In this document: positions 1-64,000 of the stretch, one piece after another
How positions within the stretch are numbered: position 1 is the stretch's first letter
How the letters are laid out: each line of letters begins with the position of its first letter
Source of the DNA: a virus
Virus record (IMG/VR): IMGVR_UViG_3300029258_001887
Length of the DNA: 64,000 bases
Strand: one strand, 5' to 3'
Translations under genes and position numbers: made by a program
Notes under the pieces: model-generated
Database searches by the model: none
Told to the model about the DNA's origin: nothing
What the model saw: only the letters and a program-made list of their open reading frames with translations

Positions 1-2
1 CA

Positions 3-761
3 TCGTTGGGCACACTGCTGGAAGGCTATGTGATACCAACGTCGCCGACTCAGAAGAACGTTACGGTTAACGAAAAAGACGCAGTTGTCACCTTCAGCTT
101 TAGCTGGTCTGCTGGTGAAGATGCTGATTACACACAGGGTAATGAGGCTACCTTATCCTACAATGCTAGAGATGGTGTCTACACTCTTTCGCTCAGTGTT
201 GATATCGAAGGCAAGGGGGATACGAAAACAGCACGGCTCAATAATGCTAGAAGCAATATCCCATCAGATACCGACGCCAGAACACTAGCTCAGACCTTGA
301 TCGGATCGCAAAAGCCCGCTGGTGTTACCTTTACTGGTACCCATATAGCCAAAACGAGTGCGTTGAACGAAACAAGGGGGACATCTCGGACGGCGTGGAC
401 CTGGACAGACAAGGACGAGAACAATGTCGATATTGTCGTCGATATTGCATATCCACAAATTATGGCAGCAAAGTTGTTTATTCCTGGCCGAATAGCTGGC
501 CCAATCATTCAGCGGATCAACACAGCTACCGCCCAACAGATTAGTGTAAGCTATCGTTCCGAGGGGCATGGGTCAACAAAGCCTGATACTGATACGGTTG
601 CTGATACCATGGATGCAGCAGGGGGTGTACCGTATGGTCCTCTGATCAGTCCGTGGTATCCTGGGTCATACATTCTAGAGAGTGATCATGAAGTGTGGAA
701 TCCCACAACTGGTAAATACTCTCGTACTAGGGTGCATACGGTAACGGAGAGTGGATCGTAA
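3..761 (+). CDS. putative virion/tail protein, 5'-partial
   Basis: Frame is open from the window edge; Thr/Ser-rich; TAATG-coupled to the next large ORF. Confidence 0.5.
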   Translation, partial: SLGTLLEGYVIPTSPTQKNVTVNEKDAVVTFSFSWSAGEDADYTQGNEATLSYNARDGVYTLSLSVDIEGKGDTKTARLNNARSNIPSDTDARTLAQTLIGSQKPAGVTFTGTHIAKTSALNETRGTSRTAWTWTDKDENNVDIVVDIAYPQIMAAKLFIPGRIAGPIIQRINTATAQQISVSYRSEGHGSTKPDTDTVADTMDAAGGVPYGPLISPWYPGSYILESDHEVWNPTTGKYSRTRVHTVTESGS

Positions 762-3163
762 TGGCTACTGTAATATATGATGATACATGGGGTGCTCGAA
801 CAACCAAGGTGTTCGGCTGTTCTTTCAAGAGCATTACTGCGCAGATGGGTTTCAATAGCCAACCCATTGTGTTTACCGTTACAGTTGTCGAGGAAGAGGA
901 TCAGGATTTTACTCTGGACCAGTATGATGTGCGATCTGCTCAGTATGTTGCTTTTGGTGAATTGAGTATTATTGGTATTGTTCAATCTTGGGAAAAAACA
1001 ACTACTGATCCGGCTGGCACAGGTATTTATGTGGTTCGCTTGACAGATTGTCGGACTGTCTTAGATGCCGCCCATATTTCTAATGTGTATGTTGATGATG
1101 GCGACCCAGAGGTATCACTTATTGGTGGTAATAATATTTTTGTTCCCACCAAGACTGATGAATCCACATCTACTAGTAATCGAGAACAAGATAGTGGAAG
1201 ACCGTTCGCCGATATTATAGATCGTGTTGAGGCAGCTACATTAGAGTATGGTAACAATACTTTTGAAGTAGACATGACAGCACTCAAGGATTTGACCAAT
1301 CTGCGCGGCGAGGGTGTTGAGGAATACTACATCGAAGGTGAAGTCCGTTCGTTGGTTTCCGTGATCACCGAGTTCTGCAATGCTGTAGGTGCAGAATGGT
1401 GGGTTGAATCTCGTCGCAAGAGTGTTGTTGATGACACCATTGTTATTGAAATCCAGGTAATTCGTAGACTAGATGGTATTGGTAATCCGCTCGCGCTTGA
1501 TATGGATGAGCTTGCAGCGCTACACGAAGGCCATATCATTCGTCGTAAAGATGGATATGAAAATACTGATACCACCACTCATCAGGTTGTTTGGGGTGGT
1601 GTGAAGAGAAAGCTGCACCAAGTCCACGGTGTCGATATCAAACAGTTTTGGGGATTTAATTCTGTCGGACAACCACTATCTTCTCCTGCTTATACTATTC
1701 CCGGAGAGCCTTCTTCCCGACGATTTGACACGACAACAGAACAAATGACGGATGCTCTTAATGGTGATCTCAATGATTCTATGGATGCTGACCAGTTGGC
1801 GGCACTCAAAAGATATATCAATGATTATTGGGGTAAACGCTTCTATGTCCCGCTGAGCAAGAGCGTGATGTCTGATGCTGGTCAAGACCTTGCCAATTAT
1901 CCAGAAATTATTCCAGCAGGATGGTGGGAAGGTAGTCTGCATCCTATTGGTACACAACTTTTTGAGCCTGACGTAATGTTGAAAATGACAACCGAAGATG
2001 GTCGATGGGGGCCATTTGTTCACTTATCAAATTTGGTGCTATATGGGTCTGGCACGGTTGAATCTCCACGACAGGCTAAGTATGTGACTTGGGGTGGTGT
2101 TGTTCGTAACTCAAGTAATTTGATATCCCACAACGATGAAGCATATATGAAATGTACTCTGGAGCAATATGGCCGATACGTAATTATTGTTCTACCGGTA
2201 GCCCTAACCAGAAGTTATATTGATCCCGATACAGGAGACGTAAATTCTGCGATTGATGTCAGACACGAAAGTTTGTTTAATGCATGGCTCCCACTGATGG
2301 ATCGTGGTGTTCATTATGGCCCATGGAGTAATACTTCGTTAACCAGAAGTAGAGTGCCTTCTCCTGGTCGTGCTGAAGTTTCGGTTGACAAGGATTTGGT
2401 CCCATGGACCTTCGGTGTCCGTGGTATGTTGCATACTACGGCTATGAATCAGTTGACTGATATGGCGGCTCAGAAAATTGATACAATGCCAGGGCTATCA
2501 GTTATCAATACTGGGCAACTTGAGGTAGCAGGTGTCCCACAAGTTAATATAGGGCAAGCGATAGGTCTTGGTGGTAGTATCACCGAAATCTTTATCCGCT
2601 TTGATGCCAACGGTGTCACCACCAGGTATGTGATGAATCTGTATACCAGAGAACTTGGTGAATTCAAACGGAAACGCCAGGAAGAACGGGAAAAGGATCA
2701 GGAGCAGGACGAGAAAGAACCAGAGGATGACTATCCAGAAGATAAGGACGATATGGAGCAACCACCAGAGCCAGAATCGGCTCCAGAGACCGAAGAGGTT
2801 GAACAGCTTGAAGGCCCAGATGATGGTACAAGGAGATATGTTTATCAAAAACCCGAAGGTGGGTTGGGAATTATTTCAGTTAAAGAGGGTGGTCCTTTTT
2901 ATTCTGTTAGACGTTTAAATTATCAAGATATTGATCCAGATAGTTTTGCTGGTGGTATTGATATAACTGGATCATATTTTTTAGCAGAATGGAATAGCGT
3001 AAGGAATTTAGCAGAACCAGATACTAGTCCAGGATTATTACCTGTTGGTACAAAGGTAACTGTTAGCATTTTTGCAGAAAGCGAAACTGGACCATTTATT
3101 CCGTACATAGAACAAACTCCACAAGTTTTTTCTCCTCCACCTACTGAAAATGGAGAGGATTAA
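761..3163 (+). CDS. putative tail/baseplate-hub-like structural protein (800 aa) with acidic linker
   Basis: Long ORF in the + strand block; late segment ITEIFIRFDANGVTTRY resembles tail-protein C-termini; E/D/P-rich linker; function inferred from context. Confidence 0.5.
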   Translation: MATVIYDDTWGARTTKVFGCSFKSITAQMGFNSQPIVFTVTVVEEEDQDFTLDQYDVRSAQYVAFGELSIIGIVQSWEKTTTDPAGTGIYVVRLTDCRTVLDAAHISNVYVDDGDPEVSLIGGNNIFVPTKTDESTSTSNREQDSGRPFADIIDRVEAATLEYGNNTFEVDMTALKDLTNLRGEGVEEYYIEGEVRSLVSVITEFCNAVGAEWWVESRRKSVVDDTIVIEIQVIRRLDGIGNPLALDMDELAALHEGHIIRRKDGYENTDTTTHQVVWGGVKRKLHQVHGVDIKQFWGFNSVGQPLSSPAYTIPGEPSSRRFDTTTEQMTDALNGDLNDSMDADQLAALKRYINDYWGKRFYVPLSKSVMSDAGQDLANYPEIIPAGWWEGSLHPIGTQLFEPDVMLKMTTEDGRWGPFVHLSNLVLYGSGTVESPRQAKYVTWGGVVRNSSNLISHNDEAYMKCTLEQYGRYVIIVLPVALTRSYIDPDTGDVNSAIDVRHESLFNAWLPLMDRGVHYGPWSNTSLTRSRVPSPGRAEVSVDKDLVPWTFGVRGMLHTTAMNQLTDMAAQKIDTMPGLSVINTGQLEVAGVPQVNIGQAIGLGGSITEIFIRFDANGVTTRYVMNLYTRELGEFKRKRQEEREKDQEQDEKEPEDDYPEDKDDMEQPPEPESAPETEEVEQLEGPDDGTRRYVYQKPEGGLGIISVKEGGPFYSVRRLNYQDIDPDSFAGGIDITGSYFLAEWNSVRNLAEPDTSPGLLPVGTKVTVSIFAESETGPFIPYIEQTPQVFSPPPTENGED

Positions 3164-3164
3164 A

Positions 3165-4955
3165 ATGTCTATAGGCGATATTCGTCAAAATAAATTAATG
3201 AGTTTAGCTGCACATGGTTACAATCCTTTTCAGCCCGATTTGGGGATTATGTGTGGTGGATATCCAGGGCCGCTATATCCTAATCCAACTACATTAATAT
3301 ATCCTGGTTTTGATCCATATTTGTATATTAATCCGACACCCACAATTTATACTCCAGATATCGATTATACTGGATTGGGTGTAGGTAATCCAGGCATAGA
3401 TTATAAAAATCCTGGACATATATTGGGTTTGTTGGATACGTTTAGTAGAATGTCCTATGGCATAGCTATGTGGAATAATATTTATGCTGGTAATGATATA
3501 GATGGTGGATTTAGTCCTGTAGTGAATATTGAGATACCATTTATCGACATGGAAAATGAAGATGGAACTTATTTAAAAACTTCTGATATATATCCCAGCT
3601 TGTCGGAGATACCAACAGATTGGGTCAATAGTTTTGAAATATTATCTAATGGTAGAGTTGTACCTGATCCAAGACCTTTGTCTGCTTTTGTTACTTATCC
3701 AGCTAATTTACCATCTTTTACAACAATTGATGAAGATCAGTTTTATCGTTTGTTTAACAATAAAACTGTTTTGTCATACATAGGTATGCCACAATACTTG
3801 AGAGAAGTAATTGCTAATATGTATGAATATGCCAGGACAATGGATGAGCAAGTAGAATTACCTTTCACTATACCTGATGAGGAAGCAGCCGATTTTAATT
3901 TTTATAGTGATCAAGCAAGTTGGCATACTGATCTTCCAGAAAATTATAAAGGTGAAAGAAATTCTAAGGGAAAAATGTTTATTCAATGTAAATCTTTAGA
4001 TCCCACAAATGCATTAAAAGTATTAACTGGATCAGATGAGTACCACGATGGTGATGGCGAATTAAATGATTATAGATCATTAACAGAATTAAACTCAGTA
4101 GTAAATTTATTACCAGCACAAATGGTCGGTGCTCAATTCTGGACAGATACCAAGGGATATATGGAATCATTTTCTCCAATTGGTGGATGGTCATATTATG
4201 TTGGTCCTGAAACAGGTCGCACCTTTACTTATACTTCATATATGATTGTAGATTTTGTTATTAATGTGTCAGATTTACCCATAAATTTTGATGATCCAGA
4301 ATCAGGAGAAGTAACAATCAACGGAGAAGCTATTATCCGTAGTCCTATAAGTGATCCAACTAGTTATTATTATACAGAAAGTTCAACATGGTTTTTTTCC
4401 CCAGCCCATGTTCCACCACACGATCCAATAGAATATAACAATTATGAGTATGGATGTGGTCAATCTCTTAAAAAAACTGCTAGAATTAATATGTCTATGA
4501 AAAATAAATTTGGATGGGACAGTAGATGGTTAGGAAATGAATTATCAGAAGATCAACATAGTGAATTTGACGAATTTGAAGATGTAGCTACTGAAGGTGG
4601 CATTGTTCCTGGTGTTGGTTTCATAACATGTGATCAAAGCGATTTGATTGTTCCGTTTGATTATACTTTTGTATTAGCTGCCGGTTGTACAGCTATACGT
4701 CTGAGAGCTTATCTTCAAAATCGTCACTCGATAGATATGATACCAGCACCATTGTTTAATCCATTCAGTCCTGGACCTTATTCTCCAGGTCCGGGTATAA
4801 CATACATAATAACTAATAGTGGGCCAATTGGTGACCCTGATTCTGTTCCTAATAACCTGGTATCATCAAATATAGAATTTTCTTTTTCGGTTGTGGGGAC
4901 TAATATGAATAATTTATCATATGAATTTTCTATTGGTGGTAGTGATATTGAATAA
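3165..4955 (+). CDS. hypothetical virion protein, AT-rich, Pro/Tyr-rich N-terminus
   Basis: ~597-aa ORF with GGAGAGG before ATG 3165; no recognised domain. Confidence 0.5.
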   Translation: MSIGDIRQNKLMSLAAHGYNPFQPDLGIMCGGYPGPLYPNPTTLIYPGFDPYLYINPTPTIYTPDIDYTGLGVGNPGIDYKNPGHILGLLDTFSRMSYGIAMWNNIYAGNDIDGGFSPVVNIEIPFIDMENEDGTYLKTSDIYPSLSEIPTDWVNSFEILSNGRVVPDPRPLSAFVTYPANLPSFTTIDEDQFYRLFNNKTVLSYIGMPQYLREVIANMYEYARTMDEQVELPFTIPDEEAADFNFYSDQASWHTDLPENYKGERNSKGKMFIQCKSLDPTNALKVLTGSDEYHDGDGELNDYRSLTELNSVVNLLPAQMVGAQFWTDTKGYMESFSPIGGWSYYVGPETGRTFTYTSYMIVDFVINVSDLPINFDDPESGEVTINGEAIIRSPISDPTSYYYTESSTWFFSPAHVPPHDPIEYNNYEYGCGQSLKKTARINMSMKNKFGWDSRWLGNELSEDQHSEFDEFEDVATEGGIVPGVGFITCDQSDLIVPFDYTFVLAAGCTAIRLRAYLQNRHSIDMIPAPLFNPFSPGPYSPGPGITYIITNSGPIGDPDSVPNNLVSSNIEFSFSVVGTNMNNLSYEFSIGGSDIE

Positions 4956-4969
4956 TGGTGGGAGGAAAA

Positions 4970-5605
4970 ATGGCGACTTTGCAGTTGTATGCTGGTGAAA
5001 ACACATTAGTATCTACCGGTTCTGGTTTGGGATTCTTCGGGGACAATGGTTTTGGTTCACCGATAACTATTGGTGACTACAATGGTCGTACTTTTGTGAC
5101 TAATTCTGATGGTACAATAGAAGGTTTTGAGTGTAACAACAATAGGTATAGCGGTGTATCTGGTATTATTCATGGCCAGATTGGTTCTGGGATTCTGCTT
5201 CAAAAATTGCCAAATGAACTAGCAACTGTGAATATTAGATTCACACATGATTCTGCGGTGTATTGTCAGAATGCAAAGTTGTGGGTATTCGATGGCAGTT
5301 TTAATGGTATAACAGCTAGAAAAGAACAACCAGCAGAAAATCTAACATTTTATGCTGCTGAAATACGGCACCGTAGTAGACTCCAATCAGAAACTAGTGT
5401 TTATAGTGATTCAACATGGTCGAATGTGAGTGCTTCTGGTTCAAATTATATCGGATTGGTGAATTCGCCCGGCAGAAATGGTGTGAGACTAGGTGGTTTT
5501 GAGGAATTAAGCACTCAACATGATTGGTATGTCGCTTTGACTTGTACTCCCACCCAACTCGGTGATAAACAATTTGGCATGACTTTCGAGATGGAATATC
5601 TGTAG
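4970..5605 (+). CDS. putative virion protein, paralog of 9223..9873
   Basis: GGAGG RBS; shares SGLGFFG, NIRFT, SPG, HDWYV, TP..G.K..FG and EYL-stop with 9223..9873. Confidence 0.65.
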   Translation: MATLQLYAGENTLVSTGSGLGFFGDNGFGSPITIGDYNGRTFVTNSDGTIEGFECNNNRYSGVSGIIHGQIGSGILLQKLPNELATVNIRFTHDSAVYCQNAKLWVFDGSFNGITARKEQPAENLTFYAAEIRHRSRLQSETSVYSDSTWSNVSASGSNYIGLVNSPGRNGVRLGGFEELSTQHDWYVALTCTPTQLGDKQFGMTFEMEYL

Positions 5606-5616
5606 GGGTTAGTATT

Positions 5617-8600
5617 ATGCGTATGTATACTATGCATTTTGGTATGGGGATGGAACATACTAAGATGTTTCGTGATCAGGCTCGTGGTAACTTACCTTAC
5701 TCTTTTGTGGGATGGCAAAGTGGTGTAGGTGCTGTGGATGAAGCATATGCAGAAAATTGCCAAATTGTTTCTCACAAAGAGATCTTTGATAGATATGGTG
5801 TTACCGGTGGTCATGGGGCTTATTGTTTAGAAACATGGACGCATTCAAATACGAGCCGTAAAGCAGGCTATTCGTGTATGTTGCATACTGGAGGCAATGG
5901 TGCTGTTAATGCTGAACCTGGGTCAATTCGTGCATTTTATTTAAAATTTGATTTTATGTATACGCATGAATTAGGTGGAGATGTTATTGTTCTTCAACGT
6001 AGTCAAATTTTAGGAACAAAAGAATCTCGTGATCTAACAATAAGTTTGGTTGATGGTTATCTTCAAGTACAAGGTATTAAACATATTACACAGCCCGATA
6101 CTAATCCTCCATCGTATATGAAGACAGCATGGTTGGCAAGAGAAGATGGGCGATTTGGTACTATTCAGCTTGAGCCAAATAAGTGGCACGAAATTCAGGT
6201 ATTCATAAATCCAGCGCAAGGATGGGATACAAGTGAAGTAGGACCAGACCCAATAGGTCTAGGATATTATGTTGTTGATGTGTTTATGCCATTTTTCTCT
6301 GCATATGAAATCAATCCGAATACCCCACCATTATTATACGGTGCTGAGAGTTCTAATCCTGAGTATCCATTACAAATGGATCAATGGCCAGCCAATGGTC
6401 ACCCACAATTTCCGAATACTATGCTGCCTGGTGACGATCAAACAGTTTGGCCACCGGCGAATTACGCCAGTGGACAATATTTCTATCCGGCCAATCTTGG
6501 TTTGGTTTACGTGTGGGTTAATGGCAAGCTGGATATTCAACATACAACCAATATGTTTAACGAACAATCGTCACAAGGATGGTTAGGAGAAAATGTATCA
6601 CAAAAGGTTTACTTAGGTTACACTGTTGCTGGCTCAAACGAAAACAACAATCGGACTGCAAGATTTTTCTTTGATAATATCATTTACAATGATATCCGTG
6701 ATCCGTCTCAATCGTATCCATCCAAAATTTTTGATCCTATGTATTCATCCCACGCCAGTCTTGAATGGAATCCTAAGTATAGCTTGAAATTTACTGCTAT
6801 GGAGATAGACCCAGAATATTGGGACTATGATGCCTATGGTATTCCGAATGGACGTAAACACAACACATGGATGCCAGAATACCCTCGTGGTGCTCTCGTT
6901 CCAAGTGGTGATCCATATTGGGTAGCCGCACCAAATAGATTTGGTGCACCAACCAATGGTATGATACCTCACGGAACGAAACTGACTGTGGTTCATCTTG
7001 ACTGGGATGGTGAATTGCAAGATTATATCGTTCAAGACGGAAACCGAAATTTATATCCAGATTATGAGATAGATTATGGCTATCAACATATACACCCGAA
7101 CGAGAGCAATCCATTCTATGTCAATCAGGATGATCCGCGACTGCGCTCTAACAATTCTGGGAATAAAGCATTATTCTATCTAAAAAGACCACCTGCTGCG
7201 TCTGGCAAACAACCCATGGCGGGTGGTTACGGTCTAGGCGGTGTTAAGAATTATGTTCCAAATATCAATGCAGACATCGGTGAAACATCGTTGCCAGTGA
7301 TTTATCGCATCTGGACATGTGTTCAGGATCATGTGATAGGTGCGTCTGAACCAATTGATCATCAGCATCACATGATACGTGTACCATCTGGTGTTAGCGG
7401 TCATGTTGATTATATCTCAGATCATTGGTGTCCTGGTGATCGTGGAGCGAGAGCATACCATAATGGTACTGCTAGTAATAACAATGGTTATTCTATGGCT
7501 GATTGGCCATACAACCCCGTAACTGGCGAACCATGGACGTGGGATGATCTTGATGCTATTCAAGTAGGTGTATCTCACGAATGGCACAAAGGAAGTAATC
7601 GTGTGCTCACATATACTATGTTTGTTGTAGTAGAACATGCTAGCCCAATTGATCCAGAAGTAAGTATATTGGGGACTAATCTTATTGAGTGGGCCGTTGC
7701 GGATGACATACCATTTTTCATGCAAAAGAAAGCTATGTACCAACCAGGCTGGAGATTCTATGATGTAGGTTCTAATTATCGATACTACAACAGATGGGAT
7801 ATCAGTCCTGCTTTTGCAATTAATAGGTCTAATCGTCAATCTACTGATGGAGAAGCAACTATTACAAATCCACAATATAGCGGTACGATTGATTATGAAT
7901 ACAAGATTCGGTATATCAATGGTGAAGTAATTCAGGGGGCCAATTATCGTAAGTTTGACGAATATTTCCCAAAAGTTTGGGTCTACACAATTGATAATAT
8001 TATTCCAGACAATCCAATGCGTAATCCCTTCAGGGGAGAAGTTATAACAGACGCCAATGGTGATTATTTCACGTTCTTAACATATCCTGTTCTTGAATGG
8101 AATACTAAACGATATCCTACTGATCATGATCTTTCTCCACTTGATAGATATCCTTATGTTCACTATGACTATAATACTCTATATGTGATTCCTCTACATA
8201 CACACAATGTAGCTACATCGATTGATCCAGATGAAGTTCATAGAACCTGGACCGACCCTAATACGCCACCAGCAATTAGTGGTTCGCTTGGTAATACATG
8301 GAAAATCAATAAACAACAGAATGCTTTTAACTTTCAGATTGACCCAGATAGTTACTTTAAAACATTCAGTCCATCATCTGTCATGAATCACATGGTTACA
8401 CATCCAAACGAAAATATTGACACTACATATCCAGTTTCTCGTACTGGCCATGATTATTACTTCCAGGCACCAGATTTAGCATCCGGGTCTGTTATGCAAA
8501 CTATCCTATTGACTGATAAGCTCGGTGTACCAGAAGAAGGTATTGATCATGAATTGTATGATGCCCACATCGGTCTTTATCAAACTACTGTTAATCAAGC

Positions 8601-9129
8601 TATCAATGATACGGGCGAGGGTAGATTTGATTTCTATAGTGGCAACCCTGGTGCCGATACCTTCATTTCAGGATACACTTTTGGGCCAGACGGAACAGCA
8701 GGGTGGCATCTGAATGAAGCCAATATTACTATCCCATCAGGTACCCGTCAAGTAAGATTTATGTTCACCGCTATCAGGAACACGGTTGGGCCGAAGTCTC
8801 CGGGAGGGACTCTGGGTGGAACTTCCAATTTCGCGGCTTTCGACGAGCCATTTTTCATAATTAACATGGGGTCAGGTTACTTTGGAAACAGCTACCATCC
8901 AGCAGACACAAATCAGGATAGTCGGATTGGTTCCAGGGAATTGGCTCAGTATATTGGCATGTGGCAGAGTGGAATTCTCCCGATGGGTGTAGCGAAGGAC
9001 TATCTTACCAGAGCCGAACGTATTTGGCAGAGTGGATATTCTACATTTTTTGGTGATCCTTCTGGTGGAAGATACACTGACCACGGTGGCTCCAAACCAG
9101 AGAGATGGATGGGTTCAGGTTACGTTTAA
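5617..9129 (+). CDS. large putative virion/receptor-binding protein (1170 aa) with C-terminal EF-hand/dockerin-like motif
   Basis: Long ORF; NPVTGEPWTWDDLDAIQVGV motif; C-terminal HPADTNQDSRIGSRELAQYIGMW. Confidence 0.55.
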   Translation: MRMYTMHFGMGMEHTKMFRDQARGNLPYSFVGWQSGVGAVDEAYAENCQIVSHKEIFDRYGVTGGHGAYCLETWTHSNTSRKAGYSCMLHTGGNGAVNAEPGSIRAFYLKFDFMYTHELGGDVIVLQRSQILGTKESRDLTISLVDGYLQVQGIKHITQPDTNPPSYMKTAWLAREDGRFGTIQLEPNKWHEIQVFINPAQGWDTSEVGPDPIGLGYYVVDVFMPFFSAYEINPNTPPLLYGAESSNPEYPLQMDQWPANGHPQFPNTMLPGDDQTVWPPANYASGQYFYPANLGLVYVWVNGKLDIQHTTNMFNEQSSQGWLGENVSQKVYLGYTVAGSNENNNRTARFFFDNIIYNDIRDPSQSYPSKIFDPMYSSHASLEWNPKYSLKFTAMEIDPEYWDYDAYGIPNGRKHNTWMPEYPRGALVPSGDPYWVAAPNRFGAPTNGMIPHGTKLTVVHLDWDGELQDYIVQDGNRNLYPDYEIDYGYQHIHPNESNPFYVNQDDPRLRSNNSGNKALFYLKRPPAASGKQPMAGGYGLGGVKNYVPNINADIGETSLPVIYRIWTCVQDHVIGASEPIDHQHHMIRVPSGVSGHVDYISDHWCPGDRGARAYHNGTASNNNGYSMADWPYNPVTGEPWTWDDLDAIQVGVSHEWHKGSNRVLTYTMFVVVEHASPIDPEVSILGTNLIEWAVADDIPFFMQKKAMYQPGWRFYDVGSNYRYYNRWDISPAFAINRSNRQSTDGEATITNPQYSGTIDYEYKIRYINGEVIQGANYRKFDEYFPKVWVYTIDNIIPDNPMRNPFRGEVITDANGDYFTFLTYPVLEWNTKRYPTDHDLSPLDRYPYVHYDYNTLYVIPLHTHNVATSIDPDEVHRTWTDPNTPPAISGSLGNTWKINKQQNAFNFQIDPDSYFKTFSPSSVMNHMVTHPNENIDTTYPVSRTGHDYYFQAPDLASGSVMQTILLTDKLGVPEEGIDHELYDAHIGLYQTTVNQAINDTGEGRFDFYSGNPGADTFISGYTFGPDGTAGWHLNEANITIPSGTRQVRFMFTAIRNTVGPKSPGGTLGGTSNFAAFDEPFFIINMGSGYFGNSYHPADTNQDSRIGSRELAQYIGMWQSGILPMGVAKDYLTRAERIWQSGYSTFFGDPSGGRYTDHGGSKPERWMGSGYV

Positions 9130-9168
9130 GAAATAAAGTGGGATTCAAGGTCCATTTCTTGGGCTGTT

Positions 9169-9178
9169 GGTGTATAAT
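9169..9178 (+). promoter_or_regulatory. putative promoter -10 element (GGTGTATAAT)
   Basis: TATAAT in intergenic DNA ~45 nt upstream of 9223; GGTGTATAA recurs at 50666-50674 (-). Confidence 0.45.
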
Positions 9179-9222
9179 AGAGTGGATGAAGTGTAGGCTT
9201 TTGAAAAACGAAATGGGAGGGG

Positions 9223-9873
9223 GTGAAAGACATGGCAGCAGCGATTAACTTCTATGCAGGGCAAGGTGGTGGAACCTGGGTCGATCTGAATTCGTCTGGT
9301 CTAGGCTTTTTCGGTGCATCGTTTGGAACTTCGGTTCAAGTCGGGGAGTATCAGGATAGCACCTACATCAGCGCGAGTGACGGTAGTGCCCCAGCGGGTC
9401 CAGAAGCCACGAACTGCAAGTATGACACTGTGACTTCCGGTGTGATCATCGATGGTGCGGAAGCAGTCGTTCCGTCAGCGGTGGCGATCAACTCTGGTAC
9501 GCTGAACATCCGTTTCACGTTTGATACGGCTGTGAAGACCCAGAATTGTCAGCTTCGCATTTTTGACCGCTCTAATATCAACAATGGCGCTGAAGGTGTA
9601 ACGACTCAGGTGCTTCAGGTGTGTAACGGTGGTTCTGGTGTTAGTTCCAGTGGTACAGCGCTTGCTCCGGGTAGCCATCCTGGATGGATTGCACCATCTG
9701 GTTCTGGCGTCACGGTGCCTTTGCTGAGCAGTCCAGGTGAGAGTGGCTTGAGTCCGTCTGGTACGGATACTCAGGACGATCGTCACGACTGGTACGTTTG
9801 CATTTCGGCTACGCCGTTGAGTATCGGTTCGAAGGAGAACTTCGGACTGTACGTCCAGCTTGAGTATCTGTAA
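9223..9873 (+). CDS. putative abundant virion protein, Ser-Gly-rich, paralog of 4970..5605
   Basis: Has its own promoter-like site, a GGAGG RBS and a downstream terminator; paralogy is visible in the sequence. Confidence 0.65.
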   Translation: MKDMAAAINFYAGQGGGTWVDLNSSGLGFFGASFGTSVQVGEYQDSTYISASDGSAPAGPEATNCKYDTVTSGVIIDGAEAVVPSAVAINSGTLNIRFTFDTAVKTQNCQLRIFDRSNINNGAEGVTTQVLQVCNGGSGVSSSGTALAPGSHPGWIAPSGSGVTVPLLSSPGESGLSPSGTDTQDDRHDWYVCISATPLSIGSKENFGLYVQLEYL

Positions 9874-9893
9874 TCCACAGTCAGCAACGAATC

Positions 9894-9940
9894 AGGGGGG
9901 GGCGTTCCGTGACCCGACGCGGATAGCCCCCTTTTCTCTT
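9894..9940 (+). terminator. Rho-independent terminator
   Basis: GGGGGC...GCCCCC stem with inner TCCGTG/CGCGGA pairing, followed by TTTTCTCTT. Confidence 0.6.
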
Positions 9941-9953
9941 TCTTGGGTGACCT

Positions 9954-10271
9954 ATGTGGCAAAAAACAACAGGACTTGACGGAGAGATTTACGATTCAAA
10001 ATCTGAAGCCGACGTGGCAGATTGGCTTCTTGTCAACGATATCGAATATGTGCCGCACAAACGACTACCAAAACCGAGCCGTAGTATCTGTGACTTTTAT
10101 CTACCTGAATACGATTTGTGGGTCGAATATGATGGGTTGATGGAGGTTCGTGCGGACAACAAGTTGGAACGAAAAAAGGCATTCTATGAGAAACACGGGT
10201 TGAAATTCTTGGTCATTACCAGAGATCATTGGCAAAGAGACTTACTGGAGCGGATAGAACTAGGAGGATAG
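9954..10271 (+). CDS. small PD-(D/E)XK endonuclease-like protein
   Basis: YDSKSEADVADWL...CDFYLPEYDLWVEYDG motif. Confidence 0.65.
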   Translation: MWQKTTGLDGEIYDSKSEADVADWLLVNDIEYVPHKRLPKPSRSICDFYLPEYDLWVEYDGLMEVRADNKLERKKAFYEKHGLKFLVITRDHWQRDLLERIELGG

Positions 10272-10272
10272 A

Positions 10273-10629
10273 ATGACGAAGAAACAAAATACCTTATATG
10301 GTGTTGTTGGTCTATTCATAGGTATCTTCGGAGGTATTGTCGGCACAGCATTCTCTATGGGGGCTGAAAAACAACGAGTTCAGGATGCAATTACGGCCAC
10401 AAACGTTCGTATCACCAACATGGAGGAAAAACAAGATGCCCATGAAACGGATGTCGAAAACGAAATGGACCGCTATGCTGAAATCATAGCGGCCCACATG
10501 ACTCAATTACAAGAGAATATCGCCCGCCTCAATAATACTGTTGGCGATTTGCGCACTGATGTCCATGTGCTAAAAGCACTGATGGAACGAATGGAGATTG
10601 ATCTGAAAGCAAGGAGCGCTCCAGACTAA
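10273..10629 (+). CDS. membrane-anchored coiled-coil protein (possible lysis/holin-like)
   Basis: N-terminal hydrophobic helix LYGVVGLFIGIFGGIVGTAF followed by coiled coil. Confidence 0.5.
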   Translation: MTKKQNTLYGVVGLFIGIFGGIVGTAFSMGAEKQRVQDAITATNVRITNMEEKQDAHETDVENEMDRYAEIIAAHMTQLQENIARLNNTVGDLRTDVHVLKALMERMEIDLKARSAPD

Positions 10630-11099
10630 CACCACCGGTACATCACTTCAATGGCACGACGCAACAGGGTGCTGAGGACACACGCCTCGCCCTTGCTGAT
10701 AGCGTGCTGTACCACAGTCTTCTCTTCCCCTCGCTTAACGCTCAGGTAGATACGGAACCTTCCGTGCTCGTCCTTCCCGAAGTACAACACAGCATTCCCG
10801 CTCTGGTTGGAGTGGAACAACCCCTTATGCTTGCCCTTCGATGCATCAAACGGGCCAATACCATCTTGGAGTCCCACCAGGACTGCCAAAAGCTCGCCGA
10901 TATCAGCATCGCCCAGCTTGAAGCGAATCTTGTTGTCCCAGTCGAAACGGGCGTTATTGTCGTCGTCCTTGCCCTTCTGGTTCGCCATCTCCAGGAAGAC
11001 GCAATCCTTTTTTGACCCCAGGTTCCACTGGGACGCAGCGCCGTTTCCGTCACCCTTCGCCTTGTAGAGCACAAAGCCCTTGCTGAATTCCTCAGCCAT
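10626..11099 (-). CDS. Whirly-like ssDNA-binding protein
   Basis: Colinear motifs FVLYKAK, VFLEMA, FDWDNKIRFKLGDADIGELL, LFH, IYLSV, ISKGEACVL...W match the plant Whirly domain pattern. Confidence 0.6.
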   Translation of the reverse strand: MAEEFSKGFVLYKAKGDGNGAASQWNLGSKKDCVFLEMANQKGKDDDNNARFDWDNKIRFKLGDADIGELLAVLVGLQDGIGPFDASKGKHKGLFHSNQSGNAVLYFGKDEHGRFRIYLSVKRGEEKTVVQHAISKGEACVLSTLLRRAIEVMYRWC

Positions 11100-12007
11100 T
11101 ACTCGTCTCCCTTCTGTTCCTTCATCTTCCGCATCTCTGTTGCGGCAGCAAGCGCGTCCTCGTAGGACAACGATTGCAGATTGACATCACCCGTTTGGTC
11201 GTTGAGTTCGTATTCGATTCCGAGTCCATCCAACACGTCCGAAATCTTGAAGCCGTGGCGGTCAGATATCAGACGAATCATGCTGATCTGGCTGGTGTGG
11301 ATCGGACCACCCTTTTGGATATCCGCAGCGGTCGCTACGGTCTTGCTCACCTCTTCAGCAGCCACTACACGCCGCAGACACAGGGCGTTGCGATACATCC
11401 TGCCTTTGGCCCGTGTGTCGGCCATAGCCACCAGATACGTGGCGTAGTCCTCAAAGCAGTTCTCGCTGTGTGCGTCGGCCAGGGCTTCGAATCGCTTCTC
11501 CCTGCCTTCGGGGGTTAGAAATACACCCCACGCTTTTGCACATGCGCGGAATCGGTTGTCCTCGGTAGGCGCAGCAAGCAGATCGCAGCCTTCCTCGATC
11601 AGTTCCCCGACGAGTTCGCCCGCGACACGCCTGAGCCCTTCGACCCGTGGATTCTGCCCATCCACTTCATCTTCCAGGAACTTCCCCAGCACATACTGAG
11701 TCCATCCCGGATCGCTTGGTGTTGGAGGATCAAGCTTTTCCGGCTGAGGTTCACCAGTGTCGGCCCCCTCATCTGTTGTGTCAGGCCCAACGGCAACGCC
11801 CACATCGTCATCTTCCTCAACAGAAGATAGAATGGCAAGACCTTCCTCGCCCTTTTTGTGGGCCTGAAGCTTGGCAAGCAACTCTGGTCGCTTGAGCTTT
11901 TTGCCGTCTGTGTCCAACAACTGCTCTTCCGTATAGCCGAGAGCCAATAGTGCATCCTTGAGTTCTTTCTTCCCCATCCGAGTTGGTGGTTTCGTCTCAG
12001 TCGTCAT
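11099..12007 (-). CDS. Rad52/Sak-like single-strand annealing protein (putative)
   Basis: AMADTRAKGRMYRNAL...VAAEE helix motif typical of Rad52-like annealases. Confidence 0.5.
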   Translation of the reverse strand: MTTETKPPTRMGKKELKDALLALGYTEEQLLDTDGKKLKRPELLAKLQAHKKGEEGLAILSSVEEDDDVGVAVGPDTTDEGADTGEPQPEKLDPPTPSDPGWTQYVLGKFLEDEVDGQNPRVEGLRRVAGELVGELIEEGCDLLAAPTEDNRFRACAKAWGVFLTPEGREKRFEALADAHSENCFEDYATYLVAMADTRAKGRMYRNALCLRRVVAAEEVSKTVATAADIQKGGPIHTSQISMIRLISDRHGFKISDVLDGLGIEYELNDQTGDVNLQSLSYEDALAAATEMRKMKEQKGDE

Positions 12008-12593
12008 TCTTCATCTCCGTTAACACAAACTTCGACAGTGCTTCGGCATCGCAGTCGGGGATTACCTCAGAACAAACCTTGATGCCAAATTCTTCTTCAA
12101 TCAGTTCCATGTGAGACTCGTGTCTCACAATGACTCGTACCCTTGGGTCACAAAATGCAGGTTCCAGTTCTGCGGGTTCAATGTGTGATTTGCCGATGAA
12201 TTCTGGATCGAAAGCATAGTGATAAACGATCGGTGCATTGCTGGCCAACGCCTCGATTGTAGTTCCAATACTTGTTGCGATGAGTGGATAGTGATGCCAT
12301 CTGACCAGATCGGAAACACCGAAAACTGGGCATAGAGGCGGTAGACATGAGGGGATCAGGTGTTGAGTGAAGATGCAAATGTCGAGACCCGCATATGTTT
12401 TACATAGTCGGTTGATTGAATTGAGCCCCAAGTATGTTAAATGAGACACCGCTAGGTGGTTGAAAACAAACCCGACCAGTGCTTGATCATCATCTAGCTT
12501 GAGACCAAGCTTAGCCATTTCTTCGGCAGCACTTGCCTTTCTTTGGACGGCTTCCTTGTGCTTGATGTTTTTCTGCTTTTTTTTCTTAGCCAT
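11997..12593 (-). CDS. hypothetical protein in glycosyltransferase cluster
   Basis: ORF overlapping both neighbours; no firm motif. Confidence 0.5.
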   Translation of the reverse strand: MAKKKKQKNIKHKEAVQRKASAAEEMAKLGLKLDDDQALVGFVFNHLAVSHLTYLGLNSINRLCKTYAGLDICIFTQHLIPSCLPPLCPVFGVSDLVRWHHYPLIATSIGTTIEALASNAPIVYHYAFDPEFIGKSHIEPAELEPAFCDPRVRVIVRHESHMELIEEEFGIKVCSEVIPDCDAEALSKFVLTEMKNDD

Positions 12594-13356
12594 TCGGAGC
12601 ACCTCTGCGCTGAGCCGCCATTTGCTTTGCTGCCGTCTCACACTGAGCAATAGATTGTTTAGTTGCTGCGTCTAGTTCACAAACGATATTGTGGTGTAGT
12701 GGTGCTGGTATGTGATAGATTAACCCAATTTCTGATATCCGAAGTAGCATGTCGTAATCGTCTCGAATTGGCATCTGAGCATTGAAACCGTTTTTGAGTT
12801 TAGGGAATAGTTGTGGACGCATCAGAAAGTTTCGGTCATAGGGGAATCCAGCCAAGAGTCTTTGCATGTCAAAAGAGCATCGGAACACTCTCTCTACTCT
12901 GCCATCGGGATGATGGTTATCGCAATCGCTCACGACACATGCAACTGATGGTTGTGTGCTGCAAACTCTAATCGCCTGTGCAATTTTGTCTGGTGCGTAC
13001 CAGCTTGTTGGGTCCATGAAACCAAACAGGGTAACACCCTGCCACTTCATTTGTAGTGCAACGTTCAGTGTGTCACCAATGGTGCTGAGTCTCTTTCGGA
13101 ATATTTTGACCGGTGTCCCATCAAGCTCACCGTCAAATTGCGGCGGCATTCCTGTTTGTTCGTCGATGGTGACAGGTTCGGCACCGAGCAATTTGCACAA
13201 TACATCATAGGTGCCGTCTGTGCTGTCATTGTCTCCGACGATGATCTGATTGGCCGGGCGGATACCCTTGCTTACTGATCGCAAGGCACGTTCGATTGTT
13301 TTGGCGTTATTGTGGGTTGCAATCACTACTGTTACGTTTTCTTTGTCTTTTATCAT
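12586..13356 (-). CDS. glycosyltransferase family 2
   Basis: VTVVIATHN...IERALRSV...IIVGDNDSTDGT N-terminal GT-A motif. Confidence 0.85.
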   Translation of the reverse strand: MIKDKENVTVVIATHNNAKTIERALRSVSKGIRPANQIIVGDNDSTDGTYDVLCKLLGAEPVTIDEQTGMPPQFDGELDGTPVKIFRKRLSTIGDTLNVALQMKWQGVTLFGFMDPTSWYAPDKIAQAIRVCSTQPSVACVVSDCDNHHPDGRVERVFRCSFDMQRLLAGFPYDRNFLMRPQLFPKLKNGFNAQMPIRDDYDMLLRISEIGLIYHIPAPLHHNIVCELDAATKQSIAQCETAAKQMAAQRRGAPNG

Positions 13357-14117
13357 ATCAACCAACAATCCGTGCAAAACCACGTAAGTCCCATCTCCGT
13401 CTCAGCTTCTTCTTTCCTCAACTGTGTCATGAATGGTTCCGCCTGGGGAGAAGTCATTAGTGCTCGATAGGGTGCGGTGATAAATAAACCATAATGAAGT
13501 TGAAGAGGTGCTATCGCGGTAGTTCCTATGGTAAATGGGAATGACCAATGGATTACGCGACTTGGTACGTGCTGAACCATTTTAGCAAAAATCTGGAAAT
13601 TTCTGAGTGCATTGCCAGCCGGAATTGCCATGAAAAACGGAGACTTCACTTGCTTGGACAGCCTGCGGATCGTATCACCTCGCTGGTCAATCGATTCATG
13701 TAATGCACTGCTGTCAACCACAATTTCTACCGGCTGCTTTTTGGTTTTGAGATACTGTAGTGCGAGGTTCTGTCTTGCCCCAAAGCCGGTTACATCCATG
13801 ATGATAACTTTGCCGGTGTATGGCACATACCAATCCTCATCTAGCGTTTTTCGCAAATCGTCGATGGTGTTTCTACCTTCATCGAAGAATACCAGAAGGT
13901 CCATTTTGAGAGCCCGTTCCTCAATGACTTTCTGGTACAACTTACCCAAATCTGTGGTGTTCTGTTTTTTAGCCCACTTGTGGCTCCGACACATTCGGCA
14001 GTATCCCGGAGCGAATGCCTTGCCATCCTTGATGGCGCATAGTTGGTGTAGAGTACACCCCTTGCCCCGATCATCTTTGTGTAAAAAACAACAGCCTTCA
14101 CATCCGGTTGTTATCAT
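13353..14117 (-). CDS. hypothetical protein with Cys-rich N-terminus, possible degenerate GT-A fold
   Basis: CEGC...C...C...CRMC N-terminus; coupled to the GT2 gene. Confidence 0.5.
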   Translation of the reverse strand: MITTGCEGCCFLHKDDRGKGCTLHQLCAIKDGKAFAPGYCRMCRSHKWAKKQNTTDLGKLYQKVIEERALKMDLLVFFDEGRNTIDDLRKTLDEDWYVPYTGKVIIMDVTGFGARQNLALQYLKTKKQPVEIVVDSSALHESIDQRGDTIRRLSKQVKSPFFMAIPAGNALRNFQIFAKMVQHVPSRVIHWSFPFTIGTTAIAPLQLHYGLFITAPYRALMTSPQAEPFMTQLRKEEAETEMGLTWFCTDCWLI

Positions 14118-14584
14118 TTCACCGCCTCGACATAAATGGCCACACCCTCGTATCTCTTAACAGAAATGGTCAGCCCAACCTCCTGTAGAACATCGAGCAG
14201 CGTAGCGGCGTCCATGATCGATAGACGAGAATCGCCAGCCTCTTGGGTACCAAGTACCATCTGCGAGAACTCTTGTAGATTGAACTGCCCTTGAGCAAAT
14301 GCTTTGGCGATAGCATGACAGTCTGGCATCAGAATCTTCAGCGTACCGCCAGCGGCTAGTTTTTGTGCCCAGTTGGCCAAAGCTGGCTGTACTGCGTTGG
14401 TCGGTAGGTATTCGATACAATCCAAAGCAATGATTTCTTCGACCGTGTTGTCTTCGGTCAACCAATCAAGTGTTTGGATGTCTCCCTGTCGGTATAGGTC
14501 CGGTGGTATTTGGCCCGGAGGCAGACGATCGATGTTGACGTATCCCGACCGAATATCGTTGCCACATCCTAGGTTTAATCGCAT
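14114..14584 (-). CDS. class I SAM-dependent methyltransferase
   Basis: RLNLGCG...GYVNID, L..GG.L.I.PD motifs. Confidence 0.8.
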   Translation of the reverse strand: MRLNLGCGNDIRSGYVNIDRLPPGQIPPDLYRQGDIQTLDWLTEDNTVEEIIALDCIEYLPTNAVQPALANWAQKLAAGGTLKILMPDCHAIAKAFAQGQFNLQEFSQMVLGTQEAGDSRLSIMDAATLLDVLQEVGLTISVKRYEGVAIYVEAVK

Positions 14585-14596
14585 AACTTTCTCCAA

Positions 14597-14770
14597 TTAA
14601 ATACGTTTCCATGTTTTCCTATTAACAATATTTTTGATAGTTGGTTGCTGAACTTCAAACATCGATGCCAATTTTCGTTGTGAATATTGTTTTTGCCCAG
14701 AAGATAATATCAATGCATATAATCTTCGTATCTCTAGAACTTGTTTTTCTGTATTAAATCCTATACCCAT
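14597..14770 (-). pseudogene. HNH homing endonuclease remnant (C-terminal HTH only, 57 codons)
   Basis: AT-rich gap translates as ...TEKQVLEIRRLY...YSQRKLASMFEVQQPTIKNIVNRKTWKRI*, like the C-termini of 43606..44124 and 45067..45627; no HNH core. Confidence 0.7.
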
Positions 14771-15780
14771 CTACCTGCGGGGCATCTAGCCACTTTCCAA
14801 AATGCCTCATTCCATTCGTCAAGAAAACGTTGCTGACCGAATGTTTCCAGCACAGTTTTTCTACCGGCAGCGCCAATCTCACGGGCCATATCCTGGTCCG
14901 CGATCAACTCCTGTAGCCGCTCTTTCATGGTGACCGGATCGTTTGTGATAAAACCATTCACCCCATCTTCGATGAATTCAGGGATTGATGTTGTCGCTGT
15001 TGTGACAATAGGACAACCCACAGACATCGCTTCCAGCAGAGAGAATGGGCAAGACGACCAAAGGGTGGTGTTCAAGAACACGGATGCGTGGCGGTAAAGT
15101 TCCCGTAAGTGATCAGCGCTATCAGCCATCTTTGAGAAGCCGGGTGTTTCTCCCCACGGGTTGACTTCGAGCCCCTGTGTGACTTCTTTCCATAGGGAAA
15201 ATCCACATATCCTGTCACGATTGATGTAATCCCAAACGGCGGTCATCACCTTGCCGTCTCCACCGATCCATCCATCCCAGTAGTCTGTGTCAATGCCGTG
15301 ATGAATGATTTGCACGTCCGGGTCGTTGACATCATGGAACCATGCCCCAACCGAGAATCTGGCCACGAAGATGTTGTGATCGCATTTGAGGTGACCGATT
15401 CGCTCTGTTGTGGTATCGTCCCAGTCAGGCCACGGAAGCGTGTGTTCCATTTGTAGCAATGGACAGCTAAGTTGGGCTGCAATCTGAGACATAATGGGAT
15501 AGTGATCAACCCTGTTCTGCGACAACACCAAGTCGAATGCCAAATCTGTTTTGAGTTGCTGTGGTATATCTCTGCCACTCAACACAAAGAAGTTGGGCGG
15601 CATTGGTCTTTCCTTGACATCCCACGGGTGGAATTTTGGATGATTGAGCATAAAGAAGTTGTGCCCTGTTCTGGCCAGCGTGGCGCTATAGGCTTCGTGA
15701 TTATTCGCGTACAGGATATTCAAGGGACGGCTTTCGTCCCTATTGATGCTTCTCAGTGCAGTTGAAAGTGGTGCTGCCAT
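14761..15780 (-). CDS. glycosyltransferase family 4 (GT-B)
   Basis: IIHHGID, PFSLLEAMSVGCPIVTT, IEDGVNGF. Confidence 0.9.
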   Translation of the reverse strand: MAAPLSTALRSINRDESRPLNILYANNHEAYSATLARTGHNFFMLNHPKFHPWDVKERPMPPNFFVLSGRDIPQQLKTDLAFDLVLSQNRVDHYPIMSQIAAQLSCPLLQMEHTLPWPDWDDTTTERIGHLKCDHNIFVARFSVGAWFHDVNDPDVQIIHHGIDTDYWDGWIGGDGKVMTAVWDYINRDRICGFSLWKEVTQGLEVNPWGETPGFSKMADSADHLRELYRHASVFLNTTLWSSCPFSLLEAMSVGCPIVTTATTSIPEFIEDGVNGFITNDPVTMKERLQELIADQDMAREIGAAGRKTVLETFGQQRFLDEWNEAFWKVARCPAGRWV

Positions 15781-16959
15781 TTATGCCTCCAGGAGTTCTC
15801 TTGCTATCGCACCTACTCGTTGGTAACTGAAGTTGGCAGCGCGTTCGCGGGCCGCTTTCTGCCGTCGATCTATCGATTCCTCATTCCATTCTTTGTAGGC
15901 TTGCCTCATGCAGTGGATCAGGTGTTCCATGTCTGGATCGAACCATAGTTCGTCGCCAGTGTAAAGGTCTGGGAAACTGTCTGTGTGTCCGAAACATGGC
16001 GTCAGTTGTCCTCTGACCAACCAGCCACAATCAATCTCACCCGGCCACTTGAATCTGCGGGTCTCTGGTTCCCAGTATTCCGCAGCCTGTGGATACGTCA
16101 ATTCCGGGAATGATCCCCAGTTGCTAAGTATTACTGGATTGCCAAACCCCATTGCGTCATGCGCCGGAATGCCCCAGGCTTCACCATGGCTCGCCAAAAC
16201 GAAAACGTCGCAAGCTACGTGAAGTTGATCAAGCTTCTGATCCGGCAGGAAATCGGTGATACAAGCTACGGGTGGATAGTACGGATGTCGGACATATGTG
16301 TGCAACGACTTTTTCACGTCGTCGATTGTTGACCGCAACAATTCGGTTGCTTCATCCGGGGATTTGCCAGGGACGCTGGTTTTGATGACGAGTGCCACAT
16401 CGTCCCTGAGACTGAATGCTGTGTAGAACGCCCTCAAGACCGCTACCAGATTCTTGCGACGAGTCATCTCTCCGACCACATAAAACACGCACTTGTTTTT
16501 GAGCTTCTTGACTTCCAGCGGTGGAGGGGGATTGTCAAATCTAGTCGTGTCACAAGCACATGGGAAAATCTTAACTGGCACAGAGACATTGCTATCCTTC
16601 ACTGCTTGGGCATTCTGTATCGATGGCACCCATATTTCGTCCATCAGATTACAACAGTGTCCCCAATTCGACCTGCTAAAGTGGGTCGTTTCCCAGTCGA
16701 ACATGCCTATGTTTCTAACACCAGCCTTGTATTCGAACTGGTGCGGCAATACGTGCTGAACGACAACATCCACGTTGTCGGTTGTTTTACGTTCAAGGTG
16801 CTCAACTCTCTTGGCCAGTTCATGGTTGCTATGCGGAGACAGTTTGATAGCTCTCGCTACGACATCTATACCACCAGCTTCCATGGCGAGCATGTTATGA
16901 ATAGCTTGGTTGGCATAGCCGGTACCATCACGATATACAGACAGGTATGCTACCTTCAT
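15781..16959 (-). CDS. glycosyltransferase family 4 (GT-B)
   Basis: RRKNL, DVFVLASHGEAWGIPAHDAMGFGNPVI. Confidence 0.9.
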   Translation of the reverse strand: MKVAYLSVYRDGTGYANQAIHNMLAMEAGGIDVVARAIKLSPHSNHELAKRVEHLERKTTDNVDVVVQHVLPHQFEYKAGVRNIGMFDWETTHFSRSNWGHCCNLMDEIWVPSIQNAQAVKDSNVSVPVKIFPCACDTTRFDNPPPPLEVKKLKNKCVFYVVGEMTRRKNLVAVLRAFYTAFSLRDDVALVIKTSVPGKSPDEATELLRSTIDDVKKSLHTYVRHPYYPPVACITDFLPDQKLDQLHVACDVFVLASHGEAWGIPAHDAMGFGNPVILSNWGSFPELTYPQAAEYWEPETRRFKWPGEIDCGWLVRGQLTPCFGHTDSFPDLYTGDELWFDPDMEHLIHCMRQAYKEWNEESIDRRQKAARERAANFSYQRVGAIARELLEA

Positions 16960-19838
16960 TATATCACCGTCACGTTTACTTGGTCCAGGGTCTCGCGTTT
17001 CAGGGATGCCAAGCGTTTTTCTTCGACGGCATTCGCCTGTTGTACCATCCCAACGAAGTGATCGACAAAATCTTTTCGGTTAAATGGGACACGTCGATCG
17101 CCAACGGTTTTTGAACCACTATTTAGGGACTTGAGCCATTCACCAGCAAAGTGGGTGCGCAGCATGTCGGGGCGATTCCACACTTTGCCGATCACCCAAT
17201 TGACAAATTCGCTATTGTTCATGTCGTTGCTTGGTGGTACTAAATTGGGATGATGGGCACGCGAGGTTGGGCACAGCCAAGTTGTTTGCTGATCCTTGAT
17301 GGCGGTTTCACGTATGACTTGACCCCAGATAGCAGCAGTCCTCTCCCACCCACGACGACGCATCGGCTGGTCTTGTCCGTAGGTCGGGACCGCTTCCTCG
17401 ATGTACGCCCTGGTCTGCCTTGCTTTTTCGTCTCGCACAGCTTCACTTTGTTTAAGGAATCGATCCAGCTTGCTAACAAAATCGGTGTTGCTTGGCAGTG
17501 CTCGTCTTTGCTCCGTTTCGATAATGGCTTCCCAGAAGAATCTCTCAACCTCGATCGGGATCGCTGTTGGACTATCCAGATGATCTTCCATCGCCGAGTA
17601 GCGGACAGCCATTGTTGGCACACCACACGCCTGGGCTTCTGTCAGCGGCATTCCCCACCCCTCGCAGATGGAATACTGGACATACAGGTCGAACGTCTTC
17701 ATAATATCAGCCAAGACGTTACGAGGACATGAATGGTTGGCGTTGGGCGGATGCGCTGCTAGCTTGCCACACTTACGACACACCATCATTTCGCCAGAGA
17801 AGAAAGATGGATAGGCAGTCTGGCAATTGCTGCACAGATAGGTCATGATTACCTTGTTCCCGATTTTGAAGTCTCGGATAGCTTTGCCGATGTCATACCC
17901 AACATCCGGGTAGCTGGTGTGCAAATACAGGAAAGTGCGTCGCGCCAGGTCTACATGCCCCTTGCTTTTCGATTGGTGCAACCACTTGCCGAAAGCCTCG
18001 ATCAGATCGTAATACAGCTTACGTTTTTGGTTTCTCATGACCGTACCCACAATTAACGATGTGGGATCGATACCGAGCCGAGCCTTGTGTTGCCGTTTGT
18101 CCTCTGGTGGCTTGAACATTTCGAGATCGGCACCTGGGGATGCGATTGTGACCAGATCGGTGCCACGTCTACCAGTTCGCTTCAGAAGGTCCATTCCATA
18201 TTCGGAGTACGTAAGGATGCGGTCGCACTGACGATATGAGTCCAGCCATAATTCTCGTTGTGGTTCACCGTCAATAGTCGGCATCCAGATAAATGAGAAA
18301 TTCTGACGGAAAGGCGAACGCAGAACAAATTCGTCCATCCACCAGTCTCGAATTCCGCAGTTATGTACAGCAAATCCTGTCACATAGCTATTATCATTTT
18401 CTACTTCTAAATTATATACTTGACCTCTGTATGGTTCTGTTCTTACTCTTCGAATTGGAACAATAATGTAATTCTCATTTATCCATCCGACACTCCCTTT
18501 GTCTATCCATTTGGGGTTATCCGATTTTCTCGAAGGTAATTCAAAATGTTTGGTAATAAACCCATGAGCAATACGTGCGTATTGTCCATAACATTCAATT
18601 TCAAATGATGTGGGCTTATTAAGTTTTCTGGCAATAGATGTTTTTACACCCAATCTTGCAAATAATTGTCTGATTTGTCTTGCTAACACATTGGAGACAG
18701 TAGAACAAGAAACTGTATCACTTTTATAACACCCATCTCCTTTTATATATCCACTAAGGAACTCTTCTAGGAATTTATCTCGTTGGGTAGTATACACAAA
18801 TTCTGGTATATGTTTTTCGCGCGCATTTTCACCAAACCAATTTTTGAACAATTCTTCAAGTAATACAGAGTTGAATCTTACATTTGAACAATTCTTGTTA
18901 GTGAATACTTGACCGTCTATTTTGAAATATTTTGACATCAATCGTAAAACATCTTCTATATATTCTTTCTCATTTACATTAAAAGAAAACTGCACACCCC
19001 TTCCTGAACCAGAACCTTCGGCACAATAATAACCTAGTAATCTACCAAAATCGCTTGAATACTGTATAAATTCAGGTATGCCGTTATCCCTTTCAAAGTT
19101 TTCATGACCTACTGGATAAGCAAATCCATCCTTGGTTATAAATTGCTTCAAAAAATGAGTAATTGAAATGTCTTGAGATGTCCAAACATTCGGCCTATAT
19201 ATAGGAATCAATACGTAGTCGCCTTGGCACAGGTCTTTCGCTTCTACAAATTCAGCATCTTCGGTGTTGTATCTCGACTGTATATCTCTTTGTTTCCATG
19301 TGCGTTTTTTGCTTTTTATGGCTAGAATGGGATGGTTGGGCGTAAACGTATAACACTGATTGTCATTATGTGGGTATATTTTCACCACAATGCCATTGTG
19401 TTGACTGCGCATGGTACGAATAACTCGACATTCTTTCCCAGTGTGAGAAATAACCGTGTCACCTACACTGATATCTTCGATATTTCTAACACCGTTTGGC
19501 GTTTCGACTTTTGTTTCAGGAGGAACACAAACAATGTCAGGCTTGAAGTCCAGGCACACATCGTCGAATCGCCATTCGCCAAATTGGTTGGTCTGTTGCG
19601 ACATGTACTTCTGCATTGCTTGCTGATTACTGCGAGCAGGTGCTACTGGATAAAACTTCCACGGCACTTGTTGACAACGTGGGTCGTCATCGTGGGCATA
19701 GCTTCCGAGTTCAGCAATTTCGAACTCACCTGTGGCATGTAGTCGTTTGATCACCTCATGCCAATAGGTACTAAAACCAGTGGCGAGGAAGTTTGCTTCA
19801 CCGATGAACAAAACGCGACGTTTGCGGTCAGATTCCAT
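16959..19838 (-). CDS. glycosyltransferase family 4 containing an intein
   Basis: MRNQKRK, DLYVQYSICEGWGMPLTEAQACGVP; interrupted at FKPDIV|CGIRD. Confidence 0.9.
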   Translation of the reverse strand: MESDRKRRVLFIGEANFLATGFSTYWHEVIKRLHATGEFEIAELGSYAHDDDPRCQQVPWKFYPVAPARSNQQAMQKYMSQQTNQFGEWRFDDVCLDFKPDIVCVPPETKVETPNGVRNIEDISVGDTVISHTGKECRVIRTMRSQHNGIVVKIYPHNDNQCYTFTPNHPILAIKSKKRTWKQRDIQSRYNTEDAEFVEAKDLCQGDYVLIPIYRPNVWTSQDISITHFLKQFITKDGFAYPVGHENFERDNGIPEFIQYSSDFGRLLGYYCAEGSGSGRGVQFSFNVNEKEYIEDVLRLMSKYFKIDGQVFTNKNCSNVRFNSVLLEELFKNWFGENAREKHIPEFVYTTQRDKFLEEFLSGYIKGDGCYKSDTVSCSTVSNVLARQIRQLFARLGVKTSIARKLNKPTSFEIECYGQYARIAHGFITKHFELPSRKSDNPKWIDKGSVGWINENYIIVPIRRVRTEPYRGQVYNLEVENDNSYVTGFAVHNCGIRDWWMDEFVLRSPFRQNFSFIWMPTIDGEPQRELWLDSYRQCDRILTYSEYGMDLLKRTGRRGTDLVTIASPGADLEMFKPPEDKRQHKARLGIDPTSLIVGTVMRNQKRKLYYDLIEAFGKWLHQSKSKGHVDLARRTFLYLHTSYPDVGYDIGKAIRDFKIGNKVIMTYLCSNCQTAYPSFFSGEMMVCRKCGKLAAHPPNANHSCPRNVLADIMKTFDLYVQYSICEGWGMPLTEAQACGVPTMAVRYSAMEDHLDSPTAIPIEVERFFWEAIIETEQRRALPSNTDFVSKLDRFLKQSEAVRDEKARQTRAYIEEAVPTYGQDQPMRRRGWERTAAIWGQVIRETAIKDQQTTWLCPTSRAHHPNLVPPSNDMNNSEFVNWVIGKVWNRPDMLRTHFAGEWLKSLNSGSKTVGDRRVPFNRKDFVDHFVGMVQQANAVEEKRLASLKRETLDQVNVTVI
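18360..19529 (-). mobile_element. intein with LAGLIDADG homing endonuclease (390 aa)
   Basis: Starts CVPPETKV; block B FTPNHPI; LLGYYCAEGS and FLSGYIKGDG; ends VYNLEV...VHN before Cys+1; DNA is AT-richer than the flanks. Confidence 0.93.
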
Positions 19839-20415
19839 AACCACTCCGTGACAGTTTGGGTCTCAGGCTTTTGGCCCTCGAATACCGTTGCTTCCGACTC
19901 AGGCCGAGATTATCAGAAGTCCCGCTGAACTTTGCCTGAAGAAAGGCCCGATCCTCCGCAGTCAAATCGCCAGACGACAAAAGGTCATCAAGAACAGAAA
20001 ACGGTTCTGACTCTCGCGTTGGCTCTTGAAATAGCATGTGCCAAGATTCCGCGAAGATGAGTGATCGTAGATGGGCAAGCGTGTTTAGGGTGATATTGAG
20101 TTCTTGACATATCTCACGCTCTGTATTGCCAGCGGCCAAGAGCATTTCGACTTTGTGTACCTGCTTTTTAACTCTACGCGGAGCAGACGCGGCGCACATC
20201 GCATCTAGGGCGGCGTTGCGCATTGTGTTGGCTATGGCCACAATGGCGTATGCCTGAAAATTGCGGTGATCATGTCCATCCCTGCTGATTTCTGCTAATG
20301 TAAGATGCCCGACTTGGATGTAGTCTTCCTCATCGGCACAATTGCTGGGATAAACAGTCGCAATTTTTTTCGCCAAACAGGCAATGAATTGGTTTAGCGA
20401 CTGCTTACGTTTCAT
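19828..20415 (-). CDS. sigma-70 family RNA polymerase sigma factor (divergent)
   Basis: Region-2-like EEDYIQVGHLTL...FQAYAIVAI; HTH-like EREICQELNI. Confidence 0.65.
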   Translation of the reverse strand: MKRKQSLNQFIACLAKKIATVYPSNCADEEDYIQVGHLTLAEISRDGHDHRNFQAYAIVAIANTMRNAALDAMCAASAPRRVKKQVHKVEMLLAAGNTEREICQELNITLNTLAHLRSLIFAESWHMLFQEPTRESEPFSVLDDLLSSGDLTAEDRAFLQAKFSGTSDNLGLSRKQRYSRAKSLRPKLSRSGYGI

Positions 20416-20428
20416 TCACGGACACTTC

Positions 20429-20845
20429 CTAGAACGGGATGTCGTCATCACCACCAGCCGGTGGTTCTGCCGGGGAAGTCGTAGCGCCCGCTGGCTGCGG
20501 TTCACTCTTCTTTTTCCCGTTCTTTTCGCACAACTGGAAATCGCGGAGAGTGATCGAGAACGAAACCCTCTTCTGGCCGTCCTTCTCCCACGAATCCTGC
20601 TTCATGTACCCACACACATAGATCGGCTGGCCCTTCTTGACGAGTTCTGCCATCCGGTCAGCGCGAGCACCCCAGACCTGAGCACGGAGGAAGCAAGGTT
20701 CCTGTTGCCACTTCTTGTCCTTGTCCTGGTAGCTCCGGTTGAAGGCCAAGCTGACGGTACATACCGCCGTATTGTTCTGTCCGACGTAACGTAGCTCCGG
20801 GTCTGCCGTCGCAACACCAACACCAAATACACCGAGTTCTGCCAT
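20429..20845 (-). CDS. ssb: single-stranded DNA-binding protein
   Basis: DPELRY, LAFNR, VWG..A, KGQPIYVCG; C-terminal DDDIPF. Confidence 0.95.
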   Translation of the reverse strand: MAELGVFGVGVATADPELRYVGQNNTAVCTVSLAFNRSYQDKDKKWQQEPCFLRAQVWGARADRMAELVKKGQPIYVCGYMKQDSWEKDGQKRVSFSITLRDFQLCEKNGKKKSEPQPAGATTSPAEPPAGGDDDIPF

Positions 20846-20886
20846 TTTCTTCACCTTTCGTGTTTAGAGATCAGTCCACTCTTCTT

Positions 20887-20915
20887 ATTATACGTCCAAG
20901 TCGAGTGTTTGTTCC
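20887..20915 (-). promoter_or_regulatory. phage promoter GGAAC-N18-TATAAT upstream of ssb
   Basis: GGAAC AAACACTCGACTTGGA CG TATAAT; one of four identically spaced copies. Confidence 0.8.
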
Positions 20916-20920
20916 ACAGA

Positions 20921-22768
20921 TTACATCAATTTTTGTATGTCGCGGATAATAAAACTGCCGTTCTTCTTCTGCCCGTAAATCAGACAGATCAAGTCATCCT
21001 TGCAAAATGCTTTCAGTCGTTCAAATACGTCAGGAAAAACAACCGCATGGTCGATTGAATAGGTCGAGTCGGATAGGGTCAAAAAGCACATCGGCTGACC
21101 CGGATTGCTTCCACGCTTGGTTTTTGTGTGCTTGACACCATCGATGATAGCACAAACTGCGATATCTTCGTTGTTGGGTGCCTTGGCAATCTCTAAGCAG
21201 GTGTGAGTCGCTAGACTGTCATCAGCGTCGTCTGCGGGAGAACACGACAGAGCTATCCCCAGGAAGTGCTTTTCTGCTGCCGCACTAGCCGTATTGCTGT
21301 CATCGAGGGGTGTTTCCAACATCGCTGCTTTGGCCGCTACTATTCTTCGTCGGGCATCGTTATTGCATGGTGGCTTCACTACCACATCTTGGTACCCATT
21401 CTGAACCATCAACTCTTCGATCTGTTTCTTGGTGCGATCCCCCAGAGTGTCCAGCCAAGCCTGCTTTTCTTCTGGGGACGTGTACACGAATTTACTGTCC
21501 CCGTCCACGATACCGTCGAACGCAGAACCGGCTTGGTCGAGATACCCGACCGCTGCGGCCACCAGTTCTTTCTTGACCATTTGGCCCATCGTCTTCGTTT
21601 TTTCGCCGGGGGGCTGGGCCATCTGAACTAGAATCTCTTGGGTGGTCATAGCACCCTGTTGTAACTGGTCGAAAAAGTACACTTTCTCTTTATTTGTCAA
21701 TCCTTTGACTTCAACTTTCTTGCCGGTGGCGTCGTGTGCGGTGGTGCCAAGAATGACTTCTAATTCTCGGACCATCTCGCTGCGACCCATTCCGTAGCAA
21801 TCACAGGCCCCCGATTTGATCAGGGCAATCCCAACATTCCTGTGGAAGTCTGGAACGGCTGCGAGGAAGCTGGCCCAAGTCTTCAGAGAGCCCGCTCCTG
21901 GCGTTGTAGAAGCCGCTGAGACGATCTTCTCGATGGCTGAGGCTCCGACACCCCTGACGTGCGCCAGGCCGAATGCTACGCCTTTCTGTGGTTCCTCGGT
22001 CATCTGGAAGTGGATGTTTCCACGGCGGATATCCGGGGGCAGAATGTCTACGCCGAACAGTCGGGCATCCTGTACCAGTTTATAAATTTCTTCCTTGGGA
22101 TCACCTTTGTACTGGGAGTAGGTGAGGTAGCTGGTGAAAAATTCGTGTGGGAAGTGGCACTTTAACCACGCGGTTTGGTAGGCGATCATCCCGTAGCTGA
22201 CGGCATGGCTTTTGTTAAACGAGTATCTCTGGCATTTTTCGATCCAGCCGAAGATTTCTTCTGCCACACCACGGGCAATATTCCCGTGCTCCTGAGCACC
22301 TTTGACGAATTTGTTCTTCAGCTTTGCCATGAGTTCCGGCTTTTTCTTGCCGATGGCCTTCCGAAGTTCGTCGGCACTCTCGGGGCTGAAACCAGCGATA
22401 TCTGTGGCGATACGGATGGCCTGCTCTTGGTAGACGAGGCAACCGTATGTGGGCTGGAGAATCGGCTTTAGAGATGGGTGTAGGTAGGATGGTTGCTTGC
22501 GACCGAATTTGATGTCAACGTAGTCTTGTGTCATCCCGGCCTCAAGTGGACCTGGACGGAGAAGGGCTGTGAGCGCAGCAAGTTCCTCTAGGCTATCAGG
22601 TCGGACTCTCTTGGCCCAATCCTGACCCAGTTTTTTTTCCAACTGGAAAACGCCCACCGTGTGGCCACCAGCGATCAGTCGCCATACAGCAGGACAATCC
22701 AGAGGGATATCGTTGATACTAAATTTACCCTTCTCGACATTGCACTTGCAATTGGTGAACTCGATCAT
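20921..22768 (-). CDS. dnaE: DNA polymerase III alpha subunit, C-terminal half (fingers, HhH, OB)
   Basis: IPLD, GVFQLE, ALLRPGP, YQEQ, LRKAIGKK, YSFNKSHA, LPPDI, EKHFLG, MCFLTLSD. Confidence 0.93.
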   Translation of the reverse strand: MIEFTNCKCNVEKGKFSINDIPLDCPAVWRLIAGGHTVGVFQLEKKLGQDWAKRVRPDSLEELAALTALLRPGPLEAGMTQDYVDIKFGRKQPSYLHPSLKPILQPTYGCLVYQEQAIRIATDIAGFSPESADELRKAIGKKKPELMAKLKNKFVKGAQEHGNIARGVAEEIFGWIEKCQRYSFNKSHAVSYGMIAYQTAWLKCHFPHEFFTSYLTYSQYKGDPKEEIYKLVQDARLFGVDILPPDIRRGNIHFQMTEEPQKGVAFGLAHVRGVGASAIEKIVSAASTTPGAGSLKTWASFLAAVPDFHRNVGIALIKSGACDCYGMGRSEMVRELEVILGTTAHDATGKKVEVKGLTNKEKVYFFDQLQQGAMTTQEILVQMAQPPGEKTKTMGQMVKKELVAAAVGYLDQAGSAFDGIVDGDSKFVYTSPEEKQAWLDTLGDRTKKQIEELMVQNGYQDVVVKPPCNNDARRRIVAAKAAMLETPLDDSNTASAAAEKHFLGIALSCSPADDADDSLATHTCLEIAKAPNNEDIAVCAIIDGVKHTKTKRGSNPGQPMCFLTLSDSTYSIDHAVVFPDVFERLKAFCKDDLICLIYGQKKNGSFIIRDIQKLM

Positions 22769-22773
22769 ACCTC

Positions 22774-22802
22774 ATTATACCTCTAAGTCGGTCAGTTGTT
22801 CC
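22774..22802 (-). promoter_or_regulatory. phage promoter GGAAC-N18-TATAAT upstream of dnaE C-half
   Basis: GGAAC AACTGACCGACTTAGA GG TATAAT GAGGT ATG. Confidence 0.8.
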
Positions 22803-22808
22803 ACAAAA

Positions 22809-23636
22809 TCAGAAATTTTCGTACGCGCGTGCGATTGCTGCAAGGATGCCACCGATCTGTGGGGACATGGCCGATAACTGTCGGAACAGAGGTGTCTTGA
22901 CAGCGGCCAAGATTTCTGGCTTATGGTTCCGATAACCTTTGGCACCCTGGAGTCCCCTGATGCCACCACATTCGGCCAGCCGAATATGCGTTCCATGATG
23001 GTTTGATGTTGCCAACGAGGGCCAGTATGTTTCCGATAGGTTGGCTGGTGGTTCCCCAAGGCTTGATTCCAAGACCATGTGCAGTAGGAGTTGTTCGTTG
23101 AAGCCCTGTTCAGGAAGGCGAATTTGACCGGCCTTGAGCATTGGGCGATACTTGTTAATCATGGGCCGCATCGCTGCGAACCATTCTCTTGGCTTGATGA
23201 CATGGATGCCGCTCATCCGTCTCGGCCCGGCCTGCGGCGGTCTGATGAAATTACTGTACGGGATTCCTAGCTGGTCACAATGTGCGAGATGCTGATCCAT
23301 GTACGGTGGAGTCTCAACATAGGTTGCCATATCGACATCGCCGATAGACATGCAGTCGTACTGTTCGAAGGCTGGCTCGAAGGTTAACCACCGGAGGCAT
23401 TTGATTGTATTGGCGTCCGTATGTGTGTATTCTGGAAAGGCTCGCTCTCGCACCTCGAAGTTGCCCGACAGCAAAGTGAGCATCTGGCGGATGTTGTCTG
23501 CCAATGCTACGTCAAGCAGCACAAGCTTGTGGGCTTTTGGGTATGCTCTGTTGAGGAAATACAGGAACCATGGGACATATTTTTGATATGGCCGGTTGGC
23601 TACTGTCATGAAGCACATCTTGCTTTCATCAGGCAT
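22809..23636 (-). CDS. putative GT-A fold glycosyltransferase
   Basis: IGDVD (DxD), NEQLL; cluster context. Confidence 0.5.
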   Translation of the reverse strand: MPDESKMCFMTVANRPYQKYVPWFLYFLNRAYPKAHKLVLLDVALADNIRQMLTLLSGNFEVRERAFPEYTHTDANTIKCLRWLTFEPAFEQYDCMSIGDVDMATYVETPPYMDQHLAHCDQLGIPYSNFIRPPQAGPRRMSGIHVIKPREWFAAMRPMINKYRPMLKAGQIRLPEQGFNEQLLLHMVLESSLGEPPANLSETYWPSLATSNHHGTHIRLAECGGIRGLQGAKGYRNHKPEILAAVKTPLFRQLSAMSPQIGGILAAIARAYENF

Positions 23637-24570
23637 TGGTTGTCCCCCTGTAATAATCTATGGCTCGTCGCATTCCCTCTTCGAAGCTGACAATGGGTTG
23701 GTATCCAAGCAGGGATTGTGCTAGTTGTATGTCGGCGCATGAATGCTTGATGTCTCCGGGGCGTTCTTCTGTGTAGTCCGCAATTCGCTGCATACCAAGT
23801 AGATCACAAATGATATCTATGACACGATTGACCGTGATCTGCCCACCACATGCAACGTTAACCGCTTCGCCGTGCGTCTCTTGTGCCATCATGGCGAGGA
23901 TGTTGCCTATTACAACATTGTCTATGTATGTGAAGTCTCGTGTTTGCTCGCCATCTCCGTAGACTGTTGGTGCTTGTCCTCGGAGTAGTAGGGTAACAAA
24001 CGCAGGGATGGCTGCTGCGTATTGACTGTTGGGGTCTTGTCTTTCGCCGAAAACATTGAAGTACCTCAGAGATACTGTCTGCAACCCATAGCACTCGTAG
24101 AACGCTTTGCAATATCGTTCTCCGGTGTACTTTTGTACCGCGTATGGGCTGAGTGGCATTGGACAAATGCCTTCGTGCTTGGGCGATTCTACCGTATCTC
24201 CGTATGCCGAACTGCTACCCGCATAAATGAATCTTTTGGCCCCACACCATTTGGCTGCTTTGAGCATATTGAATGTTCCGTTGATATTCACTGCGTGACT
24301 GGGATTGGGATTGTCTACTGACTTCGGAACAGATGGGATGGCCGCTTGGTGGAAGACATATTCGACCCCTTCGCACGCAATTTCGCACTGCTTCGGATCG
24401 CAAATGTCTCCATAGATGAAAGCTATTTGTTCTCGTACATCTTCTAGGTTGGTAAAATCGCCGGTAGAGAGATCATCTAGCACCCGCACCGTATGTCCAT
24501 CCTGGAGTAGTCTATGGACCAGATGCGATCCTATAAAACCGGCACCGCCCGTAACCAGCGTTACTGCCAT
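23629..24570 (-). CDS. NAD-dependent nucleotide-sugar epimerase/dehydratase
   Basis: TGGAGFIGS, SSSAYG, YAVQK, LRYFNVFG, GDGEQTRDF. Confidence 0.95.
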   Translation of the reverse strand: MAVTLVTGGAGFIGSHLVHRLLQDGHTVRVLDDLSTGDFTNLEDVREQIAFIYGDICDPKQCEIACEGVEYVFHQAAIPSVPKSVDNPNPSHAVNINGTFNMLKAAKWCGAKRFIYAGSSSAYGDTVESPKHEGICPMPLSPYAVQKYTGERYCKAFYECYGLQTVSLRYFNVFGERQDPNSQYAAAIPAFVTLLLRGQAPTVYGDGEQTRDFTYIDNVVIGNILAMMAQETHGEAVNVACGGQITVNRVIDIICDLLGMQRIADYTEERPGDIKHSCADIQLAQSLLGYQPIVSFEEGMRRAIDYYRGTTNA

Positions 24571-25310
24571 TAGCTTCCCACCGCCCTTCTGAACATTTGT
24601 CCGAGCAGAGATGGAGCTTCGAGCAGTTGTTGACGATTCATCCGCAGAACTGGGCTATTGTATTGCCTGAACATTTCGTGGAATAACATGCAGCCATATG
24701 CGTCGTTGCCGCAATACTTATCTATCGGTTCTTTCCCGTCGAACCTAAATGCTTCCCACGAGGCGATTGGCATCAGCAGCCGATGGTCGAGATGATGGTA
24801 CTTGCGCCCCTTGACAGCTTGTCTGACCGTACCCGGACCCAGCGACCCCCACTTGAAGATGTGTCCAGGTGGATGGAGACTCAAAGCGTACTCAATCAGA
24901 GATACGGCTTTGGTGATCGTCGCACCGCCTTTGGTGGACAAAAGGAATCCGCTTTCTGGCTGCCCCGGAGGGAGTGTCGGTGATGCTGTGGCGACCAAAT
25001 CGATTTCCCCCTGCAAGAGATCGGCCAATGGCTTGAGGCTTCTGAACAGTATCAGGTCGCTGTCCAGCCAGATGCCGCCGTGTTCTCTAAGCAGCATGTA
25101 TCTCAGGAAGTTGGACTTGTTGTTGATTTGAGCTATCTGGAAAAAGCTCTCTGGGATGCTGGGTAGAAACTGCCTTACGTTCTCTGTGGTTACAATATTG
25201 ATTTCAAAATCCTCTCCACAATGCTTGCGGATAGTTTCCCAGCATAGCTGTATGTATGCTGGTGCTTCTGTCCGTCCTGGCGGATTGTCCCAGTATAGCC
25301 AAATATGCAT
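24570..25310 (-). CDS. GT32/capsular polysaccharide synthesis-type glycosyltransferase
   Basis: IWLYW, LRYMLLREHGGIWLDSD. Confidence 0.85.
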   Translation of the reverse strand: MHIWLYWDNPPGRTEAPAYIQLCWETIRKHCGEDFEINIVTTENVRQFLPSIPESFFQIAQINNKSNFLRYMLLREHGGIWLDSDLILFRSLKPLADLLQGEIDLVATASPTLPPGQPESGFLLSTKGGATITKAVSLIEYALSLHPPGHIFKWGSLGPGTVRQAVKGRKYHHLDHRLLMPIASWEAFRFDGKEPIDKYCGNDAYGCMLFHEMFRQYNSPVLRMNRQQLLEAPSLLGQMFRRAVGS

Positions 25311-25319
25311 TCTCTTCTC

Positions 25320-25895
25320 CTAACTGACTACCGAAAACAGCACCATGTGTCTGTGGTCCCCCATATAGACATGGACGTTGTTGATGCCCTCGGCCTTTAT
25401 TCGCTCTCGAAGTTCCTTTTCTTTGTGCTGCTGCGAAGGACTTTTCCTTACGTCGAAATCAACAAAGGTGGCTTTAACCTTCCTGTATTCACCCGTATCT
25501 AATAGGTCGCTGATAATATCGCATTCGCTACCTTCGCAATTCAACTTCAAGAACACTTCGTCATCTTCCGACATGTTCTCTCGGAACCAATCTGACGCCT
25601 TGACAAAACGACATCGCGTCACACGAGGCTCCGGGTTGCAGGTTGTTTGATAGTCGGCGTGTACTGTACCCCCTTGACTGCCTTCGTTGTGCAAGTCCAT
25701 CTCACACTCACTTGACCATAGACCGACCTTGACAATCGTCACCTTCGGGTTGGTTCCGAACTTGCGATCCAAGATATCGTGACACAAGGGCGATGGGTCA
25801 AATCCGAAGATGTGATCCACCTTGAATCTGGGTCTAAGTAGAAGTTCGATTGTCTGCCCATGATGGGCACCTATGTCCAGAAAGATACGCTTCAT
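25320..25895 (-). CDS. FkbM-family methyltransferase
   Basis: FLDIGAHHG, FLKLNCEGSE. Confidence 0.85.
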   Translation of the reverse strand: MKRIFLDIGAHHGQTIELLLRPRFKVDHIFGFDPSPLCHDILDRKFGTNPKVTIVKVGLWSSECEMDLHNEGSQGGTVHADYQTTCNPEPRVTRCRFVKASDWFRENMSEDDEVFLKLNCEGSECDIISDLLDTGEYRKVKATFVDFDVRKSPSQQHKEKELRERIKAEGINNVHVYMGDHRHMVLFSVVS

Positions 25896-25896
25896 T

Positions 25897-26742
25897 CTAC
25901 TTCCTCCAGTCTGTGTAAACAAAGCGGGCCAAAAAACAATCGTCGTGGATGTGGAAGGCGAATTTCAGTTTCGGGAGTAATCCTGTGACCCTCAATTGTT
26001 TGAGTGCAAATTCATGATTGGAAGGAACACCTTGCCGCAGAAAGGTACCAAGATTGTCGTACAAATCGCCGAACTTGTCCATAATTTCAGAGCCGCCGAA
26101 GAACCAATAGTCTGCCAGTGCCGGGTAATGTGGGTCATGTGGGTATCCAATATGAACATGCCTGAGTGTTGGATCATTCTTCTTGTTCCATCCGTGGAAG
26201 AACCAATCTTCGTGTCTGATACCATGCCCATTTGGAAGCTTCATGACACACCAGTTGGATGCATAGAAGTGGTTCGGGTCAAACTTGCTGAAATAGACAT
26301 CCACCATCCATGCAACATCGAAGCGGCCAATCATTACCATGTCGTATCGAAAGCCATGTTCCTCTTCGTATTGCCGTTTGAGGTGCATACACTTTTGAAC
26401 GCTGTACCATCGGGCGGCGGTAATCTGAGTTTTGGATGTTTCGCCATCCGGGTAACCTACGTCCACCTTGCCCCCAACGAAACTGAATTTGGGGTCTGGT
26501 TCAAAGATCGCTGCCTTGGGTTGGTAAGCATCCCTTAGTTCTTGCTCCACTTGGACACTTGGGGTGTGCATGAAAACATCCACCTGATCATTCTTGCTAA
26601 ATAGATGTCGTTGATAGTGTTCTAGCCCCTTGGTCCATTCCACCGGAGTTCTTTTGCCGTTATGTCCGTTCCACATTTGGCCACCCACGACCTTCTTGCC
26701 TGGGTGCATTGCCATTCCACTCAAACAAAGTGCGACTCTCAT
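25897..26742 (-). CDS. putative glycosyltransferase-like protein
   Basis: MRVALCLSG, DVFMH, YDMVMIGRFD, DYWFFG pattern seen in glycan-locus proteins. Confidence 0.55.
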   Translation of the reverse strand: MRVALCLSGMAMHPGKKVVGGQMWNGHNGKRTPVEWTKGLEHYQRHLFSKNDQVDVFMHTPSVQVEQELRDAYQPKAAIFEPDPKFSFVGGKVDVGYPDGETSKTQITAARWYSVQKCMHLKRQYEEEHGFRYDMVMIGRFDVAWMVDVYFSKFDPNHFYASNWCVMKLPNGHGIRHEDWFFHGWNKKNDPTLRHVHIGYPHDPHYPALADYWFFGGSEIMDKFGDLYDNLGTFLRQGVPSNHEFALKQLRVTGLLPKLKFAFHIHDDCFLARFVYTDWRK

Positions 26743-26751
26743 GCGATCCTC

Positions 26752-27345
26752 CTACTCCAAGACGCGGACTATCTTGCGCTCTTCGCCAGATGGTGTATGA
26801 TCGACAAATGGTACAATTTCACAGCGACGACCGAATGCTGCTACCCATTCGTTGAACGCTCGCTGTTCATGATCATCATACTGAGCATCGTGTTTGTAGA
26901 ACCATTCGTCGAAGACGATGATCGTGCCCTCGACGATGTAGTCGTTCAAGGCCCACAACACCTCTTTGGCAGAGCTATAGAGGTCAGAATCAACGTGCAA
27001 TAACGCAATTGGTTGTGCTACTTTGAGATGGTCTGGCAATGTATCCGAAAACCATCCGGCGTAGAACTTTACATTTGGAACATTGGGGATAACACCGTTG
27101 GTCGAAAAGTATTCTGGTGGAACCACAACGACCCCGTGCTTGTCTATCCAAGCCTCTGGTAGTCCCACGAATGAGTCAAACCCAAATACCTGGAATGAAT
27201 CATCTAGTGTCTGTCGTATAACCCTGATTGTCTCACCACGACAAACACCAAATTCCAAGACGTGCTTGTACCTGCTATCCAACAACGTTAGTCCATGCTG
27301 TAGGCTAGAGCGTATCACGGCCACACCTTTCTTTGTATGTTTCAA
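26752..27345 (-). CDS. TylF/MycF-like O-methyltransferase
   Basis: LEFGV..G, GFDSFVGLPE, GWFSDTL, LHVDSDLYSS, IVFDE. Confidence 0.85.
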   Translation of the reverse strand: MKHTKKGVAVIRSSLQHGLTLLDSRYKHVLEFGVCRGETIRVIRQTLDDSFQVFGFDSFVGLPEAWIDKHGVVVVPPEYFSTNGVIPNVPNVKFYAGWFSDTLPDHLKVAQPIALLHVDSDLYSSAKEVLWALNDYIVEGTIIVFDEWFYKHDAQYDDHEQRAFNEWVAAFGRRCEIVPFVDHTPSGEERKIVRVLE

Positions 27346-27973
27346 ACAACTGGCTGAAACTAGCCAGAAATTCCTGGTCCTCCGTTGAGACTTCGAATGG
27401 TTGGTTGTTTAGAGGGTGCCAGCCCACTGTTTTAGTTACTGGGTCCAGAGATTTTCTTTTCCATCCCAACCGTTGCTGAACACTGTCCAAAACAACTTCC
27501 TGATCCTGTTGCATCTGTTCGTATGTGATAGTCCAATCTGCGTATGTTAACCAAAACATGTTGGTCAATAGCCACAGTTCGGGTGGCGTTGCTAATTGAT
27601 CTTGTATCCAACTTCTCCTGGGTTGAGATACGATCTTGTCGTCGAAGTAGATTTTGCATTTACCAATCACTCTTGGCATCTTCCTGTATGGCGTTCGGAT
27701 GAAATCCGAGAAGTCAGCCAGCTTGATACCATTACGTTCTCTCATTCTGAACACAGACATCAAAACAGGTTGTATGCTGCGACTACAGTGGAGGATGTGA
27801 GCACGCTTATAATGCTCTCGTATCTCTGTGTCGAACTTGTGGCCACCAAACATATCCATATACTTGGTATACGGAGTGACAAAACTATCGAAGATAGTTC
27901 TAAGCACCCAATGTGTTCCACTGCGTGGGTGAGTCACTAGCCGCAATCTGTCTTTCTTAAATTTCCGTGCCAC
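27305..27973 (-). CDS. PAPS-dependent sulfotransferase
   Basis: 5'-PSB-like loop THPRSGTHW; R......S 3'-PB-like segment; ITYEQM. Confidence 0.65.
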   Translation of the reverse strand: MARKFKKDRLRLVTHPRSGTHWVLRTIFDSFVTPYTKYMDMFGGHKFDTEIREHYKRAHILHCSRSIQPVLMSVFRMRERNGIKLADFSDFIRTPYRKMPRVIGKCKIYFDDKIVSQPRRSWIQDQLATPPELWLLTNMFWLTYADWTITYEQMQQDQEVVLDSVQQRLGWKRKSLDPVTKTVGWHPLNNQPFEVSTEDQEFLASFSQLFETYKERCGRDTL

Positions 27974-29543
27974 TGTTTTCCTCCAAGAGATTGTGCAACA
28001 TCAACTTACCAAGGTGGAACAACATCTCGGCGTATGGTTGGTGATGCAATGCTGCGATATTTAGATATATCAGTGCTGTCAACACCTTGACCTTGTGACA
28101 ATCATAATGATGCCGTGTCAAATATCGTTGTAACCATGTTTCACAATCGATGAGAATTTGTCGCCTCAGAAAATCGAAGTTGACTGTAGTTCCATCGATA
28201 TCTATTTCGTATAAACCACGGTGGATAATGCCGTGAGAAACTATCAGGCCATGCCACAGTTTTGCCAGATCGTAGTATATGTCGCCATAGTCACTGAGTC
28301 CACCAAAGTTCTGTCGCCAGTCGAGCAAGCTGAAGGCACTGCCTGTGTCGATCGTGTTCTCGAAGTGGAGATCACCATGAAAGCGAACCGGAATACCTTC
28401 GGATATCCATGTCCAATCGACATGTTCCAGCAACTCTGCCGCAGATGGTACATTCACTCCGTTAATGCACTGCGCCGAATCCTCGTATCCGAATCGGTCG
28501 AAATAAGCCTGCACTCGTTGAATGGTTTTGTCTTGGTAGAATTTGCGGTATGCCTCTCTTACCTCCACAGTCAATAATTGTCTATCACCCCATAGTCCCT
28601 CCAGCCACGCCAAAAACTCTTTGAACCGCAGCATGGTAACTGTGTCGGATAGCACCCTACCCTCAACCATAGGATAACAATACATGTTGGCGGTGCTGCC
28701 CTCAATTTCGGGGACGTATCCATCGAGCGAAGTCTTGGCCCTGGCAACTCTTTGAGCAATGAAATCCCGATCTGTTGAGAACTTCACCACCCTACCATTG
28801 CAGAACCATATATGCTCCTGAGCCTTCGGTAGAATATTGGGATCATCTTCTGTCCCGAACACCTGATTAGCGTACGACAGGGCCTCTACTGTCCCTGTAT
28901 CGTACCATGTGAACTTGACACCCTTGACCGACTGTTGCTTGACCATCGAAGCCAGGGCAAATGACTCCCCCTGGTTCGTCGTGCCCTCTTGGAGCGCTCT
29001 ATCCATAGCCGCCCAGAAGGCTTTGTAGTCGTTGACGCCGCAGATGCCAATGTACGCCTTCGCCTCTGGGTGGACCCCCTTTTCCCCCAAGTCCTTGACA
29101 ACGGTATCATCCCACGAGTCAGCTACGACAGAACGATAATCGTTACCAGCCCGAATGTCTGCATATCCTATCCAGTCATGATCGGGGCGAGGGATACTTT
29201 CTGTGACGATAGCGTCGTTGGTAAAGAAGATGAATGGACATTGCAACACATCTCGGTAGTCGCATAAATCTGCGGTTAGACCTTTTCGGTTAGCCCAGAT
29301 GAATGTGAAATTGCGATCTGGGTATGCTAGCGTGAGAAACTCTTGGACCAATTCCCCCTTGTGTCCCAGGTCGATGATGAGTTCCACATCTGGCGGAAAC
29401 TTCTCGACAATGTAGGAAATAATTGGACGGTTGGCCACAGGAACCAATGTCTTGTTAACATGGTCACAGTGGTTTCCCAATCGAGAACCTACTCCAGCGG
29501 TTGGAACTAGAACTTTGTACGACTTATTTTCTTCCGTAGTCAT
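27957..29543 (-). CDS. nucleotidyltransferase fused to APH/choline-kinase-like phosphotransferase
   Basis: AGVGSRL...K.L, WYDTGT; C-terminal FHGDLHFEN, LLDWR, GDIYYDLAKL. Confidence 0.85.
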   Translation of the reverse strand: MTTEENKSYKVLVPTAGVGSRLGNHCDHVNKTLVPVANRPIISYIVEKFPPDVELIIDLGHKGELVQEFLTLAYPDRNFTFIWANRKGLTADLCDYRDVLQCPFIFFTNDAIVTESIPRPDHDWIGYADIRAGNDYRSVVADSWDDTVVKDLGEKGVHPEAKAYIGICGVNDYKAFWAAMDRALQEGTTNQGESFALASMVKQQSVKGVKFTWYDTGTVEALSYANQVFGTEDDPNILPKAQEHIWFCNGRVVKFSTDRDFIAQRVARAKTSLDGYVPEIEGSTANMYCYPMVEGRVLSDTVTMLRFKEFLAWLEGLWGDRQLLTVEVREAYRKFYQDKTIQRVQAYFDRFGYEDSAQCINGVNVPSAAELLEHVDWTWISEGIPVRFHGDLHFENTIDTGSAFSLLDWRQNFGGLSDYGDIYYDLAKLWHGLIVSHGIIHRGLYEIDIDGTTVNFDFLRRQILIDCETWLQRYLTRHHYDCHKVKVLTALIYLNIAALHHQPYAEMLFHLGKLMLHNLLEENSGTEI

Positions 29544-29871
29544 CGCTCACCCTTATAACATCGTCTTGCTCTGGAGTAGACGCTTCTAGATAAATAGTAT
29601 CAGTTATCCCATACATACGGTGTGTTCTGCCTGCGGGAATTGTATAATGTTCTCCTGGCATTAATTGTATATCTTCCCAGATAGAATCTGAACCAGAAAA
29701 ATTAGTAGTAACGATTAGTATTCCACTTATTACTATAATAGTCTCGGTTTTGCGTTCATGATATTGTAAACTACAACGATTTCCAGCTTTCATAAATAAG
29801 CGCTTTACCATATAATTATTATTTACTTCTAACATTTCTTCCCTACCCCATGGCTTTTCAACGACTTTCAT
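29524..29871 (-). CDS. cupin (mannose-6-phosphate isomerase type II-like)
   Basis: VEKPWG, SLQYH..K.ET, HR, EAST...DDVIR..DDYGR. Confidence 0.85.
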   Translation of the reverse strand: MKVVEKPWGREEMLEVNNNYMVKRLFMKAGNRCSLQYHERKTETIIVISGILIVTTNFSGSDSIWEDIQLMPGEHYTIPAGRTHRMYGITDTIYLEASTPEQDDVIRVSDDYGRK

Positions 29872-30874
29872 TATCCCCCTCCAAAGCAAAAAGGTAGTGT
29901 TCGATGACCTTGGTTACTTCGTGGATAATTCCTTCGCGGACACTGATCTCTTTGGATAGCTGGTCGGCAAGTTCCTTGTATGCCGGTCCATTGAAGTGAT
30001 AGTGTCCCGCAACGAGTACGACCAACATCTGTTGTAGGGCATGGGACGCATTGACCCACTTTTTCCATCGGCCACCTTCGGTTACCTCATCGACAAATGG
30101 CTGTGTGTCTATCCCATATAGCAATGCCTGGGAAAGAATGTAGTTTGTCTGCACCACCCCAAGTTGCGGAGCTATGTTGACAGCATCTACAATCCCACGC
30201 CGTAGTTCTAGTTGTTCGCGGCTCAGATAATCGGCATTGTGTTCCTTGAGCTTGACCCCACACCCAGAGATTGCCCGATACATCTCGCCGACAGCATTGG
30301 CGTCAAATGTTCCTGTGTTGTGTGCTTCTCTGACGAGACTACCTGTTTGCACGACGTAGAAGACAGGGGTGGCGACCTGTTGGCACGCACGGACCCCAGC
30401 GACTATCTTGCCTGTGTCGGTCTCTGTGACGCCCACATTCTCATCGGTGCCGATCTCGAACATGACATTCGGGTTGATACCCAGAGCGAATTGCATCAAC
30501 TCGGTTGTGAGGCGTATCTTCTGATCGTGTTCAACCTGCATGTGGCACAGGTCTAAATGAATCAAATCAAAACCGTTCTCCAAATCACACCGGATGGTCC
30601 GTCGTGTTTGATCCAGGTCGTGTTCGGGTTTCAGTCCGAATCCAGGCCCACAATGGTCTCGGCATATTACAACGTTAGCTTGCGGATATGATCTGCGCAA
30701 ATGATCAATATACTCTGTGTATTGTGGGGTCGTGAATACGTATCCATGATCAGCGTCTACCTGATTGCGCGAACAGATGAGCATTAGTTGTACGCCAAAC
30801 TTGTGGGAATAGCGAAAAACCGCTTCGATGACTTCATTGCTCATTGGCCCGCACGCCAGACTAGATGTCAACAT
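29858..30874 (-). CDS. KbaZ/GatZ-like sugar-phosphate aldolase/epimerase (TIM barrel)
   Basis: SRNQVD...GY, RDHCGPG, GFDLIHLD, EIGTDE, KEHNADY, NIAPQLG. Confidence 0.7.
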   Translation of the reverse strand: MLTSSLACGPMSNEVIEAVFRYSHKFGVQLMLICSRNQVDADHGYVFTTPQYTEYIDHLRRSYPQANVVICRDHCGPGFGLKPEHDLDQTRRTIRCDLENGFDLIHLDLCHMQVEHDQKIRLTTELMQFALGINPNVMFEIGTDENVGVTETDTGKIVAGVRACQQVATPVFYVVQTGSLVREAHNTGTFDANAVGEMYRAISGCGVKLKEHNADYLSREQLELRRGIVDAVNIAPQLGVVQTNYILSQALLYGIDTQPFVDEVTEGGRWKKWVNASHALQQMLVVLVAGHYHFNGPAYKELADQLSKEISVREGIIHEVTKVIEHYLFALEGDNESR

Positions 30875-31235
30875 TTTCCATCCCCTTGTTTCGCTCGATG
30901 TTCACACACGCAGCCGTTTTACCCTTCCGGCCCGGTTTCACATCGTTAATAACCACACGCTGTCCTCTGGGTAAGTCCATAATCAGATGGTGATAGTAAA
31001 GCCCCGCTTCTCCTATCTGTTGTTCAGTCAGTTGTCGCAGACTCTCTGGCCGTCCCGTGGTCAGAACGACCGTATAGCCTTTGTAGGCCCACTGTTTGAA
31101 CGCCTCTCTGGCCCCAGGCAGTAACTCACATGGGTTGGTCAGTATTTCAGCTATATCCCCGTGGTGCTTGAAAACGCAACCATCCAGATCGCAAAATACG
31201 GTCTTGATATATACAGCATGATCAATCTGTGACAT
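30861..31235 (-). CDS. HAD-superfamily phosphatase
   Basis: FCDLDG, LTTGR, INDVK. Confidence 0.8.
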   Translation of the reverse strand: MSQIDHAVYIKTVFCDLDGCVFKHHGDIAEILTNPCELLPGAREAFKQWAYKGYTVVLTTGRPESLRQLTEQQIGEAGLYYHHLIMDLPRGQRVVINDVKPGRKGKTAACVNIERNKGMENVDI

Positions 31236-33561
31236 CGACCAATCCTTCGTCAAGAACCTCATCTTCGTCGGTGCCGTTTATCAAGTCCTGCGCTTTCCAG
31301 AGCTTGTCCAGGGCAACTACTCCCAGGAAGTCAAACTTAACGGCACCCATATCCTCTGCATTGTACATCTCCAGACCCACCACGCGATCCTTATTTCGTG
31401 CATCATAGGCCAGCGGCATAAATTCGACAATGGGTCTATCTGCGATGACGACTCCAGCCGCGTGCTTGGACTGAGATTTCTTGGTGCCCTCAATTCGCAT
31501 GGCTTGATCAAACAACGGCTTAAACCACTCATACGCATCCTGGACCTGTTCCACATTGTGAACAGCCCACTGTAGAATGCCGTAGTCGTCACCCTGTTCG
31601 GCCCGTGCCTGCCGCAACTCATCTGCGATGCTGGCTTCGTCGGGTATATACTGCGTTATGTCATTGCATAGGTCGTGCGGTGTCATGTTGATGTCGTCAG
31701 CGTCCTTACCCTCTTTCACAGCCTTGACCTTCATCAAATGTCTGACTGTATCTGGGTGAGCCCGAAATACTTCCTTGAGAGCCGCTTTGCCTTGTAGGCG
31801 ACCGAAGGTGATCATTTGGGCGACATATTCCTCTCCCCATCGTTCTTTGAGGTAGGCGATGACTTCGTTGCGGAACACAACTCCGATGTCGGTGTCGATA
31901 TCCGGGAGGCTGATGTGTCCGTCATGGGTTTTGACCTTGCGGCTGACATCCAATTCGTCGCGGCCCGCCAGAGTCAGACCCAGCCCATAAGCCAAGTGTG
32001 AGTTCGATGGGTTTTCTGCTGGCTTGTCCTGGATCATATCGTACAGATACATCCACATACGAGGATTCTTCTCGTCGATCCATTCCACCTCTTCCCTCAT
32101 CATGTCTGTGAATTCGACCTTCCCCTGCTTCATCCGTCTGGCTAGGTGCGTAGCCACCGCCTTCCGCTCGGCATCTGTGTCACGAGTATGCAACATCTCA
32201 AAGTTGTCGGACATCCATGACATGAAATCCGTCTGCCCGACATCAAAGTGGGGAGGGATATTCCTGCTCATATTGTAGAATCGTTCAAAGTACAGCCCGT
32301 ATTCGATTGGATCGATGCCTGTAATTCCCGTCAGATAGTTGACCAGTGAGCCAGCACCAGAACCTCGCCCCTTACCTCGGGGGCCATTCCTTTCGTCCAC
32401 AAAGCGGCACGCATCCCACACGATAAGAAAGTAGTCAGCCAGTCCGGCTTCCATGATGACAATGAGTTCCCTCTGTAGGCGTTCCCAATAGGTTCGCTTC
32501 TGCTGTGCGTCGAGATGTGCCAATTTCGTCTTAGCACCCTCGATACATAGGTGTTTTAGATATTCATTCGAATCGAGGCCAAGGGTCTTTGACTCTTCGT
32601 TGGTGAAAATCGGGAGATAAGGATTGTGGCCCAGAGATGAATATTCGATCTGATCGGCAATGTCTAGTGTGGTCTGTAGTTCTGCCTCGGTGAAGTGTTT
32701 TCTCATCTCGTCATAGGACGGGATGTAGTACCTATCCGAAACCATGAAATCCATAACGTCGCCGGTCTGTTGCAGTTTGCGCTCCTGCTCTTCTTTGGTC
32801 GTGTGTAGCTGTGCATACAACAAGAGTCTCTGGTCCTCAGCCTCTTGTTGCTTGCAATAGTGTGCATCGATGGTGGCTACGGTTGGTACTCCCGTTTCTT
32901 CACTGAGTTCCCGCAGACACTCGACGACCAGCGTTTGAATACCCATACCTTCATCTTGTAGCTCAAGATAATAGTTGCCCTTGCCGAATGTGGCTAGGTG
33001 CTTGTGGATGATAGCTTTGCCAACGTCCTTCCAGTTGGGTCGCAGATACTTCCTTGCCCCGCTGGCGTTGCCATTCCTGCCTGCTATGATTGCTGTACGA
33101 AAATCTGTAAACAATGCCATCGGCAATTCGCCTGCGATACATGCGGTGAGGAAAATCAGATTGCCACGCTTGGCAAACGGGGCAATACCAGCGAGGTGGA
33201 TACGTGGTCTGCGGTAGAAATAATCTGGTCTATTTGATTCGCTGACCAGAGCCATCAGGTCTTTGATTCCCTGATCGTTTCTGGCGAGAACAATTAGGTG
33301 GTGTCGCCTGTTGTTGTCAGAGTTCTTGATATCTGCCTCTTTTTCGCAGACATACATTTCACACCCGATAATGGGTTTGACTTTCTTTTTCTTGGCAGCA
33401 TCATAGAAGACTTTCATGCCAGCAATATTGCCGTGGTCAGTCAGTGCGCACGCCGGTAACCCAAGCTCGGCACATCGGGCCACAATGTCCTTGGGCGAAC
33501 AGAGTCCGTCCAATAGACTGTAGAAACTGTGAACATGAAGGGGCGCATATGTCTTACTCAT
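31222..33561 (-). CDS. dnaE: DNA polymerase III alpha subunit, N-terminal half (PHP + palm/thumb)
   Basis: LHVHSFYSLLDG, LTDHG, DAHY, GRGSGAGSLV, PDIDTD, KHAAGVV, KFDFLG followed soon by a stop. Confidence 0.95.
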   Translation of the reverse strand: MSKTYAPLHVHSFYSLLDGLCSPKDIVARCAELGLPACALTDHGNIAGMKVFYDAAKKKKVKPIIGCEMYVCEKEADIKNSDNNRRHHLIVLARNDQGIKDLMALVSESNRPDYFYRRPRIHLAGIAPFAKRGNLIFLTACIAGELPMALFTDFRTAIIAGRNGNASGARKYLRPNWKDVGKAIIHKHLATFGKGNYYLELQDEGMGIQTLVVECLRELSEETGVPTVATIDAHYCKQQEAEDQRLLLYAQLHTTKEEQERKLQQTGDVMDFMVSDRYYIPSYDEMRKHFTEAELQTTLDIADQIEYSSLGHNPYLPIFTNEESKTLGLDSNEYLKHLCIEGAKTKLAHLDAQQKRTYWERLQRELIVIMEAGLADYFLIVWDACRFVDERNGPRGKGRGSGAGSLVNYLTGITGIDPIEYGLYFERFYNMSRNIPPHFDVGQTDFMSWMSDNFEMLHTRDTDAERKAVATHLARRMKQGKVEFTDMMREEVEWIDEKNPRMWMYLYDMIQDKPAENPSNSHLAYGLGLTLAGRDELDVSRKVKTHDGHISLPDIDTDIGVVFRNEVIAYLKERWGEEYVAQMITFGRLQGKAALKEVFRAHPDTVRHLMKVKAVKEGKDADDINMTPHDLCNDITQYIPDEASIADELRQARAEQGDDYGILQWAVHNVEQVQDAYEWFKPLFDQAMRIEGTKKSQSKHAAGVVIADRPIVEFMPLAYDARNKDRVVGLEMYNAEDMGAVKFDFLGVVALDKLWKAQDLINGTDEDEVLDEGLVDVTD

Positions 33562-33562
33562 C

Positions 33563-34510
33563 TTATGCCTCCGCTGGTTGACCGAGAGCTAACTGGCTTT
33601 CGCAATCCAGATTAGCGTAACGATCCTCTACGTATTCGCCGCCTAGTGTGTGTAGATCGCTCCACACACGGTGGCAGACGCCGTTTTTGTTGAAGTTACA
33701 CATTCGGCAAGTCCACCAACGATTACGTCTCATCAGGGTATCCTGTCGGATGGTTGTAAAGAAGCGGTGGAGTGCCGCTATTGTCATAGCAACATCTTCC
33801 TGGGACAAAGCAATGGTGACGGGGCCACCGTCATTGGTATAATAGAAGGTAATCAATATGTTTTTGTACTTTGGATAGAGGAAGTATGCTGCCAAGTGGT
33901 ACAACCTCGGCTGAACCTCCCTCATAAGCAAAGCTTCGTCGATGGGCTGTTGAGTGTAGAAATCTTTCCTGCTGCCTGTTTTCCAGTCTACAATCTCGAT
34001 GGTATCGGCGTCAATCTCGTGTACAAGGTCGATAAAACCACGCACGGTGAACTGGTGCAGTTTGCCATCTTTGTCGAGGCATTGCCATTCGTCGCCCGGC
34101 ATTTCAAGCGCAAACCACCGCTCGGCGTCAACCACATTGGGCAATTGATATGGATTGTAATATGGATCAGCCAACACTGTTTCTAGGGCGACCCGGCACT
34201 TCTTGAAGTCAGCCGCTTCTTTGAAGTCACCCGTATCTTTGTCTATGCGGGTGGTTACTTTGCGAATTTCGATATCTGATTTAGCCGTCAGTTCATCCCA
34301 CGCTCTATTGAGCAACCACATCGGGTCAACGTTCGTCTTGCCTCGCTTGCGCAGCTTAATCATCCACTCCAGAGCTTGGTGAACGATGCTCCCCTGGAGT
34401 GCCGCCTTGCCCGCTCTCGATTCCATGCCAAGAATATACTGCATGAAATACGAGAAGGGGCAATGGTTGTACAACCCAATTGCACTAGCGCTGCATTTAA
34501 CTACCCGCAT
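33563..34510 (-). CDS. PD-(D/E)XK exonuclease (Cas4/AddB-like, four Cys)
   Basis: SAS...CP, GSIVH..LE, RGFIDLV, IVDWKTG, Q..LY, CRMC...C. Confidence 0.85.
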   Translation of the reverse strand: MRVVKCSASAIGLYNHCPFSYFMQYILGMESRAGKAALQGSIVHQALEWMIKLRKRGKTNVDPMWLLNRAWDELTAKSDIEIRKVTTRIDKDTGDFKEAADFKKCRVALETVLADPYYNPYQLPNVVDAERWFALEMPGDEWQCLDKDGKLHQFTVRGFIDLVHEIDADTIEIVDWKTGSRKDFYTQQPIDEALLMREVQPRLYHLAAYFLYPKYKNILITFYYTNDGGPVTIALSQEDVAMTIAALHRFFTTIRQDTLMRRNRWWTCRMCNFNKNGVCHRVWSDLHTLGGEYVEDRYANLDCESQLALGQPAEA

Positions 34511-34898
34511 TGTCCTTCCCCTGCCGATTACGGTGAGCAAACCATTCCTTGACTCGCGGGGTGATGTCGTCCAAATCATCTCTGCCGCACTCCTGGAAAT
34601 GCATGATAGAATTGGCGTTGAAAACCACCGCCGCCAGATGGTCTTCGTCGGTTTCCCCTCGTTCAAAAGCGGCTACGTGCCTTTTCAGACTCGCCAAGAA
34701 CCGACTGAACGGCATTCCCTTCGCCCAGTTCCACTCGTCGTACTTTTTCGCACCGCCGCCATAGTGCAGGGCAACTCGTTGTTCTGCCAGCGGTGGTATT
34801 AAGTCAAACCGTGGTTTCCCATCATCGGTGTCACGAACTGCTCCACCATCGAAATTCTGTCGCTCCCCAGAATCTTTGATTTCAAACTGCTTCGCCAT
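34497..34898 (-). CDS. dATP/dGTP diphosphohydrolase-like protein (DUF5664-type)
   Basis: GAVRD...GKPRFDLIP, GAKKY..WNW.KG, SLKRH, EDHLAA..FN. Confidence 0.75.
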   Translation of the reverse strand: MAKQFEIKDSGERQNFDGGAVRDTDDGKPRFDLIPPLAEQRVALHYGGGAKKYDEWNWAKGMPFSRFLASLKRHVAAFERGETDEDHLAAVVFNANSIMHFQECGRDDLDDITPRVKEWFAHRNRQGKDNAGS

Positions 34899-36054
34899 CT
34901 ACGTTCTCCACTGCGTAACCGTCAGAGAGCATTGCTGCTCTCGACGCCTTTTCCAGAATAGGACCAATCTTTGCCGCAATATCATCGGCAAACATATCAC
35001 CAACATCGTTCACGGTATCCGGTGTCACACAGAACACGCGAAAATAGTGAGTCAAGTCTCTCTCCAGTTTCCTCATTGCTTCCTGACCAGCCTCATCGTT
35101 GTCGAATGTGCAAACAACCGTTAGCGCCCCAGCATTCTGGAGCATCAGTCGTTGCTGCTTTGACATATTGAGACCCAACAGGGCAACACTGTTCCGAATG
35201 CCAGCCGCTTCGTATGCCCACACGTCTCCCGGCCCTTCACACAGAATGGCCGTGCCAGTTTTGCTTATGAATGGCTTGGCATACCATAGATTGTACAGAC
35301 ACAATTCACCACGGAAATCCTTAGAGTGCTTCCATTTGGTGTACACACCACCATACTGCGGATCAGGGCACGATGGCCGTTCTGGATGGTGATGCATACC
35401 GCACTTTGTACACTTATCGTAGATACTTCTCCCCGACCACCCCATTACGTATCGCCCAGTCGCATCCAAAATCGGGAAGAAAGCCCTTTTGTACATTGGC
35501 TTCCCCTTGGTGTTGCAAAACGATACATGATAGCGAGCTATGATTTCAGGCGAAACACCACGGTTCGGGTAGTATACCTGATCGGCTTTTAGGTGTGGCA
35601 GCATGGTAGCCAACGGGACACCTTGTCCCTGCGTGGCAGATTGTTTTTTGCGGTGTTGCTTTATGATCTTCGCAATCTCTATATCTTGAGCGGTCGCCGC
35701 ATCTCCACTACACTGTTCGAGCCCCAATACTTGGACCACGAAGTTTACGGCTTGCTTGAAGCCCCACTCTTTTCCTGTCTTGCGGGTCATGGCACCACGC
35801 ACAAGCCCGAAAACACTGCTCGACGGACCAGTAATGGGGTCGCAATGACACCCTCTGGTTTTACACTGCCAATGGCTGGACCGGATAGCCCAGAACATAG
35901 CCCTCTGATTGTCCCCCTCGTGGACGGGACAAGCGGCCTGTAGATAATCGTGCCGTTCAACGTAGTCGATACCGAGTGCGTCGAACACTTCGGTTATTCT
36001 CTCGCAGGCACGAGCCTGGATGAACGGAATGTCTTTGGAGCTAAACCGCCTCAT
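34882..36054 (-). CDS. dnaG: DNA primase
   Basis: CPVH...C....C zinc finger; FPI, GR, LCEGPGDV, FDND.AG Toprim motifs. Confidence 0.9.
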   Translation of the reverse strand: MRRFSSKDIPFIQARACERITEVFDALGIDYVERHDYLQAACPVHEGDNQRAMFWAIRSSHWQCKTRGCHCDPITGPSSSVFGLVRGAMTRKTGKEWGFKQAVNFVVQVLGLEQCSGDAATAQDIEIAKIIKQHRKKQSATQGQGVPLATMLPHLKADQVYYPNRGVSPEIIARYHVSFCNTKGKPMYKRAFFPILDATGRYVMGWSGRSIYDKCTKCGMHHHPERPSCPDPQYGGVYTKWKHSKDFRGELCLYNLWYAKPFISKTGTAILCEGPGDVWAYEAAGIRNSVALLGLNMSKQQRLMLQNAGALTVVCTFDNDEAGQEAMRKLERDLTHYFRVFCVTPDTVNDVGDMFADDIAAKIGPILEKASRAAMLSDGYAVENVDGEAV

Positions 36055-37483
36055 TCGCCTGATTCTCCAAAGCCGATTGTGTCACCATCGAGAATGGTTT
36101 TCCCTCAGACAGCTTGCCCACTTCAAGCTTGTCTACAACATTGATGTATTCGCCGCTTTCCATGCCAGCACCGAATCTGGTATCCGTGACCACCAATTTC
36201 TTGGTACCGTTCGACGGCGGGTCTTCGTTGAGTTCAGTCTGAATCTTTTTCTTGAGAATTGTGAAATTGGAACACAACCACACAATTCTATCAGACCCGG
36301 AGACCACTTCGGCCCCTTCTTTTTCAACGCCATCTCTGTTAAGCTGCACTGTTGCCAACACGGGGAGTTTGAACTTCACGGCAAAGTTGTGCAGAGCAGT
36401 AACAAGGAAACCAAGCAACTGATATTCTTGTAGGTTGTTTTTGAATCCACCGTCATCCATCAGCTTCAGATAGTCATAAACAATGAGACACGGCTTAGCC
36501 GCCCCACTACTGGTGAATCCCACGGTCTTGGACAACCATCTTCTAGCAATGGACATGATGGCGTGTGGAGCTAGACCGGCCACCGAGAAGTGATCGATGG
36601 GAAGTCCCTCAATGTGCTCTTGGCAACCCCAGATAGCTTCCGATTCATGAGGGTTACCAGCAAACTGACCCGTTTCCACATGGTTCAAATCTACGCCCGA
36701 CACCAAAGAGGTGAGGCGATGCAATTGGGTATCGCTTGTAAGCTCCGTGTCTAGATACAGTACCGGAATACCATTCTCCGCAACATTGCGTGCTACGTTA
36801 ATACAGAAGAACGACTTACCCTGTTTGGGGCGTGCCCCTACAACGTTCACCGTGGCCGGTCTTAAGCCGCCGCCTATTGCCGTATCCCACGCTGGAAACC
36901 CGGTTGGTAGTCCGATGATGTCTTGTGGGGTTTCGGATAATGCCGCCATCACATTCTTGAATCTTTGTCCCAGAGAGACTACGCCTGCGCCTTGAGATAC
37001 AATTTGGCCGGTGAACTCAAATATCGGTTCTTCGATTTGACCGATGATGGTATCTACATCTTCTGCGCCGGTGACTTTCCTGAGATTGTTCTGTACTGCT
37101 TTTGCTGCAAGGTAACCACGGCGAGCTAATGATAGCTTGTAAACTGCGACGACAAGTGATCGAACGTTATCTTTGGACGAACCCACCTCTTCAACGACGG
37201 CATCGAGGTACTCAGAGTGCTTGCCGCCGCTGACAAAATCGTTGTGTCCTAGCACTTTAGCCGCTGTTTGTATATTGGGAATGTCGAACGTTTTGGCATC
37301 TTCATGGTGTACCAAGTGAGATAGGATGTTGAATAATTCTTGGTTGCAAGGCCAATAGAAGTCCTTGACACCAAGGATGTCTTCAACCTCAAAGAAACAG
37401 TCGGCACCATGCGTGGTTATCCCGGCTAGGACTGCACGCTCCATGCCCGCATCTTGTAGAATTGCGTTTGCCTTTGCGCCCAT
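36041..37483 (-). CDS. dnaB: replicative DNA helicase
   Basis: GLPTGF, GARPKQGKS, VYDYL, QLNR. Confidence 0.92.
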   Translation of the reverse strand: MGAKANAILQDAGMERAVLAGITTHGADCFFEVEDILGVKDFYWPCNQELFNILSHLVHHEDAKTFDIPNIQTAAKVLGHNDFVSGGKHSEYLDAVVEEVGSSKDNVRSLVVAVYKLSLARRGYLAAKAVQNNLRKVTGAEDVDTIIGQIEEPIFEFTGQIVSQGAGVVSLGQRFKNVMAALSETPQDIIGLPTGFPAWDTAIGGGLRPATVNVVGARPKQGKSFFCINVARNVAENGIPVLYLDTELTSDTQLHRLTSLVSGVDLNHVETGQFAGNPHESEAIWGCQEHIEGLPIDHFSVAGLAPHAIMSIARRWLSKTVGFTSSGAAKPCLIVYDYLKLMDDGGFKNNLQEYQLLGFLVTALHNFAVKFKLPVLATVQLNRDGVEKEGAEVVSGSDRIVWLCSNFTILKKKIQTELNEDPPSNGTKKLVVTDTRFGAGMESGEYINVVDKLEVGKLSEGKPFSMVTQSALENQANEAV

Positions 37484-38064
37484 TAAGAGAACCTACTCTT
37501 CTTTTCCTTGAGACACGAAGGACACTTCTGTCCCATCTCACCACTTTGACGATCAGATTCGAACTGTTCTCCGCATTCGTTGCACTTGACCTTGTATTTG
37601 CGCGCGGCTTTGCGACCCAGTTGGGCTTTGTTCCTCTGTGCTTTCTCGGCCTTCGCCTTGTTCTTTTCCACCTCATCCGGGTCAGGCTCGTTGGTAATCA
37701 ATCGAGTGCCACCGGTTTCCTTCTGCACCGCCGTTTTCTTATTATCGTCCAACTGGAGTGTCGGATCATCTTCTTCGGCGGTGGTTTTCTTCTTCTTTTT
37801 CTTCCCACTCCCCTTGGGACGACCTCGCTTCTTTTTCTTCGGCTCAGGTTCGACAGTGGTTGATTGAACCACGGTTTCCCCCTCCGGGAGAATCTCGGAA
37901 GCGATAGCGACTATCTGCTGTAGAACTTCATGGGCCTTCCGCACTTCTCCAGGTCGTTCGACCGGCAAGGGCAGGGCAGTGCCCGTCAGCCGTTCATACC
38001 CCTCACAGACCTTTTCCCAGTCACCTTCTTTAATTCCCTCTTCGATGTATTCGAGTGGACTCAT
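37483..38064 (-). CDS. hypothetical protein with Lys-rich AT-hook-like segment and C-terminal zinc ribbon
   Basis: KKRGRPK; CNEC...CPSC. Confidence 0.55.
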   Translation of the reverse strand: MSPLEYIEEGIKEGDWEKVCEGYERLTGTALPLPVERPGEVRKAHEVLQQIVAIASEILPEGETVVQSTTVEPEPKKKKRGRPKGSGKKKKKKTTAEEDDPTLQLDDNKKTAVQKETGGTRLITNEPDPDEVEKNKAKAEKAQRNKAQLGRKAARKYKVKCNECGEQFESDRQSGEMGQKCPSCLKEKKSRFS

Positions 38065-38480
38065 CGGTTGCTCCCTTCATTGTATCTCGCACGGACTAAG
38101 CCGCCGATGCTCTGTCCCACCAGTTCTATCCGACGAGCGAGATATTGTATCCGCTCTAGCCTCAGTTCAGCCTGTCGTACCCATTGGTTCAGCTTCGGGC
38201 GATCATCTCCGAGCAAACGGTTCATCACCTGACCGGCCCACTTGATGAATGTCTGACACTCATTGGCTTTCTGTTGCAGGAACAAGGCATATTGGGCCAG
38301 GAGGACCGTATCCTCAGATAGCTGGACCGACGATCTTTCTCTAAGTGCGTCTCTCGTAAACTCAAGGATAGCTTCGATCTCTGTATTGGACGGTTGATGC
38401 TGTGGCAATCCAAGTGCCACAATCCACTTATCAAGCTGGTCTCTGTATGCCGTTGTTTCATCGCTCAGTTTACTCATCAT
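38061..38480 (-). CDS. hypothetical helical protein
   Basis: ORF coupled to both neighbours. Confidence 0.5.
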   Translation of the reverse strand: MMSKLSDETTAYRDQLDKWIVALGLPQHQPSNTEIEAILEFTRDALRERSSVQLSEDTVLLAQYALFLQQKANECQTFIKWAGQVMNRLLGDDRPKLNQWVRQAELRLERIQYLARRIELVGQSIGGLVRARYNEGSNR

Positions 38481-38829
38481 AAATCTCGACAAGCCGGAAT
38501 CCGTTCAGTTCGCACCAGTCCCGCTTCCTCTGGTCGGTATCTTGCTGATTGTGAAAATCTACTTTGGTCTTGTGGAAGTGTGGTACGTGTTCGGTGTGCT
38601 GTCGTCCATGACATTCAACCACCAAATCCAGCGACGGGATAAAAAAGTCCAATATGAATCCATCGCCCGGTACTCGCACTTCCTCGAAAATCATGTCGTG
38701 GGGGTACTCAGCCACCAATCGCTGTCCCACCTCATACTGAAATTGCGACTTCGATTTCCCTTTGGTTCGAAGCCGCTTATTGCTTAGGCGTAGCTTAGCG
38801 GTGCCACCCTTGAGTAGTCGTACTTCCAT
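38470..38829 (-). CDS. Vsr/DUF559-like endonuclease
   Basis: LDFFIP..LVVECHGRQH, D..K..WC..NG..LVEI. Confidence 0.75.
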   Translation of the reverse strand: MEVRLLKGGTAKLRLSNKRLRTKGKSKSQFQYEVGQRLVAEYPHDMIFEEVRVPGDGFILDFFIPSLDLVVECHGRQHTEHVPHFHKTKVDFHNQQDTDQRKRDWCELNGFRLVEIYDE

Positions 38830-38830
38830 G

Positions 38831-39385
38831 TCACACCGGAATATCTTGGCCGTTGAATCTTGTTGTGACTCCAACAACTCCATCATACAAGTCGCACTGC
38901 ACTCCAGCCTCATGTAATACGTCCCATGCATCAGTAATAGACTTCACCCAGGTAGTGTGTGCCGATGCAAGCGCCATCAGTTGGGCGTGACCTACCACCC
39001 TGATTACACCGCCTTGAACAATCGCTTTGGCACATTCCGAACATGCATAGAATGGGCAGTATAGTGTTGCACCATGCACTACCTTTCCGTGTCGGGCTGC
39101 GTTGAAGATTGCTCCGTTTTCTGCATGAACAACCAGCCGATACTTGGTCTCTTTGTCTGTCAGACGCTTTTCGGTTTCGGCGACACCGGTCGGGAAACGA
39201 TTAACCCCATACGTTAACACATTCCCGTCTCTGCCGATTAAGACAGCGCCATTTTTTGTACTCGGATCGGGACTGGTTTCGTTGGCATGTTGATATGCCT
39301 CACTCAACAGCCTTCGGTCGGTCTCGCTCGTTGTTAGCGTTAGGGGGCGAGGCAACCATTCCAACCCTTTTCGGATATCACTCAT
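38831..39385 (-). CDS. dCMP deaminase
   Basis: S.DP.TK.GA, HAENGAI, CSEC. Confidence 0.9.
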   Translation of the reverse strand: MSDIRKGLEWLPRPLTLTTSETDRRLLSEAYQHANETSPDPSTKNGAVLIGRDGNVLTYGVNRFPTGVAETEKRLTDKETKYRLVVHAENGAIFNAARHGKVVHGATLYCPFYACSECAKAIVQGGVIRVVGHAQLMALASAHTTWVKSITDAWDVLHEAGVQCDLYDGVVGVTTRFNGQDIPV

Positions 39386-40427
39386 CTTCCTTTTCCTGCG
39401 GGAGCACAACGTCCCTTATCTCCGCTTCAAGCTGTTTCAGCTTGTCCGGGTGCTCTTTGAGGAAATTCGACAACCGAGCAAGCCCCTGGAATTTTGGTGG
39501 GTCACCTTCCCCGGCGAACATTGGGATTGAATACCATGCACCCGCCTTTTCAATCAACCCCAAATTTTCGGCTGTGATTACGATATCCTTGACCACATCG
39601 ATTCCTATGCCGTATCGCAACGGGAGGACGCATGGCAACAGCGGTCTTCCCATTGCTGATGATTGCACTGTGATGTGCATATCATGTCCATCGGGTGCGT
39701 TTGTTTCTGTGTTCCTTTCCCACTGTTGGGTCCAGGTAACTTTCAGCCAGACAGAACATGCATACTGAACAGCTACGCCACCCTTTTCGACGTACTTTGG
39801 GCCGCGTGGTTCACGGTTGCTCATCATCTGAGAGATGAAAATCAAAATCACGTCTTGTGCATCGACCATCTGTTGTGCCCGCCTGAAGAACGCGGACAAC
39901 AACTTAGCTGGACCAGCCATGTCTTTGCTGGAGCCGATCTGTTCTTCCTGTTCTGTCATTGTCGAAAGTGCGGCGATACTGTCAACAACAATGACCGCCT
40001 TCTTTTGTGTCTTGGCGATACGTTCGATGATATTCAGATAGTCTTCGGCAGTGAGCGGCTTGTCTATTTGATGGGGTACAACCTGGAGTTTCGCTGGGTC
40101 TAATCCCTGGATAGTCGCCAGCAGTGCAGGGGTACATCTCTTTTCGATGTTGATGTAGAATGTCGGACGCTCTAGTATCTGGGCGTTTTTGAGTAGTTCG
40201 AGGCAAAGTGTTGTCTTGCCGCTTTTCGGTTTCCCCGTGATAAGACATATCGTGCCATCCGGGATTCCACCGCTGAGCGCAATATCCAGAGATAACGGGG
40301 TGTTTAACACACCTCTGGATCGTGGCGGCAGTGCTTCGGACGCTGGTGCTATAATGCCGTCGCCGTGCATACGTGTTAGAAAAGCATCTAATGATTCACT
40401 GTCTATCTTGGGTTTCCTCTTAGCCAT
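39378..40427 (-). CDS. recA: RecA/UvsX-like recombinase
   Basis: SLDIALSGGIP, GKPKSGKTT, VVDSIAAL, IEKAGAWY. Confidence 0.9.
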   Translation of the reverse strand: MAKRKPKIDSESLDAFLTRMHGDGIIAPASEALPPRSRGVLNTPLSLDIALSGGIPDGTICLITGKPKSGKTTLCLELLKNAQILERPTFYINIEKRCTPALLATIQGLDPAKLQVVPHQIDKPLTAEDYLNIIERIAKTQKKAVIVVDSIAALSTMTEQEEQIGSSKDMAGPAKLLSAFFRRAQQMVDAQDVILIFISQMMSNREPRGPKYVEKGGVAVQYACSVWLKVTWTQQWERNTETNAPDGHDMHITVQSSAMGRPLLPCVLPLRYGIGIDVVKDIVITAENLGLIEKAGAWYSIPMFAGEGDPPKFQGLARLSNFLKEHPDKLKQLEAEIRDVVLPQEKEDE

Positions 40428-40890
40428 TCTCTGCTTCCCTCACCTTTGCTAACCTAGTCTTTTCTCCAGTGTCAACAAAGATGGCATTCTTTTTGGGATC
40501 AATCGGTGCTTGTGGCTGTTTTGTTGCTAGCGATGCACGATGTTCCTTGAGGTTTGCAAGGCGACCACGAGTCCATCGAACAACTTTGTCTTTTGTCTTC
40601 TTGGCCACCAATGCTTTAACGCGGTATTCTTTGATAACCTGGACCAATGCTGTTTGTGTCAAGGTGTCAGACAGGTCTAGCTCTTTGCCGAGATTAGCAA
40701 CGCCCCTAACCTCTCGTTTGTACTTCGGTGCCCAGTAACTTTGATCTGACCAAAATCTAGGACCGATTTTGGGATTGGTGTTGAGGCACACCAATTCGAT
40801 GATGTAATCACGGAATGCCACATACAGCCCCGGAGTAGTTGGGGATGCGTAGGGGTGCTTTTCGCTTTGTGGTTGGTGCCTTGCTGCCAT
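40420..40890 (-). CDS. hypothetical protein
   Basis: Coupled ORF. Confidence 0.55.
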   Translation of the reverse strand: MAARHQPQSEKHPYASPTTPGLYVAFRDYIIELVCLNTNPKIGPRFWSDQSYWAPKYKREVRGVANLGKELDLSDTLTQTALVQVIKEYRVKALVAKKTKDKVVRWTRGRLANLKEHRASLATKQPQAPIDPKKNAIFVDTGEKTRLAKVREAENG

Positions 40891-41315
40891 TAACCATTCT
40901 GTATCAAAAGAAAACCAGCACTTTCCACAGTTCTTTCCTCGGTGAAAGAATGGTCAAACCTGGGTTGTCTATACCAAGCAACGTTGACCTTGCTTCCGTC
41001 GTAATAGCCTACACCGATGTAGTTGTACTGTGGGCCACCCCAAACGGCGTGTTGCTTCTGGCCGAAGAAGTATCCCTTCTGGCCCGGTGGCATCTTGATG
41101 TCTATCCCTCTTGGACCTTGGAGTCGCAGGCCAGTTATAGTAATCCCCTCGTTTGCTTCCAGCCATTGTGCAAGTCGAGCCCAGGCGTGCCTCTGGTTGG
41201 GACGATCATCTTGGATCACCGTCCGACCATCGGATAACGATGCCAAGAATCGCATCTTTGGTGTATACGGAACTGTGGTGAACGATACCAGATTGTCGTT
41301 AACTGTTTCACTCAT
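40890..41315 (-). CDS. hypothetical protein
   Basis: Coupled ORF. Confidence 0.55.
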   Translation of the reverse strand: MSETVNDNLVSFTTVPYTPKMRFLASLSDGRTVIQDDRPNQRHAWARLAQWLEANEGITITGLRLQGPRGIDIKMPPGQKGYFFGQKQHAVWGGPQYNYIGVGYYDGSKVNVAWYRQPRFDHSFTEERTVESAGFLLIQNG

Positions 41316-41646
41316 TCTCCTGTCCTTTCTTGCGGTCTCCGTAGGGAGAACGATTCAACTGTTCATCAGCCCTCATGGATTCGCTAGGGGTCATTGCGTG
41401 GACACCCTTGCCAATGTCAAGAGCCCTATTGCGATCTGTGGGCTTGACACACAGCACTCGGTCGCTCATGTTGTCGGCGACTGGCTGTTCGGGTGTTTCA
41501 GCAACATCTCCAGCCACGAATGCATCGAATTTGGCACTCGCGGTATCCAAGAAAGCTTGCCGTGTCTTGGTTGTCCTGCGACCCAAATTCACCGTTGAAC
41601 TTTCCAGGAACGCCAAAAAGTCTGCCTTGAATTCATCGAAAGTCAT
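41308..41646 (-). CDS. hypothetical protein
   Basis: Coupled ORF. Confidence 0.5.
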   Translation of the reverse strand: MTFDEFKADFLAFLESSTVNLGRRTTKTRQAFLDTASAKFDAFVAGDVAETPEQPVADNMSDRVLCVKPTDRNRALDIGKGVHAMTPSESMRADEQLNRSPYGDRKKGQENE

Positions 41647-41953
41647 TTCGAAATCTCCGTTGCGCCAAGAGGTATGGTGTCCTGTTCTTGCTGCGTAGGA
41701 AGGTGGTGTACTGCTGATAACACTCCTGGCTACATGTTCTCAGCCTCCAAAATAATCCGCCACGTTCTCTGTCCCGCTTGTGAATGTTGTCGTTGGTATC
41801 CAGTGGGTTGAACAAGTCACCGTCGTTGGAAGCGAGGACAAGATATCTCTCGCCCGACCATCGTGCCAACACATCGAAGTCTGGCTGGACACCCTTCTCT
41901 ATTTCGTGCGGTGTCCCGTTGATGTCAACGACGATTACTTTCATTTCTTCCAT
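41633..41953 (-). CDS. hypothetical protein
   Basis: Coupled ORF. Confidence 0.5.
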   Translation of the reverse strand: MEEMKVIVVDINGTPHEIEKGVQPDFDVLARWSGERYLVLASNDGDLFNPLDTNDNIHKRDRERGGLFWRLRTCSQECYQQYTTFLRSKNRTPYLLAQRRFRNDFR

Positions 41954-42273
41954 GCCTTGAACAACACGTCGGCCTCTGGGGCACCAGTATCGTCGTCTGA
42001 TATGTCAAATGCCATGTCGTCACTTGGGGCACCGGGATAGAACTGTCCTGGCACCTGCTGGACATAGGAAAAGCCATTGCACAACCCACACTTGACCGCC
42101 ACCCTGGTCAAAACCTGGGCCTGCGTATCGCCCTTGATACTCGCCAGTTGCAGACACAACAGAGTTGTGCCGCAGTCGGCGCAATCAAGATTCACGATTC
42201 CCTCGTTTGCCAAACCCTTCAGTTCTCGGTCACGGCCATCGGTCTGTCCAGTGCGAATTTCCGACTTGTCCAT
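41941..42273 (-). CDS. hypothetical zinc-ribbon protein
   Basis: CADC...CGLC. Confidence 0.55.
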   Translation of the reverse strand: MDKSEIRTGQTDGRDRELKGLANEGIVNLDCADCGTTLLCLQLASIKGDTQAQVLTRVAVKCGLCNGFSYVQQVPGQFYPGAPSDDMAFDISDDDTGAPEADVLFKAWKK

Positions 42274-42614
42274 CAGTCCACCCTTCCTTCCTTAATGTAT
42301 CTCTCTGGATTTTTCAGCACATCTTTGTTGACTGGGCCATCTCTCCAGGGAGGCATCTCACCTTTATTCTTTCCCTCGCCAAGCCTATCAACTTTCTTGG
42401 GGGTCATACGCTGCTTCTTTGTTGTCCCGCCGCCCCTGTTGCCACGACACGGCGTTTCTGTCCCCTTGATGATGACAGCAGCACCACAGCAGATCAGCTT
42501 GACCAACTTTGGTTCGTGGCACTCAGGGCATTCTACGAGCGGTTCCGCCGACATGGCGTGAAACGCCTCAAACCCATGACCACACGCTTCGCACTCGTAT
42601 TCGTAGGTCGGCAT
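42273..42614 (-). CDS. FmdB-family zinc ribbon protein
   Basis: MPTYEYECEACGH.FE...CPEC. Confidence 0.85.
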   Translation of the reverse strand: MPTYEYECEACGHGFEAFHAMSAEPLVECPECHEPKLVKLICCGAAVIIKGTETPCRGNRGGGTTKKQRMTPKKVDRLGEGKNKGEMPPWRDGPVNKDVLKNPERYIKEGRVD

Positions 42615-42619
42615 ACCTT

Positions 42620-42648
42620 ATTATACCTCCGAACGTGGCTTTTGTTCC
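42620..42648 (-). promoter_or_regulatory. phage promoter GGAAC-N18-TATAAT upstream of FmdB-like gene
   Basis: GGAAC AAAAGCCACGTTCGGA GG TATAAT AAGGT ATG. Confidence 0.8.
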
Positions 42649-43202
42649 GCGAAAGTTCCTTTTTTCTTAGCAAAGTATCCAAGATTTTGACGGTCCTTCT
42701 CGGTGAACGGACCACCGTTGGATACCTCGGCCTTCAGTTGCTCTTTAATGGCCTGTACAGCTTCCGGTGAACGTTTTCCAACCTTCTGAACCGCACAGGT
42801 TAAGAGGGTAAGCAGATTGCCACGCTTCATGAACGCTCGGACCAGCAGGAAACCAGCCCCAATGAAGATCAGGGCCATCACCCCAGTTCCAGCCACAACC
42901 CAACCAGCACCACCGTAATTGATAGTATCCGCCTGCACGCTTTTTCTCCAGACGGACAATTCCTCAGCAAGCTGCGTCGTCTGCTCAATCTTGTTGTTGA
43001 TTTCGTCTACCTGATCGGCTACTACAGTGTTGTCGGCTTTCTGGTCAACGATCTTCTCAAGCTGCCCCATATCATTACGGATACCCTGAATCTCCGTCTT
43101 GACGGCTTCGGGTGCTACGCACCCTGGCATGACGCAAAAGAGTAGGGCTAGGATCGCCGCCGCAAGTCCTTGCGATGCTGTTTTCGTTTTTGCTTGGAAC
43201 AT
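42621..43202 (-). CDS. putative lipoprotein/membrane protein with coiled coil
   Basis: Signal-like helix ending MPGC; coiled coil; second hydrophobic helix. Confidence 0.55.
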   Translation of the reverse strand: MFQAKTKTASQGLAAAILALLFCVMPGCVAPEAVKTEIQGIRNDMGQLEKIVDQKADNTVVADQVDEINNKIEQTTQLAEELSVWRKSVQADTINYGGAGWVVAGTGVMALIFIGAGFLLVRAFMKRGNLLTLLTCAVQKVGKRSPEAVQAIKEQLKAEVSNGGPFTEKDRQNLGYFAKKKGTFAEQKPRSEV

Positions 43203-43606
43203 TTTCCATTTCTCCTTTCAAACACCTCGTTTACCAAGGCATCTGCTCGTTTATTGTCTTTACGAGGCACCCACTTGATCGTGTGGTCTTCTAGTTGCTC
43301 TAACAACTCCAATACACGATCTCTATGTCTCTTGAGTTCTGGTTTGTTGACCTTGAACACCTTGGTAACTTGCTTCACAACAAGCTGGCTATCTCCAATG
43401 ATATGCAGGATGTCGGCTCCAGCCTTGAGACTACCTTGTAGACCAGCTATCAACGCACGATATTCGGCGATGTTGGACGTGCCTGTACCGCACGTCCTAT
43501 GACCAGATGCTATTACTTCTGTTTCGTTTTCCGAATCAACAAGTAACCAGCCATACCCCATTACCCCTTGTCTTATACCCCCATCGAAATAAAGTGTTGC
43601 TTCCAT
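43148..43606 (-). CDS. rnhA: ribonuclease HI
   Basis: LYFDG, SNIAEYRAL, GDSQLV, WVPR..N..AD. Confidence 0.9.
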   Translation of the reverse strand: MEATLYFDGGIRQGVMGYGWLLVDSENETEVIASGHRTCGTGTSNIAEYRALIAGLQGSLKAGADILHIIGDSQLVVKQVTKVFKVNKPELKRHRDRVLELLEQLEDHTIKWVPRKDNKRADALVNEVFERRNGKCSKQKRKQHRKDLRRRS

Positions 43607-44124
43607 TAAATATCACCCTTCGTCGAAATCCATTTTTTTCTGTTAACAATATCACTTATGTGAGATTGATGTACTCCAAACTTTGTAGCGATTTGTTGTT
43701 GTGTATATGTGCCACTAGAATAGAGTTGTCGTATACAAATTGCCTGTTTGGGAGATAATTTTCTTTGCCCACTTTTCCATGATGTGCCATAGACAATTTT
43801 ATCATGCTCATTACTAGATTGTGTTCCCCATCTTAAATTATCAGCAGCATCATTTGTTCGTACCCCATCCTTATGGCATACTTGTCCATTGGGGGGTCTA
43901 ACACCGTGAAAAGCTTCACAGACTAATGATGCAATTGTTTTAGGCTTTTTCTTTAACATAATTTTGCGATAGCCGGTATGTTTTTTGTCAATTTGTGGTT
44001 TCATTAAATGCCATTTATTACTTATGTGGCTATTTTTACCTCTTGTCCAGTATGATCTAATATTGCCAAGACTAGATACTTGATATCCTGGAAAACCAAC
44101 CACATTTTTCCATTGTTCGGTCAA
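43606..44124 (-). CDS. NUMOD4-HNH homing endonuclease
   Basis: WKNVVGFPGYQVSSLG, HKDG...NLRWGT, C-terminal HTH; AT-rich. Confidence 0.9.
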   Translation of the reverse strand: MTEQWKNVVGFPGYQVSSLGNIRSYWTRGKNSHISNKWHLMKPQIDKKHTGYRKIMLKKKPKTIASLVCEAFHGVRPPNGQVCHKDGVRTNDAADNLRWGTQSSNEHDKIVYGTSWKSGQRKLSPKQAICIRQLYSSGTYTQQQIATKFGVHQSHISDIVNRKKWISTKGDI

Positions 44125-45077
44125 AACGGAGTTTCCCCCTCTCCGACTTCAGTCTTTGCACCTTCACACATATCTCTGAAGAAACATCTCGTACACGCAT
44201 GTTCGTTGTCAGTCCTCTGGAAATAAGCTGGATTGTCTTTGTTTTCGAACGCCTCAGTGAGCAGCGGATATTCACTGCGGATGATACCCGCTTGTCTTTT
44301 CATGTGCTGCATGGTCACATCCAGATGCGGGGTTGCCCGTTCTCCAAGGTCTGCGTAGGCTGCTAGATACACAGGAATGATCACGATATCATCCGGCTTC
44401 TTTGCCCATCCTTGCTTCAATGCGTACATGGCATAGGTTGTGAGTTGGTCTATTACCGAATCACTCACTTTGCCAGTTTTCCAATCCAGCAGATATATCT
44501 TGCCTTGGTATCTGAACCCGCAGTCTATCTTTACCGTTACTTCTTCACCGGTATCAAATGTAAACTTCTGGAAATCCTCGATGGTCAGCCAATCTTCTTT
44601 CTTGAGTTCTTGCATGATTTTGAATAGTGGCATATCATAGAATGCCTTTAGCGATCTCAGAACCTTCTGTTTGTATGAATCTAATCGGGCTGGGTCTATC
44701 TCTTCCTGATAGAAATGTTCTGCTAGGTTCACACTCTGCTTAGGGCTTACTTCCCACCTGCGATCCTTTGACTGCTTCCAGCCCTTCCGAAGTCTTTGAA
44801 TGGCATCTTCTTGCGATTCCTTTAGTGTTTTCCATTCACCGGTTTCTCTGCCGGATTTGATGATTTCTTCTATTACGTCGTGGACCACGGAACCCACAAA
44901 CATGGGGAGATTTGTCATGTTCTTGAGCATATAAGCTCGACGTTTCTCTTGGGGTGCAGAATTCAACCATCCAAGCCAGGCCAGAAAATAAGTCAGATAG
45001 TATTTCCATCCACATTCACGCAAGCATTTGACCCTTGATTCACTCCACGCATAAGTCTGTTTTATTTCACTCATCAT
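44121..45077 (-). CDS. PD-(D/E)XK nuclease
   Basis: WSESR, GSVVH, KID, LLDWKTG, QL..Y, CTRC...C. Confidence 0.8.
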   Translation of the reverse strand: MMSEIKQTYAWSESRVKCLRECGWKYYLTYFLAWLGWLNSAPQEKRRAYMLKNMTNLPMFVGSVVHDVIEEIIKSGRETGEWKTLKESQEDAIQRLRKGWKQSKDRRWEVSPKQSVNLAEHFYQEEIDPARLDSYKQKVLRSLKAFYDMPLFKIMQELKKEDWLTIEDFQKFTFDTGEEVTVKIDCGFRYQGKIYLLDWKTGKVSDSVIDQLTTYAMYALKQGWAKKPDDIVIIPVYLAAYADLGERATPHLDVTMQHMKRQAGIIRSEYPLLTEAFENKDNPAYFQRTDNEHACTRCFFRDMCEGAKTEVGEGETPF

Positions 45078-45627
45078 TGTGACCTTTCCACAGCTTACGT
45101 CGCTTGATGGCACTAATGGTAGATTGAACAACATTAAATTTTCTGGCTATAGACACCTGGGTATGCGTCTTCAAAAGTTTCCTGATTTCAGTTACGTCTC
45201 TAGCCGTCAATTTGCTACAACCATGTTCTTCTCCGCTCGCAGGATTCTTGGGGCACACTGATCTTCCGTGTCTGACAATATCTGCTTTATTATCAAGATT
45301 GTCCCCCCACGCAAGATTACCAACATGATTATTATGTGGATTGCCATCCAAGTGTCTTATCTCCGGTTTTCCAACGGGTGGAGGACCTATAAAAGCTCTA
45401 GCGACCAGACGATGAATTCGTTTATTTACCTTATGGTTAAACCCATCGTACATAGATACCATTAAATATCCCTTTGAGGTTTTCCATGGACGGAGAATAC
45501 GACCCACAACTGCACCACCATAACGGCCTATCCTTCGGACTCTGCCGCAATCCGAAACTTCATATATGCCCTCGTATCCCACTACTGGCTTCCAAGTTTC
45601 CCTAGTCACCTTTTTGCAACCTTTCAC
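45067..45627 (-). CDS. NUMOD4-HNH homing endonuclease
   Basis: WKPVVGYEGIYEVS, IHRLVA, HLDGN..NN...NL.W. Confidence 0.9.
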   Translation of the reverse strand: MKGCKKVTRETWKPVVGYEGIYEVSDCGRVRRIGRYGGAVVGRILRPWKTSKGYLMVSMYDGFNHKVNKRIHRLVARAFIGPPPVGKPEIRHLDGNPHNNHVGNLAWGDNLDNKADIVRHGRSVCPKNPASGEEHGCSKLTARDVTEIRKLLKTHTQVSIARKFNVVQSTISAIKRRKLWKGHNDE

Positions 45628-46795
45628 CGATACCGTCTCTGTTGATGTAATATGTTCTGTCCCAAAATGGGAAGAATTCTGGTGAAAAACGAGTGATGCT
45701 TCCCTTGATATCCTGTTGCAAGGTTACGATACAGAATCCAACGTGGGCCGCTAGTTTTCGCTTACGCATAAACCGCGTTTGATCCTGAGTGCAACCAGCC
45801 TGAACACAGTGGACGTTGCGGGGGAAGCAATACTCCTGCTTGTGGTAGTGGCCTATGATGCAAACCGCTGGCTTCTCTCCACCCTGGAACGACTCGACCA
45901 GCTTTTGGCTGGCGTATGAAAACGCATACGAGCTACCACCTCCAGCGTGAATCACCTTGACGATGGCTTTCCCTTGCGGTGCCCTCAGTTCAAAGTCGGC
46001 CTCCATATAGCCCATATAGATCAAGTCGTTGCGACCCTGCGCCTGAGCTTCTAGCATGAGGAAGCGACCAAATTCGATTCCTTCCCTCTGTTGGAACCAA
46101 CCTTCGTGATCGTCGCCGTCAACGAAGTAGGTGTTGATTCCTGGACGCGAAGGCCAATTGTCGATAGCATACTGGCACTGGTCGGCAATGCCGTGGGCCA
46201 GAAGTTCATGTGTGTTGAAACGGCATTCGCCGTCGATATAGTTGCCTGGGCAGAAGACAGTCGTGATGCCTCTTTTGGCAAACTCATCGTATGCTGCGTT
46301 GAGGACATCTAGTCTTTCTGCCTTGCTGCATAGGTGCATGTCGGCAACTACGCCGAATGAGATCGGCTTATCGTGGAAGTGATTTTCAAAAATAATACCC
46401 TGACCAGCTTGCTCTGCGGATTTGCCAAGCTGGATGGAACTGCCTCGCCGCATGATGATGTAGCCGCGCTCTTCCATGTCCTGGATAACCGCCAGCACAT
46501 CTTCCTCGGTCGAATGCATCTGCTCAGCGACCTTGGCTGCCGTTGTCTGCTTCTTGATCCGCCTTGCCACCTCTGACCTAAACAACGGATCACCTGGATC
46601 AATGCCGACCTGGGGGATTCCAGCCATAATGGTTTCTGCCTGAGTGATCAGCTTCCTGGCCTTCCAGATCGTTACCCCCAGTTCCTTCGCCACTTCTTCC
46701 CGAAGTGTCCCAGTGCTGCCTGCTCGGTTATGTAGTCGAATGAGCCTGATTACTTCCTGAGTCTGTTCGTCTAGTTGGGGCTTCGCATTAGCCAT
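45602..46795 (-). CDS. calcineurin-like metallophosphoesterase with N-terminal HTH
   Basis: ADMH, GNYIDG, GDDHE, IH, GHYH. Confidence 0.8.
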   Translation of the reverse strand: MANAKPQLDEQTQEVIRLIRLHNRAGSTGTLREEVAKELGVTIWKARKLITQAETIMAGIPQVGIDPGDPLFRSEVARRIKKQTTAAKVAEQMHSTEEDVLAVIQDMEERGYIIMRRGSSIQLGKSAEQAGQGIIFENHFHDKPISFGVVADMHLCSKAERLDVLNAAYDEFAKRGITTVFCPGNYIDGECRFNTHELLAHGIADQCQYAIDNWPSRPGINTYFVDGDDHEGWFQQREGIEFGRFLMLEAQAQGRNDLIYMGYMEADFELRAPQGKAIVKVIHAGGGSSYAFSYASQKLVESFQGGEKPAVCIIGHYHKQEYCFPRNVHCVQAGCTQDQTRFMRKRKLAAHVGFCIVTLQQDIKGSITRFSPEFFPFWDRTYYINRDGIGERLQKGD

Positions 46796-48577
46796 TTAGC
46801 TACCACCTTTCGTTATCTCACACACACCACTCGGGCAATCGTTAACCGCCGCTTCCTCTTCCATTTGTCCCAAGTGTTGTTTTGCTTCCGCTAAGGGCAA
46901 CGGGATCAATGGTGACTCGCCCTTGCTGCCATCCCGGTACACTGTGATTCCCTTGAGTTCTGCTATGTACTGTCTCATCTCCTGAGACAATTGATCGACA
47001 GAATAATCTGTTGGAAGATTGATTGTCTTGGATATAGAATTATCGATATGTCTCTGGCATACCGCCTGCATGGCCAGATGTGCGCCTGGTTCTATGTCGT
47101 GGGCACCCTGGAAGTGTTTGGTTGATCTCTTGGCTTCCAAGAACCGCTTCAGTAGCGGATGAACAACCACCTCGACAGCCCTGTCTCTTTCCTCGTCCTT
47201 ATGCATATCTTTGTGCTTATTGAATCGCCTCTCGTAAACTGGTTGGAATAGCGGCTCAATACCTGATGAGCAACCTGCCACGATTGATATTGTTCCGGTG
47301 GGTGCGATTGTTAACAAAGCACAATTACGAATACCATGTTCTCTGATCAGCCGATGATGCCTGCGGGGCAGGCACTTTTTTACGAATCCTGTTTTGACGT
47401 GCTGATCTATATCGAATGCATGGAATGGACCCTTCTCTATCGCCAAAGTGATGCTTGCATGGTAGGCTTGTTTCTTGACAAAATCCATCACCTTGTCTAC
47501 GATTTCTCTCGCATCTTCGCTCGAATACTTCAGACCCAATTCTAGCAGCATATCGTGGAGCCCCATTACACCGAGACCGATTCGACGATACTTCTGGCAG
47601 GTTTCCTGAATAATTGACATCGGATAGTTATTCTGGTCGAGCACGTCATCCAGGAACCTTACACTCATCGCCACGGTTTCTTCGAGTAAATCCCAGTCTA
47701 TCTTTCCATCGATTATATGGGTATGAAGATTGACCGCACCAAGGCAGCAACAATCATACGGTGGCATCCAAATCTCACCACACGGATTGGTGCTTACCAG
47801 ATCATGGCGGTAAGAAATGGTGTTCATGGCATTAGCAAGACCGATGTTCAACACCCCTGGGTCTCCACTCTCCCACGCATTGTGGACAATCTTATCCCAG
47901 ATGTCTTTCGCTGCAATCCTGCCACGCTCTTCGCCTTGCCATCTGAATACCACCTCATCTTCTTCGTCGAGCAACTTCAGAAAGGCGTCATCGATACAAA
48001 CAGATATGTTGGCGTTATTGAGTTCCCCTTTGTCTAGTTTCGCTTCTAGGAATTCCATAAGGTCTGGGTGATCGTAGCGGAGACAAAACATTAGCGCCGA
48101 TCTACGACCGCCGCCCTCACGCAATTCATTGCAGACAGCGTTGATGGCTCGCATGAGACTAACCGCGCCGGTAGCTTCACCGCCAGTACTACGGATGAGA
48201 CTACCTCTTGGACGTACTCGTGAAAAGTTAATCCCGACACCGCCACCGGTACCGGAGATAATTGTAACTGCTCGTAGTGCATCGCCCCACCCCTCTCTGG
48301 AATCCAGGTCGTCCGTCCACACAAAACAGTTCAACATCTGCCCTCTTGGTCGTCCTGCCCCACGCCATATTCGTCCACCAGGAGAGAAACGATTTGTTTG
48401 CAAAATCTCCAGAAATCTGGTAAAGTATTCGTCACGTTTCGTCCCCATCTCGGCATCCGAAATTGATCTTGCGACCCGCTCACAAGCTTGTCCGAATGTT
48501 TCTTCTACGTGAATAGCATATCTATCCTGAAAAATTTGCAAAGCAAATCCCTCTGGATTGTATACTGGCACACTCAC
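46796..48577 (-). CDS. nrdJ: class II (B12-dependent) ribonucleotide reductase
   Basis: NCF, GGGVG, TNPCGE, CCLG, RRIGLG, APTGT, SKTIN; C-terminal CxxxxC; no NrdB in the window. Confidence 0.88.
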   Translation of the reverse strand: MSVPVYNPEGFALQIFQDRYAIHVEETFGQACERVARSISDAEMGTKRDEYFTRFLEILQTNRFSPGGRIWRGAGRPRGQMLNCFVWTDDLDSREGWGDALRAVTIISGTGGGVGINFSRVRPRGSLIRSTGGEATGAVSLMRAINAVCNELREGGGRRSALMFCLRYDHPDLMEFLEAKLDKGELNNANISVCIDDAFLKLLDEEDEVVFRWQGEERGRIAAKDIWDKIVHNAWESGDPGVLNIGLANAMNTISYRHDLVSTNPCGEIWMPPYDCCCLGAVNLHTHIIDGKIDWDLLEETVAMSVRFLDDVLDQNNYPMSIIQETCQKYRRIGLGVMGLHDMLLELGLKYSSEDAREIVDKVMDFVKKQAYHASITLAIEKGPFHAFDIDQHVKTGFVKKCLPRRHHRLIREHGIRNCALLTIAPTGTISIVAGCSSGIEPLFQPVYERRFNKHKDMHKDEERDRAVEVVVHPLLKRFLEAKRSTKHFQGAHDIEPGAHLAMQAVCQRHIDNSISKTINLPTDYSVDQLSQEMRQYIAELKGITVYRDGSKGESPLIPLPLAEAKQHLGQMEEEAAVNDCPSGVCEITKGGS

Positions 48578-49212
48578 GAAACCTCTCCCCCTTTTATTTG
48601 CATACTCCCGGCCCCACCGGGAGCTTCAAACGTTGGCTGATCTGTGCCGGGTTGTTGTGCAAGATATGACGCGACCAATTTCCTGAACGGCTCTATGAAA
48701 TGGCTACGATATTGTTGTTGGGCAGCATATGAACGAGAATCGGCGATTCGCAAAGCGAACCAATTGTCGATATTGGTTGGGCCTACCTCCGCTATGAATT
48801 TGCGTATTGTTTTTTCTTTGGCGGCGATACTAACATCATACATATGCATTGTAACCAGACGGACCACCTTGTCTATTAAATCAGGTGATGCTTGCCACTC
48901 AGCCAGCTTGATTTCTGCGATGTTTGCAGATTCTATGGCGTGGCCTGGGAAGCGAGGCAGGGAAGGATCATCCATTGGTTGTACGCAGCATTTGCCAAGG
49001 TCATGGAACAGGCCCGACAACAAAGTGATGGGGTTCTTGGGCGTAACCAAGTCGATGACAGACATCGTGTGTTCCCAAACCGATTGGCCATTCCGTTGCA
49101 TAATCAGACGGCTAGCCTCTAATTCTGGAAACTCCCCATCCGGGGTAGCCCAGTAATCACTCGGCAAGCCTGAAGCTTGCATCCCACGGATGACTTCATC
49201 TACTTTGCTCAT
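48574..49212 (-). CDS. stand-alone HD-domain protein (CCA-adding-enzyme HD-like)
   Basis: FPEL, VWEHT, LFHDLGK, FPGH, LV..HM. Confidence 0.75.
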   Translation of the reverse strand: MSKVDEVIRGMQASGLPSDYWATPDGEFPELEASRLIMQRNGQSVWEHTMSVIDLVTPKNPITLLSGLFHDLGKCCVQPMDDPSLPRFPGHAIESANIAEIKLAEWQASPDLIDKVVRLVTMHMYDVSIAAKEKTIRKFIAEVGPTNIDNWFALRIADSRSYAAQQQYRSHFIEPFRKLVASYLAQQPGTDQPTFEAPGGAGSMQIKGGEVS

Positions 49213-50096
49213 GGACAGGTTACCGCATTTTGGTCAATGAAATCCCTTGCGACTCCGACCGAAATTGCGTGTGCTAGGTGCGGAACAATCTGGCCATTAC
49301 AAGCTATAGCGACACGGAACGGAATACCTATCATATAATAGTGGCCATCGTATTTCTTAAACAATCCACCCCCACTTGATCCTGGAGTGATTTGTGCCGT
49401 GTTGCCGTAAATGACCCATTCCTTTTCCCCATTGTTGCCAGTGATGATTTGTGATATAATGCCGGTAGTTGGTGATGGAGCATTACCAAGTTGGCAGCCA
49501 ATTGCGAAGATTTCATCGAAGACACGTACCTGGCTGAGCATATCGTCGTCTGCGATTTTAGCAACGGAGAACTCGTGTTTCGAACGAAAAGATAATAGTG
49601 CCAAATCATACCGCATGTCTTCGGCGATCACTGTCGCATTGTGTGGGAACCAATCTCGTTCTGTGTGGTTAAAGGCAATGACGCCGCAACCAGTATCGAT
49701 CCTTTCGGACTTTACCTTGCCGGTAATTGAATCAACCCCACGCAAAATAGTAATGAATCTACTGTAGGTGACATGGGCGTTGGTGAGTACCAGATACTCA
49801 CACAATCCATCTGTATCCGTTTCAAGGCGATCGATAATGGTCCCCGAACCACTGCCTTGGCGAGTCTGCACGAAAACCGTGGTGTCTCGCATTTCCCTCT
49901 GTTTCAGTTCAATCTCATCGACTACTGGTGGTAGAACCTTCTTCTCTGTTGTTTCTTCAACTGTTACCTCTGCCGCCTCGACTACTGTGGTTTCTTGTGT
50001 ATGATTTTCACCACTCCAGTTCGGGGTCATGGCTACCATACCGATACAGAAAAAAAACATCACGATTGAGACGAAGCAGGCGTTCCATTTACACAT
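49209..50096 (-). CDS. trypsin-like serine protease with N-terminal membrane anchor
   Basis: GSGSG, LTNAHV, DLALL, PGSSGGGL. Confidence 0.88.
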   Translation of the reverse strand: MCKWNACFVSIVMFFFCIGMVAMTPNWSGENHTQETTVVEAAEVTVEETTEKKVLPPVVDEIELKQREMRDTTVFVQTRQGSGSGTIIDRLETDTDGLCEYLVLTNAHVTYSRFITILRGVDSITGKVKSERIDTGCGVIAFNHTERDWFPHNATVIAEDMRYDLALLSFRSKHEFSVAKIADDDMLSQVRVFDEIFAIGCQLGNAPSPTTGIISQIITGNNGEKEWVIYGNTAQITPGSSGGGLFKKYDGHYYMIGIPFRVAIACNGQIVPHLAHAISVGVARDFIDQNAVTCP

Positions 50097-50115
50097 AACT
50101 CTAACTCCCCTCGGG

Positions 50116-50155
50116 AAAAGAAAGCGGGGTGACCCCCGACCGAGAGCCACCCCAC
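50116..50155 (-). terminator. Rho-independent terminator
   Basis: GTGGGGTGGCTCTC-GGTC-GGGGGTCACCCCGC followed by TTTCTTTT. Confidence 0.7.
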
Positions 50156-50168
50156 ACGTTTTGTCGCA

Positions 50169-50618
50169 TTATCCGGCGAATTCTTCCACGGCTTCGAGTG
50201 CGCCCTCGATAGCCGATGATATCAGGGCTGCGATCAATTCCTGGTCCTCTGTGATATTAAGTTCCGCCGATCGGAGATATCGCTCAATCACATCGATGAT
50301 GGTTAAACCGTAGACTTGATACTTCTGTGGGAGCTTTACACTCACCAGATTCCTCGCGCCAGTAAAGTCTGGCTGACCGGGCACCGCCAAAAGGTCTCTC
50401 AGGGCCACCAAGTACCCCTTGACAACCTCCACATCCTCCGCTGGCATCTTCGCCTCGGTCAAGGCGATTCGAGTCGCCAGCTTGGAGAACATATTGATGT
50501 CGGCCTTTAGTCGAGGAACATTGTCCTGCCACCTGCCGCCGCCACCGAACGTAGCACAACCCGTCATAGGTAGCGATATCGCCACCAACAATACCGAAAC
50601 GATCCACCACTTGCTCAT
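50169..50618 (-). CDS. putative lipoprotein
   Basis: Signal peptide with lipobox-like MTGC. Confidence 0.6.
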   Translation of the reverse strand: MSKWWIVSVLLVAISLPMTGCATFGGGGRWQDNVPRLKADINMFSKLATRIALTEAKMPAEDVEVVKGYLVALRDLLAVPGQPDFTGARNLVSVKLPQKYQVYGLTIIDVIERYLRSAELNITEDQELIAALISSAIEGALEAVEEFAG

Positions 50619-50692
50619 TTTTCCACCTTCCTATTCATCAGGAGACCAACAGACCCGTTAAAGGTTTATACACCGTGGACCGATCACTCTGA

Positions 50693-51010
50693 TCAATCTC
50701 TTTGCCATCTTTCACGACGCCGATCTTTGGCTTGTTTGTTTTCGTTTCCCTCTTTTTGACGACCATACTTCCATGTGCGCTTTGGACGCCGGGGGCCACC
50801 CTGCTTCACAGCCGAACGATCGACCTGATAGCATTCACTACACTCGACTCTTCCAATCTTTGGATTCGTGTGGACTTCTCTACACTTCCCATGACATCGC
50901 AACTGGTGCCCACCGCCACAGGCACACAAGTCAATCCCAAGCAACCTCTTCAGTCGCTCAATCTTTTTCTGTTCTCTCTTCTTTTTGTTGCGACCTCTCT
51001 CGTTCGCCAT
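50693..51010 (-). CDS. basic Cys-rich hypothetical protein
   Basis: K/R-rich with several Cys. Confidence 0.5.
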   Translation of the reverse strand: MANERGRNKKKREQKKIERLKRLLGIDLCACGGGHQLRCHGKCREVHTNPKIGRVECSECYQVDRSAVKQGGPRRPKRTWKYGRQKEGNENKQAKDRRRERWQRD

Positions 51011-51013
51011 GAC

Positions 51014-51526
51014 TTACTCCTGCTCCGTTTCGCACTTCTGCCTCATCTTGTCGATCGCCCTACCCTTGATGCGGCAGATCGTGGAAGGGACAACGCCCTG
51101 ATCTTGGGATACTTCTCTCATTGTCTTTTCGTCAAAGAACAACCCGGCTATGACTGCACGTTCCTCTTCTGTCAGGCACGCCATCAGTTCTTCTACCATG
51201 ATGCGTGTATCCACATCGGTGTTCGGGCCAGCTATGCTCGACATCGCATCCAGCGACATAATCTGGATGCGCTTGGCTCTGTTCTCCACATTTCTCATGT
51301 GTCGGAAGATTCCGCTCAGACGGCCATGGAAAAATGTGATGAATGACCCGCTGCGCCTGTAGCAGATCATACACCTGAGTAATTCTTCCTCGGCTTGGGC
51401 TTTCAATTCCTCATTTTGTGTGTCGTCTATCCCGATTTGGAAAGCTAGCTTGTGAATCAGCGGAGCATACTGACGACGGGCCAGATCAAAGTATGCTTTA
51501 GTGATGCGACGTTGCCGTTTCATCAT
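51014..51526 (-). CDS. sigma-70 family (ECF-sized) sigma factor
   Basis: Y.PLIHKLA, SFITF; region 4 LTEEERAVI...TMREV...STICRIKGRAIDKMR. Confidence 0.8.
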   Translation of the reverse strand: MMKRQRRITKAYFDLARRQYAPLIHKLAFQIGIDDTQNEELKAQAEEELLRCMICYRRSGSFITFFHGRLSGIFRHMRNVENRAKRIQIMSLDAMSSIAGPNTDVDTRIMVEELMACLTEEERAVIAGLFFDEKTMREVSQDQGVVPSTICRIKGRAIDKMRQKCETEQE

Positions 51527-52182
51527 TTCCCAAATCCTTTGCTTACCGCCTGTTCCATGCGTGGTGTCCAGATGCCATCGATCATGCCGACCTTCACAGC
51601 CTGCTGCGGTGACATCCACTTGGTTTCGCTCATTAGCTGTAGCAACTGCTTCGTGGTGACCTTCATTCTCTTGGCGAGAGCAGCCACCTTTCTCTTGTAG
51701 TCCTCTTCGAGATACCCCGTCATCTGGCCATGTCTTTCTATCGAATCTGGGGAACTCTGAATAATCACTGAATGCAACATCATAGACGAGTTGGGCGTTG
51801 CGTATCGATGCCCCTTTGCTCCGAAGGCAGCGATCATTGCGGCCATCGAATGACTCTGGCCGCGAACAATCGTGTGGATAGGACACCGACATGCCAGCAT
51901 TTGATCGATGATGGCATACCCAGAGGCGAGACATCCACCTGGGCTGTTAATGTACATATACACCGGCTCTTTGCGCAAAGAGAATAGTTGTAGGTAGCTA
52001 CAGATGTGTGTGGATGCTATTTCGTTGATTTCACCTACGACCAACAGCCTCCGCGTTCTGACCATGAACTCTTCGACTATCTCATCCAACTGGATCGGCA
52101 TAGCTAGTTCTGGCTCGACAGGGCATTCGGTTTCGGGCTCGCCGCCATTTTTGGGCTTCTCGGTGTAACGACTAAACCTCAT
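51523..52182 (-). CDS. clpP: ATP-dependent Clp protease proteolytic subunit
   Basis: YINSPGG, SMAA (catalytic Ser), MMLH, WMSP..A...G.ID. Confidence 0.9.
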   Translation of the reverse strand: MRFSRYTEKPKNGGEPETECPVEPELAMPIQLDEIVEEFMVRTRRLLVVGEINEIASTHICSYLQLFSLRKEPVYMYINSPGGCLASGYAIIDQMLACRCPIHTIVRGQSHSMAAMIAAFGAKGHRYATPNSSMMLHSVIIQSSPDSIERHGQMTGYLEEDYKRKVAALAKRMKVTTKQLLQLMSETKWMSPQQAVKVGMIDGIWTPRMEQAVSKGFGK

Positions 52183-53056
52183 GTTTTTCTCCAAAGGGGT
52201 GACAACGCCTATGAACTTCCGCAAGTCGATCATGACTAATTGCCAGATAAGTCTGCGTTGTCGATAGGTGTTGATGACCCAGCAGAGCTTGCACGAGTTC
52301 GAGTTCCACACCACGATTCATAAGTGATGTGGCACAACTTCTACGCAACATGTGGGCTGTGGTGTGTTCCACACCAGCCCGACGCGAAAGGGACATCAGC
52401 ATATCGCTGACGGCACGGCGGGTCACCCGCTGCCCATTGGATTTTACGAACACAGCTTTGGTGTTGGATCGGCGCTCTGAATCCAAATATGCCCGTATTG
52501 CTTCAACACACCTTGGGGTAGTCGGAACTATTCTCTCACGACTCCCCTTGCCTTTGACTCGTATCTCTCGCCTGGAGAGGTTGATATCGTTGATGTTGAG
52601 TCCACACAATTCAGATACCCGAAGACCACTGTGGTATAGAGTCAAGACAATAGCGACATCGCGGCGAACGTTAGTGGCTCTGCATACGGGTACACGCTTT
52701 TCCACAGTGGCCACAAGAGCATCCACAGCTTCAGGTTCCAGGGCATCTGGTGTTCTCCTGCTGGTACGTACAGAATCAATCATATCCAGGGTGTTGGGGT
52801 CGAGCAGACCGAGACTGATGAGATGATGACACAGGCATCTTACAGACATACACTTACGACGCACCGTAGTCGGCTTCCGCCCACGGTGTCGCAGATTGCT
52901 AAGGAAGGTTTCAATTGATTGGGCAGTCAATTCTTGTGTCCCGATAAAATCAAGGAATTCCTGTGCATCTCTAGTGTACGCTGAAAGCGTCTCCTGTGAC
53001 AAACCAAGCTCAGTGCGGATGTATGTTTCAAAGCCGTCTATAATGGCTGTAGACAT
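52172..53056 (-). CDS. XerC/XerD-like tyrosine recombinase
   Basis: LS..T..AY..D, SGLRVSEL, GKG..ER, HMLRRS, LLGH..LSTTQTY. Confidence 0.92.
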   Translation of the reverse strand: MSTAIIDGFETYIRTELGLSQETLSAYTRDAQEFLDFIGTQELTAQSIETFLSNLRHRGRKPTTVRRKCMSVRCLCHHLISLGLLDPNTLDMIDSVRTSRRTPDALEPEAVDALVATVEKRVPVCRATNVRRDVAIVLTLYHSGLRVSELCGLNINDINLSRREIRVKGKGSRERIVPTTPRCVEAIRAYLDSERRSNTKAVFVKSNGQRVTRRAVSDMLMSLSRRAGVEHTTAHMLRRSCATSLMNRGVELELVQALLGHQHLSTTQTYLAISHDRLAEVHRRCHPFGEKHEV

Positions 53057-53073
53057 CGCAATCCTCTCGTCTT

Positions 53074-53102
53074 ATTATACGCCCAACTCCGACATCTGTT
53101 CC
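53074..53102 (-). promoter_or_regulatory. phage promoter GGAAC-N18-TATAAT upstream of Xer-like recombinase
   Basis: GGAAC AGATGTCGGAGTTGGG CG TATAAT. Confidence 0.8.
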
Positions 53103-53121
53103 ACATATTCCATTTTTTTTC

Positions 53122-53946
53122 TTACACCCGACGATGCTTGGATTCGACACCCTCCGTTCCGTCCTCAAGATTGACAATTCCGAGACCGTGGGCAAACAGC
53201 GGGGCTTTATCCTGTAGGATGCGGTAGACCTTAACAGCAAGAGCACGAATTTCAACATCCGCTGCCGGGTTGGCTCGAAGCTCGATCAGGTGTCGGACAG
53301 CCCTGGCGTTCATACTGACGACAATCTTCGTCTCAGTAGCGTTTGGCAGGACCGACCGCGCCGCCTGACGCGCCTTCTTGCGTCGTTCCAACCTGCTTTC
53401 GATATCTCCGTACATCTCAGACAGCTTACCCGTCAGTTCTTCGTAAAGCTCCCTAGACCGCTCGCAGTGCGCGACCCACTTCAGGTAGGAATCCTGGTCT
53501 GTCCTGGCCAACTCTTGGATTGCGGGCGGAACGATGAAGGCGACGTTGGACGAATCCACATACCGCTGACTCAACTGAGAGTACGACGCAATCCGATGTC
53601 GCACCAACTCATGTGTCAGACTTCGAGAAACGTTCCACATCGCAAAGTTGAATGTTGCATGTTCGATGCAGGCCCCATGCCCAACCTCGATCAGATGCTT
53701 GATGTGGTCTTCGTGAGACCTTCCCTTTGCGGTCTCGCCCTGCTTGGGCCACGACTGGTAGCACATGCGCCCGGCAAATTCAACGAGCCACTCTCCGTCG
53801 TCGTCTCCAAGACTCATCATAGATTCGAGCTTCTCCGTAAGCTCTGGCCATTCATACCCGTGTTCCTCAAGGAATCTCATGATTCCATCGATTTCCAATA
53901 CTGGCTTTCCAACCAATGCAACTTCTGGCTCAGTTACAAAACTCAT
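53122..53946 (-). CDS. thyX: FAD-dependent thymidylate synthase
   Basis: AGRMCY, EH, THELVRHRIASYSQLSQRY, ARSVLP, EIR. Confidence 0.95.
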   Translation of the reverse strand: MSFVTEPEVALVGKPVLEIDGIMRFLEEHGYEWPELTEKLESMMSLGDDDGEWLVEFAGRMCYQSWPKQGETAKGRSHEDHIKHLIEVGHGACIEHATFNFAMWNVSRSLTHELVRHRIASYSQLSQRYVDSSNVAFIVPPAIQELARTDQDSYLKWVAHCERSRELYEELTGKLSEMYGDIESRLERRKKARQAARSVLPNATETKIVVSMNARAVRHLIELRANPAADVEIRALAVKVYRILQDKAPLFAHGLGIVNLEDGTEGVESKHRRV

Positions 53947-53947
53947 T

Positions 53948-55405
53948 CTATTCTCCCTTGATCTCATAAGACAGCTTAACTCCGCTGAATTCACTCGGCA
54001 GGATCACGGCGAGTTGGTCAACGACCCTCTGCCTCAAATCCACCGCCACATCCAATACCACCTTCAATTCGTCTGGGGTGACCGTCTTGGCCGTCCTGTG
54101 CGGGAACATCAGCTTCAACAAACCAGACCCTATCCGAACCAACGATCGCTGGTTACGCTGAGACATATCACCGAAACACACATTCTCTGTGATCACCGGC
54201 GCATAGTTGCGGTCTCTCATCCGGTGCATGATTTCGCTGACATAATCTGCCATGAATCCAGCACCCTTGGCTAGCTTTGACTCTCTTATCTGAGGTATCT
54301 GCCATCCAGGAATGAATCCATGGATACGGTCAAGGAAAGCACGGTCTTGACTGACTGCTTGTGGCAGCGGAGCAAACAGGCTGCGATACCGAGCGGCCAC
54401 CGCCTTTTTCTGCCTGTCGCAGTCAATGTTGCCAGCGAACATGATGGAACACCCAGACGCAAACTCTGCCGTACCACGCCCGAAGCGTCCACTGTTCATG
54501 AAGTCTTTGAGCATATCGATGAGATCGCCCTGACCAGACCACTTGTTACCGTTGTGACCACCAGCAAACTCATCGAACATCACCACATCTCGATATCCGA
54601 CCAAGCCCAGTTGACGCCGCAACTTATCGTAGAACAGAGAAGCGACAGTGGTTTGACCACCAGAGACAACGAAGCCATAAGAGCTAAGGGACTGGTAAGC
54701 GAACGTCTTGCCTGTTTCCGGTGGGCCTAGCTCACAGAAATTTACGTTGGCTTCAATGAAGGGCACCAGCCGCACCATATACAACAGTTTCTCTTGGTGC
54801 GACAGAGCTTCGGGGTCAAAGCCGACACTGGTGATCATCAGGTCAAGCCACTCATCGTCTGTGAATCGCTCACGACGCTGAATCCATGTGTCGAGGTTGA
54901 TCCCGGTGATTTGCATAGGTCGGAATTCGGTGACCAGGAATGGGTACAGCTTTTTCCGCATGACGTAGGATTCATCGTACACGATTTTGAAGACACCCCA
55001 CGCCCCGGTTGTCAACAACGTGTCCCCGTACTCGGCTATGAGGTGCGGATTGATCCTGACATACTGGTTACCCAGCGCCGTGACATCAACCCAATATTCA
55101 TCCTTGCCCTCGTCGAACCGACAGCGGATACGACCAATCAGAGTGTATTCGCCTTGCTCCCTGATCCGACTTTTGACCAGTTCCTTTTGGTCCGATTCCA
55201 TGAAGTGATCGGTAAGCAGTTTGCTGATACGTTCCAGGCCGGGGGTTGGGTCTGTCGGGGTGACCATCTCGGAAATCAGGTAGTCCACCACAAATGCCGG
55301 GAGCTTGCGGAATTGCTCGCTGAGACACGCGAGACCTTTGTTTACAATAATTCCACGCTCACTGAAAACAGCGGCGGCTTTGTGTTTTGTCTCGATTCCG
55401 GTCAT
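53948..55405 (-). CDS. BrxL-like AAA+ ATPase lacking the Lon protease domain
   Basis: P.FVVDYL, R..FT.DEW.DL..S.G, ELGPPETGKT, TVASLFY, FDE, D.AFLDRIH..IPGW. Confidence 0.78.
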   Translation of the reverse strand: MTGIETKHKAAAVFSERGIIVNKGLACLSEQFRKLPAFVVDYLISEMVTPTDPTPGLERISKLLTDHFMESDQKELVKSRIREQGEYTLIGRIRCRFDEGKDEYWVDVTALGNQYVRINPHLIAEYGDTLLTTGAWGVFKIVYDESYVMRKKLYPFLVTEFRPMQITGINLDTWIQRRERFTDDEWLDLMITSVGFDPEALSHQEKLLYMVRLVPFIEANVNFCELGPPETGKTFAYQSLSSYGFVVSGGQTTVASLFYDKLRRQLGLVGYRDVVMFDEFAGGHNGNKWSGQGDLIDMLKDFMNSGRFGRGTAEFASGCSIMFAGNIDCDRQKKAVAARYRSLFAPLPQAVSQDRAFLDRIHGFIPGWQIPQIRESKLAKGAGFMADYVSEIMHRMRDRNYAPVITENVCFGDMSQRNQRSLVRIGSGLLKLMFPHRTAKTVTPDELKVVLDVAVDLRQRVVDQLAVILPSEFSGVKLSYEIKGE

Positions 55406-55415
55406 TGGTTTTCTC

Positions 55416-55673
55416 CTACAGGCCCAAAAGTGCTAGCGCATCCGAGCGCTGCACCATCGACTCTTCCTCAACAGGCTCAGGAACCGCCGTATTTGGCGTT
55501 CTCGTGGCCTCTGCTGGATTTGCCAGACAAGATAGGTGTACGGCACCCACCAGTCCCTCTGACGCCCCTGAGTAGCTACAATCGCTTTCTCCGTGACCGT
55601 CGCACTCCATCTGGCTACCCCAGAATACTTGTTCCCCAGGCTTTATTTTTTGACGGCAGACCAGACATTCCAT
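55416..55673 (-). CDS. small zinc-finger-like hypothetical protein
   Basis: CLVC...HLSC; GGAGG RBS. Confidence 0.5.
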   Translation of the reverse strand: MECLVCRQKIKPGEQVFWGSQMECDGHGESDCSYSGASEGLVGAVHLSCLANPAEATRTPNTAVPEPVEEESMVQRSDALALLGL

Positions 55674-56049
55674 TTTTGAGCCCTCCGCGCGCACCGCCGT
55701 TTTTTTTCTATACTGTTCTTGAATTCCTATCTGCTGGAATCTTCGATTCGGAGCACTGTATCGAATTGCTTCGACTAGAACCAATCACATCCTGTCTACC
55801 AGTTAGTAAATCATTGGTAATATCAGCGCTAGACGAGGAAATGTATGGGTTGTTAGAATAGTCAAGCACATCTGTACGGTGGTTAGTCAAGACCATCGCT
55901 CCGATTCGATGACCTGTTGCGCTGGCGATCCGATACGAAAGAAAACTATGATACTCTGTAAGTATAGAGAGTCCAAAATCGCAAAAGCGCTCCAAAAAAA
56001 TCGTGAAAATCTTTTTTTTATCTGATATCTAACATAATTTAAGCTATTA

Positions 56050-56664
56050 TTATTGATTGTCAATTTTAGCTTTAGTTTTGTGTGTCAAAGACCTTTTGAT
56101 GGACCATCCTGCTTTTAGGCGATATAGGATAGTTTGTATTGAAAGTCCTGTTTCTCTCGACCACTCGGAAACAGTTTGTTTTTTATTGTTGAATGTAATC
56201 CAGCGATTATTTCTTTTGTTTCTACTCTGCTCCAGCATAGTTGACCACTTACAATTTTCTGGGCAATAATGTCCATTATTATCAATTCGATCTATTGTGT
56301 GTCGAGATGTTGGTGGCAAACCCATGTCGGCCAAGAAGTTGACGAATTTTTTCCATCTATCACACACTACGATTCCACGACCACCGTAGTTGGAATAATG
56401 TCTATGCTTTTTATTAGTGCATCTTTGAATCATTAATGACCATGCTTTATAGATTTTTGATGATTGTTTGTTTTTTGAATGGCCGTGTTTCACGCGATTA
56501 CAACCACAACTTGTTGATAAACCCATCTTCAATTTGCTAGACTGAACAATTGTTGTGTTACCGCAATCACATATACATAACCATAGTACGTGACGGTTAC
56601 TGGCGGTTCCAGCCCTTTTTATCACTGTCAGTTTACCAAATCTAAGATTTTTTAGATTCAACAT
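56050..56664 (-). CDS. HNH-type homing endonuclease (YGGRGI family)
   Basis: RFGKLTV, WLC.CDCG, YGGRGI.VC, IDRIDN...NC.W; AT-rich. Confidence 0.85.
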   Translation of the reverse strand: MLNLKNLRFGKLTVIKRAGTASNRHVLWLCICDCGNTTIVQSSKLKMGLSTSCGCNRVKHGHSKNKQSSKIYKAWSLMIQRCTNKKHRHYSNYGGRGIVVCDRWKKFVNFLADMGLPPTSRHTIDRIDNNGHYCPENCKWSTMLEQSRNKRNNRWITFNNKKQTVSEWSRETGLSIQTILYRLKAGWSIKRSLTHKTKAKIDNQ

Positions 56665-56676
56665 GAGGTATTCCAG

Positions 56677-57168
56677 CTAAGAAACAGTGTTTCCTAACAG
56701 GGTGCGCAGCGCATCACGGTTAGCGAGCGTGTCGTCTCGTCCCATGTTGTCGATGATCAACTTTCCGTCGAGATGGTCAATTTCGTGTTGCCAAATCCTG
56801 GTTGTGTTTCCATCTCCTATAAATCTCAGCGGCTTACCATTGAGACCCTCGCCAGCCAAGGTTGACGATGTTGCCCTCTGTAGCGTTACGTTCACCTTTG
56901 GCAACGATAGACATCCTTCTGTTGATTCGATGCAACCGCTGACACAACTCAGCATGGGATTCCAGATTGCCTGATCCTGCCCGTCGTGGCTCCAGACGAA
57001 CATGCGGATGTTGAGACCGACTTGGGGAGCAGCTAGCCCGACCCCACGGTTCTTACGCATGATTTTCCACATCTTGGCTGCGAGGCGAGCCCTATCTTCC
57101 TGCGACTGTTTTGGTGCTTCGACGCAGGTGGCCAATAATCTCGGGTCTGGGTAGTAGACTAATCGCAT
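56677..57168 (-). CDS. def: peptide deformylase
   Basis: GVGLAAPQVG, EGCLS, QHEIDHLDG. Confidence 0.95.
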   Translation of the reverse strand: MRLVYYPDPRLLATCVEAPKQSQEDRARLAAKMWKIMRKNRGVGLAAPQVGLNIRMFVWSHDGQDQAIWNPMLSCVSGCIESTEGCLSLPKVNVTLQRATSSTLAGEGLNGKPLRFIGDGNTTRIWQHEIDHLDGKLIIDNMGRDDTLANRDALRTLLGNTVS

Positions 57169-57392
57169 TTCGCTTCCTCCAACAGATGCACTCCGAACCA
57201 CTTGGACGAATGGCGGTAGAGATCAAGCCAGTCCTGGAATTGCTCATCGCTTGCTTTTGCGTCTGGCAACTCAAGCTCAGACACCGGACCAAACCACAGT
57301 TGCCGGAATACGTCTGATATCTCGCAGTGACGAACCTCGACTGTGGTATCGCCGAGACGACATCTAACGACTGTCGGGATCAGATCGTCCAT
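57159..57392 (-). CDS. hypothetical protein
   Basis: Short coupled ORF. Confidence 0.45.
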   Translation of the reverse strand: MDDLIPTVVRCRLGDTTVEVRHCEISDVFRQLWFGPVSELELPDAKASDEQFQDWLDLYRHSSKWFGVHLLEEAKCD

Positions 57393-57546
57393 TGCTTTCC
57401 TTCCTTGCAAGTAGCGTGCCAGTGATTCTTTTTGCGGCACTGCCTATCAGAAGTTTTGTTATCGGACCATGAGCGCGTATTGTTTCGCGCAGGCTACCGA
57501 CTACGATTCTGTTAATCCGTTGTTTCTCTGTTTCCTTTCTGCCCAT
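57364..57546 (-). CDS. hypothetical protein
   Basis: Short basic ORF with GAGG RBS. Confidence 0.45.
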   Translation of the reverse strand: MGRKETEKQRINRIVVGSLRETIRAHGPITKLLIGSAAKRITGTLLARKESNGRSDPDSR

Positions 57547-57557
57547 GCCTCACCATC

Positions 57558-57962
57558 CTAGCAACTGATCTTCTCCGTCAGCCTTGCGACACCTTCCTGG
57601 TTCGTCTGTTTCTCTGGGTATGCGAAGTGCTTATGGACGAGTTTCCCGTTGAAGAAAACGCCGTAGTAGCGGTCATCGACTATCCCCACCATGAATTCAG
57701 GCAGGCCGTCTGGGAAAAACTGGGCGACGAACTCATCCACCTCATCTTCATCATCCAGCAGCATATCGAGGTAGTGACCCTCTTTGGTCTGGAGTTCTGG
57801 ACAACTCAGGTTGTCCCCTTCGACGACCACCTCGCCAGTGCAGGACTCACCCCACCCTTCGTACAGATGGTCTTGATGCCACGCTGCGAGTTCTTCTGTG
57901 TCGAAAAACCTGGGGTATGCAGAACCGTCCCCACCGTTGTCCACAGAGTAGTAAAGCGTCAA
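57558..57962 (-). CDS. hypothetical acidic protein
   Basis: ORF fills the gap; GGAGG upstream. Confidence 0.55.
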   Translation of the reverse strand: MTLYYSVDNGGDGSAYPRFFDTEELAAWHQDHLYEGWGESCTGEVVVEGDNLSCPELQTKEGHYLDMLLDDEDEVDEFVAQFFPDGLPEFMVGIVDDRYYGVFFNGKLVHKHFAYPEKQTNQEGVARLTEKISC

Positions 57963-58047
57963 CTAAGCCATTTTGTTCCCTCCGAAACACATACACAGTA
58001 AACTGGTTGTGGCTGATGCCTACAAATCGAATGGCGCAAAGGCCGAA

Positions 58048-58153
58048 CACCGATTGGGGGACTTGAACCCCCAATACGGGCGAGACGCCGCAGACCACAG
58101 CCCGGCAGTCCTTAACGTCCCTTGGCTATCCCCGTATCGCACCATGCATCGGC
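58048..58153 (-). ncRNA. atypical tRNA-like RNA (106 nt)
   Basis: GCCGAT/ATCGGT acceptor-like stem; perfect T-arm GGGGG-TTCAAGT-CCCCC; ATACGGG/CCCGTAT stem enclosing ~50 nt; intergenic. Confidence 0.6.
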
Positions 58154-58159
58154 AGCCGT

Positions 58160-58348
58160 TTAGAGCTTGAAAGTCTTACCGATAGAGGGGCACCGCTGCA
58201 CCTCTTCGATGATCCAAGCTCGTAGTCTTGCTTCGAGCTTCTCAAGAGCATCTTTCGACACCCTGGTAATTGGCATTCCGGGACGCATACTTTTGAACTT
58301 CGCCAGGATGAACTTCTTTGTCGCAGCTTGATTAAGGATGCTCGACAT
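58160..58348 (-). CDS. small basic protein, candidate histone fold
   Basis: 62 aa; helix-RVSKDAL-long helix-GKT pattern as in prokaryotic histones. Confidence 0.45.
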   Translation of the reverse strand: MSSILNQAATKKFILAKFKSMRPGMPITRVSKDALEKLEARLRAWIIEEVQRCPSIGKTFKL

Positions 58349-58554
58349 TACCTACCTCCCACTTGACGGTTCCGGGTACTTGTGGTGCGCCGCTGGCGAT
58401 ACTCAGGCTTGTCTTTTTGCGACACTCGCTTTCCCAGAGCCTCTTCGATTTCGCCAATGAAAGACGAGCATTCTGGGCCAATAAATCCTTCTCCGTCTAT
58501 AGAACAGTTGCCATCATGATCAATTTCAATAACAATTTGTTTTTGTTGTCTCAT
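58348..58554 (-). CDS. DUF2997-like protein
   Basis: I.I.IDHDG...GF.G..C......E.ALG. Confidence 0.7.
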   Translation of the reverse strand: MRQQKQIVIEIDHDGNCSIDGEGFIGPECSSFIGEIEEALGKRVSQKDKPEYRQRRTTSTRNRQVGGR

Positions 58555-58556
58555 AT

Positions 58557-59069
58557 CTATTGCCTTTCAACTTCTTTGTATGTTTTTCCGCTTTTGATTT
58601 CACTAATTATAGAGTGGCTGACGCCCAGTCTTTTTGATATGGATGTGACAGTCTCGCCATCGACAATGGCAAGCAGTATGTTTTTTACTTGCTCTACCGA
58701 GAACTTCGCCTGTGCATTTTTGCTACCCGTAGTAGCGGTTCCATGGCGAATAGCATCTTGCATATTGTCTGATCTTGTTCCCCAGGCTAGGTTGCGACTA
58801 TTATTGTTCGTTTTGCACCCATCGAGATGCAGTACTTCGTGTTTATTAGAAGGGCGTGGGCCAACGAATGTTTCGGCAACGATGGTGTGTACCCTCTTTC
58901 TGGTCCTTTTCCCATTTCGATACAAACACACCATCAAGTAGTTTCCATTGTCTGGCATCTGTGACAAAATTGTATTGGGTTGTGCTCCTTGACCGCCTTT
59001 GATGCGTTTAATACTGCCGGTATCGGATACTTGGTATATACCTTCATATCCAACCACATCTTTCCACAC
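58557..59069 (-). CDS. NUMOD4-HNH homing endonuclease
   Basis: WKDVVGYEGIYQVS, VH..VA, HLDG..NN...NLAWGT. Confidence 0.9.
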   Translation of the reverse strand: MWKDVVGYEGIYQVSDTGSIKRIKGGQGAQPNTILSQMPDNGNYLMVCLYRNGKRTRKRVHTIVAETFVGPRPSNKHEVLHLDGCKTNNNSRNLAWGTRSDNMQDAIRHGTATTGSKNAQAKFSVEQVKNILLAIVDGETVTSISKRLGVSHSIISEIKSGKTYKEVERQ

Positions 59070-59071
59070 AG

Positions 59072-59674
59072 TTACTTCTCCGCTTCGTGTAGGAGTTCTT
59101 CGAAGTATGCCTGACTTTCTGCTTCGGTCAGACGACCCTTGAGATTCTTTTTGCGCTTGGCTGCTAGTGCCAAGACATCGGATGCGTCACATAGGCAGTC
59201 AATAGCCGACTTGAAACTACCCAGGTCTGCCTGGATTTGTGCTAGTCCCATGACACGTTTTTTTCTACGTTGCGTTATGATCTCTGTTTCCGTGTATATG
59301 GATATACTGACACCTGATTCCCATTTTGCCGTGATACAAACGCCTTCGTGACCCCAGATTCTAAGATAGTAAGTTCGTGGTTTCAATAGACGTTTGAGTT
59401 CGGCTACCGCCGCAGCTTTGGTGAGGGTTGACTTTGCGCCAACAGGGACGAAACCACGTCCGGTTTCCAGGATAACTCCTGGGGACTTTGAGCACTGCAT
59501 ACACTCGTTGTCCGGTTTCATACTGAAGTCACAGTGGGTGGTTGGGATGCGTCTACCACACACAGTGTGTGCCATCTGACGATCATTAAGAATCGAATCG
59601 ACGTGACGAACACGGTGCCACACAGCCCCTTTGCGACTGAGTGATTTCCGGTACCATCCTCTGAACACTTCCAT
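59072..59674 (-). CDS. hypothetical protein (N-terminal H/C zinc-binding motif)
   Basis: WH...CG...C..C. Confidence 0.5.
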   Translation of the reverse strand: MEVFRGWYRKSLSRKGAVWHRVRHVDSILNDRQMAHTVCGRRIPTTHCDFSMKPDNECMQCSKSPGVILETGRGFVPVGAKSTLTKAAAVAELKRLLKPRTYYLRIWGHEGVCITAKWESGVSISIYTETEIITQRRKKRVMGLAQIQADLGSFKSAIDCLCDASDVLALAAKRKKNLKGRLTEAESQAYFEELLHEAEK

Positions 59675-59675
59675 C

Positions 59676-59879
59676 TTACTCCCCTTCTACGAGTTTCTGT
59701 AGGAGTCTGGCGAACATCACCTCACCGGCATCCCTACCCCCTGCATAGGCATCGTCTATATTGCCGCCACAGTAATCGTAGACCATGAATTCTGGATCGT
59801 CAGGCCAGCACTCTCTTGTAGCCGTTTCCTTGATCAATGTGAATATCGCATCAAGTCTGTCTTTGCTGTCGTCGCCCAT
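59676..59879 (-). CDS. hypothetical protein
   Basis: TAATG-coupled short ORF. Confidence 0.5.
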   Translation of the reverse strand: MGDDSKDRLDAIFTLIKETATRECWPDDPEFMVYDYCGGNIDDAYAGGRDAGEVMFARLLQKLVEGE

Positions 59880-60100
59880 TATTCGTCCCACTCCGATCCG
59901 CCGAATTCATCGGCGATATGAGATGCCAACGAAACGATCCTCTTGGCGGTCTCAACCTGCTTCTGTTGATCCTTGACCTTCCCCTTCCAGCGGGCAACCG
60001 AAAGCTCAAGGGTGCTAACTCTGCGCTGTAGCCGCTTGAGTTCTTCCCTGACAGCCTTGTTGATCGATTTGTCGTTTACGTCAACTGTCACTCTCGCCAT
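59879..60100 (-). CDS. hypothetical coiled-coil protein
   Basis: Short coupled ORF. Confidence 0.5.
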   Translation of the reverse strand: MARVTVDVNDKSINKAVREELKRLQRRVSTLELSVARWKGKVKDQQKQVETAKRIVSLASHIADEFGGSEWDE

Positions 60101-60362
60101 CGTATCGGTCTCCCCCAGGTGAGAAATGTTCTATTTCCCACTCGATTGCTGTTTCTCGGTTCGTATGAGTGTACAAGACTTCTCCGCTGAGAGATAATAC
60201 TTCCCAGCTTTGCTTTGCCTCGTTGAACTCAACGTTAGACGCCTTGCGCACTTTGACAATTTCCCCGATGGAATATAAATCGATGATGTCGGTATATAGG
60301 CACCTAACATTCCCATCCTCGTCAATCTCCAGTGTTGTTTTGTTCATTTGGTTTTGCTCCAT
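60081..60362 (-). CDS. conserved-looking hypothetical protein
   Basis: IDEDG.VRCLY...IDL...G...RKASNVE pattern, recalled from DUF1257/DUF2997 neighbourhoods. Confidence 0.55.
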   Translation of the reverse strand: MEQNQMNKTTLEIDEDGNVRCLYTDIIDLYSIGEIVKVRKASNVEFNEAKQSWEVLSLSGEVLYTHTNRETAIEWEIEHFSPGGDRYDGESDS

Positions 60363-60981
60363 TCGCTTTTGTTGTTAGCGCTTTGGCAACAGACCAGTTG
60401 TATCTAAAAATACGACACCAAAGAGTGTGTCTATTTATGCCCAACTCTTCTGACCACTCAGGCAGACTTTTGGTTTTGCCATCATATGTTAAGATACAAT
60501 TGTTCCGTTTGTTCCTGGCATTTTGTTGTGGTTCTACCCAGCGACAATTTCCAGGTTTATAGTGATCATTATTATCTATTCTATCTATTTGACACGAAAC
60601 TGTTGGTGGCTCACCCATGTCTGCTAGAAAATTTTCGAATTTTTTCAACCTTCGACACACCCCAATCCCTCTCCCACCGTACAGATAATAATACTGATGA
60701 TTTGGATTTTTACATCGGGAGATAATGTTTTCCCATGTTCTGTACGTCTTGCTTTTCTGATTGTTTTTTCTGTGGCCATGTTTTGTGAATCTGGTTGCAG
60801 ATTTTTCGTTTTTAAGACAACCACAGCTTTTTGTGTGCACGCTTCTTAGGCTATAACCAGACACAAGATGGGTGTTGCCACAACAACACCTACATAACCA
60901 CATTACTTCTTTGCTGTGGCTACTACCACACCGTTTCATGACCACAAGCCTGCCGAATTTCTGTCCAGTCAGATCAATCAA
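60322..60981 (-). CDS. HNH-type homing endonuclease (YGGRGI family), paralog of 56050..56664
   Basis: DLTGQKFGRL, YGGRGI.VC, IDRIDN...NCRW. Confidence 0.85.
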   Translation of the reverse strand: MIDLTGQKFGRLVVMKRCGSSHSKEVMWLCRCCCGNTHLVSGYSLRSVHTKSCGCLKNEKSATRFTKHGHRKNNQKSKTYRTWENIISRCKNPNHQYYYLYGGRGIGVCRRLKKFENFLADMGEPPTVSCQIDRIDNNDHYKPGNCRWVEPQQNARNKRNNCILTYDGKTKSLPEWSEELGINRHTLWCRIFRYNWSVAKALTTKANGAKPNEQNNTGD

Positions 60982-61995
60982 CTAACTATCCTTTGGCATT
61001 GTTTCGCTGAGAGATAGTGGGCTCACCACAACGTACTTCACAGCAGACCGTAGTTGGTCAAGATTCTCAGCGCCACCCATCGCAAGACCAGACCTGATTC
61101 CCTTGATGTACTCGCCCACGACTTCTTCTGTCTGGCCTCTGTCCCCCATCTCGATCTCGACACCCTCTGGGGCAATGTCTGGCCTACCGGAAACGGCACG
61201 ACTGCTCATTCCACGGTACATCTTACGACCGTCAATACGGGGGGTCGCATTCGTTCCAGCCAACATGTACCCGATCATACACGCATCAGCGCCAGCCCAA
61301 AGAGCCTTGACCATATCTCCGCTGGTTCTAAGTCCACCATCAGCGATAATAGAAATGCCGCCATATCCAGCTTCTAGAGACTGGTATGCTTCTTGGATGG
61401 CTGCTAGCTGTGGATAACCAAACCCAGTGACTAGTCTGGTAGTACAAGCTGCTCCAGGGCCGATGCCGACCTTAATGGCATCCACACCATGATCTGCGAA
61501 TTTGCGGGTGGCCTCTGGGGTACACACGTTGCCAGCCATAATGATGAAGTGGTGGTGATCTTTCAGTCCTACCAAAATCTTGATGGCTTCATACATCTTT
61601 TCGTGATCGCCATGAGCCACATCCAGACAGATGACGTTGCATCCAGCGTTGAGTAGTAGCTGTGCCTTTTGGCCTACGTCCCCCTTGATGCCGATTGCAC
61701 ACCCAATGTTGTTTGCCCCTTGGTTGCGAGCCCAATGGATTTCGCGTATTTGTCTACCCATCTCTTCGTCTGGGTCAAGATTGATGTGACGGCTGAGGAT
61801 ACCGAGACCGCCGATCTTGTCCATGACTACGAGCATATACTTCCCGGTAATCGAATCCATTGGGGCGGAGATAAGTGGAGACCTCAACTCCAATTTGCCA
61901 AGATGCGTTGACACATCCGGCACTGTCCGCGAGTCCAGTTTGGAGTATTGCGGGACGAGCAAGATGTCGTTGAAACACAGCTTTCGATCCTGCAT
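60982..61995 (-). CDS. IMP dehydrogenase / GMP reductase family (no CBS domains)
   Basis: F.D.LLVP, SAPMD, DVAHG, KVGIGPGAACTTR, IADGG, YRGM. Confidence 0.9.
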   Translation of the reverse strand: MQDRKLCFNDILLVPQYSKLDSRTVPDVSTHLGKLELRSPLISAPMDSITGKYMLVVMDKIGGLGILSRHINLDPDEEMGRQIREIHWARNQGANNIGCAIGIKGDVGQKAQLLLNAGCNVICLDVAHGDHEKMYEAIKILVGLKDHHHFIIMAGNVCTPEATRKFADHGVDAIKVGIGPGAACTTRLVTGFGYPQLAAIQEAYQSLEAGYGGISIIADGGLRTSGDMVKALWAGADACMIGYMLAGTNATPRIDGRKMYRGMSSRAVSGRPDIAPEGVEIEMGDRGQTEEVVGEYIKGIRSGLAMGGAENLDQLRSAVKYVVVSPLSLSETMPKDS

Positions 61996-62004
61996 GGGTT
62001 ACTC

Positions 62005-62382
62005 CTATAGTTCGATTCGCCGCACAGACGAATGCTTCCTCTTCTCAGTTGGTTTGGTGATCGGCTTTGGCTTCTTGATCCTGACCTGACTGATTTGCCC
62101 GTCACCATTAGATACAGTCACAGCACCGCACATCATAAAAAACTGAGATGGGCTGATAAGGTCAATACCCATAGACCTGGCCTTCTCAGCTTTGATAGAC
62201 TTACTATTCGCATCAGCGATAACCAGGATGGTGGTCCTGTTGGTGACAGAGTTGGTTACATCTGCGCCAGCGCCGAGTGCGATAGCCTGCATTTCCGACC
62301 GTGGTCTCGGGGACTTACCGGTGAAACAAAAGACAGCTTCTTTCAGCTTGCCGGTGTCTTCGTTGATGAATTTCAAGGCCAT
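62005..62382 (-). CDS. stand-alone BRCT-domain protein
   Basis: FCFTG...R......GA....SVT..T..LV......S.K..KA...G. Confidence 0.8.
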   Translation of the reverse strand: MALKFINEDTGKLKEAVFCFTGKSPRPRSEMQAIALGAGADVTNSVTNRTTILVIADANSKSIKAEKARSMGIDLISPSQFFMMCGAVTVSNGDGQISQVRIKKPKPITKPTEKRKHSSVRRIEL

Positions 62383-62387
62383 GATCT

Positions 62388-62801
62388 CTACCTATAACCA
62401 GTGACAACGACTCTCTGACGACCACCGGGACATCTTTCTCTGGTGACTGTACGACCACGCGATTCCTGCTCGCGTCGTACTTTATGGAACGCATAATTGC
62501 CTTTGAGTTGTCCGACCCACTGCTCACCATATCGACCTCGATCATACGCAGATATGATTGCTGCGTAGCTTCCTTCGTCATCCTTGACGAACCCAATGTC
62601 GTTAGAAGCACTGCCGACATGCTTCTTTCTGATAATTACGTGTGCAGTCTCAGGGCGCTGATCTCCACGATATCCAAATAGATGCTGAGGAACCTGGTGG
62701 ACTTCAATTTGCTGACGAGTCCACTCACCAGTTTCCATTAGAGCATCTACGAGAGCGGCCTCATCTTTGAATTGGGTTTTGACGGTGCAGTATCTAGACA
62801 T
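62388..62801 (-). CDS. DUF1257-like protein
   Basis: MS.Y..VKTQFKD...LV.AL, SNDIGF, IIS.YD. Confidence 0.7.
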   Translation of the reverse strand: MSRYCTVKTQFKDEAALVDALMETGEWTRQQIEVHQVPQHLFGYRGDQRPETAHVIIRKKHVGSASNDIGFVKDDEGSYAAIISAYDRGRYGEQWVGQLKGNYAFHKVRREQESRGRTVTRERCPGGRQRVVVTGYR

Positions 62802-63382
62802 TAGAGTTCTCCACGAGCTTTCAACCACCTCGCCCTTGCGAACGCATTCATCGAACGAAATGTGTCTGCGATAAATTCATCATCGAACTTATCGCAACCA
62901 CAGCCAGGACAGTCGTCGTCGTCGTCATCGTCTTCGTCGTCCGACTCATCCCAACATCCACACGTATCTGGATCGAGACCGCAGTGAATACATTCGTCGT
63001 TGTTACAAAGACAATCTTCCCATGGCTGTTCACACTCTGGACAATAAGTGTCCAGACAATCTTCACACAAGAGTTTGCCATCTACACGATCGCAGCATCC
63101 ACACTGATCACACCCTGCGTTGCCGGTATCTTCTCCGTCGCCATCTAGTTCGACGATACGAACCGGCTTAAGCGCTATAGCGAATTTGGGAACATCACGA
63201 GATGGATCGTGGTTCTCACGCATCTTCCTTAGCTCTGCTGCAACACCGCCGTTAATGCCAGAGTCAAATGTGGTAAAAATCTTGTCGTGTAATTCGATAC
63301 ACCGACCGCCTGCGTAGTATCCGATTCCCCACGCAACTCCAGAGTGGTAACAACCACCCATCTGAATATCATGTTCACACAT
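62801..63382 (-). CDS. hypothetical protein with Cys-rich, Asp-rich C-terminal half
   Basis: Multiple CxxC and a D/E run. Confidence 0.55.
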   Translation of the reverse strand: MCEHDIQMGGCYHSGVAWGIGYYAGGRCIELHDKIFTTFDSGINGGVAAELRKMRENHDPSRDVPKFAIALKPVRIVELDGDGEDTGNAGCDQCGCCDRVDGKLLCEDCLDTYCPECEQPWEDCLCNNDECIHCGLDPDTCGCWDESDDEDDDDDDDCPGCGCDKFDDEFIADTFRSMNAFARARWLKARGEL

Positions 63383-63397
63383 TACGCTTTCTCCAGT

Positions 63398-64000
63398 TTA
63401 CAGTACGACCCGCCTCTTCAATTCACCAATGAACTTACTACCACTTTGACCCTCGGCAGCAGCCTTATTCCTAATGGCTTCGAGTGCCTTCGTGACGCTG
63501 TTCTTGACGGTAGCAGATTCGAAATCCTGCGGCGCAACACCGGCATCCAGGAATGTGTCCCTGAATTCAGTCAACATATTCTCAATTTCTCCGTCGCCAA
63601 AGATGTTCATCGACCGGAAGCGATCGACGTAGTTTCGGAAACAAGAGATTGACTTCGGAGTCAGCCGCTTACTGTCTGTTTCGTCGCCAAATGGTTTCCC
63701 GTTGATTCTGGCGGTCATCAACTCACAGAATCGCACAGTTTCATCACGCATAGCAGTGACATACTCGCCGACGAACTCACCAACTTCGTTCTGCATCTGC
63801 CGACGAAGTTCTGCCTCTTTCTCGTCTTGCACCTTCTGCCGGGCGACCACTTCCTCGGCGCTGGTGGCCTCGATAGACCCCATTCCAGCGATACGGAACG
63901 TGAACCAATCGAACTGGAACCTCTCCCGCAGGGCCTTCGGATTTGGCGGGTAGTGACCCTTTAGACACTTGTCCCAAAATTCTGGGTGTGCTTCCCTGAC
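63398..64000 (-). CDS. DUF3150-like protein, 5'-partial
   Basis: Frame open to the window edge; YP...LRERFQFDW and F..MNIFGD.EIE motifs. Confidence 0.55.
   Translation of the reverse strand, partial: VREAHPEFWDKCLKGHYPPNPKALRERFQFDWFTFRIAGMGSIEATSAEEVVARQKVQDEKEAELRRQMQNEVGEFVGEYVTAMRDETVRFCELMTARINGKPFGDETDSKRLTPKSISCFRNYVDRFRSMNIFGDGEIENMLTEFRDTFLDAGVAPQDFESATVKNSVTKALEAIRNKAAAEGQSGSKFIGELKRRVVL

What the first reader, a model, noticed from the sequence alone, without database searches (positions are those of the whole stretch)
10626..12007. Phage Whirly-like ssDNA-binding protein coupled to a Rad52-like annealase
Seen: the 157-aa protein follows the plant Whirly domain motif by motif (LYKAK ~ IYKGK; FDWDNKIRFKL..DIGELL ~ YDW.RKQ.FSL..TEIG; LFH; LSV; ISKGE..VL...W). 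It is TAATG-coupled to a protein with the Rad52-like MA.TRA..R..R.AL helix. Known: Whirlies are organellar ssDNA-binding proteins that restrain microhomology-mediated recombination. Inference: a two-gene annealing module additional to RecA/SSB, relevant to the origin of Whirly.
Basis: partly seen in the sequence, partly recalled or inferred. Interest (0 to 1): 0.72.

Follow-up and report, generated by a model that had tools for sequence, protein, structure and literature searches.

The report
Phage Whirly protein coupled to annealase
A 161-kb uncultured phage encodes a true relative of the supposedly plant-specific Whirly single-stranded-DNA-binding proteins directly behind a gene whose predicted fold resembles Rad52-type strand-annealing proteins, echoing the Whirly plus RAD52-like association reported in plant mitochondria; no function has been tested.

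Summary
Two minus-strand genes, 302 aa (11099-12007) and 157 aa (10626-11099), share a TAATG stop/start overlap.

The 157-aa protein belongs to the Whirly lineage. Pfam Whirly scores E 4.5e-4, just under the curated cut-off. A family profile finds only plant Whirly and trypanosome MRP chains in the PDB (StWhy2, E 8.6e-5). The AlphaFold model (pLDDT 88.8) superposes on AtWHY2 at Z 17.6, 1.9 A over 130 residues.

The 302-aa protein has no sequence family. Its model has a Rad52-like core, with RAD52 (Z 7.6) and phage Sak (Z 7.0) as top structural matches. A C-terminal domain resembles the Red-beta C-terminal domain. This evidence is moderate, because dsRNA-binding domains score almost as well.

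The pair is adjacent in 31 of 32 viral loci examined, down to about 31% identity. The phage also encodes RecA, an OB-fold SSB ending in DDDIPF and two PD-(D/E)XK nucleases.

The most likely reading is an SSAP plus ssDNA-binder recombination module, with a Whirly fold where an SSB gene usually sits. Whirly homologues also occur in 33 of 301 sampled genomes of one archaeal phylum.

This scan found the same pair earlier in at least 19 other genomes.

The parts
10626..11099 (-). 157-aa Whirly-family protein, a putative ssDNA-binding tetramer subunit. Predicted as two beta4-alpha repeats: strands 6-13, 21-28, 33-44, 50-52/58-62, helix 64-74; strands 94-98, 101-109, 115-123, 126-134, helix 136-153.
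   Evidence: ORF. Pfam Whirly E 4.5e-4. AF2 pLDDT 88.8, pTM 0.83. Foldseek top hits WHY1, StWhy2, WHY3, PBF-2 and MRP1/2. VIA Z 17.6 to AtWHY2. Family profile against the PDB: StWhy2 E 8.6e-5.
11099..12007 (-). 302-aa three-domain protein, a putative Rad52-superfamily single-strand annealing protein.
   Evidence: ORF. No Pfam or PHROG family. AF2 pLDDT 74.3. Structural matches. 177 homologues with E <= 1e-3.
11843..11980 (-). N-terminal helical domain of the 302-aa protein (residues about 10-55). It looks like a helix-extension-helix/SAP-type motif. It is absent from the distant homologues in L015 and L017.
   Evidence: Helices 13-22, 27-30 and 40-51 with pLDDT about 85. Its absence in distant relatives is seen in alignment A5. 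The SAP/HeH reading is from inspection only. One weak VIA match (6mzm_A, Z 5.8, 44 residues).
11726..11842 (-). Acidic, length-variable, predicted disordered linker (residues about 56-94).
   Evidence: pLDDT below 50 for residues 60-91. Insertions and deletions in alignments A2 and A5.
11372..11725 (-). Rad52-like core (residues about 95-212). Order of elements: helix 102-107, mini beta-hairpin 115-120, helix 122-132 carrying the invariant GLRR, three long strands 135-145, 155-164 and 170-179, then the crossing helix 189-208 carrying MADTRAKGRMYRNAL.
   Evidence: Secondary structure and pLDDT 82-95. VIA: RAD52 8tkq_A Z 7.6 over 116 residues; 5jrb_A Z 7.5; Sak 8pq8_A Z 7.0, rmsd 3.5, 106 of 128 residues; yeast Rad52 Z 6.7; Mgm101 Z 5.7; Red-beta NTD Z 5.5. 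The Foldseek top 10 are all human RAD52. Invariant residues.
11102..11308 (-). C-terminal small helical domain (residues about 234-302), resembling the partner-binding C-terminal domain of lambda Red-beta.
   Evidence: VIA: 6m9k_D (Red-beta CTD with lambda Exo) Z 6.0 over 59 of 67 residues; 8tfu_A (Red-beta CTD with SSB C-terminal peptide) Z 5.3; NinB 1pc6_B Z 5.8. The scores are middling, so this is a lead and not proof.
11097..11101 (-). TAATG stop/start overlap between the two genes, suggesting translational coupling.
   Evidence: Read directly from the sequence.
11107..11113 (-). AAGGGAG Shine-Dalgarno-like box, 7 nt upstream of the Whirly-like ATG, inside the end of the upstream gene.
   Evidence: Read directly from the sequence. 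Its function is inferred.
11997..12650 (-). 217-aa protein of unknown function (family F3), overlapping the start of the 302-aa gene. Homologues precede the pair in most distant loci.
   Evidence: ORF. No Pfam hit. blastp to F3 ORFs of L017, L023, L024, L026, L029-L033 and L036 at E 1e-12 to 3e-4. Block F3-F2-F1-F0 in 16 of 18 loci.
10465..10497 (-). Terminator-like hairpin (13 pairs, 7 G-C, then a T-rich tail), about 130 nt downstream of the Whirly-like stop. It may mark the end of the leftward operon.
   Evidence: Consensus scan only. It lies inside the convergent gene 10273-10629.
9954..10271 (+). 105-aa small Vsr/Hjc-like PD-(D/E)XK nuclease on the opposite strand, conserved next to the pair in the 14 closest loci. 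It may be the nuclease partner. Its membership of the module is unproven.
   Evidence: PHROG phrog_559 E 9.6e-9 and phrog_9019 'Holliday junction resolvase' E 1e-5. 73-90% identity in L001-L014. Only a weak motif-level match to the nuclease domain of family F2.
20429..20854 (-). Canonical OB-fold SSB of the phage, ending in GGDDDIPF. It is context, not part of the pair.
   Evidence: Pfam SSB E 2.1e-22. Translation.
39378..40427 (-). RecA-type recombinase of the phage. It is context, not part of the pair.
   Evidence: Pfam RecA E 9.2e-23 plus RecA_C.

Best explanation
The two genes form a co-translated ssDNA-handling module of a large uncultured tailed phage.

The upstream 302-aa protein is most likely a single-strand annealing protein of the Rad52 superfamily. 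It would have an N-terminal DNA-tethering helical motif, an acidic linker, a beta-sheet-plus-crossing-helix core that binds ssDNA through conserved Arg/Lys residues, and a small C-terminal docking domain.

The downstream 157-aa protein is a Whirly-family ssDNA binder. It most likely forms a tetramer, as plant Whirlies do.

Proposed mechanism: nucleases expose ssDNA during phage replication and recombination. The Whirly protein coats and protects it. The annealase then pairs complementary strands, for example in recombination-dependent replication, end joining of concatemers, or break repair. Here the Whirly gene occupies the position taken by an OB-fold SSB gene next to the SSAP gene in phage 80alpha.

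Shown: gene structure, Whirly homology and fold, conservation of the pair, and the presence of separate RecA, SSB and nuclease genes.

Inferred: ssDNA binding, annealing activity, oligomeric states, and any physical contact between the two proteins.
For: 1. Whirly identity: Pfam E 4.5e-4. 24 of 26 relatives hit Whirly. The family profile hits only Whirly or MRP chains in the PDB. Z 17.6, 1.9 A over 130 residues to AtWHY2, against Z about 8 for the next fold group, PUR-alpha.

2. Rad52-like partner: the element order is helix, mini-hairpin, helix, three strands of 10-11 residues, then a 20-residue helix. This matches the Rad52-superfamily description of a three-stranded sheet traversed by a helix plus a hairpin, with 29-37 strand residues and a 15-20 residue helix for Rad52, Erf and Sak3 (PMC11783212). 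The Foldseek top 10 are all RAD52. The top VIA matches are RAD52, Sak and yeast Rad52, with Mgm101 and Red-beta also listed and with the longest aligned lengths. The C-terminal domain matches the Red-beta CTD.

3. Coupling and conservation: TAATG overlap. The homologue lies directly upstream in 14 of 14 close loci, in L015 at 31% identity (hhalign E 2.8e-6, 192 columns), in L017 and in 15 of 15 loci of another subfamily (HMM E 1e-26 to 1e-52).

4. Precedent: in phage 80alpha the sak gene (PF06378) is followed by ssb, and the start of ssb coincides with the last base of the sak stop.

5. Plant parallel: WHY2 was purified with the RAD52-like ODB1 in mitochondrial nucleoprotein complexes, and both affect microhomology-mediated recombination (PMC9070903, PMC6981420).

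6. The phage has nucleases that could supply ssDNA: PDDEXK_1 at 33563-34666 and 44121-45134, and the small nuclease at 9954-10271.
Against: - The Rad52 assignment rests on a predicted model of moderate confidence (pLDDT 74). All Z scores are below 8, a range the tool itself flags as possibly just a common arrangement.
- dsRNA-binding domains, which are also alpha-beta-beta-beta-alpha, reach Z 6.2-6.8 on the same core.
- No Pfam or PHROG SSAP model matches any family member.
- hhalign against 80alpha Sak found nothing (probability 0.1).
- The predicted hairpin is only 2+2 residues long.
- Most loci with the pair also share wider synteny: glycosyltransferases upstream and structural genes downstream. 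Adjacency is therefore partly lineage inheritance, not independent association.
- Two Whirly-like loci lack the partner: L018 (viral) and L038 (archaeal). All ten archaeal loci examined also lack it.
- The phage already has an ordinary SSB and RecA, so the need for this module is unexplained.
Confidence: 0.58

Rival explanations
1. Same two proteins, but with an antagonistic relationship. The Whirly-like protein does not assist annealing. It restrains it, shielding ssDNA ends so that only long homologies are annealed. This would be a fidelity brake, like the one plant Whirlies apply to microhomology-mediated recombination.
For: Plant Whirlies limit microhomology-mediated rearrangements, and WHY2 is reported to block access to ssDNA 3' ends (PMC6981420, PMC6963530). 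The homology to plant WHY2 is the strongest PDB sequence hit. Coupled translation fits a fixed regulator-to-enzyme ratio.
Against: Nothing in the sequence tells help from hindrance. PMC6981420 also raises a mediator (helper) role for WHY2. The exact KGKAAL motif, needed in plants for higher-order assembly, is absent.
Confidence: 0.15
2. An RNA-handling pair. The 302-aa core is a dsRBD-like RNA-binding domain, and the Whirly-fold protein is an RNA binder or matchmaker like trypanosome MRP1/MRP2 or the jumbo-phage protein ChmC. Together they would act on phage transcripts and not on DNA.
For: dsRBDs match the core at Z 6.2-6.8 with rmsd 2.5-3.4 A. The nearest named Atlas cluster is a dsRBD-like family (0.87) ahead of SSAP_Sak (0.84). 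MRP1/2 match the Whirly-like model at Z about 16. ChmC is a Whirly-fold phage protein that prefers RNA (PMC11077065).
Against: - Rad52 and Sak align over 106-116 residues, including the elements N-terminal to the sheet. dsRBDs align over only 57-83 residues.
- The strands of 10-11 residues and the 20-residue helix look long for a dsRBD (from my own knowledge of the fold). They fall within the Rad52, Erf and Sak3 ranges (PMC11783212).
- At the sequence level the Whirly-like protein matches the plant ssDNA-binding Whirlies at significant E-values; MRP1 appears only at E 0.59. One of 52 family members weakly matches the Pfam MRP model, E 0.0021.
- The C-terminal domain resembles the Red-beta CTD.
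- In archaea the Whirly gene sits next to a DHH/DHHA1 gene in 4 of 10 loci; the two scanned are DHH or DHH/DHHA1 proteins, which I read as RecJ-like.
Confidence: 0.12
3. The two genes are neighbours by inherited synteny only and work separately. For example, the Whirly-like protein could be a nucleoid or DNA-compaction factor or a transcription factor, and the 302-aa protein an unrelated DNA-binding protein.
For: Wider gene order around the pair is conserved across these phages. Whirly-like genes exist without the partner in L018 and in archaeal genomes. Plant Whirlies also act as nucleoid architectural proteins (PMC9070903).
Against: - The 1-4 base overlaps or very short gaps persist down to about 31% identity.
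- In L015 the downstream neighbours differ (dUTPase) while the pair persists.
- Where extra ORFs intrude between the two genes (L004, L032), the order is still kept.
Confidence: 0.1

Closest known systems
Plant organellar Whirly proteins (AtWHY1/2/3, StWhy2, PBF-2 p24; Pfam PF08536; PDB 4kop, 4koo, 4koq, 3n1h, 1l3a)
   Same: They share the two-repeat beta4-alpha fold: Z 16.3-17.6, rmsd 1.9-2.5 A, 130-133 residues, 20-24% identity. Sequence homology is detectable by profile over the C-terminal two thirds, including the final helix and its terminal Trp.
   Different: - The phage protein is a bare 157-aa domain with no transit peptide and no C-terminal acidic/aromatic tail.
- The KGKAAL motif is not present as such. 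The sequence reads YKAKGDGNGAAS.
- It scores 20.5 bits, below Pfam's 23-bit cut-off.
- It is encoded by a phage and coupled to an annealase-like gene.
- Reviews call Whirlies plant-specific (PMC9070903, PMC6963530).
WHY2 with ODB1 (RAD52-1) in plant mitochondria
   Same: A Whirly protein and a Rad52-type ssDNA-annealing protein act on the same ssDNA. They were purified together, and both limit microhomology-mediated recombination (PMC9070903, PMC6981420).
   Different: In plants the two are separate nuclear genes, and they interact via DNA. Here they are one overlapping gene pair in a phage. The Rad52 likeness of the phage partner is structural prediction only.
Phage SSAP-SSB gene pairs, for example sak-ssb of Staphylococcus phage 80alpha (Sak = PF06378; PDB 8pq8, 8qe9)
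   Same: The annealase gene is immediately followed by an ssDNA-binding-protein gene, and the start of ssb coincides with the last base of the sak stop. Sak is the third-best structural match to the 302-aa core (Z 7.0). Cognate SSBs stimulate SSAPs (PMC5928155).
   Different: The downstream gene here has a Whirly fold, not an OB fold. The phage keeps a separate OB-fold SSB elsewhere. There is no sequence similarity to Sak.
Lambda Red-beta (N-terminal annealing domain plus C-terminal partner-binding domain; PDB 7ujl, 6m9k, 8tfu)
   Same: It has the same two-part logic: an annealing core followed by a small helical C-terminal domain. The core matches at Z 5.5 and the CTD at Z 6.0 and 5.3.
   Different: The scores are low, with no sequence similarity. 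No lambda-Exo/YqaJ-type exonuclease is found in the genome. The extra N-terminal helical domain and acidic linker are absent from Red-beta.
ChmC of chimalliviruses and the PC4-like protein of phage T5
   Same: Both are phage-encoded nucleic-acid binders with Whirly/PC4-type folds. The T5 protein is implicated in recombination-dependent replication (PMC11077065, PMC7549692).
   Different: ChmC has no detectable sequence similarity to known proteins, is built from beta-beta-beta-alpha repeats and prefers RNA. The T5 protein is a single-repeat PC4 dimer. The present protein is a sequence-detectable Whirly homologue.

Membership tests
Whirly (Pfam PF08536) | Sequence homology to the plant Whirly domain, detectable by profile search | tested here: met
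   Pfam E 4.5e-4 over profile positions 28-134 of 136. 24 of 26 close relatives hit, best E 1.8e-6. Family profile A3 finds StWhy2 at E 8.6e-5 and AtWHY2 at E 1.1e-3, and nothing but Whirly or MRP up to E 10.
Whirly (Pfam PF08536) | Score above Pfam's curated gathering cut-off (23 bits) | tested here: not met
   The window protein scores 20.5 bits and 19.4 bits in the genome scan. Relatives pass: L015 at 25.1 bits and archaeal homologues at 44.5-50.9 bits. This is an operational cut-off. I therefore file the protein as a divergent branch of the family, not as a canonical member.
Whirly (Pfam PF08536) | Fold of two four-stranded antiparallel sheets, each followed by a helix | tested here: met
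   AF2 model pLDDT 88.8. Z 17.6, 1.9 A over 130 residues to AtWHY2, with all ten top entries Whirly or MRP and the next group at Z about 8.
Whirly (Pfam PF08536) | KGKAAL motif of higher plants (ssDNA binding and 24-mer assembly) | tested here: not met
   The sequence has LYKAKGDGNGAAS. Across the family it reads YK(P/A)xK...G(A/S)A(S). The N-terminal profile finds no Whirly in the PDB. Green-algal Whirly-like proteins also lack KGKAAL (PMC9070903), so the motif defines the land-plant subgroup and not the fold.
Whirly (Pfam PF08536) | Homotetramer; binds ssDNA without sequence specificity | not testable with these tools
Rad52 superfamily of single-strand annealing proteins (Rad52, Sak, Sak3, Erf, Red-beta, RecT) | Three-stranded beta-sheet traversed by an alpha-helix | tested here: met
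   The model has strands 135-145, 155-164 and 170-179 (31 residues), then helix 189-208 (20 residues), with pLDDT 82-95. These values fall within the ranges given for Rad52, Erf and Sak3 in PMC11783212. This is a prediction, not a solved structure.
Rad52 superfamily of single-strand annealing proteins (Rad52, Sak, Sak3, Erf, Red-beta, RecT) | Accompanying beta-hairpin motif N-terminal to the sheet | tested here: inconclusive
   DSSP shows only a 2+2-residue hairpin at 115-120, inside the invariant segment DEVDGQNPRVEGLRR. Typical SSAP hairpins have 11-15 strand residues (PMC11783212).
Rad52 superfamily of single-strand annealing proteins (Rad52, Sak, Sak3, Erf, Red-beta, RecT) | Overall structural similarity to solved SSAPs clearly above unrelated folds | tested here: inconclusive
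   RAD52 Z 7.6 and 7.5, Sak Z 7.0, yeast Rad52 Z 6.7, Mgm101 Z 5.7 and Red-beta Z 5.5 lead the list with the longest alignments. dsRBDs reach Z 6.2-6.8 and all values are below 8. Foldseek E values are 7e-3 or weaker.
Rad52 superfamily of single-strand annealing proteins (Rad52, Sak, Sak3, Erf, Red-beta, RecT) | Sequence or profile match to a known SSAP family model | tested here: not met
   No SSAP family appears in Pfam or PHROGs for the window protein, 25 relatives, or the L015 and L017 homologues. hhalign against 80alpha Sak gives probability 0.1. SSAP families are known to be mutually undetectable by sequence, so this lowers the claim of membership in a named family, not the claim that it works like an SSAP.
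Rad52 superfamily of single-strand annealing proteins (Rad52, Sak, Sak3, Erf, Red-beta, RecT) | Ring or filament oligomers; annealing of complementary ssDNA | not testable with these tools
   This needs biochemistry or cryo-EM.
Phage SSAP plus ssDNA-binding-protein recombination module | Annealase gene immediately followed by a co-oriented ssDNA-binder gene, conserved across relatives | tested here: met
   TAATG overlap. The pair is adjacent in 31 of 32 viral loci examined. The same layout in 80alpha sak-ssb was checked.

The most novel reading that the evidence does not exclude
The phage pair is the prokaryotic-world counterpart, and possibly the evolutionary source, of the plant organellar Whirly plus RAD52-like (WHY2/ODB1) system. 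On this reading, Whirly proteins are not a plant invention. They came from a phage or archaeal ssDNA-binding lineage that already worked with a Rad52-type annealase, and were taken up by plants in the way the phage-type organellar polymerase, primase-helicase and RNA polymerase were.
Probability: 0.12. Interest if true: 0.85.

Novelty: new variant of a known kind. Interest (0 to 1): 0.66.

Why it matters
Reviews describe Whirlies as plant-specific or unique to plants (PMC9070903, PMC6963530). How they work with the RAD52-like ODB1 on organellar ssDNA is unresolved: PMC9070903 leaves open whether they compete or cooperate.

This finding shows three things:
- A large phage branch with sequence-detectable homology exists: 634 clusters at 50% identity.
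- An archaeal branch exists: 33 of 301 sampled genomes of one phylum. The three archaeal homologues scanned score 44.5-50.9 bits on Pfam Whirly.
- The phage branch is hard-wired to a Rad52-fold gene.

That gives a minimal two-protein system, easy to express in E. coli, for asking what a Whirly protein does to an annealase. It may also yield a new SSAP/ssDNA-binder pair for recombineering, and it gives material for rooting the Whirly family.

My searches of the held literature found no paper on phage or archaeal Whirly homologues. UniProt already carries an automatic 'Whirly transcription factor' label on an uncultured phage protein.

Tried and rejected
- Single-sequence phmmer of either protein against the PDB found nothing.
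- blastn and tblastn of both protein families against 50,697 GenBank phage records found no match. The family is therefore unknown among deposited phage records at that sensitivity.
- PHROGs gave no family for the Whirly-like protein, and only weak hits to families of unknown function for the partner.
- hhalign of the partner family against 80alpha Sak found no relation. I did not build a larger Sak or Rad52 profile.
- Complex prediction of partner residues 92-302 with the Whirly-like protein gave no verdict (score 0.00). This is not evidence for or against binding.
- The N-terminal-half profile against the PDB, run to test the KGKAAL equivalence, found no Whirly hit.
Distant full-length relatives of the partner were therefore not surveyed in that database.
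I used the search for related loci instead.
P0300 was not found in IMG/VR.
- I searched 274 family members for an SSB-like DDDIPF tip on the Whirly-like protein, following the lead in e1-5697969. None has it. One (P0319) ends in an acidic stretch followed by DLPF.
- A quick tree of 61 family members is poorly resolved. The archaeal sequences lie together with weak support, and there is no root because no plant sequences were available.
- I considered the idea that the ORFs are chance ORFs and rejected it. There are hundreds of conserved homologues.
Full report
**Observation**

The window holds two minus-strand ORFs exactly as flagged: 302 aa at 11099-12007 and 157 aa at 10626-11099. The junction reads GAG TAATG GCT. 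The stop of the first gene and the start of the second share one base, and an AAGGGAG box lies 7 nt upstream of the ATG. The 302-aa gene itself overlaps the end of the preceding 217-aa gene (11997-12650). A terminator-like hairpin follows the pair at 10465-10497. The pair therefore looks like the tail of a long leftward operon. The window is bases 73883-137882 of a 160,681-bp virus record judged 97% complete.

**The 157-aa protein is a Whirly homologue**

- Pfam's Whirly model matches at E 4.5e-4 (20.5 bits; curated cut-off 23) over nearly its whole length. 24 of 26 close relatives hit the same model, best E 1.8e-6.
- The AlphaFold2 model is confident (pLDDT 88.8, pTM 0.83). It shows two beta4-alpha repeats.
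- Foldseek ranks Arabidopsis WHY1 and WHY3, potato StWhy2, PBF-2 p24 and trypanosome MRP1/2 first, at probability 1.00.
- VIA-align gives Z 17.6, rmsd 1.9 A, 130 residues and 22% identity to AtWHY2. All Whirly and MRP entries score Z 15.7-17.6, and the next fold group (PUR-alpha) scores about 8.
- A profile of 52 diverse family members finds StWhy2 (E 8.6e-5), AtWHY2 (E 1.1e-3), then p24, WHY1, WHY3 and MRP1. No other PDB sequence appears up to E 10.
- The printed matches to StWhy2 and AtWHY2 cover the second part of repeat 1, all of repeat 2 and the last helix, down to its terminal Trp.
- The N-terminal half alone is not recognisable. The land-plant KGKAAL motif is not present as such.

**The family is large and not confined to phages**

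- A full HMMER scan of 1.84 billion cluster representatives finds 634 clusters at E <= 1e-3 and 358 at E <= 1e-10. The 150 best, the only ones listed, are proteins of 101-194 aa, mostly about 150-190. All are metagenomic and unnamed.
- No GenBank phage record matches.
- BFVD holds an uncultured-phage protein labelled 'Whirly transcription factor', at 28% identity. Databases have therefore labelled such proteins automatically. My searches of the held literature found no paper about phage or archaeal Whirly homologues, and reviews call Whirlies plant-specific (PMC9070903, PMC6963530).
- One hit in the species-genome collection was a contig titled Candidatus Micrarchaeota. It carries archaeal TFIIB and Trm1 genes.
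- Sampling 301 genomes of that phylum found a single-copy homologue in 33 of them, mostly at E about 1e-30.
- Three of these homologues score 44.5-50.9 bits on Pfam Whirly. That is higher than the phage proteins score.
- In 4 of 10 archaeal loci the gene lies directly downstream of a roughly 450-aa gene of one family. The two members scanned are DHH or DHH/DHHA1 proteins, which I read as RecJ-like; this fits a role on ssDNA.
- A quick unrooted tree puts the archaeal sequences together but is poorly supported.

**The 302-aa partner**

It has about 177 homologues but no Pfam, PHROG or PDB sequence match. Its model (pLDDT 74.3) has three folded parts separated by disordered linkers:

- Residues 10-55 form a small helical domain.
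- Residues 95-212 form the core: helix, 2+2 hairpin, helix (invariant GLRR), three strands of 10-11 residues, and a 20-residue helix carrying MADTRAKGRMYRNAL.
- Residues 234-302 form a helical bundle.

The core has the order and sizes described for the Rad52 superfamily (PMC11783212).

- The Foldseek top ten are all human RAD52, but at E of only 7e-3 to 2.5e-2.
- An all-against-representatives VIA search is headed by RAD52 (Z 7.6, 116 residues; Z 7.5) and phage 80alpha Sak (Z 7.0, rmsd 3.5 A, 106 of 128 residues). Yeast Rad52 (6.7), Mgm101 (5.7) and Red-beta (5.5) follow further down.
- dsRNA-binding domains, which share the alpha-beta-beta-beta-alpha order, reach Z 6.2-6.8 over 57-83 residues. 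The tool warns that Z below 8 can be a common arrangement.
- The C-terminal bundle matches the Red-beta C-terminal domain (Z 6.0 and 5.3) and NinB (Z 5.8).
- A protein-language-model search names a dsRBD-like family (0.87) and SSAP_Sak (0.84) as the nearest annotated clusters. Both are leads only.
- hhalign against 80alpha Sak, confirmed as PF06378, found nothing.

I rate a Rad52-superfamily fold at about 0.7. Membership of any named SSAP family is not shown.

**Conservation of the pair**

- All 14 close viral loci (57-92% identity) keep 217-aa gene, partner, Whirly-like gene, and then the two opposite-strand genes. In L004 a 208-aa ORF sits between the two genes without breaking the order.
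- The distant L015 locus (31% identity, 176-kb contig) has a 274-aa ORF overlapping the Whirly-like start. It aligns to the partner family over 192 columns at hhalign E 2.8e-6. Its downstream neighbour is a dUTPase.
- L017 has a 218-aa homologue ending two bases before the Whirly-like ATG.
- In 15 further loci from another subfamily, every one has a partner homologue directly upstream, at HMM E 1e-26 to 1e-52.
- Only L018 among viral loci lacks it. The archaeal loci all lack it.
- Most of these phages also share broader synteny, so the loci are not independent samples.
- In 16 of 18 distant loci the block is F3 (217-aa family), F2 (about 260 aa: HTH, NUMOD3, DUF559/Vsr-like nuclease), partner, Whirly-like. 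The window's clade lacks F2 but keeps a 105-aa Vsr/Hjc-like nuclease two genes away, at 9954-10271.

**Context in the genome**

The phage also encodes a RecA-type recombinase (39378-40427). It has an OB-fold SSB (20429-20854) ending in GGDDDIPF, and two PDDEXK_1 nucleases (33563-34666 and 44121-45134). It has no YqaJ-type exonuclease. Each gene of the pair is single-copy.

**Mechanism**

The closest functional template is the SSAP-SSB gene pair of temperate phages. In 80alpha the sak gene is followed by ssb, with the ssb start on the last base of the sak stop, and cognate SSBs stimulate SSAPs (PMC5928155). Here a Whirly-fold protein sits in the SSB position.

A second template is plant mitochondria. 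There WHY2 was purified with the RAD52-like ODB1, and loss of either raises microhomology-mediated recombination (PMC9070903, PMC6981420).

I therefore propose that the Whirly-like tetramer coats ssDNA produced during phage replication or recombination, and that the 302-aa protein anneals complementary strands. The C-terminal domain may dock a partner: the Whirly protein, a nuclease, or the DDDIPF tip of the phage SSB. The last idea comes by analogy with Red-beta CTD structure 8tfu and is inference only. Whether the Whirly protein helps or restrains annealing cannot be told from sequence. A complex prediction gave no verdict.

**Verdict**

- The Whirly reading is supported.
- The Rad52 reading is moderately supported by predicted structure and context.
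- The function is untested.
- In kind, this is a new variant of the known SSAP plus ssDNA-binder module. It also extends a family described as plant-specific into phages and archaea.
- The scan's notebook shows the same pair reported earlier in at least 19 other genomes. My results were obtained before I read those notes, and they agree.

Noticed in passing
L041-L050 (archaeal genomes G047, G221, G001, G271, G250, G138, G078, G140, G294, G243): Single-copy Whirly homologues occur in 33 of 301 sampled genomes of the phylum of a Candidatus Micrarchaeota MAG. The three scanned score 44.5-50.9 bits on Pfam Whirly. In 4 of 10 loci they lie directly downstream of a roughly 450-aa gene of one family; the two scanned are DHH or DHH/DHHA1 proteins, which I read as RecJ-like. 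None has the Rad52-like partner nearby.
   Followed up: partly
L015:2420-3178, L023:1721-2494, L024:1767-2552 and equivalents in 16 of 18 distant loci: A roughly 260-aa protein with an N-terminal HTH, a NUMOD3-like motif and a C-terminal DUF559/Vsr-like nuclease domain sits between the 217-aa-family gene and the annealase-like gene. It looks like a free-standing homing endonuclease, yet it is conserved in position at 28-35% identity, so it may be a working nuclease of the module. It is absent from the window's own clade.
   Followed up: partly
window 9954-10271 (+): A 105-aa small PD-(D/E)XK (Vsr/Hjc-like) nuclease. PHROG names for it include HNH endonuclease and Holliday junction resolvase. 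It is 73-90% identical in all 14 close loci, more conserved than its 118-aa neighbour.
   Followed up: partly
window 10273-10629 (+): A 118-aa protein with an N-terminal hydrophobic segment and a coiled coil. It has weak PHROG hits to Rz-like spanin and holin families. It converges on the Whirly-like gene, and their ends overlap by 4 bases (10626-10629).
   Followed up: no
L004:3375-4001; L032 between 3014 and 3477: Extra ORFs are inserted between the two genes of the pair in some relatives: 208 aa in L004 (Cys-rich, no Pfam hit, possibly a homing endonuclease) and 166 aa in L032. The TAATG coupling is therefore not universal.
   Followed up: partly
window 16959-19844 (-): A 961-aa glycosyltransferase interrupted by an intein with a LAGLIDADG endonuclease (Hint, Intein_splicing and LAGLIDADG_3 hits). 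It lies inside a long cluster of glycosyltransferase, epimerase and related genes that starts right upstream of the pair.
   Followed up: no
window 20921-22768 (-): A 615-aa ORF carrying only the finger and HHH domains of DNA polymerase III alpha (DnaE). This suggests a split or intein-interrupted dnaE whose other part lies elsewhere.
   Followed up: no
window 20429-20854 (-): The phage's OB-fold SSB ends in the canonical bacterial tip GGDDDIPF. This points to a bacterial host. It is also a possible ligand for the Red-beta-CTD-like domain of the 302-aa protein.
   Followed up: partly
BFVD entries A0A172Q074, G9B1W3, G9B1V9, W5QUH6: Several cultured phages carry unannotated proteins that Foldseek matches to this Whirly-like model at probability 1.00: Acinetobacter ME3, Bacillus W.Ph. 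gp208 and gp212, and Bacillus BPS10C. The fold seems common in phages beyond this family.
   Followed up: no

Follow-up and report, generated by a model that had tools for sequence, protein, structure and literature searches.

Gene content and organisation of the locus

The window, a stretch of 64,000 nucleotides from the uncultured sediment phage IMGVR_UViG_3300029258_001887 (97%-complete genome of ~161 kb, 160.7 kb), was confirmed to contain a glycan gene cluster. Sugar-related assignments were obtained for 14 of its ~18 genes, namely one GT2, three GT4, a GT32, an SDR epimerase, three methyltransferases, a PAPS-type sulfotransferase fold, and a four-gene sugar-activation cassette. All 25 genes between positions 10626 and 34666 lie on the minus strand, with overlaps or gaps of ≤66 nt at each junction except for a 164-nt gap between the genes of GT4 “a” (14761–15780) and a class I methyltransferase-like protein (14114–14596); the co-oriented, mostly overlapping arrangement described in an initial annotation thus holds, nearly all junctions being overlaps. 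The cluster consists of two units that evolve in opposite ways: a core that stays fixed (block A, 11997–19844), situated behind ssb and a sigma-like gene, and a swapped cassette (block B, 22809–31262), which occupies the gap of a split dnaE. The interleaving with ssb and dnaE noted earlier was confirmed, for both dnaE halves. The features are as follows.

11997..12650, minus strand: 217-aa protein, family not matched, last gene of block A (same position in 13 relatives)
12586..13383, minus strand: GT2 (GT-A, inverting) glycosyltransferase, block A (PF00535, 35.4 bits, cut-off 23.3)
13353..14117, minus strand: 254-aa Cys-rich protein, block A (C6, C9, C21 and C40 invariant in 13 homologues)
14114..14596, minus strand: class I SAM methyltransferase-like protein, block A (LNLGCG motif)
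14761..15780, minus strand: GT4 “a” (retaining GT-B), block A (PF13692/PF00534, E 1e-15 to 1e-16)
15781..16959, minus strand: GT4 “b”, block A (PF00534, E 2.6e-11)
16959..19844, minus strand: long intein-interrupted GT4, 571 aa once spliced, block A (Pfam)
18360..19529, minus strand: LAGLIDADG intein, 390 aa, residues 106–495 of the long GT4 (Pfam LAGLIDADG_3, Hint_2, Intein_splicing)
19828..20415, minus strand: sigma-70-family-like protein, context and not a sugar enzyme (profile matches to SigA and FliA structures, E 3e-4 to 5e-2)
20429..20854, minus strand: SSB, context (PF00436, E 2e-22)
20921..22768, minus strand: DnaE C-terminal half (finger + HhH), cassette boundary (PF17657, E 2e-51; PF14579)
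22809..23636, minus strand: 275-aa protein, block B (homologues in the loci of 12 of 18 relatives)
23629..24570, minus strand: NAD-dependent sugar-nucleotide 4-epimerase/dehydratase (SDR), block B (PF01370, E 7e-62)
24570..25310, minus strand: GT32-like DXD glycosyltransferase (Caps_synth/Gly_transf_sug), block B (PF05704, E 4e-13; PF04488, E 6e-8)
25320..25922, minus strand: FkbM-family methyltransferase, block B (TIGR01444, 51.6 bits, cut-off 37.7)
25897..26742, minus strand: DUF7796-family protein, block B (PF25072, weak, E 0.002, precomputed on several homologues)
26752..27345, minus strand: TylF-type O-methyltransferase, block B (PF05711, 51 bits, cut-off 23)
27305..27973, minus strand: PAPS-type sulfotransferase-fold protein, block B (Pfam E 2.8e-4, below cut-off, plus motif and structure)
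27957..29543, minus strand: fusion of an N-terminal sugar-1-P nucleotidyltransferase (NCBIfam RmlA/AglF/MurU, E 2e-7 to 7e-5) and a C-terminal APH-like kinase (PF01636)
29524..29889, minus strand: cupin related to the C-terminal domain of mannose-6-phosphate isomerase (PF01050, 44 bits, cut-off 23.6; GC of the gene 0.363)
29858..30874, minus strand: GatZ/KbaZ-like TIM-barrel protein (PF08013, 31.6 bits, cut-off 26.7, match spanning the N-terminal third only)
30861..31262, minus strand: small HAD phosphatase (PF00702, at the Pfam cut-off)
31222..33561, minus strand: DnaE N-terminal half (PHP + palm), other cassette boundary (PF07733, E 2e-63; PF02811, E 2e-40)

The start of the HAD gene overlaps the stop of the DnaE N-terminal half by 41 nt, and the sigma-like gene overlaps the start of the long GT4 by 17 nt. 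Curated cut-offs were reached by the GT2, the three GT4, the SDR epimerase, the GT32-like, FkbM and TylF proteins, the cupin, the GatZ/KbaZ-like protein and the HAD phosphatase, while the sulfotransferase, the class I methyltransferase and the nucleotidyltransferase–APH-kinase fusion scored below them and are backed by other tests. The GT2, three GT4, GT32, epimerase, three methyltransferases, sulfotransferase and precursor enzymes of the initial annotation are supported, but its “two more GT-like proteins” (13353–14117 and 22809–23636) were not verified, matching nothing in Pfam, PHROGs, PDB profile searches or hhalign.

A fixed core and an exchangeable cassette

Eighteen related IMG/VR phages were retrieved (counts out of 19 include the phage of the window). 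All 18 possess block A, with identical gene order, a cassette, and the dnaE split. Conservation of GT4 “a” (54–92% identity among relatives) is about equal to that of the DnaE C-terminal half (56–92%), and the GT2 is kept in all relatives covering its position (50–92% identity). Profile searches with GT4 “a” matched TarM, BshA and PglA, and those with GT4 “b” matched GlgM and the chlorovirus NY-2A protein B736L (3oy2). The class I methyltransferase-like protein matched Pfam Methyltransf_25 only at E 0.07; against the Pfam-confirmed class I methyltransferases of relatives, hhalign gave a probability of 89% (E 2.2e-6). No match to the 217-aa protein was found in Pfam, PHROG or hhalign; the only hint for the Cys-rich protein comes from a weakly matching Atlas neighbour cluster (score 0.86), 36% of whose members carry GT2.

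The long GT4 has an EX7E motif, an added C-terminal helical domain and a Zn-ribbon insert, the CxxC...CxxC being invariant across 30 homologues. The AF2 model of an intein-free homologue (pLDDT 89.7) gave 3oy2, GlgM, MshA and PimB' as top Foldseek matches, the chlorovirus glycosyltransferase B736L being the best. The intein (junctions PDIV|C...HN|C) has a GC content of 0.358, compared with 0.49–0.51 for the exteins, and is missing in seven relatives; a second site, at the catalytic EX7E motif, is filled in five. Inteins at two sites, one of them at EX7E, mark the enzyme as invariant and indispensable.

Block B, in contrast, differs in content among the relatives, even between sister phages, though it always comprises glycosyltransferases, methyltransferases, radical-SAM enzymes and sugar kinases. 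In the sister phage of the window, L009, the core is 89% identical and the cassette is a different one. Cassette type is scattered over the core tree (7 changes; shuffled mean, 7.1). The GT32-like protein has homologues in the loci of 12 of the 18 relatives; those of the 275-aa protein always lie in the half of the cassette proximal to the DnaE C-terminal gene, in most loci adjoining it. The SDR epimerase, with TviC as best NCBIfam match (239 bits, under the equivalog cut-off), was found in none of the retrieved loci of relatives, and its best cellular matches are from Planctomycetota (61–65% identity). The sulfotransferase, found in three of the 19 phages (that of the window, L005 and L017), is supported despite its sub-threshold Pfam score: the HPRSGxHW loop, H45, R65 and S73 are invariant across 14 homologues, and the best 50 Foldseek matches of its AF2 model (pLDDT 86.8) are all PAPS sulfotransferases. 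Sulfation and the epimerase are thus options of the cassette, not traits of the family. In the unrelated Marine virus AG-345-E15, the sugar-activation cassette recurs as a unit, and a homologue of the DUF7796-family protein is present as well.

As the whole family has block A as its core, and as the GT32 and the nucleotidyltransferase–kinase fusion have no close cellular relatives, the cluster is not a recently captured, intact host LPS/capsule locus, but a pathway owned by the phage, leading to a glycan that is methylated and probably sulfated.

Candidate acceptors of the glycan

The proteins of the cluster are all predicted to be free of membrane segments, consistent with the earlier statement that a flippase, polymerase, export gene and membrane-bound glycosyltransferase are missing. 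Moreover, no ORF exceeds three hydrophobic segments anywhere in the 97%-complete genome; since it encodes no polytopic membrane protein, it lacks a phosphoglycosyl transferase, flippase, polymerase, ligase or Gtr component. The data show the enzyme families, their solubility, the contrast between core and cassette and the swapping of the cassette, while the sugar route, the order of its steps and, above all, the acceptor are inferred. Block A (three retaining GT4, GT2, class I methyltransferase, two unmatched proteins) would build a conserved core oligosaccharide, and block B would supply an unusual NDP-sugar, made from a ketose-phosphate by successive action of the GatZ-like enzyme and the cupin isomerase, a C1 kinase, the HAD phosphatase and the nucleotidyltransferase. 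In the phage of the window, block B would then add a GT32-catalyzed step, a 4-epimerised sugar, O-methylations by the FkbM and TylF proteins, and sulfation with PAPS of the host; no APS kinase is encoded by the phage.

Such a chain would be built in the cytoplasm, and its likeliest acceptors are the phage's own virion proteins, probably of the tail or fibre, an assignment we favour tentatively. If so, the lineages would share one core on display and differ in an outer decoration that is exchangeable and specific to each of them. Phage-encoded virion glycosylation has a precedent (Freeman et al. 2023, as cited in PMC12619734). The SG-rich proteins pointed out previously are genuinely enriched: SG dipeptides have an O/E of 2.7 in seven large plus-strand proteins vs. 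0.95 in the remaining proteome, and three of the seven belong to the tail module that follows the tape measure. A portion of this enrichment falls in a 14-residue structural repeat, so that SG need not mark sequons, and PHROGs and Pfam recognise hardly any of the proteins presumed to belong to the virion. Virion proteins as acceptors are also disfavoured by the position of the cluster in the replication module, where it runs convergently to the tail genes instead of lying among them; the GT4, GT2 and GT32 families with their TarM/PglA/WaaG-type matches, moreover, suit lipid-linked or teichoic-acid acceptors equally well.

In a serious but less probable rival explanation, the soluble glycosyltransferases and tailoring enzymes would remodel a glycoconjugate of the host envelope during infection. 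At the inner membrane face, they would act on a lipid-linked intermediate (of O-antigen, capsule, a teichoic-acid-like polymer or S-layer glycan), and host flippase and ligase would export the altered product, blocking superinfection or re-adsorption. This is how glycosyltransferase-rich hypervariable islands of pelagimyophages and cyanomyophages are usually read (PMC7029224, PMC12801897). Acceptors of this kind are used by the enzyme families and by the PDB neighbours TarM, PglA, WaaG and PimB', a fast-swapping cassette could follow host glycan diversity, and the epimerase looks recently acquired from Planctomycetota-like bacteria. However, the phage is devoid of any membrane component and has a complete sugar-activation route of its own, and the GT32 and the fusion protein lack close relatives in cells. 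Block A, too, is strictly conserved across phages whose DnaE has diverged to 56% identity; a host acceptor would have to be conserved to the same degree.

Solubility of all enzymes and the many methyltransferases would also suit another cytoplasmic product or acceptor, such as a glycosylated host protein, glycosylated RNA, or a free polymethylated oligosaccharide comparable to mycobacterial methylmannose polysaccharide (MMP), whose mannosyltransferase (7qsg) is among the structural neighbours of the long GT4. We consider this improbable: no phage precedent was found in the literature searched, nothing points to it specifically, and the need for a rapidly swapped outer decoration would be hard to explain.

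Hypermodification of DNA, the alternative raised initially, would have the glycosyltransferases act on a modified base, as in T4, RB69/DLP3 or methyltransferase/5mYOX-GT clusters, with the cassette varying the sugar to escape glycan-specific nucleases. The neighbouring genes are dnaE, ssb, sigma and genes for recombination, a setting much like that of T4 a-gt and b-gt beside 42, 43 and 55; the kinase–nucleotidyltransferase and HAD logic equals that of the AfhE/AfhF pathway feeding arabinosyl-5hoC (PMC13326640); phage DNA glycosyltransferases are known to descend from LPS- and teichoic-acid-type enzymes (10.1101/2023.12.21.572611); and a Zn-ribbon insert is present in the long GT4. Yet the 97%-complete genome encodes ThyX and no ThyA homologue, TET/JBP, C5-methyltransferase or TGT/DpdA. 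Of the six-base palindromes with at least 10 expected occurrences, 14 of 60 are absent from the 160.7 kb, whereas none of 4018 non-palindromes is missing; per 50 kb, palindromes have an O/E of 0.59–0.77 vs. 0.94, with none absent, in the control (first 50 kb of T4). Such strong avoidance indicates that the phage DNA is cut when carrying these sites. A pathway of at least eight glycosyltransferase and tailoring reactions, among them O-methylation and sulfation, moreover goes beyond any DNA glycan described in the literature consulted. Owing to the extreme restriction-site avoidance and the failure to find a hydroxylated- or deaza-base enzyme, the proposal is weakened, and we regard DNA hypermodification as unlikely, with very little weight left to it.

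Relation to known systems

Glycosylation clusters of mycobacteriophages reportedly comprise 2–4 genes, in actinophages, and lie outside the replication genes. The present system, for which virion glycans are predicted, is larger (~18 genes), combines a family-wide core with a swap cassette located within a split dnaE, and includes its own sugar-activation route as well as a sulfotransferase. It shares phage-encoded soluble glycosyltransferases with Che8, Corndog and Myrna, which are described as glycosylating the capsid and tail proteins of their own virions within the cytoplasm, independent of export machinery (Freeman et al. 2023, as cited in PMC12619734, PMC12801897).

Among systems for sugar hypermodification of DNA (T4 a-gt/b-gt; Afh, PMC13326640; 5mYOX-GT clusters, 10.1101/2023.12.21.572611), the position amid replication genes is common ground. 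The Afh arabinosyl-5hoC pathway also makes its NDP-sugar by a bifunctional nucleotidyltransferase–kinase and a GmhB-like HAD phosphatase (PMC13326640); domain order in the fusion 27957..29543 is as in AfhE, but BLAST-level similarity between the two proteins was not found. The phage is set apart from these systems by strong restriction-site avoidance, far more glycosyltransferases and tailoring enzymes, and the lack of a hydroxylated- or deaza-base gene.

Giant viruses (chlorovirus PBCV-1/NY-2A, Mimivirus) likewise encode soluble glycosyltransferases, sugar methyltransferases and NDP-sugar enzymes, in clade-specific clusters (PMC9614988, PMC5408694). They are, however, eukaryotic viruses, whose cluster organisation is not shared with the phage, and the likeness of the long GT4 to its best solved neighbour, NY-2A B736L, is at the level of the GT4 fold (14% identity).

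The islands of pelagimyophages and cyanomyophages, such as the “host recognition cluster” and the LPS-like genes of P-SSM2, S-SCSM1 and S-SCSM2R, are similarly variable and rich in glycosyltransferases, with up to 13 of them plus epimerases, non-syntenic and of unproven function (PMC7029224, PMC12801897). Whereas these islands of marine phages are found between tail-fibre genes in T4-like genomes and lack an invariant core operon, the cassette described here is confined to the space separating the dnaE halves and accompanies a four-GT operon that is strictly conserved. The phage family, moreover, uses DnaE and is unrelated to those T4-like phages.

Organisation of the replication and glycan gene array

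The window corresponds to bases 73883–137882 of a 160,681-bp IMG/VR phage record with an estimated completeness of 97%. Twenty-five genes, running from 34666 down to 10626 and all located on the minus strand, form an array whose junctions are overlaps or gaps of ≤66 nt, with a single exception of 164 nt, in agreement with the initial annotation of the sugar genes as co-oriented and mostly overlapping. The same annotation had proposed one pathway of about 18 genes for a methylated and sulfated glycan; the sugar cluster itself is real, but it splits into two units, a fixed one (block A) and one that is swapped among relatives (block B). In array order, the features are:

34666 downwards, minus: PD-(D/E)XK nuclease gene, first of the array
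31222–33561, minus: N-terminal half of DnaE
22809–31262, minus: block B, eleven sugar genes
20921–22768, minus: C-terminal half of DnaE, followed by the SSB gene
19828–20415, minus: sigma-like protein
11997–19844, minus: block A, seven genes, including a long GT4 (16959–19844) and a second GT4, GT4a (14761–15780)
18360–19529, minus: canonical LAGLIDADG intein in the long GT4, junctions PDIV|C...HN|C, GC 0.358
between block A and the last gene, minus: 302-aa protein
10626–11099, minus: Whirly-like ssDNA-binding protein (PF08536, E 4.5e-4, below cut-off), which ends the array and is conserved in relatives

The 195-aa protein encoded between ssb and the GT4 operon showed profile matches to SigA and FliA of the sigma-70 family, with E values of 3e-4 to 5e-2. 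Since the stop of this sigma-like gene overlaps the GT4 start, the phage sigma gene and the core glycan operon are probably co-transcribed as one transcript. A terminator-like hairpin with a 13-bp stem (10465–10497) lies at the point of contact between the minus-strand replication and glycan array and the plus-strand tail module. No other strong terminator candidate is present in 10000–29900, and apart from this hairpin, scans for promoter and terminator consensus sequences gave nothing above shuffled expectation. Neither megablast nor tblastn searches using GT4a or the long GT4 as query revealed close relatives among cultured phages. The “Moraphages”, which have four core GT families (PMC12619734), were ruled out as relatives, as they use PolB, not DnaE.

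Conserved core and exchanged cassette

The comparison set comprised 18 related loci with DnaE C-half identities of 56–92%. The order of block A is identical in every related locus reaching that position, and GT4a, with 54–92% identity among relatives, is as conserved as the DnaE C-half. The intein of the long GT4 has all features of class 1, namely Cys1, a C-terminal His-Asn, a +1 Cys, and Hint and LAGLIDADG domains, and, compared with homologues that lack it, it is cleanly inserted in frame, seven relatives having a long GT4 without intein. Across the family there are two intein sites in the long GT4, one after residue 105 and one at the catalytic EX7E motif. As judged from these comparisons, the conserved order, the DnaE-like identity and the intein sites mark block A as a core that the lineage would be unable to dispense with. 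The second intein site falls exactly at the EX7E motif (QYSI|CEG) in the related loci L005, L011, L014, L016 and L019, L014 having an intein at each of the two sites. Scanning with the long GT4 homologue that is most distant gave no match.

In the window and in all 18 relatives, dnaE is split into N- and C-terminal halves, and the gap of 5–12 kb among relatives always contains sugar-tailoring genes, the sets of which vary. Homologues of a 275-aa protein and of the GT32 occur in 12 of the 18 relatives' loci and the sugar-activation cassette in a subset, while the sulfotransferase is shared with two relatives only and the epimerase is confined to the window phage. Alternative cassettes encode GT2, GT-B, GT9-like and GT7C-like enzymes, many class I and FkbM methyltransferases, radical-SAM/SPASM proteins and a PfkB kinase. 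Because cassette types do not cluster on a tree of concatenated core proteins (seven changes, as compared to a shuffled-label mean of 7.1), and because the sister phage, with an 89% identical core, carries a different cassette, block B is, by these measures, an exchange hotspot. At a finer scale, the cupin gene (29524–29889) has a GC content of 0.363, compared with 0.48–0.50 in its neighbours, and is 49–76% conserved among relatives versus 64–84% for the adjacent nucleotidyltransferase-kinase fusion (27957–29543), which suggests that it was swapped recently within the cassette. Intein domains were not detected in the dnaE halves of the window; several relatives have extra inserts of 0.5–1 kb in the C half (L009 after aa 76, L012, L014 twice, L017 and L019 after aa 186), which are probably inteins or introns.

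As kinds of system, both glycan islands of phages and virion glycosylation have been described before. The GT-rich hypervariable islands of marine myophages likewise are non-syntenic sets of GT and sugar-enzyme genes which differ between close relatives, a trait shared here by block B only; however, they are situated in the structural module with the tail-fibre genes, whereas in every relative the cassette is flanked by the two dnaE halves. Three features are new: an invariant four-GT operon, invaded by inteins, is paired with a swap cassette that has its fixed place in the split dnaE; the sulfotransferase is optional; and sugar activation is assigned to a cupin/GatZ module. The large GT sets found in environmental phages are commonly labelled “LPS-like auxiliary genes” and given no further attention. 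The sugar genes of this family resemble, in their behaviour, the phage's own O-antigen locus: a core with replisome-level conservation and inteins at catalytic sites stands next to a cassette which is swapped between sister lineages and locked in the essential split dnaE.

Enzyme repertoire and sugar activation

Most of the family assignments made from the sequence alone were confirmed above curated cut-offs, i.e., the GT2, three GT4, the GT32-like protein, the SDR epimerase (with TviC as closest match), and the FkbM and TylF methyltransferases; a PMI-type cupin, a GatZ/KbaZ-like protein and a HAD protein likewise scored above them. A 160-aa protein, annotated as a generic class I methyltransferase, was matched to this class by profile comparison with a probability of 89%. 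The product of 27305–27973, proposed to be a sulfotransferase, has a Pfam score below the cut-off. Among 14 homologues, an HPRSGxHW loop, H45, R65 and S73 are invariant, which we take to be the 5'-PSB loop, the catalytic His and the Arg/Ser pair of the 3'-PB site of SULT-type enzymes. All of the 50 best PDB neighbours that Foldseek returned for the predicted fold (pLDDT 86.8) are PAPS sulfotransferases, albeit at modest scores (E about 1e-3, TM 0.4–0.57). With motifs and predicted fold both fitting the class, the assignment as a putative PAPS-dependent sulfotransferase is upheld. An APS kinase gene was not found in the phage, and PAPS would therefore need to be supplied by the host.

Two further proteins had been described as GT-like; this was not confirmed, as four co-conserved proteins stayed without a family assignment in profile, PHROGs and hhalign searches. 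PDB profile searches with the products of 22809–23636, 13353–14117 and 25897–26742 gave no match, hhalign comparisons of 13353–14117 with GT2, 22809–23636 with GT32 and 11997–12650 with GT4a gave no signal, and PHROGs returned essentially zero matches for the tail-region and family-less proteins.

The 528-aa fusion protein consists of an N-terminal nucleotidyltransferase and a C-terminal APH-like kinase domain. Its gene recurs, as a unit with the HAD, GatZ-like and cupin genes, in the unrelated Marine virus AG-345-E15, the only tblastn match apart from partial ones in Enterococcus phages. In the latter virus (MH319741.1, 2900–25300), the module is part of a glycan island of >20 kb which also encodes a DUF7796 protein, three epimerases, GT11, GT6, GT4, GHMP and APH kinases, and a carbamoyltransferase. 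A kinase-nucleotidyltransferase fusion and a small HAD phosphatase are used in the AfhE/AfhF UDP-arabinose pathway and in NDP-heptose synthesis (PMC13326640). The phage fusion and HAD show the same domain architecture as AfhE/AfhF (PMC13326640), while tblastn similarity of the fusion to RB69- and DLP3-type phages is absent. By analogy, the cassette may convert a ketose-phosphate via aldose-phosphate, 1,n-bisphosphate and sugar-1-phosphate to an NDP-sugar; a supply of the AfhE/AfhF type can serve any acceptor. Among the GTDB representatives scanned, neither the GT32 nor the fusion had a cellular relative. Targets for enzymology are the putative viral sulfotransferase clade and the proposed cupin/GatZ-based NDP-sugar route, for which the scan of cellular reference genomes gave no close relative.

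Candidate glycan acceptors

DNA had been put forward as an alternative acceptor. The known glycosylation of phage DNA starts at 5hmC, 5hmU or 5hoC, bases which are provided by ThyA homologues or by a methyltransferase together with 5mYOX (PMC13326640; 10.1101/2023.12.21.572611). The phage encodes ThyX; PF00303, PF12851, PF00145 and PF01702 (ThyA-like, TET/JBP, C5-methyltransferase, TGT/DpdA) are absent from the 97%-complete genome, although control genomes were matched in each search, so that the acceptor-base enzymes typical of DNA hypermodification systems are lacking. Over the whole genome (160,681 bp), 14 of 60 six-base palindromes with at least 10 expected copies are absent, as compared to 0 of 4018 non-palindromes; GTCGAC and CTCGAG, for example, are missing against 38 and 27 expected copies. 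Per 50 kb, the observed/expected ratio of palindromes is 0.59–0.77 with 16–18 sites absent, whereas the first 50 kb of T4, with glucosyl-hmC, gave 0.94 and no absent site. This indirect, sequence-based test points to sites avoided rather than protected, and because selection for site avoidance acts on cleavable DNA only, blanket base modification is unlikely. We consider it very improbable that phage DNA is the glycan acceptor. The avoidance speaks against blanket modification only, not against a sparse or RNA-directed one; that the conserved four-GT operon acts on nucleic acid (DNA at sparse specific sites, or the phage's unusual tRNA-like RNAs) through a linkage without a 5-hydroxymethyl or 5-hydroxy pyrimidine, the cassette diversifying that glycan, appears about equally improbable. 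The absent palindromes, all GC-rich and each with 13–38 expected copies, are ACGCGT, AGGCCT, CACGTG, CAGCTG, CCCGGG, CGGCCG, CTCGAG, CTGCAG, GCCGGC, GGATCC, GGCGCC, GGGCCC, GTCGAC and TCCGGA.

GT-rich islands of marine myophages are usually interpreted as serving to modify a host envelope glycan (PMC7029224, PMC12801897), and such a role is favoured here by enzyme families typical of lipid-linked glycan synthesis and by the Planctomycetota-like origin of the epimerase (61–65% identity). However, no membrane segments were predicted in the cluster proteins, and no ORF with more than three hydrophobic segments was found genome-wide, the largest protein with such segments being the tape measure. 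Without a polytopic membrane protein, there is no phage-encoded phosphoglycosyl transferase, flippase, polymerase, ligase or Gtr protein, consistent with the earlier observation that export genes and membrane-bound GTs are missing. The components of Gtr-type conversion (GtrA flippase, GtrB bactoprenol GT, a serotype-specific GtrC, or O-acetyltransferase or polymerase membrane proteins) are absent, and the phage shares one trait with virion glycosylation of the mycobacteriophage type, soluble GTs without export or lipid-carrier apparatus. We regard a host envelope acceptor as possible but less likely than virion proteins, and another cytoplasmic product as distinctly less probable; a share of the probability that falls between these two is left unassigned. 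A single-gene lead to the host phylum comes from the epimerase (23629–24570), whose top four cellular matches, all full length, are Planctomycetota/Phycisphaerae MAGs.

Virion proteins are the acceptor we tentatively prefer. The system is self-sufficient and cytoplasmic, and conservation of its core is of the kind seen in structural or replicative functions; both count for a virion acceptor, as does the fact that, among solved structures, a chlorovirus GT is closest to the long GT4. The fold search returned generic GT4 neighbours only and gave no hint of an acceptor. Virus-encoded virion glycosylation has precedents in giant viruses (PMC9614988) and, as far as the citation of Freeman 2023 in PMC12619734 conveys, in mycobacteriophages. 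SG-rich proteins had been suggested as carriers. The enrichment is real, SG dipeptides being 2.7-fold enriched in seven large plus-strand proteins versus 0.95 elsewhere, but part of it falls within a 14-residue repeat. Three of the seven are located behind the tape measure and are putative tail proteins; none of the seven matches a recognised family, and the HK97 capsid Pfam model found no match. If the virion is the acceptor, no other bacteriophage glycosylation system in the literature searched would be as elaborate as this one, with its methylation and optional sulfation, and the pattern would suggest virion glycan “serotypes” under diversifying selection in sediments.

Two SG-rich proteins of locus L062 (2400–5516 and 641–1858, i.e., 35399–38515 and 33640–34857 of the whole phage genome, G000) contain YWTD/LDL-receptor class B beta-propeller repeats. 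In the one of 1038 aa, the SG dipeptide comes back every 14 residues across residues ~630–920.
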